Shown: positions 1 through 37,497, counted from the stretch's first letter. The stretch is DNA of 37,497 bases from Myxococcota bacterium (GCA_028284295.1 JANQSB010000622.1:1-37497), one strand, 5' to 3'. Notes: a model not told the origin generated them from the letters alone. Translations and numbers: made by a program.

Positions 1-3000
1 ATGATCGCCAAGCTGATCGCGTTCGGGCGCGATCGCGACGAGGCCCTGGCCCGGCTGGCGCGCGGGCTCCGGGGCCTGCAGCTCGTCGTCAAGGGCGGCG
101 CCAGCAACAAGGGGTTCCTGCTGGGCCTGCTCGAGCGCGAGGAGGTGCGGTCGGGCGAGGTCGACGTCGGATGGCTCGACCGCCTGGCAGCGGAGGGGGC
201 GCACCTGCAGGAGCACCACGGCGACATCGCGCTCCTGCAGGCGGCGATCGACGCCTACGACGCCGAGTACGCGGTGGAGCGCGCGCACTTCCATGCGACG
301 GCGGTCCGCGGTCGCCTGCGCCCGCGGCAGGAGGTGGGCGCCTCGGTGGACCTCCGGAAGGCGGGGCACCGCTACCGGCTCGACGTCTGCCGGGTGGCGC
401 CCGATCGCTACCGCGTGGCGCTGGACGGTCAGGTCGTGGAGGTGGAGGTCGAGCGACTGGGAGCGATCGAGCGACGCCTGGTCGCAGGCGGTCGCATCTA
501 CCCGGTGTTGACCCTCGGCGACGGCCTCGAGCAGTTCGTCGAGGTCGACGGTGTCCCCCACCGGCTGTCGCGCGAAGACATCGGCATGGTGCGCTCGCCC
601 GCCCCGGCCGTGGTCCTCTCCGTCGCGGTCGCGGACGGCGACTCGGTCACGCGGGGCGACCGCCTGGCGGTGCTGGAGTCGATGAAGACCGAGCTGACGG
701 TCACGGCGCCCTGCACGGGGCGCGTGCGGGAGGTGCTGGCCACGGCCAACGAGCAGGTGGAGGCCGGGGCGCCGTTGATCCTCATCGAGCCGACGGAGAG
801 CGCCGAGGACGTGGCCTCCGGCGAGCCCATCTCCTTCGAGGCCCTGGCCGGCCGCGAAGGCGAGCCGGATCCCGCGGAGCAGTGCCGGCTCGTGCTGGAC
901 GATCTGCGTCGCTTCGCTCTGGGCTTCGACATCGGCAGCTCGGACGTGGCGCGGCTGCTGAAGGAGCGGGAACGCCTCTCCGACGCGGTGGCCCCCGACG
1001 ATCCGACTCTGCTCCGGGGCGAGGAGGAGATCCTCTCGGTCTTCGCGGACCAGGCGGCCCTGCTGCAACGCACACGGGACCAGCAGGACGGCGGCGACCG
1101 GCGCACGCCCGAGGAGTACCTGCTGCTCTTCCTGCGCACCCTCGACGCCGGCGCCTCGGGGCTCTCCACCGCCTACGTGCAGCGGCTGGAGCGGGCCGTC
1201 TCCCACTACGGCCTCGAGACCCTCGAGCGCTCTCCGGCACTGGAGGAGGTGCTGCTCTGGGTCTGCAAGGCGCACGACCGCATGGACGAGCAGGCGCGCC
1301 TGGTTCTCGCGATCCTCGAACGTCGTCTCGACCACGTCGCACTCCTGGCCGGAAAGGCGGACGACGGCTTCCGGGGCCTGCTGGATCGGATCATCGGTGT
1401 CGCCGGACGGCGCTATCAGGCCGTCGCGGACCTGACCCGGGAGCTTCGCTACCGCTGCTTCGACAGCCCCTTCTTCGATGCCGTGCAGGCGCGCGTCTAC
1501 GAGGAGGCCGAGGGCTGGCTGCAGGAGGCGGCCGCCCCCCGCGACGCGGAGACGCGCGAGCAGAGCATCCGGAACCTGGTGGAGTGCACCCAGCCCCTGG
1601 CGCCGATGCTCTCGGTTCGCATGGACGGAGCCCTTCGCCACGAGCGCGATGTGGCCGTCGAGACGCTGCTGCGGCGCTACTACCGGATCCGCTCCCTGGA
1701 GAAGGTGCGGATCCGCGAGGTCGAGGACCGCAGCTACGCGCTCGGCGAGTACGACCACGACGGGACGCGCATCCACGCCGTCACGACCCACGCGAAGTGG
1801 GGCGGCCTCGGCGAGCTGGGGCCGGGTCTGAGCTCGTTGCTCGAGTCCGTTCCGGAAGAGCACGAGATCGTGGTCGACGTCTACCTGTCCCGCCCCGCGT
1901 CCGGAGATCCGTCCGATGCGGAATCCCTCGCGCGGGCCCTCGAGACCTGGTCCCTCCCGCGGAAGCTGCGCCGGGTCGTGGTGGCCGTCGCGGAGGCCGG
2001 GGCGGGTCGCGGGATGGACGCGATCACCCACTTCTGCTTCCGGCAGGAGGGAGAGGGCTTCCGCGAAGAGCGGGAAGCCTTCGGGCTGCATCCGATGATG
2101 GGGAAGCGGCTGCAGCTCTGGCGCTTGTCGAACTTCGACGTGGAGCGGATGCCTTCCGCGCCGGACGTCTATCTCTTCCACGGAGTCGCACGCGATCATC
2201 CCCGCGACGAGCGCCTGCTGGCCTTCGTGGAGATCCGTGACCTCACGCCGCAGCGCGACGCGGCCGGACACATCACCCGCCTGCCCCATCTGGAGCGGCA
2301 GGTACTCGAGGCGATGGCAGCGATCCGGCTCTTCCAGTCCCATCGCAGCTCGCGCAAGCGGCTGCATTGGAATCGCATCGAGCTGCACGTGTGGCCTCCC
2401 GTGGAGCTCGGCCTCGACCAGCTCCAGGATGTCGCGACCCGCTTCCTGCCCCTCACCGAGGGGCTGGGGCTGCAGAAGATCGTCGCCCAGGCCCGCGTGC
2501 TCGACCGCGAGCGCGGCGAGCTCCACGACTCGATCATCCAGCTGTCGAGTCCCACCGGTCAGGAGGTGGAGATCTCGTTCGCCTCGCCGGCCGAGCGGCC
2601 GATCGCCCCGCTCTCGTCCCTCGAGCAGCGGGTCGTGCGAATGCGTCAGCGCGGGATGGTCCACCCCTTCGAGCTGATCCGCATGCTGACGCCCCCGCGC
2701 GACGGCCGGGTGACCGCCTTCCCGCCGGGCGAGTTCCAGGAGTACGATCTCGATGACGAGAACCAGCTGGTTCCGGTGGAGCGCGAGCCCGGAAAGAACA
2801 CGGCGAACCTCGTCGTCGGCGTGCTCCGCAACTTCACCCCGAAGCACCCGGAGGGCATGACGCGCGTCGTGCTGCTGGGTGACCCCAGTCGGCAGATGGG
2901 AAGCTTCGCCGAGCCGGAGTGCCGTCGCATCATCGCCGCCATCGACCTGGCGGATCAGATGCAGGTGCCGCTCGAGTGGTTCGCGGTCTCCGCCGGAGCG

Positions 3001-4374
3001 AAGATCGCGATGGACAGCGGTACCGAGAACCTCGACTGGACGGCGGCCGCGCTGCGGCGGCTGATCGAGTACACCCAGGCGGGCGGCACCGTGAACGTGG
3101 TCGTCGTAGGGGTGAACGTCGGCGGCCAGTCGTACTGGAACGCCGAGGCGACGATGCTGATGCACACCCGCGGCGTCCTGATCATGACGGCCGACTCCTC
3201 GATGGTGCTCACCGGCAAGCAGGCGCTCGACTATTCGGGCGGTGTCTCCGCCGAGGACAACGTCGGCATCGGTGGCTACGAGAAGGTCATGGGGGTGAAC
3301 GGTGAAGCCCAGTACTGGGCGCGCGACGTGGGCGAGGCCTGTCGCATCCTGCTGCGCTTCTACGAGCACGCCTACGTGGCGCCGGGCGAGTCCTTCTCGC
3401 GTCGCGCCCCGACCCGCGATCCCGCGGACCGCGACGTCTGCAAGCATCCCTACGGAGCTGGTGAGGGCGCGGCGTTCGATCGGGTCGGCGAGATCTGGAG
3501 CCCGACCCACAACCCCGGCCGCCGCAAGACCTTCGCGATCCGGCCGGTGATGCAGGCCACGATCGACCAGGACCACGAGCCCCTCGAGCGCTGGGCCGAC
3601 ATGCGGGAGGCCGAGGTGGCTCTCGTCTGGGACGCGCACATCGGAGGCATTCCGGTGTGCCTGATCGGCATGGAGTCCGAGCCGGTTCCGCGTCTGGGCT
3701 TCGTGCCTGCGGACGGACCCGAGCAGTGGACCTCCGGCACCCTCTTCCCGCTGTCGTCGAAGAAGGTGGCCCGGGCCATCAACGCGGCGAGCGGCAGTCG
3801 CCCGGTGGTGGTGCTGGCCAACCTCTCGGGCTTCGACGGCTCCCCCGAGTCGCTTCGCCGGCTGCAGCTCGAGTACGGCGCCGAGATCGGCCGGGCAGTC
3901 GTCAACTTCGATGGCCCCATCGTGTTCTGCGTCGTGAATCGCTATCACGGCGGGGCCTACGTGGTGTTCTCGCGAAGGCTGAACGAAGGCCTCGAGGTGG
4001 CCGCTCTGGAAGGCTCCTACGCGTCCGTGATCGGCGGCGCGCCCGCGGCGGCGGTGGTCTTCGCGGGTGAGGTGGATCGTCGCACCAAGGAGGATCCCCG
4101 CGTGCTCGAGCTCGGTGCCGAGATCGAGGCCGCGGACGACGCCCGACGCGGGCGGCTCCGGGCCCGCTGGCACGAGCTCTACGACGAGGTCCGCGCGGAG
4201 AAGCAGGGAGAGGTGGCCGACGAGTTCGACCGGGCCCACAGCGTGCAGAGAGCGCGCAGCGTCGGCTCCGTCCACGAGATCGTCGCCCCGTCCCGCTTGC
4301 GCGCGTACCTGATCGAGGCGCTCGAACGAGGCCTCGCCCGGCGCACGGGCCAAGGCGATCCGGGAGCCGCGTGA
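1..4374 (+). CDS. Single-chain multidomain acetyl/acyl-CoA carboxylase (BC C-terminus - BT - BCCP - central domain - CT), 5'-truncated by the window edge
   Basis: Starts inside the biotin-carboxylase C-terminal motif (MIAKLIAFGRDRDEALARL...SNKGFL). Biotinyl-Lys motif LESMKTE near nt 673-693. Carboxyltransferase motifs SAGAKIAMDSG, LANLSGFDGS, YHGGAYVV and SVIGGAPAA. A long central region separates BCCP and CT. Confidence 0.93.
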   Translation: MIAKLIAFGRDRDEALARLARGLRGLQLVVKGGASNKGFLLGLLEREEVRSGEVDVGWLDRLAAEGAHLQEHHGDIALLQAAIDAYDAEYAVERAHFHATAVRGRLRPRQEVGASVDLRKAGHRYRLDVCRVAPDRYRVALDGQVVEVEVERLGAIERRLVAGGRIYPVLTLGDGLEQFVEVDGVPHRLSREDIGMVRSPAPAVVLSVAVADGDSVTRGDRLAVLESMKTELTVTAPCTGRVREVLATANEQVEAGAPLILIEPTESAEDVASGEPISFEALAGREGEPDPAEQCRLVLDDLRRFALGFDIGSSDVARLLKERERLSDAVAPDDPTLLRGEEEILSVFADQAALLQRTRDQQDGGDRRTPEEYLLLFLRTLDAGASGLSTAYVQRLERAVSHYGLETLERSPALEEVLLWVCKAHDRMDEQARLVLAILERRLDHVALLAGKADDGFRGLLDRIIGVAGRRYQAVADLTRELRYRCFDSPFFDAVQARVYEEAEGWLQEAAAPRDAETREQSIRNLVECTQPLAPMLSVRMDGALRHERDVAVETLLRRYYRIRSLEKVRIREVEDRSYALGEYDHDGTRIHAVTTHAKWGGLGELGPGLSSLLESVPEEHEIVVDVYLSRPASGDPSDAESLARALETWSLPRKLRRVVVAVAEAGAGRGMDAITHFCFRQEGEGFREEREAFGLHPMMGKRLQLWRLSNFDVERMPSAPDVYLFHGVARDHPRDERLLAFVEIRDLTPQRDAAGHITRLPHLERQVLEAMAAIRLFQSHRSSRKRLHWNRIELHVWPPVELGLDQLQDVATRFLPLTEGLGLQKIVAQARVLDRERGELHDSIIQLSSPTGQEVEISFASPAERPIAPLSSLEQRVVRMRQRGMVHPFELIRMLTPPRDGRVTAFPPGEFQEYDLDDENQLVPVEREPGKNTANLVVGVLRNFTPKHPEGMTRVVLLGDPSRQMGSFAEPECRRIIAAIDLADQMQVPLEWFAVSAGAKIAMDSGTENLDWTAAALRRLIEYTQAGGTVNVVVVGVNVGGQSYWNAEATMLMHTRGVLIMTADSSMVLTGKQALDYSGGVSAEDNVGIGGYEKVMGVNGEAQYWARDVGEACRILLRFYEHAYVAPGESFSRRAPTRDPADRDVCKHPYGAGEGAAFDRVGEIWSPTHNPGRRKTFAIRPVMQATIDQDHEPLERWADMREAEVALVWDAHIGGIPVCLIGMESEPVPRLGFVPADGPEQWTSGTLFPLSSKKVARAINAASGSRPVVVLANLSGFDGSPESLRRLQLEYGAEIGRAVVNFDGPIVFCVVNRYHGGAYVVFSRRLNEGLEVAALEGSYASVIGGAPAAAVVFAGEVDRRTKEDPRVLELGAEIEAADDARRGRLRARWHELYDEVRAEKQGEVADEFDRAHSVQRARSVGSVHEIVAPSRLRAYLIEALERGLARRTGQGDPGAA

Positions 4375-5054
4375 GGCCCGGCCTGACCTTCGAGGTCCCG
4401 CGCTCGCTGCCACGCGAGACCACCTGGTTGTCGAAGGGCGAGCGGGCCCGCCTCGCGTCGATGCGCTTTCCGCGCCGTCGACACGACTTCCGGCTGGGGC
4501 GCTGGACGGCGAAGCGGGCCCTGGCACGCCGCTTCGGCCTGTCGGAGAGCCTGCCGTCGCTCGGGGAGATCGAGATCCGCGCCGGCGAGCGCGGTGCACC
4601 GCGAGCCTTCCTCGGCGGTGAAGCGATGGACTGCGACGTCTCGCTCAGCCACCGCCAGGGCGCGGTGTTGTTCGCGATCGGGCCCCGCGGCTCGCGGGTG
4701 GGCTGTGACGTCGAGTGGATCGAGGAACGAAGCCAGGCGTTCGTGGCGACCTTCCTTTCCGCTGCCGAGCGCCGCTGGCTGTCCGGTCTGTCGCCCGCGG
4801 CACGATCCGGTGGTGCCAATCTCCTGTGGAGTGCGAAGGAGAGCGCCTTGAAGGCGCTCGGAACGGGCCTCGACGTCGATCTGCGACAGGTCGAGGTGCG
4901 ACTGTCGGAGGACGCGGGACAGGGTGTTCGCGTGGTGATTCCGTGTCGCGGCGAATCCCTCTCGGGGTGCTGGGGTCAGCAGGGAGATTGGCTGTGGACA
5001 CTGGCCAGTCCGGTTCCCCTGGAAGTTCCGACGATGCCGATGTCGGCCAGGTGA
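4371..5054 (+). CDS. Sfp-type 4'-phosphopantetheinyl transferase
   Basis: Motifs SLSH, VGCDVE and WSAKESALKALG. GTG start overlaps the carboxylase stop (GTGA), indicating translational coupling. Confidence 0.9.
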   Translation: MRPGLTFEVPRSLPRETTWLSKGERARLASMRFPRRRHDFRLGRWTAKRALARRFGLSESLPSLGEIEIRAGERGAPRAFLGGEAMDCDVSLSHRQGAVLFAIGPRGSRVGCDVEWIEERSQAFVATFLSAAERRWLSGLSPAARSGGANLLWSAKESALKALGTGLDVDLRQVEVRLSEDAGQGVRVVIPCRGESLSGCWGQQGDWLWTLASPVPLEVPTMPMSAR

Positions 5055-5056
5055 CA
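5041..5056. promoter_or_regulatory. CRP/FNR-family-like box TGTCG-gccagg-TGACA, centred at -41.5 of a leaderless promoter (-10 TAGGAT at 5078-5083)
   Basis: The palindrome extends to CGATGTC...GACATCG. Its centre (5048.5) is 41.5 nt before the ATG at 5090, which lies 6 nt after TAGGAT. Confidence 0.6.
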
Positions 5057-5089
5057 TCGAACGGCGCGTCGCTGGGATAGGATCGATGC

Positions 5090-6379
5090 ATGGGGAATCC
5101 CGATCCCTTCGAGATCGACGGTGAGCTCCACCCCGCGTTCGATGGCGTGGCGAAGTGTCTGAAGGAGCAGCTCCAGTCGAGTCCGGGTGGCGCTGCGGTC
5201 TGCGTCTACCACCGCGGCCAACGGGTCGTCGACATCTGGGGTGGCTCGCGCGACGCTCGTCAAAGGCCCTGGCGATCCGACACCATGGCCCCGAGCTTCT
5301 CGACCACCAAGGGCGTGGCGTCGACGCTGCTCCACATGATGGTCGATCGCGGTCTGCTCGACTACGACGATCGCGTCTGCGAGCACTGGCCGGAGTTCGC
5401 GCAGGCGGGCAAGGAGGAGATCACCGTCCGCCACGTCCTGGCCCACCAGTCCGGGCTCTACCACATCCGGCAGATGATCGATCGGGCGGATCGCATGCTG
5501 GACTGGGAGTACATGGTCCGCGCGATCGAGCGCGCCGAGCCCCTCCACCCGCCCGGAACCCGAACGGGCTACCACGGGCTCACCTTCGGCTACCTGGTGG
5601 GCGAGATCCTGGCCCGGGTGACCGGGACGCCCTTCGCCATGCTGGTCCGCAAGGAGCTGGCGGACCCGCTCGGTCTCGACGGTCTCTACATCGGTGCACC
5701 CCGGGAGGTGCTCGATCGGGCGGCGGAGCTGATCTGGCCGAAGCGGAACATCCTGACGCCCGTACTGCCCTTCGGCATGACGAAGCCGCTGCTCCGGGTC
5801 TTCTCGCCGGTGGTGCGGGAGGCGACGCGCCTGCTCGGTGCCCGGCTCGACATCGAGAGCATCATCGACTCCCTGGCGCCGCGCGGGATCGGGCACTTCG
5901 ACTTCAGCGCGAACGCGACGCTCCAGGCGTCGATCCCCGCCGCGAACGGCCTCTTCACCGCGCGCTCCCTCGCCAAGGTCTATGCGGCGTTGGCGGGTCG
6001 CGGCGAGGTCGACGGTGTCCGTCTGCTCTCCGAGGCGACCCTGCGAGCGGCGACGACCCGACAGCGCGGCGGAAGTGACGGGCTCACGGTGATTCCCTTC
6101 GACATGCGCTGGCGGCTCGGCTACCACGGCGTCTTCACGACGATCGGCAGTCCGAGGCACGCGTTCGGGCACTTCGGGTTCGGAGGCTCCGGGGGCTGGG
6201 CGGACCCGAGCCGTGAGCTCTCCGTCGCCCTGATCGTCAATTCGGGGATCGGAACCCCCTTCGGCGACGTCCGCATCGCGCGACTCAGCGCGGCGGTCCT
6301 GCGTTCGGTCGACGCGCGACCGCGTGCGCCCCGAACGGCGGGACAGCCCGTCCAGTCCATGGCACTCGCCGGGGGCTGA
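5090..6379 (+). CDS. Serine hydrolase/esterase, beta-lactamase (family VIII esterase) fold
   Basis: SxxK motif FSTTK, LAHQSGL, YHGLTFG and C-terminal GHFGFGGS. No Shine-Dalgarno, so probably leaderless. Confidence 0.9.
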   Translation: MGNPDPFEIDGELHPAFDGVAKCLKEQLQSSPGGAAVCVYHRGQRVVDIWGGSRDARQRPWRSDTMAPSFSTTKGVASTLLHMMVDRGLLDYDDRVCEHWPEFAQAGKEEITVRHVLAHQSGLYHIRQMIDRADRMLDWEYMVRAIERAEPLHPPGTRTGYHGLTFGYLVGEILARVTGTPFAMLVRKELADPLGLDGLYIGAPREVLDRAAELIWPKRNILTPVLPFGMTKPLLRVFSPVVREATRLLGARLDIESIIDSLAPRGIGHFDFSANATLQASIPAANGLFTARSLAKVYAALAGRGEVDGVRLLSEATLRAATTRQRGGSDGLTVIPFDMRWRLGYHGVFTTIGSPRHAFGHFGFGGSGGWADPSRELSVALIVNSGIGTPFGDVRIARLSAAVLRSVDARPRAPRTAGQPVQSMALAGG

Positions 6380-6396
6380 GCCGGGAGGGGACCTGG

Positions 6397-7266
6397 ATGT
6401 CCGTGGGGAGCATGTGTCGCAGGCCGGCGCGCACGGCCAGCCCACGAGACACGGCCCAGAGCGCTGCGCGCCGGATGGGTGCGGAGCGCGTCGGGGCGCT
6501 CGTGTTGGTCGAGCGGGAGCGACCGGTGGGCATCGTCACCGACCGCGACCTGGCGCTGCGGGTCGTCGGCGAGGGCCATGCAGCCTCCTCGATCCGGGTG
6601 AAAGAGGTGGCGACGCCGTCGCCGGCCGTTCTGGGCGAAGAGGCGTCCCTGCAGCAGGCTGCCCAGGAGATGCGCGCGGCACCGGCGCGCCGCATCCCGG
6701 TGGTGGACGATCGGGGGCATGTCGTCGGCATTCTGGCGGCGGACGACCTGGTGCGTCTCGCGGCGCGAGAGCTCTCGGCGCTGGCCGAGGTCGCTTCCGA
6801 GCAGTCGCCCCGCGGCCGGCCGGTGGCCGCAAAGGGACTCGACGCGGTGCGCGAGGCGAACCACTACGCGAAGCCGGTCGAGACGGTGGGGCTGGAGGTG
6901 CCGGTGCGCGCGGTGGCCGAACGGATGCGATCGAAGCAGATCGGCTGCGTGATCGTCGTCGACGACTCCGGACTTCCGAGCGGAATCGTCACCGACCGCG
7001 ATCTCACGCGTCGTGTCGTGGGGGAAGACCGCGATCCGAACACCACGGCGGTCGTGGAGGTGATGAGCCGCTCGCTGCTCTGTCTGGATGCGGGTGAGCC
7101 CCTGCAGCGCGTCGTGGAGGCCATGAGCGAGATCGGCGTTCGCAGGATCCCCGTGCTCCGTGACGGGGCGCTCGCCGGGATCGTCACCTACGACGACGTC
7201 CTCGTCGCTCTCGGGAGCGAGTTGCATGCGCTCGGTGAGTCGGCGCGGAGCGCGATCGTCGGCTGA
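6397..7266 (+). CDS. Stand-alone CBS-domain protein (two CBS pairs)
   Basis: Repeated motifs GIVTDRDL (twice), RRIPV (twice), GILAADDL and GIVTYDDV. GGAGG SD upstream. Confidence 0.9.
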   Translation: MSVGSMCRRPARTASPRDTAQSAARRMGAERVGALVLVERERPVGIVTDRDLALRVVGEGHAASSIRVKEVATPSPAVLGEEASLQQAAQEMRAAPARRIPVVDDRGHVVGILAADDLVRLAARELSALAEVASEQSPRGRPVAAKGLDAVREANHYAKPVETVGLEVPVRAVAERMRSKQIGCVIVVDDSGLPSGIVTDRDLTRRVVGEDRDPNTTAVVEVMSRSLLCLDAGEPLQRVVEAMSEIGVRRIPVLRDGALAGIVTYDDVLVALGSELHALGESARSAIVG

Positions 7267-7282
7267 GGGCGCGGCCCGCCGC

Positions 7283-9730
7283 TCAGGGGATCGGGCGCAG
7301 CTTCCAGATCCGCTGCGCGTACTCCTCGATGGCGCGATCGGAGGAGAAGGCACCCATCCGCGCGATGTTGAGTCCGGCGCGGCGCGTCCAGGCGTCGTGA
7401 TCGTGGAAGTCCGTCGAGACCTGCTCCTGGGTCTGCCGGTACGACTCGAAGTCCGCGAGCACGCTGTAGGGATCGCAGTCGTCGAAGAGGTGGCGCAGCA
7501 GCGGGGCGAAGAGATCCGGCTGCTGGGGGCTGAAACGGTTGCTGCTCAAGGCCTCGACCACGCGCGCCAGGGCCGGGCTCTCGCGCACGAAGGCGTGCGG
7601 GTCGTAGCTCGGCCGGAGCTCGCGCACCTCGTGGGCGCCGAGGCCGAAGATGTAGAGGTTCTCGGGGCCCACCGCCTCCAGGATCTCGATGTTGGCGCCG
7701 TCGAGGGTTCCGATGGTGATTGCCCCGTTGAGCGCCAGCTTCATGTTGCCCGTTCCCGAGGCCTCGAAGCCGGCCGTCGAGATCTGCTCGGAGAGATCCG
7801 CGGCGGGCACGATCACCTCGGCCCGTGAGACACAGTAGTCGGGTACGAAGACCACCTGCAGCTGCTCGCGCGCTCGCGGCTCGTCGCTCACTCGCCGACC
7901 CACGGCGATCAGGAGCTGGATCACCAGCTTGGCGAGGAAGTAGCTGGGCGCCGCCTTGCCGGCGAAGATGCAGCTGCGGGGAGCTTCGAGCTGTTCCCCG
8001 TCGTCGATCACGCGCAGGTAGAGATGGATGGAGTGGAGCGCCGCGAGGAGCTGGCGCTTGTAGAGGTGGATCCGCTTGACCTGCACGTCGAAGAGGGAGT
8101 CGGGGTCGAGCCCGACTCCCGTCGTTTCTCGCACGAGCTTCTCGAGCCGGACCTTGTTGGAGCGCTTGACCCGGGAGAGCTCCTCCCGGAAGGCGGGGTC
8201 TTCGACGGCCGGCTCGAGCTCCGAGAGCTCCTCCATGTCGCGGATCCACCCGGTGCCGATCCGCTTCGTGACGAGCTCCGCCAGCTCGGGATTCGCCTGG
8301 AGGAGCCAGCGTCGAGGGCTGATCCCGTTGGTGACGTTCTGGAAGTCGTCGGGCCGCAGCTCGGCGAAGTCGGGGGCGAGCAGGGAGCGCACCAGGTCGG
8401 AGTGCAGTTCGGAGACGCCGTTGATGGTGTGGCTTCCGATGATGGCCAGGTTCGCCATGCGGATTCGCTGGGGCTGGCTCTCCTCCACCATCGACATGCG
8501 CCGGACACGGGAGAGGTCGTTTCCGAAGCGCGAGCGGATGGAGCCGAGGAAGCGCTCGTTGAGCTCCTCGATGATCTGGAGGTGTCTCGGGACGACCCGG
8601 GCGAGCAGGGGCCGTGAATAGCTCTCGAGGGCTTCGGGAAGCAGCGTATGCGTGGTGTATCCGAGCATCTCCCGGGTGAGCTCCGCAGCGCGCTCGAAGT
8701 CGAGCCCTCGTTCGTCCACGAAGAAGCGGATCAGCTCCGGGACGGCGAGCGCCGGGTGCGTGTCGTTGAGCTGGATGGCGACGCGGGAGGGAAGGGCGTC
8801 GAGATCGGCGTGCTCGTCCATGTAGCGACGCATCAGGTCCCGAATCGCGCAGGCGACGAAGAAGTACTCCTGCAGCAGGCGCAGCTCGCGCCCGGCTTCG
8901 GTGGAGTTGGAGGGATACAGGAGCTTCGAGATCCGCTCCGTGGCGATCTTCCGCTCGAAGGCTCGCAGGTAGTCGCCGGAGTTGAAGAGATCGACGTCCA
9001 TCTCCGCGGCGGTCTCGGCGTTGTAGAGCCGAAGCCAGTTCACCGTCCGTCCGCCATAGCCGATGACCGGAAGATCGTGGGGAACGCCGATCATCACGCT
9101 GAAGTCGACCCAGGCGCCGGGCCCGCCGTCGGCGGGGCGTCCGTCGACGCGACCGTAGACCGGTACCGGGACGGCGCGCTCGGGCCGGGGGATGAGCCAG
9201 GGCGATCCGAGCCGACGCCAGGCGTCGGGCCTCTCCTCCTGGGCGCCGTTCGCGATGACCTGGCGGAAGAGGCCGTATTCGTAGTTGATGCCGTAGCCGA
9301 AGCCCGCGTAGTCGCGCGTCGCGAGGGAGTCGAGGAAGCAGGCCGCCAGGCGACCGAGGCCACCGTTGCCCAGCCCGGCGTCGGGCTCGGCCACGATCAG
9401 GGCGTCGAGATCGCATCCGAGCGTGCCCAGCGCCTCCCGCACGGGCTCCAATGCGATGAGGTTGCGAAGCGAGGACTCGAGGCTGCGCCCCAGCAGGAAC
9501 TCGAGGGAGAGGTAGTAGAGCCGCTTGGAGTCGTGCTCCCGGATCCGGTCTTCGGTGGCGAGCATGCGATCCACGGCCCAGCCCCGGCACACCGTCGACG
9601 CGGCGACGAGCAGATCGTGCGTGGTGGCGTCGTCGAAGGACTTGCCGCTTCCGTAGCGGACCTGCCGTCGCACGTCCTCGGCGAACTCGCCGGCCTCGAG
9701 CGCTCCCGTCTCCTCGGGCGTCAGGTTCAT
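7283..9730 (-). CDS. glgP: Glycogen/starch phosphorylase (GT35)
   Basis: GLGNGGLGRLAACFLDS, QLNDTHP, QVKRIHLYKRQLL and the PLP-Lys motif EASGTGNMK. Confidence 0.97.
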   Translation of the reverse strand: MNLTPEETGALEAGEFAEDVRRQVRYGSGKSFDDATTHDLLVAASTVCRGWAVDRMLATEDRIREHDSKRLYYLSLEFLLGRSLESSLRNLIALEPVREALGTLGCDLDALIVAEPDAGLGNGGLGRLAACFLDSLATRDYAGFGYGINYEYGLFRQVIANGAQEERPDAWRRLGSPWLIPRPERAVPVPVYGRVDGRPADGGPGAWVDFSVMIGVPHDLPVIGYGGRTVNWLRLYNAETAAEMDVDLFNSGDYLRAFERKIATERISKLLYPSNSTEAGRELRLLQEYFFVACAIRDLMRRYMDEHADLDALPSRVAIQLNDTHPALAVPELIRFFVDERGLDFERAAELTREMLGYTTHTLLPEALESYSRPLLARVVPRHLQIIEELNERFLGSIRSRFGNDLSRVRRMSMVEESQPQRIRMANLAIIGSHTINGVSELHSDLVRSLLAPDFAELRPDDFQNVTNGISPRRWLLQANPELAELVTKRIGTGWIRDMEELSELEPAVEDPAFREELSRVKRSNKVRLEKLVRETTGVGLDPDSLFDVQVKRIHLYKRQLLAALHSIHLYLRVIDDGEQLEAPRSCIFAGKAAPSYFLAKLVIQLLIAVGRRVSDEPRAREQLQVVFVPDYCVSRAEVIVPAADLSEQISTAGFEASGTGNMKLALNGAITIGTLDGANIEILEAVGPENLYIFGLGAHEVRELRPSYDPHAFVRESPALARVVEALSSNRFSPQQPDLFAPLLRHLFDDCDPYSVLADFESYRQTQEQVSTDFHDHDAWTRRAGLNIARMGAFSSDRAIEEYAQRIWKLRPIP

Positions 9731-9751
9731 GCTCTCCCCCCGGCGCCGAGT

Positions 9752-11926
9752 CTAGTCGCGATCTGCGGAGGCCGGGAAGCGCTTCCGCATGGGCTCGACA
9801 CCGGCTCGGAGCTCGGGAGAGAGCTCTTCCAGGGATCGGGACATGCGGCGGGACCAGCTCCGGTGGGAGGTGAGCGGCACCCCCGGAAGGTTCACCGGAT
9901 CCCGCTCTTCCGCCAGGTCGTCGAGGGAGACGCTGGCGAGGATGCACGGGGTCGCCGCGAGGAAAGCGTGGACCGCGTCTCGCAGGCCGGCGGAATCGGG
10001 CGTGTCGCCGCCGCCCTCGGGAGCCAGGAAGCCCTCGGTGCGCAGCGCGGCGACGAGCCCCTCCTTCGCCTGCCGGCGTTCCTCGTAGGCCGGCGACACG
10101 GCGGGATCCGGGTCGACACCGTTGGCGGCGGCGCGCAGGTCGAGGTCGCTTCCCTGGAAGTGGCCGGCGAGGGGCGCGAGATCGTGGGTCGAGACGCTCG
10201 CCAGCGCCCGGGGCGGGTAGTGGGAGGTGGGTCGGAAGTGGTGGTCGTCGTTCTCGAAGTAGACCACCGACGAGCGCAGCAGTCCCCAGTCGGCCAGCAT
10301 GCCCGGGAGCTCCGGCGGCAGGGTCCCCAGGTCTTCCGCGACGAGCACCGTGTCCTGCCGACGGCTCTCCAGGGCCAGGATGCCGAGCAGGTCGTCGGCC
10401 CGGTAGCTGACGTATGCGCCCTCGCTACCGGGACGCCCCTCCGGGATCCAGAAGAGGCGCAGCAATCCCATGGCGTGGTCGATGCGGAGCGCGCCGGAGT
10501 GTGTGCAGGCGGCTCGCACCAGCTCCGACCAGGGACGATAGGCCTGGGCCCGCAGCCGATGTGGATCGAAAGGGGGAAAGCCCCAGTCCTGGCCTTCCGG
10601 CGCGTAGGCGTCGGGCGGTGCACCGACCTGGGCACCGGCAGCGAAGAGGTCCTGGGCCATCCAAGCGTCCGCCGAGGCCCGGGCGGAGCCCAGCGCGAGG
10701 TCCTGGTAGAGACCCAGGGTACAGCCGGCGTCTCGCAGGGAGCGGTCGGTCTCCGCGAGCTGGCGGTCGAGCTCGAACTGCAGCCAGCAGCGGAAGTCGA
10801 CCTCGTCCGCGTGGTCCCGGTGGAAGGCGGCGACCGCGGTGCTGTCGGGGTCGCGCAGGGGGGCGGGCCAGCGCCACCACGCAGAGCCGGGCTCGTTGCC
10901 GAGTCGGCCCCGGTGCTCGGCCAGGGTCTCCCAGATCGCGAAGTCCCGCAGCGTCGAGCCCTCGCGATCGCGGTAGTCCGCGTAGGCCTGCTTCCGGCTC
11001 GGCGACGCGCAGCGAATGAAGGTGGCATACAGCTCGCGGAGCACGGGCAGCATCGCTTCGAGCACCGCCTCGTGATCGATCCGGGCGGCGGCCTCGAGCG
11101 CGACCCGACGCGCCCGCCGCTGCGGGTCGTCGAGGAGCTTGCGGGCGCCCGAGCTCCGGGCGAGCTCCGGCACCGCCTCCGGGTCCAGGTAGAGGATGTT
11201 CCGGTAGAGCCGGCTCGACGGACTGTACGGCGAGTAGTCCAGTCCCCGATTCGTGACCGCATGCAGGGGATTGATGCCGACGAACGCCGCCCCCGACTCT
11301 CCCGCCATGCGCCCGAGCTCGCGCAGCTCGCGAAGGCCCCCGTGCCCCCAACCGCCGTCTCCGCCGGAGCGGAGCGTGTAGGCGTTGGCCCAGATTCCGA
11401 AGGCCCGATCTCCGATCCGCTCCTCGGGCTGCAGGCTGGTGCGCGGCGCCATCACCAGGCGCTGGCTCCCGCGCCGACTGCCGCCCGGAGCGTCCAGCTC
11501 GATCCGGATCTCGTGGTATCCCAGCGGTGGCTTGCAGGGCAGCGGGAGGTCGACGACGGCCTGTTCGCGTGACTCGGGCAGGGAACCCCGGGAGCTCTCG
11601 CACTCTCCGCTCTCGAGTCGCAGCTCGATCCGGTAGTCGCGGGCGTCGCCGAGGGCGGCTGCGTTCAGACGCAGCTCCGGACGGCCCTCGGCCCACTCGC
11701 GCCAGACGAGGACCGGCTCCAGGAGGCGCTCGCGCGCTTCGCGATCCAGGGCATCGAGAGCGCGCGTGGCGCCGGCCTCGGTGCTCCCGTCGTGGCCCAT
11801 GGCGGCCACCAGGGCTTCGCGGGTGGCGTCCGAGGTGAGTCGGTCGCTTCCGTCGACGTCGCGATAGGTCTCGAGGATCCCCAGCCGCTGCGAGAGCGTG
11901 CGAAGCGCTCGTCGCTCGCTGCTCAT
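9752..11926 (-). CDS. malQ: 4-alpha-glucanotransferase (amylomaltase, GH77)
   Basis: SPYSPSSR, GAPPD, LRIDHAMG, AEDLG and STHD. The real start is the ATG at 11926 (MSSERR), overlapping the glgB stop (ATGA). The ORF-track extension to 12472 overlaps glgB. Confidence 0.95.
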   Translation of the reverse strand: MSSERRALRTLSQRLGILETYRDVDGSDRLTSDATREALVAAMGHDGSTEAGATRALDALDREARERLLEPVLVWREWAEGRPELRLNAAALGDARDYRIELRLESGECESSRGSLPESREQAVVDLPLPCKPPLGYHEIRIELDAPGGSRRGSQRLVMAPRTSLQPEERIGDRAFGIWANAYTLRSGGDGGWGHGGLRELRELGRMAGESGAAFVGINPLHAVTNRGLDYSPYSPSSRLYRNILYLDPEAVPELARSSGARKLLDDPQRRARRVALEAAARIDHEAVLEAMLPVLRELYATFIRCASPSRKQAYADYRDREGSTLRDFAIWETLAEHRGRLGNEPGSAWWRWPAPLRDPDSTAVAAFHRDHADEVDFRCWLQFELDRQLAETDRSLRDAGCTLGLYQDLALGSARASADAWMAQDLFAAGAQVGAPPDAYAPEGQDWGFPPFDPHRLRAQAYRPWSELVRAACTHSGALRIDHAMGLLRLFWIPEGRPGSEGAYVSYRADDLLGILALESRRQDTVLVAEDLGTLPPELPGMLADWGLLRSSVVYFENDDHHFRPTSHYPPRALASVSTHDLAPLAGHFQGSDLDLRAAANGVDPDPAVSPAYEERRQAKEGLVAALRTEGFLAPEGGGDTPDSAGLRDAVHAFLAATPCILASVSLDDLAEERDPVNLPGVPLTSHRSWSRRMSRSLEELSPELRAGVEPMRKRFPASADRD

Positions 11927-14138
11927 TCCGGGTCCTGGAGCAGGACGATCGCCGACAGGGGCGGCAGCTTCACCCGAATGGAGGACGGGAACCCGTGCCA
12001 CGGCACCGCGTCGGCGACGAGGTGGTCCTGGTCCGACCAGCCGCTGCCTCCGAACTCCCGGGCGTCGGTGTCCAGGCGCTTCGCGTAGCGACCCGTGCCG
12101 GGAACGCCGATCCGGTACTCGTCGCGCGGCGTCGGCGTCAGGTTGAGGATCACGATGGCGTGTCGTTCGCCGTCCCGGCGGAGATAGGAGAACACGCTGT
12201 TCTCCCGGTCCTGGCAGTCGATCCACTCGAAGCTCTCGGGCTCCGGGTCGCGGCGCCAGAAGCTCGGCTCCGAGCGGTACAGCGCCCCCAGGTCCGACAG
12301 GTAGCGACTCAGTCCGGAGCGGAGCGGGTCTCCGGCGAGGTGCCAGTCGAGGCTCTTCTGGTGGTCCCACTCGTCCCAGGGCGCGAGCTCCCCGTCCATG
12401 AAGAGCAGCGTCTTTCCCGGACGGGTCCACTGGTAGGCGAAGAGGGCGCGCAGGTTGGCGAAGCGCTGCCACTCGTCACCGGGCATCCGCGAGAGGAGCG
12501 ATCCCTTGCCGTGCACGACCTCGTCGTGGGAGAGCGGGTTCAGGAAGCGCTCGGAGTGCTCGTAGAGCATCGCGAAGGTGAGCTCGTCCTGGTGCCAGCG
12601 GCGGTGCACGGGGTCCCGTCCGAAGAAGCGCAGGGTGTCGTGCATCCAGCCCATGTTCCACTTGAAGGTGAAGCCCAGACCGCCTTCGGACACGTCCCGC
12701 GTGACGCCGGGCCAGGAGGTCGACTCCTCGGCGGCCGTGAAGCAGCCGGGCTGCTCGCGCTTGAGGGTCGCGTTCAGCTCCCGCAGGAAGTCGATGGCCT
12801 CCAGGTTCTCCCGGCCTCCGTACTGGTTGGGCTCCCAGTGGCCGGGATCGCGCGAGTAGTCGAGGTAGAGCATCGAAGCGACGGCGTCGACGCGCAGGCC
12901 GTCGATGTGGAAGAGCTCCAGCCAGTAGAGGGCATTCGCGATCAGGAAGTTGCGGACTTCGCGGCGCCCATAGTTGAAGATCAGGGTGCCCCAGTCGGGA
13001 TGCTCTCCCCGGCGCGGATCCTCGTGCTCGTAGAGTGCGGTGCCGTCGAAGCGCCGCAGCGCGAAGTCGTCGCGGGGGAAGTGTGCCGGGACCCAGTCGA
13101 GGACGACCCCCACGTCGTGCTGGTGACACACGTCCACGAAGTGGCGGAAGTCGTCCGGCGTTCCGTAGCGCGAGCTCGGCGCGAAGTAGCCGGTCACCTG
13201 ATAGCCCCAGGAGCCGTCGAAGGGGTGCTCGGCGATGGGCAGGAGCTCGACGTGGGTGAAGCCGCGCTCCTTGACGTGTGCGGCCAGCCGGGGCGCGATC
13301 TCCCGATAGGAGAGCCAGCGGTTGCCCTCCTCCGGAATCCGGGCCCAGGATCCGAGGTGGACCTCGTAGATGGAGATCGGCTCGCGGGTCGGATCGCTCT
13401 GCGCGCGTCGCTTCATCCAGCGGGCGTCGGACCAGCGGTAGCTGGAGGCGACGACGCGCGAGGCGTTGCGCGGTGGGAGCTCCGCGGCCTGGCCCATGGG
13501 ATCGGCCTTCAGGCGCACGGATCCCGTGGCGGTCCGGATCTCGAACTTGTAGAGGGCGCCGGGGGCAGCGCCGGGGACGAAGAGCTCCCAGATCCCGGAC
13601 GCGCCGAGGCTCCGCATCGGAAGCAGTCGACCGTCCCAGCCGCAGAAGTCGCCCACCAGGCTGACGCCGGCGGCATTGGGCGCCCAGACGGTGAAGCGCA
13701 CGCCGTCGACGTCGTCGATGCGGCAGGGGCGGGCACCCAGGGCCTCCCACAGTCGGCGGTGTGTGCCTTCGGAGACCAGGTGGATGTCGAGCTCGCCCAG
13801 GGTGGGCAGGAAGCGGTAGGGGTCTCCGCGCTCCCAGGTTCCGCCGCCCTCGAAGTGGAATCGAAGGTCGTAGGCGAGGGGCAGCTCGCCCGGGACCACG
13901 CCCTCGAAGAGCCCGGCCGGGTGGCTGCGACGCAGGGGCAGGTCCTTGCCGTCCCGGAACACGCACTCGGCGCGGACGGCGTCGGGATGGAAGGCCCGGA
14001 TCCGCACGCCCCGGCGACCGTTCTCCTGCGCGGGGTGGGCGCCGAGAAGCCGGTGGGGCTCCGGGTGGCGGCCCTCGATCAGGCGCCGCAGCTCGTCGTC
14101 GCCAGGGCTTCCGGTATTCGAGTCGGTCGGGAGGGTGC

Positions 14139-14142
<4 letters not shown>
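11923..14142 (-). CDS. glgB: 1,4-alpha-glucan branching enzyme (GH13)
   Basis: IYEVHLGSW, SWGYQVTGYFAP, DGLRVDAVASM, AEEST and LSHDEVVHGK. Confidence 0.97.
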
Positions 14143-16229
<2,087 letters not shown>

Positions 16230-16238
16230 GCGCGCAGT

Positions 16239-17693
16239 CTACATCCGCGCCGCGGCGTCGGCGGCGACGTCGGCCAGCTCGCGTTCCCAGGCCGCGACGG
16301 GCTCGCGCCAGGAGACGTCCTCGGAGAGCAGCGTCCGGGTCAGGTTGTCGCCGTGCTGTCGCTGCAGGGCGGCTCCCTGGGTGGCGGCCTCCACGAGGGC
16401 CTCGGCCGTGAGCTCCTGGAACAGGATCCCCGTCTCGAACGAACGGATCGTGTCGCGCAGGCCGCCCACCGCGTGGGCGATGGGCAGGCTTCCGTAGCGC
16501 TGGGCGAGCCGTTGCACCAGGCCGCAGGGCTCGAAGCGGGAGGGGATCAGCAGCGCGTCCGAGCCGGCATAGATCCGCCGGGCGAGGCCATCGTTCCAGC
16601 CGGTCTGGAACGCGATCCGCTCGGGCCAACGTCGGGCGAGGGTCGCGATGCGCTTCCGAAGCTCCGGCTCTCCGTCTCCCAGGAGCGCGAGCGAAGCGCC
16701 CCGCTCCACGAGAGCCGGCGCGGCGTCGGCCAGCACGTCCCAGCCCTTCTGGGCGGCGAGTCTTCCCACGCAGGCCAGCAGCCAGCCCGGCTTCGGAGTC
16801 TCGAGGCCGAGCTCCTGGCCGAGTGCCTCCCGACACTGGGCCCGTCCCGAGGTGGCCTGGGCGGAGAACTGCGCCGGCAGGGCGGCGTCCTTGTCGGGAT
16901 CGTAGGCATCGGCGTCGATTCCGTTGACGATGCCCGTGAGGCGACCCGCGCGGTAGCGGTACAGGCCCTCGAGCCCCGCTCCGAACTCCGCCGTCTGCAG
17001 CTCCTCGGCGTAGCTGGGCGAGACGGCGACGATGCGGTCCGCCCAACCCAGGCCGCCCTTCAGCAGCGAGATCTGGCCGTAGAACTCGAGGCCGTCCGGG
17101 GCGAAGAACTCTCCGGGCAGGCCCGCCACCTCCAGCAGTCCGGCCTCGAATCTGCCCTGGTATGCGTTGTTGTGGACGACCTGTACGGTCCCGATGCCGC
17201 GGCCGGGGCCGCGATCGTGAAGGGTCCGCAGGATGCAGATCGAGAGCGCGGCCTGCCAGTCGTGGGCGACCATCACGTGGGGAGCGAGCTCCGCGCAACG
17301 CGCGGCGGCGGCACGCGAGAAGGCGGTGAAGCGGTAGCCCTCGTCGAGGCCGCCGTAGATCGCATCGCGAGCGAAGAGATCCGAGAGCTCGAGCAGGTGC
17401 AGGGTCAGCGGCCCGAGGTGGCCGGTGTGCCAGCGACCGTCGAGTGGATCGCCGGCAAGGTCGAGACGGATCGGGCCGCCGTCCCGGAGCTCGAGTGCCG
17501 AGGCCTGCTGTAGCGCAGCGCTGTGGGCGGGTACGATGCAGTGCAGCTCGTGGCCGCGCGCGGCCAGCGCGCGGGCGAGTCCGGCGACGGCCTCCCCGAG
17601 CCCGCCCGTCTGGACGATGGGAGCGAGCTCCGAAGAGACGAAAGCCAGCCGGAGTCGAGCGGCCGGCTGGCCCCTGGCCGCCCGGGGCGGCAC
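16239..17693 (-). CDS. glgA: Glycogen synthase (GT5)
   Basis: ELAPIVQTGGLG, HDWQ, HNNAYQG, GIVNGID, GRLAAQKG and PSRFEPCGL. GTG start overlaps the glgC stop; the exact start is uncertain. Confidence 0.93.
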   Translation of the reverse strand: MPPRAARGQPAARLRLAFVSSELAPIVQTGGLGEAVAGLARALAARGHELHCIVPAHSAALQQASALELRDGGPIRLDLAGDPLDGRWHTGHLGPLTLHLLELSDLFARDAIYGGLDEGYRFTAFSRAAAARCAELAPHVMVAHDWQAALSICILRTLHDRGPGRGIGTVQVVHNNAYQGRFEAGLLEVAGLPGEFFAPDGLEFYGQISLLKGGLGWADRIVAVSPSYAEELQTAEFGAGLEGLYRYRAGRLTGIVNGIDADAYDPDKDAALPAQFSAQATSGRAQCREALGQELGLETPKPGWLLACVGRLAAQKGWDVLADAAPALVERGASLALLGDGEPELRKRIATLARRWPERIAFQTGWNDGLARRIYAGSDALLIPSRFEPCGLVQRLAQRYGSLPIAHAVGGLRDTIRSFETGILFQELTAEALVEAATQGAALQRQHGDNLTRTLLSEDVSWREPVAAWERELADVAADAAARM

Positions 17694-18940
17694 TAGAGAT
17701 CGTACTCGTCGCGCTGACCGAAGTCCGTGCGGGTGACGACGACGACCCCGCCATCGCTGACGGTGAAGCGCTCCGCGTCGTGCTCGGGATCTTCCCCGAT
17801 CACCTCGCCCGGCGGGATCTGGACACCCTTGTCCACGATGCAGCGTCGCAGGCGGGCACCCCGGCCGACCTGGACCCTGGGGAAGAGGACCGAGTCCTCC
17901 ACCGAAGCGAAGCTGTTGACCCGGACGCCGGACGAGCAGACGGTGCGCTCGACCTGTCCGCCCGACACGATGACGTCAGAGCCCACGATGGAGTCGTGGG
18001 CGGAGCCGACGCGGTTCCGATCCTCGTCGGCGAACACGAACTTGCACGGACCCCCGGGCGTCACGCCGCCGATCGGCCACTCCGGGTTGTAGAGGTTCAG
18101 ATGAGGGTCGACGGCTACCAGGTCCATGCTGGCTTCATAGTAGGAGTCCAGCGTGCCGACGTCCCGCCAGTAGCCTCGGGCCGACTCGGCCTCTCCGGGG
18201 ACCTGCTGGGTCGCGAGGTCGTAGGCGGCGACCTTGAGGCGCTCGTGGGCGCTGCTCAGGATGTCGCGTCCGAAGTCGTGGGTGGTCGCGTCGAGAGACG
18301 CGTTCCGGCGCAGCTCCGCCATCAGGGCGTCACGGCTGAACACGTAGTTGCCCATCGAGACCAGGGTGCGGTTCGGGTCGCCGGGAAGCCCGGGCGGATC
18401 CTCGGGCTTCTCGAGGAAGCTCGTCACCCAGCCGCCCCCGTCTACGGCGACGCACCCGAAGGCGCGCGCTTCCTCGCGTGGCACCGACACCGTGGAGACG
18501 GTGAGGTCCGCTCCCATGGCCTCGTGGTACTCGAGCATCTCGTGCACGTTCATCTTGTAGATGTGGTCCGCGCCGAAGATGAGGACGTCGCGAGGATGGG
18601 CGTGGCGCAGCAGGTCGAGGTTCTGCCAGATGGCGTCCGCGGTTCCGCGGAACCAGGTCGGCCCGATGTTCATCGAGGCCGGAACGGATTCGATGTACTC
18701 GTCGGCCACGTTGGAGGCGAGAGCCCAGTGGCGCGCCACGTGCTGGACCAACGAAGTGGCGCGGTACTGGGTGAGGACCCGGATCCGGCGGATGCCGCTG
18801 TTGACGAGGTTCGAGAGAACGAAGTCGACGAGTCGGTACTGCCCACCGAAGTGCACCGCCGGCTTGGCGCGCTCGTTGGTGAGCGGGCTCAGCCTTCGTC
18901 CTTCACCACCCGCCAGCACCAGGGCCAGGGTGTCGCTCAT
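17693..18940 (-). CDS. glgC: Glucose-1-phosphate adenylyltransferase
   Basis: LAGGEGRRLSPLT..RAKPAVHFGG, GTADAI, FLEKP, SMGNYVF and YWRDVGT. ATG at 18940 with GGGGAG SD. Confidence 0.97.
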   Translation of the reverse strand: MSDTLALVLAGGEGRRLSPLTNERAKPAVHFGGQYRLVDFVLSNLVNSGIRRIRVLTQYRATSLVQHVARHWALASNVADEYIESVPASMNIGPTWFRGTADAIWQNLDLLRHAHPRDVLIFGADHIYKMNVHEMLEYHEAMGADLTVSTVSVPREEARAFGCVAVDGGGWVTSFLEKPEDPPGLPGDPNRTLVSMGNYVFSRDALMAELRRNASLDATTHDFGRDILSSAHERLKVAAYDLATQQVPGEAESARGYWRDVGTLDSYYEASMDLVAVDPHLNLYNPEWPIGGVTPGGPCKFVFADEDRNRVGSAHDSIVGSDVIVSGGQVERTVCSSGVRVNSFASVEDSVLFPRVQVGRGARLRRCIVDKGVQIPPGEVIGEDPEHDAERFTVSDGGVVVVTRTDFGQRDEYDL

Positions 18941-18970
18941 GCTCCCCGCTCCTTCCGGGACTCTGGCGGA

Positions 18971-19013
18971 ATTATGGCTCACGGGATCGGGCGCCGGTGT
19001 CGCCCAGACGACA
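18971..19013 (-). promoter_or_regulatory. glg operon promoter: -10 CATAAT (18976-18971) plus perfect box TGTCG-cccaga-CGACA (18998-19013) at -41.5
   Basis: The box centre (19005.5) is 29.5 nt from the first base of the -10 hexamer, the same spacing as the 5041 site. No good -35 element. Confidence 0.62.
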
Positions 19014-19132
19014 TGGAGATGCGATCGGGGCGTCGCTTCCGAGGAGTTGGGATGAAGATCGGCGCACCGGACGGAGCGATGAAGGGCATGGAGGAGATGA
19101 AGGCAAGGAAGTCGGCCTCGTCCCGATGGGGC

Positions 19133-19148
19133 TGACGTCCAGGCGACA
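19133..19148. promoter_or_regulatory. Degenerate copy of the box, TGACG-tccagg-CGACA
   Basis: One mismatch to consensus. Upstream of DUF2238, whose extended -10 (TGgTACCGT) is at 19192-19200. Confidence 0.35.
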
Positions 19149-19220
19149 CTCTTGTCAGATGGCCCGCTCGTCTGGGCGCCTGGCCGCACGGTGGTACCGT
19201 CGTCCTCACGGAGGACGGCG

Positions 19221-19844
19221 ATGGGGATCTTCCGCGATCCGGTCGTCGCCGCGGCCTGGACGAGCTACGGCGTCGTGTGGTTGGCGCTGGCGATCGTACC
19301 GACCGACCGCGGGGACTGGCTCCTCGAGAACCTTCTGGTCTTTGCCGCATGGGGTGGGCTGGTTGCCCTTCACCGTCGTCACCCGCTGTCGCGCGGGTCG
19401 AGCTGGGCGGTCGCCGCCTTCCTGCTCCTGCACGCGTTGGGCGCGAACTCCACCTACTCGCAGTCGCCGATCGGAGCCTGGGCGATGGGCCTCTTCGGCC
19501 TCGAGCGCAACCCCTACGACCGGGCGGTGCACTTCGCGTTCGGCCTGCTCCTGGCGGTTCCGCTGCGACAGCTCGCCGAGGAGGCACTGGCCTTGCGCCG
19601 AAGCCTGGCCGTCGCGTTCTCCGTCATGGCGGTGCTGGCGAGCGGGGCCGTGTACGAGATGATCGAATGGTGGGCGGCCCACGTGGTGAGCCCCGAGCTC
19701 GGCATCGCGTTCGTGGGTGCCCAGGGCGACGTGTGGGACGCCCAGAAGGACACGAGCGCAGCGCTCGTCGGTGCGATCCTGGCCCTCGGCGGAGAGTGGC
19801 TCGCGAAGGGCTGGCGCCGACGACCTCTCCGCATTCTCGGATGA
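19221..19844 (+). CDS. DUF2238/YjdF-family inner membrane protein
   Basis: DWLLEN, RNPYDRAVHF, YEMIEWW and GAQGDVWDAQKD. GGAGGA SD before the ATG at 19221. Confidence 0.88.
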   Translation: MGIFRDPVVAAAWTSYGVVWLALAIVPTDRGDWLLENLLVFAAWGGLVALHRRHPLSRGSSWAVAAFLLLHALGANSTYSQSPIGAWAMGLFGLERNPYDRAVHFAFGLLLAVPLRQLAEEALALRRSLAVAFSVMAVLASGAVYEMIEWWAAHVVSPELGIAFVGAQGDVWDAQKDTSAALVGAILALGGEWLAKGWRRRPLRILG

Positions 19845-19946
19845 AGACCGGCAGCTGCTCCTTCTCGTGATCCGCACGCGGTCGTGAGTGCCGGTGGAAT
19901 GCCAGCCGCGCAGGAAGGCGTGGGCGCATCCCGCTACGCTATCCGA

Positions 19947-21644
19947 GTGAGCCCGGTTTCCGTCTCGCCCCGCGAGTCCGAAGCACAGCGTTCTCCGCCC
20001 GGACGGCTCGGAAGGAAGGAGCTGGCATGGGCCGCCCTCCTGCTTCTCGGGACGGTCCTCCTCTACGGTCGCGTCGGGGACTTCGACTTCCTCGTCTACG
20101 ACGACGGCCTGTACATCGGCCAGAATCCCGTCGTCCTGCAGGGCCTGAGCTGGAAGGGCCTGGCCTGGGCGGTGACGAGCGCCGAGTACGCCTGCAACTG
20201 GCACCCGGTCACGTGGGCTGCGCACATGCTCGACGTGAGCTTGTTCGGAGTCACGGATCCCGCCGGGCACCACCTCATGAGTGCGGCGATCCATGCCCTG
20301 AACGGAGCGCTCCTGTTTCTCGTGCTGCACTCCCTGACCGGCGCCCGATGGCCGAGCTTGATCGTGGCCGTGTTGTTCGCGTGGCATCCGCTACGGGTGG
20401 AGTCGGTCGCCTGGGTGGCGGAGCGCAAGGACCTGCTTTCGGGTCTCCTCTTTCTCCTCACCCTGCAGGTGTATGCGGGATGGGTTCGGGACCGGCGAAC
20501 CACGCGCTTCGTTCTCCTGCTCGCCGTGTTCGCCATGGGCCTCATGGCCAAGCCGGTCCTCGTGCCCCTCCCGGCACTGCTTCTTCTGATCGATCGCTGG
20601 CCTCTCGCCCGACCGGAATCCTGGCGCGCGCTCGTCGCCGAGAAGCTCCCGCTCTTCGGCATGAGCTTCCTCTCGGGCGTGATGACGATCCGATCCCAGG
20701 CACTCGGAGGGTGTACGGAGTACATCCACGAGGGTGTGCCGCTGCTCGATCGACTCGGGAACGCTGCCATCGGAACCCTTCGATACATCGGAAAGACCCT
20801 GGTCCCCGTCGATCTGGCGGTCTTCTACCCCCATCCAGCCGTGGTGGACCCGGGTGGCGGCGGGGCCTGGAGCGCGCTCGCGGCAGCCCTGTTGCTCGCT
20901 GCCCTCAGCATCGGAGCCTTCCGGGTCCGTTCGCGTGCTCCGGCGGTAGCCGTCGGCTGGTTCTGGTTCCTCGGGATGCTCCTGCCGGTCAGTGGTGCGG
21001 TCCAGGTGGGCGGGCAGGCGATCGCGGACCGCTACACCTACCTCAGCACCATCGGCCTCGGCATCGCGATCGTGTGGGGTCTTCGCGCCGTCGCCGAGGG
21101 GAAGCCCGGGGCGAAGAAGCCGTTGATCGTCCTGGCCGTTGCTGGCAGCCTCGCCGCTGCGTGGCTCACGTGGCGGCAGCTGCCGGTCTGGGCGAACTCG
21201 CGTTCGCTATTCGAACACGCGCTTGCCGTGACCGACAGGAACTACGTCGCCCATTCGAATCTGGGCCTTCTCGACGGATACGCCGCGCAGCTCGCTCTGT
21301 CGGAGGGCCGACCGGAAGGACAGGCCCTTCTCGCCAGCGCGATGCGCCACTATCGGGAGTCCGTGCGCATCCTGCCGAGCTTCTATGACGGGCACGTCAA
21401 CCTGGGCTGGCTGCTCTACCTGGGTGGATCCTACGCAGCGGCCGTCGCCGAGCTCGAGACCGCACACGAGATCCGCCCGGACCTGGCGGACCCGCTCTGG
21501 AAGTTGGGCCTGGCCCGGGCGCAGCTCGGCGAGTGGGACGAGGCCATTGCGAACCTCGAGCGCGCGCATGCGCTGACCCCGGAGAACACGGCCATCGAGG
21601 AGGCCCTGCGATACGCCCGGTCCCAGCGCGCGCTCGACCCCTGA
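19947..21644 (+). CDS. TMTC-like GT-C glycosyltransferase with C-terminal TPR repeats
   Basis: FLVYDD after TM1, NWHPVTW, HPLRVESVAWVAERKD, ADRYTYL and TPR-like C-terminus. Start set at GTG 19947, 6 nt after TACGCT; the ORF track starts at 19884. Confidence 0.85.
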   Translation: MSPVSVSPRESEAQRSPPGRLGRKELAWAALLLLGTVLLYGRVGDFDFLVYDDGLYIGQNPVVLQGLSWKGLAWAVTSAEYACNWHPVTWAAHMLDVSLFGVTDPAGHHLMSAAIHALNGALLFLVLHSLTGARWPSLIVAVLFAWHPLRVESVAWVAERKDLLSGLLFLLTLQVYAGWVRDRRTTRFVLLLAVFAMGLMAKPVLVPLPALLLLIDRWPLARPESWRALVAEKLPLFGMSFLSGVMTIRSQALGGCTEYIHEGVPLLDRLGNAAIGTLRYIGKTLVPVDLAVFYPHPAVVDPGGGGAWSALAAALLLAALSIGAFRVRSRAPAVAVGWFWFLGMLLPVSGAVQVGGQAIADRYTYLSTIGLGIAIVWGLRAVAEGKPGAKKPLIVLAVAGSLAAAWLTWRQLPVWANSRSLFEHALAVTDRNYVAHSNLGLLDGYAAQLALSEGRPEGQALLASAMRHYRESVRILPSFYDGHVNLGWLLYLGGSYAAAVAELETAHEIRPDLADPLWKLGLARAQLGEWDEAIANLERAHALTPENTAIEEALRYARSQRALDP

Positions 21645-21663
21645 CCGTGCCTCTCGAGAGCGC

Positions 21664-21683
21664 GGAGCGGCCGCTACCGCTCC
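21664..21683. terminator. GC hairpin GGAGCGG-ccgcta-CCGCTCC between convergent genes
   Basis: 7-bp stem, no U-tract. Confidence 0.3.
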
Positions 21684-21687
21684 ACCC

Positions 21688-23661
21688 TCAGGGCGGGCCT
21701 GGTCCGGGGATCAGGAGATAGGCGCGGTAGGCGGCGAACACCCAGCAGGCCAGCCAGGTCACGACCGCCGGCCACAGCCAACGCACGCGGAGCAGGGGCT
21801 CGGCTCCCGCTGCTGCGAGAATTCCCAGGGCGGGCGACAGCCCCATCAGGTAGGAGCCCTTCGCGGTGGAGTAGATGGGCAGGCGCGTATGGAGATCGAT
21901 CACCGCGACCACGTACGCGCCCACGCACCCCGCGGCGAGCAGGAGGGCGCCGCGAGAGCGACGGAGTGCTGGCCGCCAGCAAGTCACGAACGAGCCGAGG
22001 ATCAGCGCGGTTGGCAGCAGGCCGAGGACGGCGCCGAGGACCATCCAGTCGTGGCTCCAGGGAAGCCTGGACGGGTTCGACAGCCCGCTCGCGAACCCGT
22101 CGAGCCAGACGGTCGAGTACAGGGCGTCCCAGGGCCCTCGGGCGCCGGCGTAGACCGGTTGACTCAGGGCCTGCCCGAACGCCAGGTACTCCGATACGGA
22201 CCGATAGCCTGGCTCCTGCCACCAGCCGGGAGTGCTGTAGGGCTCCCAACCGCCGATGAGGGGCTTCCCGAAGGCCAGCATGTTGCGAACGAAGAACCAC
22301 CCACACACTGCCAGCGCCGAAGCGACCAGGGTGAGAGCCTTCGCAAGAGCCGCTCTCGCTGTCCCACCCACGTGAGCGAGGTGCCAGAGGAACGCGAAGC
22401 CGAGGCCCGGTGCGAGCAGGAGCGGCGTGACCTTGGCCAGAATGGCGAGCCCCCACAGCGAGCCCATTCCGGCGAAGAAGAGTCGTGACCGCTCCTGCCC
22501 GGGCTCGCAGACCAGTGTGAACGCCGGCAGTAGAGCGAGTGCAGTCAGCGCCGAGGCCAGAGGCTCGTTTCCCGGGGACTGCGCCATGTAGAGGCTCATC
22601 GGCATCATGCCCCCGACGAGGGTGGCCACGGCTCGGAGCTCGGCACGTTCCGGAAAGACGACCCGAGCCGTGCGATGGGCGATCTCGACCAGCGCGACGC
22701 CGCTGAGGAGGGAGAGCGAGCGGAGCAGTGCCATCTGCAACGCGTTGTCCTGCCCGACTCCGAAGAGCAGATAGAGTGGCGTCGCCAGCAGGTAGTAGAG
22801 CGGTGCCTGAAAGGCCTGCCAACCGTCGCTCGCCAGTGGCAGCGCCCCGTTCTCGGCGATGAACTGGACGTACTCGAGGTGTGCGGCGACGTCGAAGCCC
22901 ACCGTGGCGGGAACCCTGGCCACGTTCGAGATGGCGAGCAAGGTCCAGGCGACGAGCAAGACGCCACGCAGGAGTCGATCGTTCGACAGTGATGAAGCGA
23001 ATCGCGCGCCGCGATGCCTGCCGGATACGACGGTGCCGAAGACCAGGGCGAAGATCGCCGCGAGCCAGACGCCCTTCGCCCTCAGGGCGCTCGGGGTGTC
23101 GGGGAAGGACTCGTCGAGGACGAAGGACCGGGTCCCGGTCGCAGGCCGGGCAGGCCCCCAACGCCGCCCGTCCGCCGACGCTTGCCAGCTTCCGCTGCTG
23201 TCGGTCGGCAGTTCGTCACTCGTGACCAGTAGCAGCGCCGGCCCCCCCCGGTTGAGTACGACGAAGAGCAGCTCGTGATCGCCGGCTCTCAGCGTCTCTT
23301 CGGACTCGATCCGATGCGGAGCCTTCCAGGCCGCGCTGGAAGGCTCGAGGACTTCGAGGATCGGACGGCCGTCCAAGAAGGCGCGTCCCCACTTCATCAT
23401 GCGGACGCGCAGCGTCCACTTCGGGACCGGATCGGCGAGAGTGAAGTGGTACCGGAGGAAGACGCGATTGCCGCCGACCCGATGGGAGTGCGGGGAGAAG
23501 CCGCGGTCGAAGCCGATCCACCTTGCCTCCCTCTCGTCGACCAGGAAGACACTGCTCTCGTCTCGGACCTGAGCCGTCCATCGTACGGCGATCGCGCCGA
23601 CGGCGAGGACCACGCTGAGCGCGAGCAGGATCGGTACCCACTGCCGTGTCGCGGCCGTCAT
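21688..23661 (-). CDS. GT-C (PMT/ArnT-like) multi-TM glycosyltransferase with an N-terminal extracytoplasmic beta-sandwich domain
   Basis: Many TM segments. FDVAAHLEYV, FQAPLYY, GNEPLA, LAILAK and WFFVRN motifs. The N-terminal domain after TM1 has a W-I...FLRYHF...LDG...LRAGDHEL...GPA...TD..SW pattern. Confidence 0.72.
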   Translation of the reverse strand: MTAATRQWVPILLALSVVLAVGAIAVRWTAQVRDESSVFLVDEREARWIGFDRGFSPHSHRVGGNRVFLRYHFTLADPVPKWTLRVRMMKWGRAFLDGRPILEVLEPSSAAWKAPHRIESEETLRAGDHELLFVVLNRGGPALLLVTSDELPTDSSGSWQASADGRRWGPARPATGTRSFVLDESFPDTPSALRAKGVWLAAIFALVFGTVVSGRHRGARFASSLSNDRLLRGVLLVAWTLLAISNVARVPATVGFDVAAHLEYVQFIAENGALPLASDGWQAFQAPLYYLLATPLYLLFGVGQDNALQMALLRSLSLLSGVALVEIAHRTARVVFPERAELRAVATLVGGMMPMSLYMAQSPGNEPLASALTALALLPAFTLVCEPGQERSRLFFAGMGSLWGLAILAKVTPLLLAPGLGFAFLWHLAHVGGTARAALAKALTLVASALAVCGWFFVRNMLAFGKPLIGGWEPYSTPGWWQEPGYRSVSEYLAFGQALSQPVYAGARGPWDALYSTVWLDGFASGLSNPSRLPWSHDWMVLGAVLGLLPTALILGSFVTCWRPALRRSRGALLLAAGCVGAYVVAVIDLHTRLPIYSTAKGSYLMGLSPALGILAAAGAEPLLRVRWLWPAVVTWLACWVFAAYRAYLLIPGPGPP

Positions 23662-23738
23662 CCCGACTGGATGCTACCGGATCGTCGGTCGCCTCGACCG
23701 ATCGCACCATGCACCGGGATCGCTTCGGGTCCTTCGCC

Positions 23739-23747
23739 TGCTAGCCT
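23739..23747 (+). promoter_or_regulatory. Extended -10 element TGcTAGCCT for the PEP-CTERM gene
   Basis: TGnTANNNT about 50 nt upstream of GGAGG SD/GTG. Confidence 0.35.
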
Positions 23748-23798
23748 CGAGAGCGGGCGCCCGCGAGCCCCGAAGTCGAGCGTGGGAGGTCGCAGACC

Positions 23799-24578
23799 GT
23801 GAAGCGCAGTCGGAGCCTGGGTGCGCGTTGGTCGTTGGTCATCGTGGCGCTCGTTCTGTCGGGCCCCGCTCGCGCGGGCGACACCGCGACCGTCGAGTGG
23901 GGCGCGACCTTCCTGACCTATGGCGGCGGCGTGAACCCCGGTCCCGAGCTGCCGATCGTGAGCGGCGAGCCCGTCGAGATCGTCGCCGTGTTCGACCCCG
24001 ACGCTGCCGAGAACCCGGCGACCGTGGGCAACCCGACATTCGGCCTGTACACGGACGCGCTCGTGTCGCTGGAGATCTACTTCGTCACGAGCGAGGTCCT
24101 GTACCGCTTCGGATCCGGCGGCGCCGCGGCCAGCCAGATCAACCTGACCAACGACTCCGGCATCCCGGGTGTGACTCTCGACGACCAGCTGAGCGTCAGC
24201 AGCGCCGATCCGCTCGAGGCACCGATGGTCCTGGGCGCAGACGTCGTGGCGGCGTCGGTCGTGATCGCCGAGTCGATCAATAGCGTCCAGGGTGGCGGCA
24301 CCCCGGACCTGATCGAGTCCGCCTCCGCACTTCCCGCGGACGGCATAGACCTCGACTCGCCCGGCTTCCTCGTCTCCAACGCCGCGATCACCTACGACGG
24401 CTTCGACCCGACCTCCGTCATCTTCACCGACGTCACGGAGCTTCCCGAGCCGGGCGCGGGCGTCGGGGCTCTGGCCGGGCTGCTCGTCGTGAGCGTGCTG
24501 AGCCGCTCCGGGCGCCCGGACCGGCTGCTCGGGTCGCGCCCTACTCGCGGTCGAAGAGCTTCTCGGCGGCGTCGCTGA
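23799..24578 (+). CDS. Secreted acidic protein with PEP-CTERM sorting signal
   Basis: Signal peptide ending PARA. Acidic Ser/Thr-rich body. LPEP (24441-24452), then a hydrophobic helix and an Arg-rich tail. Confidence 0.8.
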   Translation: MKRSRSLGARWSLVIVALVLSGPARAGDTATVEWGATFLTYGGGVNPGPELPIVSGEPVEIVAVFDPDAAENPATVGNPTFGLYTDALVSLEIYFVTSEVLYRFGSGGAAASQINLTNDSGIPGVTLDDQLSVSSADPLEAPMVLGADVVAASVVIAESINSVQGGGTPDLIESASALPADGIDLDSPGFLVSNAAITYDGFDPTSVIFTDVTELPEPGAGVGALAGLLVVSVLSRSGRPDRLLGSRPTRGRRASRRRR

Positions 24579-25296
24579 AGTCGCGGAGGTTGTCGCCGAC
24601 GCGCTTCGCCTCGTCCACCCGTTCCGGGGACAGGGCGTAGCAGGCGTTCCCGAGCACCGCCGCGAGCTCCTTCGCCTCGTATCGGCCCTCGAAGTCGCGG
24701 CGCCGACCGGCGCCGACGAAGATCGCCCGTTGCAGGATCCAGGCGGCTTCGGCGATCGCGGGAAGCTCCCGGAGCTCGTCGATGAGGAAGTCGAGGAACG
24801 GGTAGGTGGCGAGGCTCAAGCCGTCGAAGATGCCCGGGCTGGCGCTCTCGATCCGGTTGCCCTGCAGGCCCCAGCGCAGCAGCTCCTCGCCGTCCCGACG
24901 CAGCACGGCCTCGGTCGCGTCCTGGATGCGATCGGGAAGCGCCACCTCGTAGCGGCGCTGCGTCTCGCCCCGGGCTGCGTGGGTCAGCGCCAGGCAGGCC
25001 AGGTCGTGCAGGTGCGTGCACTGCTCGCGGGGGCGGGTGTGCTGGAACACGTCCAGGATCCGGTCACTGAGCGGCGCACCCACCATGCGGCGCAGGGGCT
25101 CGACAGCCCCCGGGCAGGTGCTCCAGGGCACGCGCAGGGACTCGCCCTCCACCGCGGTCGCGCGCTCCTCGTCGTGAGCCAGGCGCACCGCGAAGTGGTG
25201 GAAGTCGTCGGCCAGCTCACCGCGCACTTCGCCGCGGCTCGACTCCAGGGAGATGGCGCGCCGGAAGGTGCCGCGAGCTCGGGGGTCCGGCGTCAT
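24541..25296 (-). CDS. DUF2889-domain protein
   Basis: ADDFHHF, VPWSTCPGA, CTHLHDLA and C-terminal NACYAL. Start MTPDPR at 25296; the ORF-track extension overlaps the opposite gene. Confidence 0.78.
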   Translation of the reverse strand: MTPDPRARGTFRRAISLESSRGEVRGELADDFHHFAVRLAHDEERATAVEGESLRVPWSTCPGAVEPLRRMVGAPLSDRILDVFQHTRPREQCTHLHDLACLALTHAARGETQRRYEVALPDRIQDATEAVLRRDGEELLRWGLQGNRIESASPGIFDGLSLATYPFLDFLIDELRELPAIAEAAWILQRAIFVGAGRRRDFEGRYEAKELAAVLGNACYALSPERVDEAKRVGDNLRDFSDAAEKLFDRE

Positions 25297-25318
25297 GGCG
25301 CGCAAAGGTACCCCGGCA

Positions 25319-25334
25319 TGTCGGCCCGGCGACA
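25319..25334. promoter_or_regulatory. Perfect box TGTCG-gcccgg-CGACA between divergent promoters
   Basis: Extends to ATGTCG/CGACAT. About -44.5 relative to + strand -10 TACCCT (25359-25364). Overlaps the spacer/-35 zone of the - strand -10 TACCTT (25310-25305). Confidence 0.55.
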
Positions 25335-25392
25335 TCGGCGCGCACCGCCCGTGGCGGCTACCCTGACGAATCCTTCGGACAAGGGAGATCGC

Positions 25393-26814
25393 ATGCGTCA
25401 GCAACCGCAGTGGCAGGTGGCGGGGTGGATTCCGCTCGTGGCCGGACTCGGCTGGCTCCTCGCCGGCATGAGCGGCGGCTGGCTGCAGATGTTCTTCTGC
25501 CTCGGCCCCGGCGTCCCGCTCCTCGCGACGGGCGGTTCGAAGCTCCTGTGGCCGGGCGATCCCCGCATCCAGCAGTTCGCCGCCCTCGGTGGTGTGATCG
25601 GTGTCGCGGTCGCGATCCCCGGGCTCGTCTTCATCGGCTTCGGTGCCTCGCTCCTCCTGGGTCTGCTCTCGGTCGCCTCCTTCGTCGCAGCGGGCTCCGT
25701 CTCGGTGAAGCAGGAGCCTCACTTCGAGGGTGTTCCGGAGCTGCAGCCGTCGCTGTCGCTCTACGCGAAGGTCGCGGTCGACGATGCCCTTCTCGCGACC
25801 ATGCAGTTCGGGATGGGGATGCCCTCGGGCCAGGAGCCCGAGGTGATCGAGCGCGAGGTGCATGCGGCGCGCGAGCTCTTCGACGGCAAGGGCTGGCTCG
25901 AGAAGCCCGCGAGCTACCACCAGGAGCCGCCGCCCCTCGAAGCTCCGCGAATCCGCGACCGGGAGACGCGCGTGCGCACCGGCCGCCTCCGCTACGAACA
26001 CCTTTCCTTCGAGAGCGAGTACGCGCCCCATCCCGACGAGCCCGGCCGCGCGCGCTGGCTCGGGTACGAGCGCAACCGCACCGCGCACGCGTGGGTGGTG
26101 CGACAGCCGTCCTCCGAGCCTCGCCCCTGGCTCGTCTGTATCCACGGATACCGGATGGGGGTTCCTGCGTTCGACATCAGTGCCTTCGACCCGGGCTTCC
26201 TCGCGAAGTTCGGGCTGAACGCGATCTTCCCGGTGCTGCCTCTGCACGGTCCCCGCAAGCTCGGACGCCGGAGCGGTGACGGCTTCCTGGCGGGCAACGT
26301 GCTCGACTCGGTGCACGGCGAAGCCCAGGCCATGTGGGACATCCGACGCATGGTCGACTGGGTACGCCGCCAGGGGGCGCCGGTCATCGGCGTCCACGGC
26401 CTGTCGCTCGGGGGCTACAACACCGCTCTTCTGGCGTCGGTCGAGCGAGGCCTCGCCTGTGCGATCCCGGGTATACCGGCCACCGACTTCGCGCGCCTCG
26501 TCTGGCGCCACGCGCCCCCGCTGCAGCTCCGCTACATGGAGCACCGCGGCGTGGTGCACGACGTCGTCGCGGAGGTGATGCGGGTGATCTCGCCGCTCGC
26601 CCTCGAGCCGCTCGTCGAGAAGAGCGGTCGCGCCATCTACGCCGGTGTCGCCGACCGACTCGTTCCGCCCGATCAGGTCCGCGACCTGTGGCGCCACTGG
26701 GAGGAGCCCGAGCTCGTCTGGTACCAGGGCGGCCACATGAGCTTCCAGTGGGAGCACGGCGTACGCAGCCTGGTGGCGCGCACCCTGCGCAGCCGATTGC
26801 TCGACCGCGGCTGA
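25393..26814 (+). CDS. Membrane-anchored alpha/beta hydrolase (Rv2627c/ABHD18-like)
   Basis: About four N-terminal TM helices. CIHGY, LPLHGPR, nucleophile elbow GLSLGG, DRLVP and GGH. GGGAG SD before the ATG at 25393. Confidence 0.83.
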   Translation: MRQQPQWQVAGWIPLVAGLGWLLAGMSGGWLQMFFCLGPGVPLLATGGSKLLWPGDPRIQQFAALGGVIGVAVAIPGLVFIGFGASLLLGLLSVASFVAAGSVSVKQEPHFEGVPELQPSLSLYAKVAVDDALLATMQFGMGMPSGQEPEVIEREVHAARELFDGKGWLEKPASYHQEPPPLEAPRIRDRETRVRTGRLRYEHLSFESEYAPHPDEPGRARWLGYERNRTAHAWVVRQPSSEPRPWLVCIHGYRMGVPAFDISAFDPGFLAKFGLNAIFPVLPLHGPRKLGRRSGDGFLAGNVLDSVHGEAQAMWDIRRMVDWVRRQGAPVIGVHGLSLGGYNTALLASVERGLACAIPGIPATDFARLVWRHAPPLQLRYMEHRGVVHDVVAEVMRVISPLALEPLVEKSGRAIYAGVADRLVPPDQVRDLWRHWEEPELVWYQGGHMSFQWEHGVRSLVARTLRSRLLDRG

Positions 26815-26819
26815 GGAAC

Positions 26820-26840
26820 GGCGAACGCGGGGCGTTCGCC
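26820..26840. terminator. Hairpin GGCGAACGC-ggg-GCGTTCGCC between convergent genes
   Basis: Perfect 9-bp stem fills the 28-nt gap. No U-tract. Confidence 0.5.
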
Positions 26841-26842
26841 TG

Positions 26843-29017
26843 CTACCGCTTCGGGCTCGCGCCCTTGCCCTTCGCGCGAGGGAAGTAGGTCGTCTCCACG
26901 TAGTCGCCCAGCATGCGTTCGGCGCTGAAGCGCATGGCGCTGGTGCGGATCGAGGCCTTCACCCGTTCCATCCAGCCGCGCGGAATCCCGTCCTTGTCCC
27001 GATCGTAGAAGAGCGGGAGCACCTCCTTCTCGAGCGTGTCCAGGAGCATCTGCGCGTCGCGATCGTCCTGGGCCTCGTGATCGGCGTCGACGTCACCCGG
27101 GAGCGACCAGCCCCCGCAGTCGTCCTGCGCCTCGACCCACCAGCCGTCGAGCACGCTGAGGTTGAGGGCGCCATTCATGGCGGCCTTCATGCCGCTGGTC
27201 CCGCTCGCTTCGAGGGGCGGGCGCGGCAGGTTCACCCAGACGTCACAGCCGCTCACCAGCCATTGCGCCATGCCCATGTCGTAGTCGTGCAGGTACGCGA
27301 TGCGCTCGCCGACGTGTGGCGCCCGACGGGCCTTGAACAGCTGCTGAACCACGTGCTTGGCGGAGTCGTCCGAGGGATGGGCCTTCCCGGCCAGCAGGAT
27401 CTGCAGCGATCGGGGACCGTCGATGAGCTTCAGGGCGCGCTGCAGGTCCCGGCTCACCAGGTTGAGTCGCTTGTAGGTGGCGAGCCGGCGCGCGAAGCCC
27501 ATCGTCAGGCGATCGGGGTCGAAGGCGGTCTCCGCGAGCTCGACGTAGTCGGCAGCCTCACCCCGAGCCAGGCGATCGAGGGTCGCGCGCTCGCGGATGT
27601 ACTCGACGAGTCTCGACCGCAGCTCGCAGCGGACCCGCCAGAGCTCCGCGTCCGGCAGGTCGGCGATCTTGGCCCAGGTGTCCGGATCGCGCTTGCGGCG
27701 CTCCCAGTCCTCTCCCAGGTGCTCGGCCAGGAGGCGTCGCACGGGCTCGGCCATCCAGGTGCTCACGTGTACCCCATTGGTGACGTGTGCGAGCGGTACC
27801 TCGTGGTCGCTGCCGGCGCCGAAGGCCGGGCGCCAGATCGAACGGGCCACCTCTCCGTGGCGCTCGCTCACACCGTTGGCGGCGCGACTGACCCGCAGCC
27901 CGAGGGCGGTCATGCCCGGTGCGTCTTCGGTGTTGCCCGCCTGGATCCGAGCCAGGTCGAGAATCTCCGCCCACCCGGTGCCGAGCCGCCGGTCGAGGCC
28001 GCCGAAGACCCGCATCAGGTCTTCGGCGGGATAGCGCTCGTTGCCGGCGGGGACCGGTGTGTGCGTCGTGAAGACGGTGCGGGCGCGGGCGCTCTCGAAG
28101 GCTTCCTCGAACGAATCCCCGCCCTCTACCCGAGTCGCCGCCCATTCGAGGGGCGCGAGGGCCGGGTGTCCTTCGTTGAGGTGCAGCACCTCGGGCTCGA
28201 TTCCCAGCGCGCGCAGGGCGCGTGCACCCCCGACCCCGAGCAACGCGTACTGCGCGAGCCGCGCGACGGGATCTCCCACGTAGAGCTGTGACGCGATCCA
28301 GCGATCGATCGGCTTGTTCTCGGGAAGGTCCGTATCGAGCAGGTAGAGGGGAACGCGGCCGATGTCGAAGCGCCACATCTGGACCGCCACGTCGCGGCCG
28401 CGAATCGGCACGTGGATCACGAGCGGGTCGGTGCCGTCGCGGGTCACGATCGCGCCGGGCAGTCGGGGCGGGTCGACGTCGACCCAGTACTCGTGCTGCC
28501 AACCCGACTCGTCGAAGCGCTGTCGGAAGTAGCCCTGCCGATACAGGAGTCCGATGGCGACGAGGGGGAGGCCCATGTCGGACGCGGCCTTGAGCAGATC
28601 GCCGGCCAGCACGCCGAGTCCACCCGCATAGACGGGAAGCGAGACGTGCACGCCGTACTCGGCGCACAGGAAGGCCACCGGGTGTTCGGGATCGCCGCGA
28701 TTCCCGTCCGGGGTACGAGCCAGCTCGTCCCGGATGGACTCCTCGAGGGAGTAGGCCCGGCCGATCAGCTCGCGGTCGCCGGCCGCGCGCTCGAGGGACA
28801 CCATCGGGGCTTCTTCGAGCAGTCGAAGCGGATTCCGTCCGCACGCTTCCCAGCGGTGCGCGTCGATGGCTGCGAACAGCTCGTCCCCACCGAGTGCCCA
28901 GCTCCACCGGTAGTTGAACGCGAGACGCGCGAACGGAGCCAGCGCCGAGGGAAGCCGCGACGCGAGCTCGTCGGCTGCCCGTCTCAGATCCTCGGTACCG
29001 GGGGGGTGGCGAAGCAT
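26843..29017 (-). CDS. glgP: Second alpha-glucan (maltodextrin/glycogen) phosphorylase, actinobacterial/thermophile-type subfamily
   Basis: AEYG...YAGGLGVLAGD, HLNEGH, FTTHTP, ARRLATYKR, GKAHP and EASGTSGMK. ATG at 29017 with GAGGAG SD. Confidence 0.94.
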   Translation of the reverse strand: MLRHPPGTEDLRRAADELASRLPSALAPFARLAFNYRWSWALGGDELFAAIDAHRWEACGRNPLRLLEEAPMVSLERAAGDRELIGRAYSLEESIRDELARTPDGNRGDPEHPVAFLCAEYGVHVSLPVYAGGLGVLAGDLLKAASDMGLPLVAIGLLYRQGYFRQRFDESGWQHEYWVDVDPPRLPGAIVTRDGTDPLVIHVPIRGRDVAVQMWRFDIGRVPLYLLDTDLPENKPIDRWIASQLYVGDPVARLAQYALLGVGGARALRALGIEPEVLHLNEGHPALAPLEWAATRVEGGDSFEEAFESARARTVFTTHTPVPAGNERYPAEDLMRVFGGLDRRLGTGWAEILDLARIQAGNTEDAPGMTALGLRVSRAANGVSERHGEVARSIWRPAFGAGSDHEVPLAHVTNGVHVSTWMAEPVRRLLAEHLGEDWERRKRDPDTWAKIADLPDAELWRVRCELRSRLVEYIRERATLDRLARGEAADYVELAETAFDPDRLTMGFARRLATYKRLNLVSRDLQRALKLIDGPRSLQILLAGKAHPSDDSAKHVVQQLFKARRAPHVGERIAYLHDYDMGMAQWLVSGCDVWVNLPRPPLEASGTSGMKAAMNGALNLSVLDGWWVEAQDDCGGWSLPGDVDADHEAQDDRDAQMLLDTLEKEVLPLFYDRDKDGIPRGWMERVKASIRTSAMRFSAERMLGDYVETTYFPRAKGKGASPKR

Positions 29018-29047
29018 GACTGCTCCTCGTGGCTTCGTCGGCTTCCC

Positions 29048-29091
29048 ATGATACAACGGCTCGCCCGGACCCAGAGGTCACCGGCTCGACG
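29048..29091 (-). promoter_or_regulatory. Promoter of second glgP: -10 TATCAT (29053-29048) plus degenerate box GGTCA-ccggct-CGACG (29076-29091) at -42.5
   Basis: Core GTCR-N6-YGAC is intact and both outer bases differ. Spacing is 1 nt longer than at glgC. Confidence 0.45.
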
Positions 29092-29246
29092 CGAGAGGGC
29101 GTCGGGTCGAACCCTGCGGGGTCTCCGTCGCGTGGTGTCGATCCCGCGCCATGCCGCGAATCGCCCGTCCCGGCCCGAACCAGCGCAGGCGCCCGTCGCC
29201 TCTCGTCGGGCTGCGGCCGCCCGCGGTCGGCCGCGGGTGCCGGATC

Positions 29247-30293
29247 CTACTGCCAGCACACCCGGGTGAGCGCGCTTCGCAGTGGCCGGCTGGTGGCGAC
29301 GCAGCTGGATCCGAGGATCGTCCGTGAGCCGTGGTCGAGCTCGGCCAACGCGTCCAGGGTTCCGACGAGCTTGTGGGTTTTGCGGATCAGCCGCGTGCAG
29401 GAGCCCTCCGCCAGGAGCCAGGCGTGGGCGGCGTCGGCGTAGCGGCGCAGCGCGGCTTCGACGGGGCCCCGAAGTCCACGTCGTTCGACCTCCGAGAGGC
29501 GAGGCCAGGCGACGCGAAGCCCGTGCAGGGCGTCGAAGTCGATCCCCTGCGGGAAGCGGCCGCCGAAGATGCGACTGCCCCAGAGACCCGTTCGACGCTG
29601 GAGGCGGACGATGCCCGCGACGGCGCGCGCCGGGTGCGGGATGCTCCGACCGAGGCGATCGTAGAGCCACCAGAAGTGCGCGGCGCCTCCCAGGTCGAGA
29701 GTCGTCGGCTTGCGCAGCACGCGGTCGTGCAGTGCGCGCTTCCAGAAGCCCGTCGCCGGGTCGACACGGGCGTCGAGCGCGGCCAGCAGCGCTTCGCTCC
29801 AGTCTTCCGGGAGGGACAGGCCTTTCGGCGCGTCGAGCACCGCCGCGGCGGCACCCGCTGCGTGGCTGCCGGTCCAGACCTGGGACCAGCGGAAGCCGTC
29901 GAGCCAGGCGTCGGTGGAGACGCGGCTGGCGAAGAGGGACTCCGCGTAGCGGAGGGGGTGCAGGGGGCAGGCGCCCAGGAGCACGAGAGCGCCGGTGGCG
30001 AACGCGGTCGCATGGGGAACACCGTGCCCGGCGAGCAGGGATCGGTCGAACCATCCCGAGTCACGGTCCTGGGCTGCCTGGATCCGCGACGCCCAGGCCT
30101 CCCGCTCCGGAACCGCAACCTCGTCGAGGTCGCCGAGGATCCAGAGCGCGTAGGCGGCATCGGCATCGCCGTAGAGGTCGACCTCGCCGTCGGGGCGGCT
30201 CGCCCAGCCCGCATCGCCGCGGCGAAACCCGTCCAGGAAGCTTCGCGCCTGGCCGCAGAAGGGCTCGAAGTCGAGAGGCCAAGCCTGGCTCAA
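29247..30293 (-). CDS. Hypothetical protein with QW-like (prenyltransferase/squalene-cyclase alpha-alpha barrel) repeats
   Basis: Three repeats: AQDRDSGWF, RVDPATGFW and LQRRTGLW. TTG start after GGAAGAG; the start is uncertain. Confidence 0.65.
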   Translation of the reverse strand: MSQAWPLDFEPFCGQARSFLDGFRRGDAGWASRPDGEVDLYGDADAAYALWILGDLDEVAVPEREAWASRIQAAQDRDSGWFDRSLLAGHGVPHATAFATGALVLLGACPLHPLRYAESLFASRVSTDAWLDGFRWSQVWTGSHAAGAAAAVLDAPKGLSLPEDWSEALLAALDARVDPATGFWKRALHDRVLRKPTTLDLGGAAHFWWLYDRLGRSIPHPARAVAGIVRLQRRTGLWGSRIFGGRFPQGIDFDALHGLRVAWPRLSEVERRGLRGPVEAALRRYADAAHAWLLAEGSCTRLIRKTHKLVGTLDALAELDHGSRTILGSSCVATSRPLRSALTRVCWQ

Positions 30294-30359
30294 GTCGGGC
30301 TCTTCCGGCGATCGTGGGTCCGAAGGCCGGTCGGCTCCTGTGCTCGGCGTGCTCCGCCC

Positions 30360-31625
30360 CTACGCGTAGGTGGCCCTCGTGCCGGCCGCATCCTCGCCGC
30401 TGGCGGTCACCTCCGCCACGCTCGCGCGCAGGTCGGCGATGTACTCGTCCATCACCTCGGCGTGCGCGGGCGAGAGCATCAGGTGGATGGCGCGGGGCTC
30501 GGTGGTGAGGCCCGTGAACCAGCCGCGTCCCTTCATGCGCGCCCAGACCGCGAAGGGGTCGATCGTCTCCGACCCGTAGATCATGAGACCGAGCTGCGGA
30601 TCGCCGTAGGTACACAGCTCGGGCATCTCGTCGATGGCCGCCTCGAGCGCCGCGCGCGCCTCGCAGACCTGGCGGGCCTTGTCGCGGTAGCCCTCGAGAC
30701 CCAGGTAGTTCATCACCGCCCAGGCCCCCGCGATGGCACCTCCTGGCCGCGTGCCCGCCGCCGTCGGCGTGGTCATGCCTCCCGCCGGCCAGTCGTCGAA
30801 GACGAAGAGCTGATGGGCGCGCTGCGCTTCGCTGCGATGGAAGACCGTCGATGCACCCTTCGCCGCGTACCCGTACTTGTGCAGGTCCGCCGAGATCGAC
30901 GCGACCCCCGGCACCTCGAAGTCGAAGGGCGGAACCGCGACGCCGTTCATGCGCGCGAAGGGCGCGAAGTAGCCCCCCACGCAGGCGTCCACGTGGAGCC
31001 AGAGCTCGTGGCGCTCGGCCAGCTCGCCCAGCGCCTCGATGGGATCGACCAGCCCGTAGGGGAAGCACGGCGCCGAGCCCACCAGCATCAGGGTGCGCTC
31101 GCTGACGGCTCGCTCCATCGCCTCGACGTCCGCGAGATAGTCGTCGGTGACGGGTACGCGCAGCGTCTCCAGCCCGAGATAGTGCGCCGCCTTGTCGAAG
31201 GCGGGATGCGCGGAGCGGGGGAGCACGATCTGCGCGCCCTGCGTGTCGACACCGCGGGCACGTGCCTGATCGCGGCAGGTCTTGACCGCCATCAGGATGC
31301 TCTCGGTACCGCCGGAGGTGATGTTGCCGCAGGCGCCCTCGGGCCCGTGCAGCAGCGAGAGCCCCATGTCGATGACGTCGGACTCCATGCGCTTCAGGCT
31401 GGGGAAGGCCGCCGGACCCAGTGCGTTCTCGCTCTGGTAGAGGGCGTAGGCCTCCTTGGCGACGGAGAGCACGTCCTCGCCCGCGTTGAAGACGTAGACG
31501 GCCGTGCGCGCGGCGCGCCAGTCGACGTCGTCGCCGCCCAGGGCGACGAGCTGCTCGCGCAGGGTCGACCAGCCGGTGCCCTTCTCGGGCAGGGATCGGC
31601 GCGGTGCGGAGTGCGGATCCGTCAT
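30360..31625 (-). CDS. PLP-dependent enzyme, sphingosine-1-phosphate lyase/group II decarboxylase family
   Basis: TSGGTESI, HPAFDKAA, GSAPCFPYG, LHVDACVGG, PLP-Lys ADLHKYGY and GTRPG. ATG at 31625 with AGGAGG SD. Confidence 0.9.
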   Translation of the reverse strand: MTDPHSAPRRSLPEKGTGWSTLREQLVALGGDDVDWRAARTAVYVFNAGEDVLSVAKEAYALYQSENALGPAAFPSLKRMESDVIDMGLSLLHGPEGACGNITSGGTESILMAVKTCRDQARARGVDTQGAQIVLPRSAHPAFDKAAHYLGLETLRVPVTDDYLADVEAMERAVSERTLMLVGSAPCFPYGLVDPIEALGELAERHELWLHVDACVGGYFAPFARMNGVAVPPFDFEVPGVASISADLHKYGYAAKGASTVFHRSEAQRAHQLFVFDDWPAGGMTTPTAAGTRPGGAIAGAWAVMNYLGLEGYRDKARQVCEARAALEAAIDEMPELCTYGDPQLGLMIYGSETIDPFAVWARMKGRGWFTGLTTEPRAIHLMLSPAHAEVMDEYIADLRASVAEVTASGEDAAGTRATYA

Positions 31626-31931
31626 CGTCTCCTCCTGTCGAGCTTCGGCTGCGTTCGAGCGGACTCGAGCCGGAACGAGGCCGGACACGCGCCCTGCGGG
31701 CCAGGGCCGCTCGTATGGACGAGAGCGTAGCTGCCCGCGCCGGCACGCTGCATTCACCGGTCTGGTGCCCGGGAGAGGCCGACTCCGGGCTTGCGGCGCA
31801 CCCGTGTCACGAGCACGGTCGTGCCGGCTGCCAACGGGACGGCGGCACGCGGCTTCGGGATGGGTGCGATTCGGGATCGTCGAGAAGCGACCCCGGGCAG
31901 ACCGGGAACTCGTCGCTCCCCGCGGAGCCTT

Positions 31932-31965
31932 CGACCCCGGTGTCGGCTGGCCGACACCGGGGTCG
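31932..31965. promoter_or_regulatory. 34-bp near-perfect palindrome CGACCCCGGTGTCGGC-tg-GCCGACACCGGGGTCG whose core is the box TGTCG-gctggc-CGACA (31941-31956)
   Basis: 16-bp perfect arms in the divergent intergenic region. A candidate -10 (TACGGT) for the downstream gene is at 32028-32033. Confidence 0.6.
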
Positions 31966-32072
31966 CGCGACCCGCCACGCCCGACGCTTTCTGCGCTGGA
32001 TGAGATGGCGCTCCTTGTCAGCCCGGTTACGGTGCCGATTCACAGGCAACCCCAACCAGGAAGGAGCCAGCC

Positions 32073-32456
32073 ATGGCAGCGCGAAAGAAGGCCCCGGCCC
32101 GCAAGAAGAAGGCGGCACGGAAGAAGAGCGCTCTCGAGCAGCTCGAGGCCGATCTTCCCAAGACGCTCCGGGACTTCGAGAAGGAGGTTCGCAAGCGCTT
32201 GAACCGTCTCGAGCGGGACATCGAGAAGGCGGTGCCCCAGGCCCGGCGAAGAACCGCCCGACTGATTCGCGAAGCCAGTCACGAGCTGGGCCGTCTCGAA
32301 GAGCGCGGTGAGGCCGCCTGGCGAAAGCGTGCGCGGCAGGCGACGCGCGACGCTCAGGCCCTGCTCCGCAAGCTGGAGCGTGCCGTGGCTCCCCCTCGCA
32401 AGAAGGCGGCGAAGAAGAAGACCGTCAAGAAGAAGACCGCGACGGCGACGAGGTAG
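32073..32456 (+). CDS. Small basic protein: Lys/Ala-rich histone-H1-like termini flanking an amphipathic helical core (phasin/HBHA-like)
   Basis: MAARKKAPARKKKAARKK and PPRKKAAKKKTVKKK termini. AAGGAG SD. Confidence 0.8.
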   Translation: MAARKKAPARKKKAARKKSALEQLEADLPKTLRDFEKEVRKRLNRLERDIEKAVPQARRRTARLIREASHELGRLEERGEAAWRKRARQATRDAQALLRKLERAVAPPRKKAAKKKTVKKKTATATR

Positions 32457-32519
32457 CGACCCCAGCCGCTGCGGCCTGGTCCGAGGCGATCGCGATGCGC
32501 TCGCCCGGGAGGGCGTCGC

Positions 32520-33443
32520 TCAGCCGGAGATCCGCGCCTCGAGGTCGAAGACGTGGCTGTCCGCTCCCTCGATCCGGGGCCGGACGAGTCGGGCGACGAT
32601 CGTCCCCTCGTCGACCTGCCACAGGGAGACCTCGAGGTCGTCTTCCTGGTAGAAGGGGCGCAGGAAGGCCGGCACCCGCACTCCCCGCAGCCTTGCGACG
32701 TCGTCTCCCGCGTACTCGCGCAGGATGTCGTGGGTCACGATGCTGATCGCACAGGGACCGTGGGCACGCGGGTCCGACTCGTCGATGTGCCGCAGGTTCG
32801 GGTCTTCGGACGCGCACGCCCAGCGGAAGACCAGCCGCTTCCCGGCGAGCCGGTGCTCGATCACGTGGTCGGGGTCGCGGTCGGGGACCTCGACCGGATT
32901 CTTGGGCGGGCGATCGACGCCATCCGGCGCCATCCCCGCCACGCGGCACATGATCTGGACGTCCTGGTAGTGGGTGGCGCCGTCGGTGCTCCAGAGCTCG
33001 CCCACGTGGCGCACGAAGGCGCTTCCCTTCACGCCGTAGACGCCGTCGAGGTGATGGCGGATCTCGCCGAACGCGGTGCCCGGCATGGGCTCGTGGAAGA
33101 TGATCTCGGTCCCCATGTAGAGACCGCGGCCGCGGCCCTCCGTTCCGGCCTCGCCGTGCTGCCAGGTGTCGTAGCCGCCCGGGCCACACAGCGTCTGCAT
33201 GACGGGCTCGGTGTTGCGCGCGTACTGGAGGACGAGGTTGTGTCCCGTGAGCGGGTGCGCGAGGGTGCCCGTTCCCTGCTTCAGCCAGCGCTCGCGTGCG
33301 GCCTCGCGCACCGCGTCCGTCCCCACGCCGTCCACGTCACTGGCCTCGGCCAGGAGCGGCCGCAGGTTCCAGGACCAGGCGATCGGGACCTTCGGGAACT
33401 CCTTCGTCGCGTCCTTGGGGTCGACCTGGAACTCGTTGCTCAC
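32520..33443 (-). CDS. Double-hotdog MaoC/(R)-enoyl-CoA hydratase-2-like protein
   Basis: ASEDPNLRHID matches the hydratase-2 S-G-D-x-N-x-x-H-x-D motif, followed by AHGPC and FLRPFY. AGGAGGAG SD before GTG. Confidence 0.68.
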   Translation of the reverse strand: MSNEFQVDPKDATKEFPKVPIAWSWNLRPLLAEASDVDGVGTDAVREAARERWLKQGTGTLAHPLTGHNLVLQYARNTEPVMQTLCGPGGYDTWQHGEAGTEGRGRGLYMGTEIIFHEPMPGTAFGEIRHHLDGVYGVKGSAFVRHVGELWSTDGATHYQDVQIMCRVAGMAPDGVDRPPKNPVEVPDRDPDHVIEHRLAGKRLVFRWACASEDPNLRHIDESDPRAHGPCAISIVTHDILREYAGDDVARLRGVRVPAFLRPFYQEDDLEVSLWQVDEGTIVARLVRPRIEGADSHVFDLEARISG

Positions 33444-33569
33444 GCACTCCTCCTGTGGGGCTGGCCCGCTTCTTCCTCGCCGACAGGGCTGGCGAGGGTC
33501 CGGGAATCTAGCGGCTCGGATGGGTCTGTACAGCAGGCCCCGCAGCGGGGGAAGCCGACGGGTGCGTGG

Positions 33570-34640
33570 CTAGCGGGCGTCGAGCTCCTCGAAGAGCGCG
33601 CTCGCGAGCAGGGGCAGGGCGACCGTGGCGTCCGAGTAGACCTCCGCGTATCGGCCCCCTTCCGCCTCGGGTACGAACTTCCCCCAGCTGACGCCCTCGG
33701 AGTAGGTGCAGCCCGACAGGCCGCCCCAGTGGACCGGCTCCGGGCAGATCCGCACCCCGTAGCGGAAGCGTGGCGCCGACAGCCGGGTCCCCAGACGCTC
33801 GTTGGTGATGTCGAAGTAGGGCGCCACCTGCTGCGCCCAGTTGCGCGGGACGCCGCCCCCGATGGTCAGGATGCCGAGCTCGCGCGCGTCGCCGATGCGG
33901 CGCGTGTAGGCCTGCAGGTCGAGGAAGGGATTGAAGGGTGGCACCGCATCGAAGATCTCGCCGGGACCGAGCTCGTCCGGCCGGTCGGCGAGGGCGCGAG
34001 TCATCGCCCACAGCGCGACGTCGAGCCCGATCTCGCTGTCGGTGAAGGCGGGGATGAAGACGGGTACCCCGCGCTCGTAGGCGCTTCGCAGGATGCCGGC
34101 GCCCTCGTCGCGCTCGGAGAGCTTCCGGCCGATCGCTTCGCAAAGACGGGACGACGACCACGTGCCGTCCTTCGGCTTCGAGCCGTCGAGCACGTCGCGG
34201 ACCAGCGTCTCGACGTCGTTGAGGTTCGCCTCCATCTCGAGCGTGTCGTAGATGCGGTTGTAGCCCTGCTCGTACAGCTCTTCGTCGGACTTCGTCGGGT
34301 CGTAGCGGTAGTGGGTGAGCCCGATCGACTCCGTGAGCCCGTGCGCGATCAGGGCTCCGGTCGAGACGATCGTGTCGACGACGCCGCGATCGATCAGGTC
34401 GCAGACGATGCGGCCCTGCTTGGCGACCGTCATCGCGCCCGTCAGCGTCATCACCACGTGGCAGTCGTCGGAGTCGGCCATCTCGACGAGCACGTCGAAG
34501 GCTTCCCCCAGCTGTCGGCCCGTGAAGGCGGTCCGCGCCATTCCCCGCAGCAGGTCGCGGAACGACCGGACCTCGCCGAGCGCCAGGCTCTCTAGCGGCT
34601 CGAGACCGTCCGCCCGGCCGTCATGCAGGGAGCGGCTCAT
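33570..34640 (-). CDS. Deoxyhypusine-synthase-like protein (probable homospermidine synthase, SpeY-type)
   Basis: TGAMT, STGA, NRIYD, PAFTDSEIG, GGGVPRNW, GGLSGCT and catalytic-Lys motif EGVSWGK. ATG at 34640 lies inside the 3' end of the speD-like gene. Confidence 0.9.
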   Translation of the reverse strand: MSRSLHDGRADGLEPLESLALGEVRSFRDLLRGMARTAFTGRQLGEAFDVLVEMADSDDCHVVMTLTGAMTVAKQGRIVCDLIDRGVVDTIVSTGALIAHGLTESIGLTHYRYDPTKSDEELYEQGYNRIYDTLEMEANLNDVETLVRDVLDGSKPKDGTWSSSRLCEAIGRKLSERDEGAGILRSAYERGVPVFIPAFTDSEIGLDVALWAMTRALADRPDELGPGEIFDAVPPFNPFLDLQAYTRRIGDARELGILTIGGGVPRNWAQQVAPYFDITNERLGTRLSAPRFRYGVRICPEPVHWGGLSGCTYSEGVSWGKFVPEAEGGRYAEVYSDATVALPLLASALFEELDAR

Positions 34641-35043
34641 CTTCCGAGCTCCGGTGGGCCAGGGCCTCGCCCCAGCTCGGGCTCGGTGAGTCGCCTTCGT
34701 GGAAGCGCCCGACCATGCGCGTCGTGACGTCACCCAGGTCGACGATCTGGCGGATGTAGCTCAGCACGTCGTAGGGATCGGTCGCGCCGCAGGTGAACAC
34801 GTCGAGGGCGATCAAGCCGTCGTCCGCATACGAGTGTGCGGTGCAGTGACTCTCGTCCAACAACACCGCGGCCGTGAAGCCGGGCGGGGAATCGTGGCCG
34901 AAGTGGTAGCGGACCTGGGAGAGCACCGTCGCGCCGGCACGACGGGCGGCATGTGCCATCGCGTCGAGGACGAGGCCGTCGTTCAGGCAGACTTCGCGCG
35001 CCACGTTCCGGCAGTCTACGAGGAGGTGTGAGCCTTTGGACAA
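34621..35043 (-). CDS. speD: Pyruvoyl-dependent S-adenosylmethionine decarboxylase-family proenzyme (class 1B)
   Basis: GSHLLVD, self-cleavage motif LLDE|SHCTAH and DVFTCG. TTG start at 35043 after GGAGGA. Confidence 0.88.
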   Translation of the reverse strand: MSKGSHLLVDCRNVAREVCLNDGLVLDAMAHAARRAGATVLSQVRYHFGHDSPPGFTAAVLLDESHCTAHSYADDGLIALDVFTCGATDPYDVLSYIRQIVDLGDVTTRMVGRFHEGDSPSPSWGEALAHRSSEDEPLPA

Positions 35044-35381
35044 CGCATCGGTCCTCCGTTCGCGGCAACACGCGGTCGGCGTATCGAGATGAACGATGAT
35101 CGCCAGGCGGTCAGAAGGCAACATCTTTTAGCGCCGGGGGAGGCGTACGTCCACAGGACCGGCCTCGCTTTTGGCGATCTGGAAGTCGTGCCGGACGCGC
35201 ACTTCGCGGCAGCGGGATCGCCGGCCGGATCTTGCGAAACGGGGTCTGCGGCGCGTCTCGTCCCGGGGCCTCGACGGACCGGCGAGGCAGCGACCGGCCC
35301 TCTCCTGAGACGGCCGTGAAGCGCCCCCGGAGCCGTCCGGCCCCGATCTCGAGCAGCCGAAACGGTACGGAATTCGAACAG

Positions 35382-35410
35382 TTGCAGCGGGTCTGGACGG
35401 ATCCTAGCCT
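35382..35410 (+). promoter_or_regulatory. sigma70-type promoter of panD: TTGCAG-17 nt-TAGCCT
   Basis: Canonical 17-nt spacing, about 55 nt upstream of the ATG. Confidence 0.55.
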
Positions 35411-35464
35411 TCCGAGTCACGCCGGGTGTACCGCTCGCGGACGCCACGGTAGGGGAGCTTCCAC

Positions 35465-35875
35465 ATGCAACGCAGAATGTTTCTGTCGAAGATCCACCGC
35501 GCCACCATCACCCACGCCGATCTCCACTACGAAGGCAGCTGCACCATCGACGACAACCTGATGCAGGCGGCCGGCATCCTCCCGCACGAGGAGCTGCACG
35601 TCTGGAACATCACCCAGGGAACCCGTCTGGTGACCTACGCGATTCCGGGCCCTCCGGACAGCGGGGTGATCTGCATCAACGGAGCCGCGGCCCACGGCAA
35701 TGCGCCGGGCGATCTCGTCATCCTCGCCACCTTCGGCGAGATGAGCGACGAGCAGGCCCGGCACTTCGAGCCGACGGTGGTCATGGTGGACGGGGACAAC
35801 CGGATCGCCGAGGTCCGCGCCGAGATCCCCGGTCCCCAGATGCCCCCGAAGCTGGGAGCCGTCGGAGCCCACTGA
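35465..35875 (+). CDS. panD: Aspartate 1-decarboxylase proenzyme
   Basis: SKIHRAT, cleavage site YEG|SCTID, RLVTYAI and INGAAA. Confidence 0.96.
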
Positions 35876-35914
35876 GGGCAGGCGAGCCGCGCGTCGGGCG
35901 GGTCCGGCCTGTCC

Positions 35915-35974
35915 AGAGCCAGCCGGGCTAGAGCCAGCCGGGCTAGAGCCAGCCGGGCTAGAGCCAGCCGGGCT
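35915..35974. repeat. Tandem repeat, 4 x 15 bp AGAGCCAGCCGGGCT
   Basis: Perfect units at 35915, 35930, 35945 and 35960. A degenerate fifth unit forms the last codons of the sulfatase-like gene. Confidence 0.97.
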
Positions 35975-37400
35975 AGAGATAGCCGAGCGCCTCGAGAGCG
36001 CGGCGCAGGGCGGGGTCGAGGCGATAGCGCCGCTCGGGCAGGGGGTGGGCGGCCCGCTCCTCCTCCACGGTCCGCAAGGTCTGTCGCAACGCCTCCACGC
36101 GTCGGGGCTGCCCTCGTGACAGGTCGTGCCGCTGCTCGGGATCGGCCGCGAGATCGTAGAGCCGCACGGCGTTCTCCACGCCTTCGTAGCTGCGCTCGAT
36201 CACGATGAGCTCGTCGTCGGCGATCCGGATCGAGCGACCGACGAAGCGCGTCGGGTTGCTGCCCCGGGCAACGAGAGGCCGGTCGCGTAGCGCGTCGGGG
36301 ATGGGATCGCCCCGCAGCATGGGCGCGAGGGAACGGCCGTCGCCAGAGGCAGGGGCCGGGAGCTCCAGCAGCTCGGCCAGGGTCGCGCGCAGATCGACGA
36401 GAGAGACCGGCTCGGTGACGATCCGCGCCTCGCGCTGGTCCGGCAGCTTCACGAAGAGGGGCACCTGCAACACCTCCCGGTGCAGCGAGTAGCGGTGCGC
36501 GAAGCCGCCGTGATCGAAGAGCTCCTCGCCGTGGTCGGCGGTGAGGACCACGAGGGCATCGTCCCAGAGCCCCCGTTCGTCGAGAGCCGCGAAGAAGCGG
36601 CCCAGCTCGACGGCGCTGTGGTGGACCGCGGTGTCGTACTGCTCGCCCAGACTCTCGAGCATCTCCGCCGTCACCTCGTCGCGCCGTTCGACGCGCCCCC
36701 GGTTCATGAGGTCCTGCATGAGCGGGCCGAAGAACTCGAAGCCCTCGCGCGGCGGTCGACCCAGCAGTGCGCTCCGCGCGTCGTCTGGAACCCGGTACGG
36801 GCCGTGGACGTTCATGGGCTGCAGATAGAGGAAGAAGGCCCCGTCTTCGCGCGCGTCGTCGACCCACTCGAGAGCCCGCCTCGTCATCGCGCGCAGGTCC
36901 GGTGCGCGACCGGCCTTGCCGCGGTAGCCCAGAAACTCGTCGAAGCCCTGGTCGAAGCCCGCTCCTCGCGTGATGTGGGGGTTGAAGCTGATGGCGCCGG
37001 TCGTCCAGCCGGCGCGCTGCAGATCGCTGGCGAGGGTCGGGGCGTGCTCGGGGAGGGCGGCACCCACCGCGTCCACCCGATGCCTTCCCGGTGCGAAGCC
37101 CGTGAAGAGGGAAGCCACGGCGGGGACCGTCCACGGAGCCGGGCTGCGGCAGTCCTCGAAGCGGGTCGCGCGGTCGGTCAGCCGGGAGAGGTGGCTGCTG
37201 GTGTCCCGGGAATGGCCGTACTGCGTCAGCCGGTCGGCGCGCAGGGTGTCGACGACGATGAGCACGACGTCGGGTCCGGGCCGTTCGGGTGTGGCGGGGC
37301 CGGGGTCGCAGGCCGGCGCCCCCGCGAGCACGACGAGGGCGACGAGGGCTCCGAGCCGGGCACTCCGCGGCTGCGCGTATCGGCTGCGGGCCCGCTCCAC
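35973..37400 (-). CDS. Sulfatase-like hydrolase/transferase (alkaline phosphatase superfamily), probably exported or a lipoprotein
   Basis: VVDTLRAD, PWTVPAVASLFTG, HGPY, TADHGEE, VPLFVK, LYDLAADPEQ and LEALGYL. Hydrophobic N-terminus ending in APAC. Confidence 0.88.
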   Translation of the reverse strand: MERARSRYAQPRSARLGALVALVVLAGAPACDPGPATPERPGPDVVLIVVDTLRADRLTQYGHSRDTSSHLSRLTDRATRFEDCRSPAPWTVPAVASLFTGFAPGRHRVDAVGAALPEHAPTLASDLQRAGWTTGAISFNPHITRGAGFDQGFDEFLGYRGKAGRAPDLRAMTRRALEWVDDAREDGAFFLYLQPMNVHGPYRVPDDARSALLGRPPREGFEFFGPLMQDLMNRGRVERRDEVTAEMLESLGEQYDTAVHHSAVELGRFFAALDERGLWDDALVVLTADHGEELFDHGGFAHRYSLHREVLQVPLFVKLPDQREARIVTEPVSLVDLRATLAELLELPAPASGDGRSLAPMLRGDPIPDALRDRPLVARGSNPTRFVGRSIRIADDELIVIERSYEGVENAVRLYDLAADPEQRHDLSRGQPRRVEALRQTLRTVEEERAAHPLPERRYRLDPALRRALEALGYL

Positions 37401-37409
37401 GGGCGCGTG

Positions 37410-37497
37410 TCAGGCCGTCGGAAGCAGCACGCAGAAGCGCGCGCCGCCGGTCGTGCTCGGCGCGTCCTCGACGCGCAGCTCTCCGCTGGCCTGGCCG
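37410..37497 (-). CDS. 3' end of a sensor histidine kinase (HATPase_c), truncated by the window edge
   Basis: Manual translation GQASGELRVEDAPSTTGGARFCVLLPTA* matches the G2-box/terminal strand of HATPase domains. Not in the ORF track. Confidence 0.7.
   Translation of the reverse strand, partial: GQASGELRVEDAPSTTGGARFCVLLPTA

Follow-up and report, generated by a model that had tools for sequence, protein, structure and literature searches.

The boxes of the form TGTCR-N6-YGACA that recur in the stretch of Myxococcota DNA analysed here (37.5 kb, hereafter the window) are probably operators of one CRP/FNR-family factor, of which a protein encoded on contig C469 of the same genome is the best candidate; this factor would control a small storage regulon and act by class-II activation at promoters where the box is centred at -41.5. 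Each box is a 16-bp inverted repeat of the 5-6-5 type with a TGT...ACA core, as in CRP/FNR-type operators. A sequence-only reading of the window had listed four perfect copies, and all were found exactly where it placed them, against a mean of 0.18 in dinucleotide shuffles (four or more in 0 of 100 shuffles); with up to one mismatch, 10 copies were found against 3.39 expected.

Boxes and promoters in the window

The upstream part of the window carries a gene for a multidomain acetyl-CoA carboxylase (ACC; 1-4374, plus strand), whose 5' end is lost at the contig edge, and a phosphopantetheinyl-transferase (PPTase) gene (4371-5054, plus). The first box, TGTCGGCCAGGTGACA (5041-5056), reaches 14 nt into the end of the PPTase gene, and 33 nt separate its own end from the ATG of a family-VIII esterase/beta-lactamase-fold hydrolase (5090-6379, plus; Pfam Beta-lactamase, 2.7e-69). 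In NCBIfam this hydrolase comes nearest to the model for esterase LipL (2.5e-80, under that model's cut-off). A gene for a four-CBS-domain protein follows (6397-7266, plus; Pfam CBS, 6.8e-44). The predicted -10 hexamer, TAGGAT (5078-5083, plus), begins 21 nt past the box, which places the box centre at -41.5, and because the A of the ATG coincides with the predicted transcription start site (TSS; about 5090), the esterase mRNA would be leaderless. The second box, TGTCGCCCAGACGACA (18998-19013), lies upstream of a glycogen operon recognised by Pfam matches (7283-18940, minus; glgC at 17693-18940, glgA, glgX, glgB, malQ, and glgP at 7283-9730), with 57 nt between the box end and the glgC start codon. 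Here also the predicted hexamer, CATAAT (18971-18976, minus), is 21 nt from the box, with the centre at -41.5 and the predicted TSS near 18964. The same divergent region contains a second copy with one mismatch, TGACGTCCAGGCGACA (19133-19148), its centre 135 bp from that of box 18998; it scored 17.1 with a position weight matrix (PWM) not trained on it, rank 5 in the window, and the next best site scored 10.0.

A third perfect box, TGTCGGCCCGGCGACA (25319-25334), precedes an alpha/beta hydrolase gene (25393-26814) at a distance of 58 nt from its probable ATG, itself preceded by an AAGGGAG ribosome site; TACCCT lies 24 nt past the box (centre -44.5). The fourth, TGTCGGCTGGCCGACA (31941-31956), has the highest PWM score in the window and is embedded in a perfect 13-2-13 palindrome (31935-31962), flanked by the genes for a PLP-dependent decarboxylase (30360-31625, minus) and a small basic protein, called histone-like in the sequence-only reading (32073-32456, plus). 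That reading placed all boxes at promoter regions, and all four perfect copies are promoter-proximal, but box 5041 overlaps the PPTase end, and the non-coding status of box 25319 depends on ATG 25393 being the hydrolase start. Its two degenerate copies fared differently: 19133 stands, whereas the copy at 29076-29091, upstream of an alpha-glucan phosphorylase gene (26843-29017, minus), is present as described (two mismatches, in the outer T and A; 22 nt to TATCAT, centre -42.5) but is indistinguishable from background, because its PWM score of 4.2 ranks 60 among 37,478 window positions. The proposed link of this second glgP through the 29076 copy is not supported; phosphorylase homologues in two other MAGs (L097 and L119) do have boxes upstream.

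The centres previously given for these promoters (-41.5, -41.5, -42.5 and about -44.5) agree with our reading of the sequence, in which all -10 boxes are consensus guesses and all TSSs predicted. Good -35 elements are missing, as had been claimed: the hexamers 17 nt upstream of the -10 boxes (CACCGG and CATCGA) share 0-1 of their 6 positions with TTGACA. A distance peak was also found. Among 81 perfect sites (162 oriented flanks) of five regulator-bearing genomes, YANNNT hexamers cluster 21-24 nt past the box (22 of 99 hits over 50 offsets, 6.7 expected; 21 distinct site-orientations), and TANNNT hexamers number 8 there against 1.6 expected. Most sites nevertheless depart from this spacing, which is seen in 21 of the 162 oriented flanks, and the -10-like hexamers closest to the gap, ppk and 31941 boxes are at other distances.

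Conservation in relatives points the same way for two of the promoters. The relative G022 has a box upstream of its glgC orthologue (81% identity), with hexamer (CATAAT) and 21-nt spacing identical to those of the source genome (G000), and a box upstream of its esterase orthologue (76%), 21 nt from TAAGAT; in either genome the hexamer is followed by the ATG at 6-7 nt (7 nt in G022). The predicted -41.5 geometry is kept at both of these units, glycogen operon and esterase-CBS, and the spacing to predicted -10 hexamers fits at three promoters of G000 and two of G022. Footprinting of glgC bore out the prediction in G022, but a good box is missing at five of the six orthologue loci in relatives, that of G010 (80% identity) included. 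For the alpha/beta hydrolase, a perfect box was found at one of six homologue loci (in G023) and not at the other five. No box was found upstream of small basic-protein homologues (0 of 7 loci) or of homologues of the divergently placed PLP-dependent decarboxylase gene (0 of 6 loci), and the proposed histone-like gene link is not supported. As putative operators, boxes 5041 and 18998 are therefore firmly backed by conservation and box 25319 weakly, while box 31941 finds no support from it; for the five window units that had been claimed, these homologue-locus results give firm backing to two, weak backing to one and none to the other two.

The boxes probably mark a small regulon that reaches past the window, since further copies in G000 precede a second esterase, gap/ppdk-fba, ppk1 and two acyl-CoA dehydrogenases. 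In G022, boxes also precede the orthologues of gap, fba, an RnfB-like gene and a nucleoside phosphorylase gene; G010, whose regulator is 46% identical, has them upstream of its ppdk, acyl-CoA dehydrogenase and RnfB-like orthologues, and G004 upstream of its nucleoside phosphorylase orthologue. We propose that a dimeric CRP/FNR-family factor docks on some 10-15 such sites, and that its regulon may comprise glgCAXB-malQ-glgP, the esterase-CBS unit, the paralogous esterase, ppdk-fba, gap, ppk1, the acyl-CoA dehydrogenases, an RnfB-like Fe-S protein and possibly an alpha/beta hydrolase; the common theme would be lipid breakdown, gluconeogenesis, and storage of glycogen and polyphosphate. By the class-II rule, an activator site is centred at -41.5. 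The predicted box centre has this position, in place of a -35 element, at the promoters of glgC, the esterase and ppdk, and the factor bound there would be a class-II activator touching RNA polymerase.

An unlikely alternative is that the same factor acts mainly as a repressor, a dimer over the -35 region that blocks polymerase at genes of storage and gluconeogenesis until it is released by an effector. A box that spans -49 to -34 does overlap the polymerase footprint, and a -10-like hexamer at 21-24 nt is missing from 141 of the 162 oriented flanks. CRP/FNR proteins act both ways, as Rodionov et al. predicted from site positions for HcpR (PMC545781). However, the three best promoters combine a good -10 hexamer with the poor -35 match described above, which is typical of activator dependence; the exact 21-nt spacing is held in two genomes despite diverged intervening sequence, and the peak at 21-24 nt suits the class-II register.

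A candidate regulator and its distribution

The factor was expected to be encoded elsewhere, and all 15 HTH_Crp_2 and 18 cNMP_binding matches indeed fall on contigs other than the window; a Pfam scan of 29 window proteins found no DNA-binding domain. The candidate regulator and its putative targets lie on separate contigs because the source genome is a MAG of 718 contigs (90% complete, 3% contamination). Listing its CRP/FNR proteins, as had been suggested, gave seven with both domains, and one of these has a fitting recognition helix. It is a protein of 235 aa (G000:C469:5426-6133, minus strand) with a cNMP-binding-like domain (PF00027, 5.0e-19) and HTH_Crp_2 (PF13545, 1.1e-13); its score is under the cut-off of every NCBIfam equivalog model. 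Among solved proteins it matches M. tuberculosis CRP best (E 2.7e-23), and the solved relatives include Carboxydothermus CooA-1 (E 5e-20) and Rhodospirillum rubrum CooA (6.6e-13).

The recognition helix of the C469 protein is S-R-Q-T-L-N-Q, where CRP-type proteins read R-E. Aligned to M. tuberculosis CRP, its R190, Q191 and Q195 correspond to Arg188, Glu189 and Lys193, and neither R190 nor Q191 varies among 11 orthologues. According to one study (PMC5758884), Glu189 of M. tuberculosis CRP contacts 4G/13C and Cmr, without that Glu, prefers 4C/13G; a Gln at the Glu position would fit a TGTC half-site rather than TGTG, and the C469 protein may bind the boxes through this R-Q helix. In its phosphate-binding cassette, R91-E92-S93 is invariant in the 11 orthologues and M. 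tuberculosis CRP has Thr after the conserved Arg; because Glu follows that Arg here, the effector may not be cAMP. The analysis shows the sites with their non-coding bias, conservation and spacing, and the family, helix and gene neighbourhood of the regulator; binding of the boxes by the C469 protein, activation and the kind of signal sensed are what we infer, with indirect support for binding from the helix residue, the neighbourhood and the co-occurrence described below.

Orthologues of the C469 protein (45-71% identity, the highest value being that of G022) occur in 10 of 40 relatives. The regulator-bearing genomes (n = 11, 55 Mb) hold 150 boxes and 20 control patterns, and the genomes without it (n = 30, 144 Mb) hold 200 and 88, so that boxes there are still about twice the control. 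The two groups differ in boxes per Mb (Mann-Whitney, p = 0.004) and in the excess over the control pattern (p = 1.4e-4), p-values that overstate the case because related genomes are not independent. We also analysed the neighbourhood of the regulator gene at 34 of 64 loci (L096-L129) in Myxococcota MAGs. At 16-17 of these 34 it lies within 4 kb of a gene that best matches one of the listed G000 genes: ACC at seven loci, ppdk at three, gap at two, ppk at one or two (in one case preceded at 39 nt by a near-perfect box), the second phosphorylase at two (boxes at both), the CBS protein at two and the small basic protein at one.

Less likely still, the C469 protein could be a bystander, the boxes being recognised by one of the genome's six remaining CRP/FNR paralogues or by a regulator from a different family. 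The C469 gene has no box upstream of itself in G000, which leaves it without an autoregulatory site, and some orthologue-bearing genomes have few perfect boxes (four in G029, six in G031) or none (G026). Against this, the R-Q helix is found in G000 only in C469: C294, C299, C711 and C12 read R-E and C701 reads R-V, with the divergent C479 left unassigned. The C701 type is moreover present in G008, which has seven boxes against two control patterns and no glgC; the C469 orthologue adjoins target genes in many MAGs, and the scanned window proteins offer no alternative.

One possible, if on balance doubtful, reading builds on the C469 protein as the probable regulator: a still uncharacterised subfamily of CRP/FNR proteins in uncultured and mostly marine Myxococcota, with an invariant Arg-Gln helix and Arg-Glu-Ser cassette, would serve as dedicated master switch for a module of carbon and energy storage that is co-inherited, would answer to a ligand other than cAMP, and would be gained or lost together with its regulon. 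The module would then consist of the ACC-regulator-PPDK cluster, the glycogen operon, ppk1, the esterases and the acyl-CoA dehydrogenases. Among genomes of the same genus, absence of the regulator goes along with absence of glgC and of any close orthologue of the linked ACC and PPDK.

Frequency and placement of the motif

The source genome (5,853,934 bp) has 16 perfect copies, and taken alone this total is not unusual: against 60 composition-matched palindromes the motif ranks 15 by total count, and it ranks 4 by non-coding count. Four of the 16 lie on the 37.5-kb window contig (binomial p = 2.9e-6). The suggested genome-wide check for intergenic enrichment was positive, with 9 of the 16 at least half outside called genes, compared with 16.6% non-coding DNA (p = 3.6e-4); the gene calls are from our own GC3-based caller, which missed the PPTase gene and mis-set the alpha/beta hydrolase start. 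The palindrome carries on into the flanks (gGTGTCG..CGACACc; full consensus gGTGTCGsCyrGsCGACACc). Because comparison of the flanks revealed no similarity beyond this extended palindrome, the boxes are not part of a mobile repeat.

That the boxes arise by chance, codon bias or hairpin formation and have no regulatory role is very improbable. The unremarkable genome total would suit such an origin, and the 28-nt perfect palindrome around box 31941 could fold, but it has no T-run after it on either strand. Such an origin is already disfavoured by the bias of the boxes towards non-coding DNA, their clustering in the window, the fixed spacing conserved upstream of orthologues and the link to the presence and neighbourhood of one regulator. 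That they are upstream activator sequences of a sigma-54 enhancer-binding protein, a class abundant in Myxococcota whose consensus TGT-N10-ACA the box does fit, is scarcely credible, since TGGCAC-N5-TTGCW (up to two mismatches) occurs 7 times against 7.9 expected, with no correctly oriented match downstream of a box, and the boxes of the best promoters, 33-58 nt from start codons, are too close for such a sequence.

Comparison with known systems

The resemblance to CooA and MrpC sites, noted earlier from the sequence, agrees with the motifs published in PMC545781 and PMC4320627. In the first of these, the CooA operator consensus of R. rubrum and Desulfovibrio is TGTCGGCNNGCCGACA, which box 31941 matches exactly and the other boxes closely. 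CooA is a CO-sensing activator of the CRP/FNR family, with the coo genes (CO dehydrogenase/hydrogenase operons) as targets, whereas the boxes here stand at genes of glycogen, gluconeogenesis, polyphosphate and lipid catabolism. The CooA recognition helix carries Arg-Gln. The C469 protein is no nearer to CooA than to mycobacterial CRP or NtcA, and the CO dehydrogenase catalytic subunit (TIGR01702) has no match in the source genome, at its 90% completeness.

MrpC of Myxococcus xanthus, of the same family and phylum, acts in starvation-induced development. Its ChIP-seq motif, TGTYN8RAC, with 1608 putative sites (PMC4320627), includes TGTC-N8-GACA as a subset; MrpC binds hundreds of sites, compared with about 16 boxes in G000, and the word glycogen is absent from the main text of that paper. 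Among the 120 listed of 285 homologues of the C469 protein (E <= 1e-10), names are generic or missing, and the five labelled by organism are all MAGs.

In M. tuberculosis, positions 4 and 13 of a 16-bp motif separate the paralogues Cmr (Rv1675c) and CRP (Rv3676), according to PMC5758884; they are read by the helix residue equivalent to Glu189, and the boxes here share the 4C/13G preference of Cmr. Cmr has Pro at that residue together with an Arg-rich loop, where the C469 subfamily has an invariant Gln, and the regulons differ.

The likeness to E. coli cAMP-CRP and Corynebacterium GlxR extends to the two-domain CRP fold, the 5-6-5 palindrome, a class-II geometry at -41.5 (here a predicted one) and the control, here putative, of central carbon metabolism, and cAMP-CRP stimulates the glg genes of E. 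coli. Those proteins, however, are global carbon regulators that recognise a TGTGA half-site, whereas the half-site here is TGTCG and the putative regulon is small.

Boxes in the window and in the rest of the genome

The four perfect copies of the palindrome TGTCR-N6-YGACA claimed by the sequence-only reading (boxes 5041, 18998, 25319 and 31941, named by their start positions) are present in the window, against 0.18 expected from dinucleotide shuffles, and none of 100 such shuffles reached four; with up to one mismatch, 10 matches were found against 3.4 expected. The window spans all of contig C364, which belongs to a fragmented MAG (G000; 5.85 Mb, 718 contigs) and makes up 0.64% of its DNA. 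G000 has only 16 perfect boxes, a quarter of which lie in this contig (binomial p = 2.9e-6). By our own heuristic, GC3-based gene caller (4,755 genes, 83.4% coding), nine of the 16 lie at least half outside called genes, compared with 16.6% non-coding DNA (p = 3.6e-4); thus, the intergenic enrichment proposed as a check was found. Among 60 composition-matched palindromes, the box ranks 15th by total genome count, which is unremarkable, and 4th by non-coding count. The earlier worry about GTCG/CGAC codon bias is therefore fair for the raw frequency of the box, but not for the location of its copies. The two degenerate copies that had been proposed fared differently: the one-mismatch copy at 19133 is the clear fifth site in the window by the box weight matrix (PWM score 17.1; next best, 10.0), whereas the copy at 29076, with two mismatches (outer T and outer A), scores 4.2 at rank 60 and is background-like. 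Another copy in that intergenic region, TGTCGATCCCGCGCCA (29136-29151; PWM 8.2, rank 12), lies 60 nt away from the one at 29076 and has a single mismatch, within the core GACA.

Box 5041 overlaps the final 14 nt of a phosphopantetheinyl transferase gene (4371-5054) and ends 33 nt before the ATG of an esterase of the beta-lactamase fold (5090-6379), nearest to mycobacterial LipL, which is followed by the gene for a protein with four CBS domains (6397-7266). Upstream lies a eukaryote-like, single-chain multidomain acetyl-CoA carboxylase (ACC; 1-4374, cut by the contig start) with biotin carboxylase C-terminal, biotinyl, ACC_central and carboxyltransferase domains, the stop of which overlaps the transferase start in GTGA at 4371-4374. 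Box 18998 ends 57 nt ahead of the start of glgC in the minus-strand genes glgP-malQ-glgB-glgX-glgA-glgC (7283-18940), and a DUF2238 membrane protein is encoded at 19152-19844. The alpha/beta hydrolase at box 25319 has its probable start at 25393, and a second alpha-glucan phosphorylase is encoded on the minus strand at 26843-29017. Box 31941 lies between a PLP-dependent, MfnA-like decarboxylase (30360-31625, minus strand) and a 127-aa small basic protein rich in Lys, Arg and Ala without a family match (32073-32456). This box sits inside a perfect 13-2-13 palindrome of 28 nt (31935-31962), longer than that at any other site and not followed by a T-run. The decarboxylase belongs to a polyamine/beta-alanine-type cluster (30360-35875), which includes a deoxyhypusine-synthase-family gene (33570-34640), AdoMet decarboxylase (34621-35043) and aspartate 1-decarboxylase (35465-35875). 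Four ORFs with a strong GC3 signal (657, 259, 348 and 307 aa; within 21688-24578, 29247-30293 and 32520-33443) matched nothing in Pfam or NCBIfam at useful thresholds.

Elsewhere in G000, perfect non-coding boxes are found upstream of a paralogous esterase (C311), upstream of polyphosphate kinase (ppk; C416), between the divergent gap and ppdk-fba (C469:1499), at an acyl-CoA dehydrogenase divergent from an RnfB-like Fe-S protein (C469:17635), and upstream of a 408-aa protein without a Pfam match, whose C-terminus looked LuxR-like (C697). A second acyl-CoA dehydrogenase has a copy 358 nt upstream of it (C701:8625), within a called ORF that looks like a spurious gene call. What the box-flanked genes have in common is a role in lipid breakdown, in gluconeogenesis, or in the storage of glycogen and polyphosphate.

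Conservation in relatives

True orthologues of glgC occur in only six of the 40 relatives. In G022, a genome of another genus in the same family (glgC 81% identical), the gene is preceded by the box TGTCGGTCACGTGACA, then 21 nt, then CATAAT; this layout is the same as in the window, and the 21 nt themselves have diverged. No comparable box was found at the other five glgC orthologue loci, although an imperfect one lies 294 nt upstream of the gene in G010; footprinting of glgC thus supports the earlier claim in G022 but not beyond it. All 22 perfect boxes of G022 were inspected. One of them precedes the esterase orthologue (76%), where a TAnnAT hexamer again follows after 21 nt, and others lie upstream of gap (82%), an aldolase (72%) orthologous to the gene after ppdk in G000, the RnfB-like gene (77%), and a nucleoside phosphorylase, for which the box at the G000 orthologue is weaker (PWM 16.4). 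G010 likewise has boxes ahead of its ppdk, acyl-CoA dehydrogenase and RnfB-like orthologues, and G004 has one ahead of its nucleoside phosphorylase orthologue. In both the window (5078-5092) and G022 (locus L087), the esterase ATG lies 6-7 nt behind the -10-like hexamer, and a leaderless esterase mRNA is predicted for the two genomes.

For the alpha/beta hydrolase (box 25319), one of six homologue loci has a box upstream. For box 31941, no site with a PWM score of 12 or more was found in the 400-500 nt upstream at any of six decarboxylase loci or seven small-basic-protein loci. Therefore, the glycogen and esterase-CBS units proposed earlier are well supported and the hydrolase unit weakly, and the link to the histone-like gene is unsupported. 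As for the second phosphorylase, homologues of the gene have boxes in two other MAGs (L097 and L119), but its proposed site at 29076 is indistinguishable from background. As separate observations, G030 and G004 contain box pairs with starts 18 nt and 80 nt apart (C14:45807-45840 and C210:25616-25711, respectively), and a perfect box of G030 (C1:178694-178709) lies within the coding region of its own regulator orthologue.

The candidate regulator and its neighbourhood

As had been claimed, the window does not encode the regulator: none of the seven G000 proteins with both cNMP-binding and HTH_Crp_2 domains is encoded there. In the recognition helix, four of the seven have Arg-Glu, as in CRP, and one has Arg-Val; leaving the divergent C479 protein unassigned, only the 235-aa protein encoded at C469:5426-6133 (minus strand) has Arg-Gln (SRQTLNQ). 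Among solved relatives, the best match to this protein is Mycobacterium tuberculosis CRP (E 2.7e-23), whose Arg188, Glu189 and Lys193 align with R190, Q191 and Q195. According to one report, Glu189 contacts 4G/13C of the 16-bp motif, and Cmr, which is without that Glu, prefers 4C/13G (PMC5758884). Position 4 is exactly where the box (TGTC) differs from the CRP box (TGTG). Orthologues of the C469 protein (45-71% identity) were found in 10 of the 40 relatives, the closest in G022 (71%). All keep Arg-Gln, R190 and Q191 being invariant in the 11-sequence alignment. The phosphate-binding cassette is likewise invariant, with Arg-Glu-Ser in place of the Arg-Thr-Ser of M. tuberculosis CRP; the effector of this subfamily may not be a cyclic nucleotide. 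No NCBIfam equivalog model matched the C469 protein at its cut-off, and its homologues among the matches listed bear generic names or none. Autoregulation was rejected: the 350 nt upstream of each of the seven CRP/FNR genes of G000 contain no box (best PWM, 4.7).

In G000, 1.1 kb separates the regulator gene from the end of the ppdk-fba unit. In G022, the regulator gene immediately precedes gap, and a box stands between them. Scanning the GTDB species genomes yielded 64 loci, of which 34 (L096-L129), mostly from MAGs labelled Myxococcota or Deltaproteobacteria, were analysed; the 30 left out of the neighbourhood count were mostly from Nitrospirota (22-41% identity). At 16-17 of the 34, the regulator is within 4 kb of a gene best-matching a linked G000 gene, namely the window's ACC (7 loci), ppdk (3), gap (2), ppk (1-2, with a near-perfect box lying 39 nt upstream at one of them), the second phosphorylase (2, with boxes at both), the CBS protein (2) and the small basic protein (1). 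The order PPDK-regulator-ACC, or regulator-ACC, recurs in Myxococcota MAGs (L100, L112, which is G010:C538, L102, L103, L106, L114 and L117); in G000, these pieces are split over C469 and C364.

The same-genus genomes G001, G002 and G003 have neither a regulator orthologue nor glgC, and their matches to the window ACC and the C469 PPDK reach only 41-59%, while more distant genera have PPDK orthologues of 74-80%. This fits an accessory module travelling with its regulator. A G000 bin that mixes populations would also fit. In either case, G022 carries the regulator and the boxes together in a single MAG.

Promoter geometry, interpretation and known systems

When the -10 hexamer is set at -12 to -7, a 21-nt gap places the box at -49 to -34, with its centre at -41.5. 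Relative to -10 hexamers that are our own heuristic predictions, this centre fits three promoters of G000 (esterase, glgC and ppdk) and two of G022 (esterase and glgC); at the two best window promoters (esterase and glgC), the predicted spacing agrees with the proposed class-II geometry. The hexamers 17 nt upstream of those -10 boxes (CATCGA, CACCGG and CACCCG) match TTGACA at 0-1 of six positions. In a pooled test of the 81 perfect boxes of G000, G022, G004, G010 and G030 (162 oriented flanks), the distance peak that had been suggested as a check appeared at offsets 21-24, where YANNNT had 8, 4, 5 and 5 hits, or 22 of the 99 over 50 offsets against 6.7 expected; these represent 21 distinct site-orientations at partly orthologous, non-independent promoters. 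The strict TANNNT had eight hits at these offsets against 1.6 expected.

The best explanation, which we consider probable from these sequence comparisons, is that the boxes are predicted operators of one CRP/FNR factor encoded elsewhere in the genome, with a carbon-storage regulon. This keeps the core of the sequence-only reading, which went too far on the histone-like gene, on the copy at 29076 and in its certainty that the factor activates. That the same factor acts as a repressor is unlikely: in its favour, 141 of the 162 flanks have no -10-like hexamer at 21-24 nt, whereas the peak at that distance is the one expected of class-II sites. Binding of the boxes by another protein seems somewhat more doubtful still. 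Box numbers track the presence of the regulator: its 11 carriers have 150 boxes against 20 control patterns in 55 Mb, and the 30 genomes that lack it have 200 against 88 in 144 Mb (Mann-Whitney p = 0.004 for box density; p = 1.4e-4 for the excess of boxes above the control pattern; both inflated in significance by kinship among the genomes). G026 is an exception in having the regulator and no perfect box. Sigma-54 upstream activation was rejected, with seven -24/-12 matches against 7.9 expected. The palindrome runs about 2 bases into the flanks (gGTGTCG...CGACACc), and beyond these bases the sequences around the 16 copies are unalike; therefore, the boxes are not part of a repeat element, and the mobile-repeat reading was rejected, as was that of chance.

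A CRP/FNR-type carbon-storage regulon would give a testable map of storage regulation for an uncultured myxobacterial lineage, with an operator, a candidate regulator, about 10 target promoters and a predicted specificity residue. The one sequencing run listed as containing this DNA, a DNA run of a coral metagenome, may be its source; no RNA run was listed. The change from Glu to Gln may be a natural example of one helix residue retuning a CRP-type protein from TGTG to TGTC; such retuning would let several CRP/FNR paralogues share one genome without cross-talk.

CooA carries Arg-Gln in its recognition helix. The targets of its regulon are the coo genes, unlike those of the boxes, and a CO dehydrogenase catalytic subunit was not found in G000, which is 90% complete; the system therefore lacks a defining feature of a CooA regulon, and this identity was rejected, although the box equals the published CooA consensus TGTCGGCNNGCCGACA (PMC545781). 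The motif of MrpC from Myxococcus xanthus, TGTYN8RAC, includes the box, and both hosts are myxobacteria; however, MrpC binds hundreds of sites (PMC4320627), and G000 has 16 perfect boxes. The mode of carbon regulation would be like that of CRP/GlxR, with a half-site that is CooA/Cmr-like. In the portions available of the literature on MrpC, CooA/CRP and Myxococcota glycogen regulation, no account of this regulon was found. We file the system as one of the CRP/FNR kind, outside any named subfamily; it does not constitute a new kind, and the present work is a regulon reconstruction as done for other CRP/FNR proteins.
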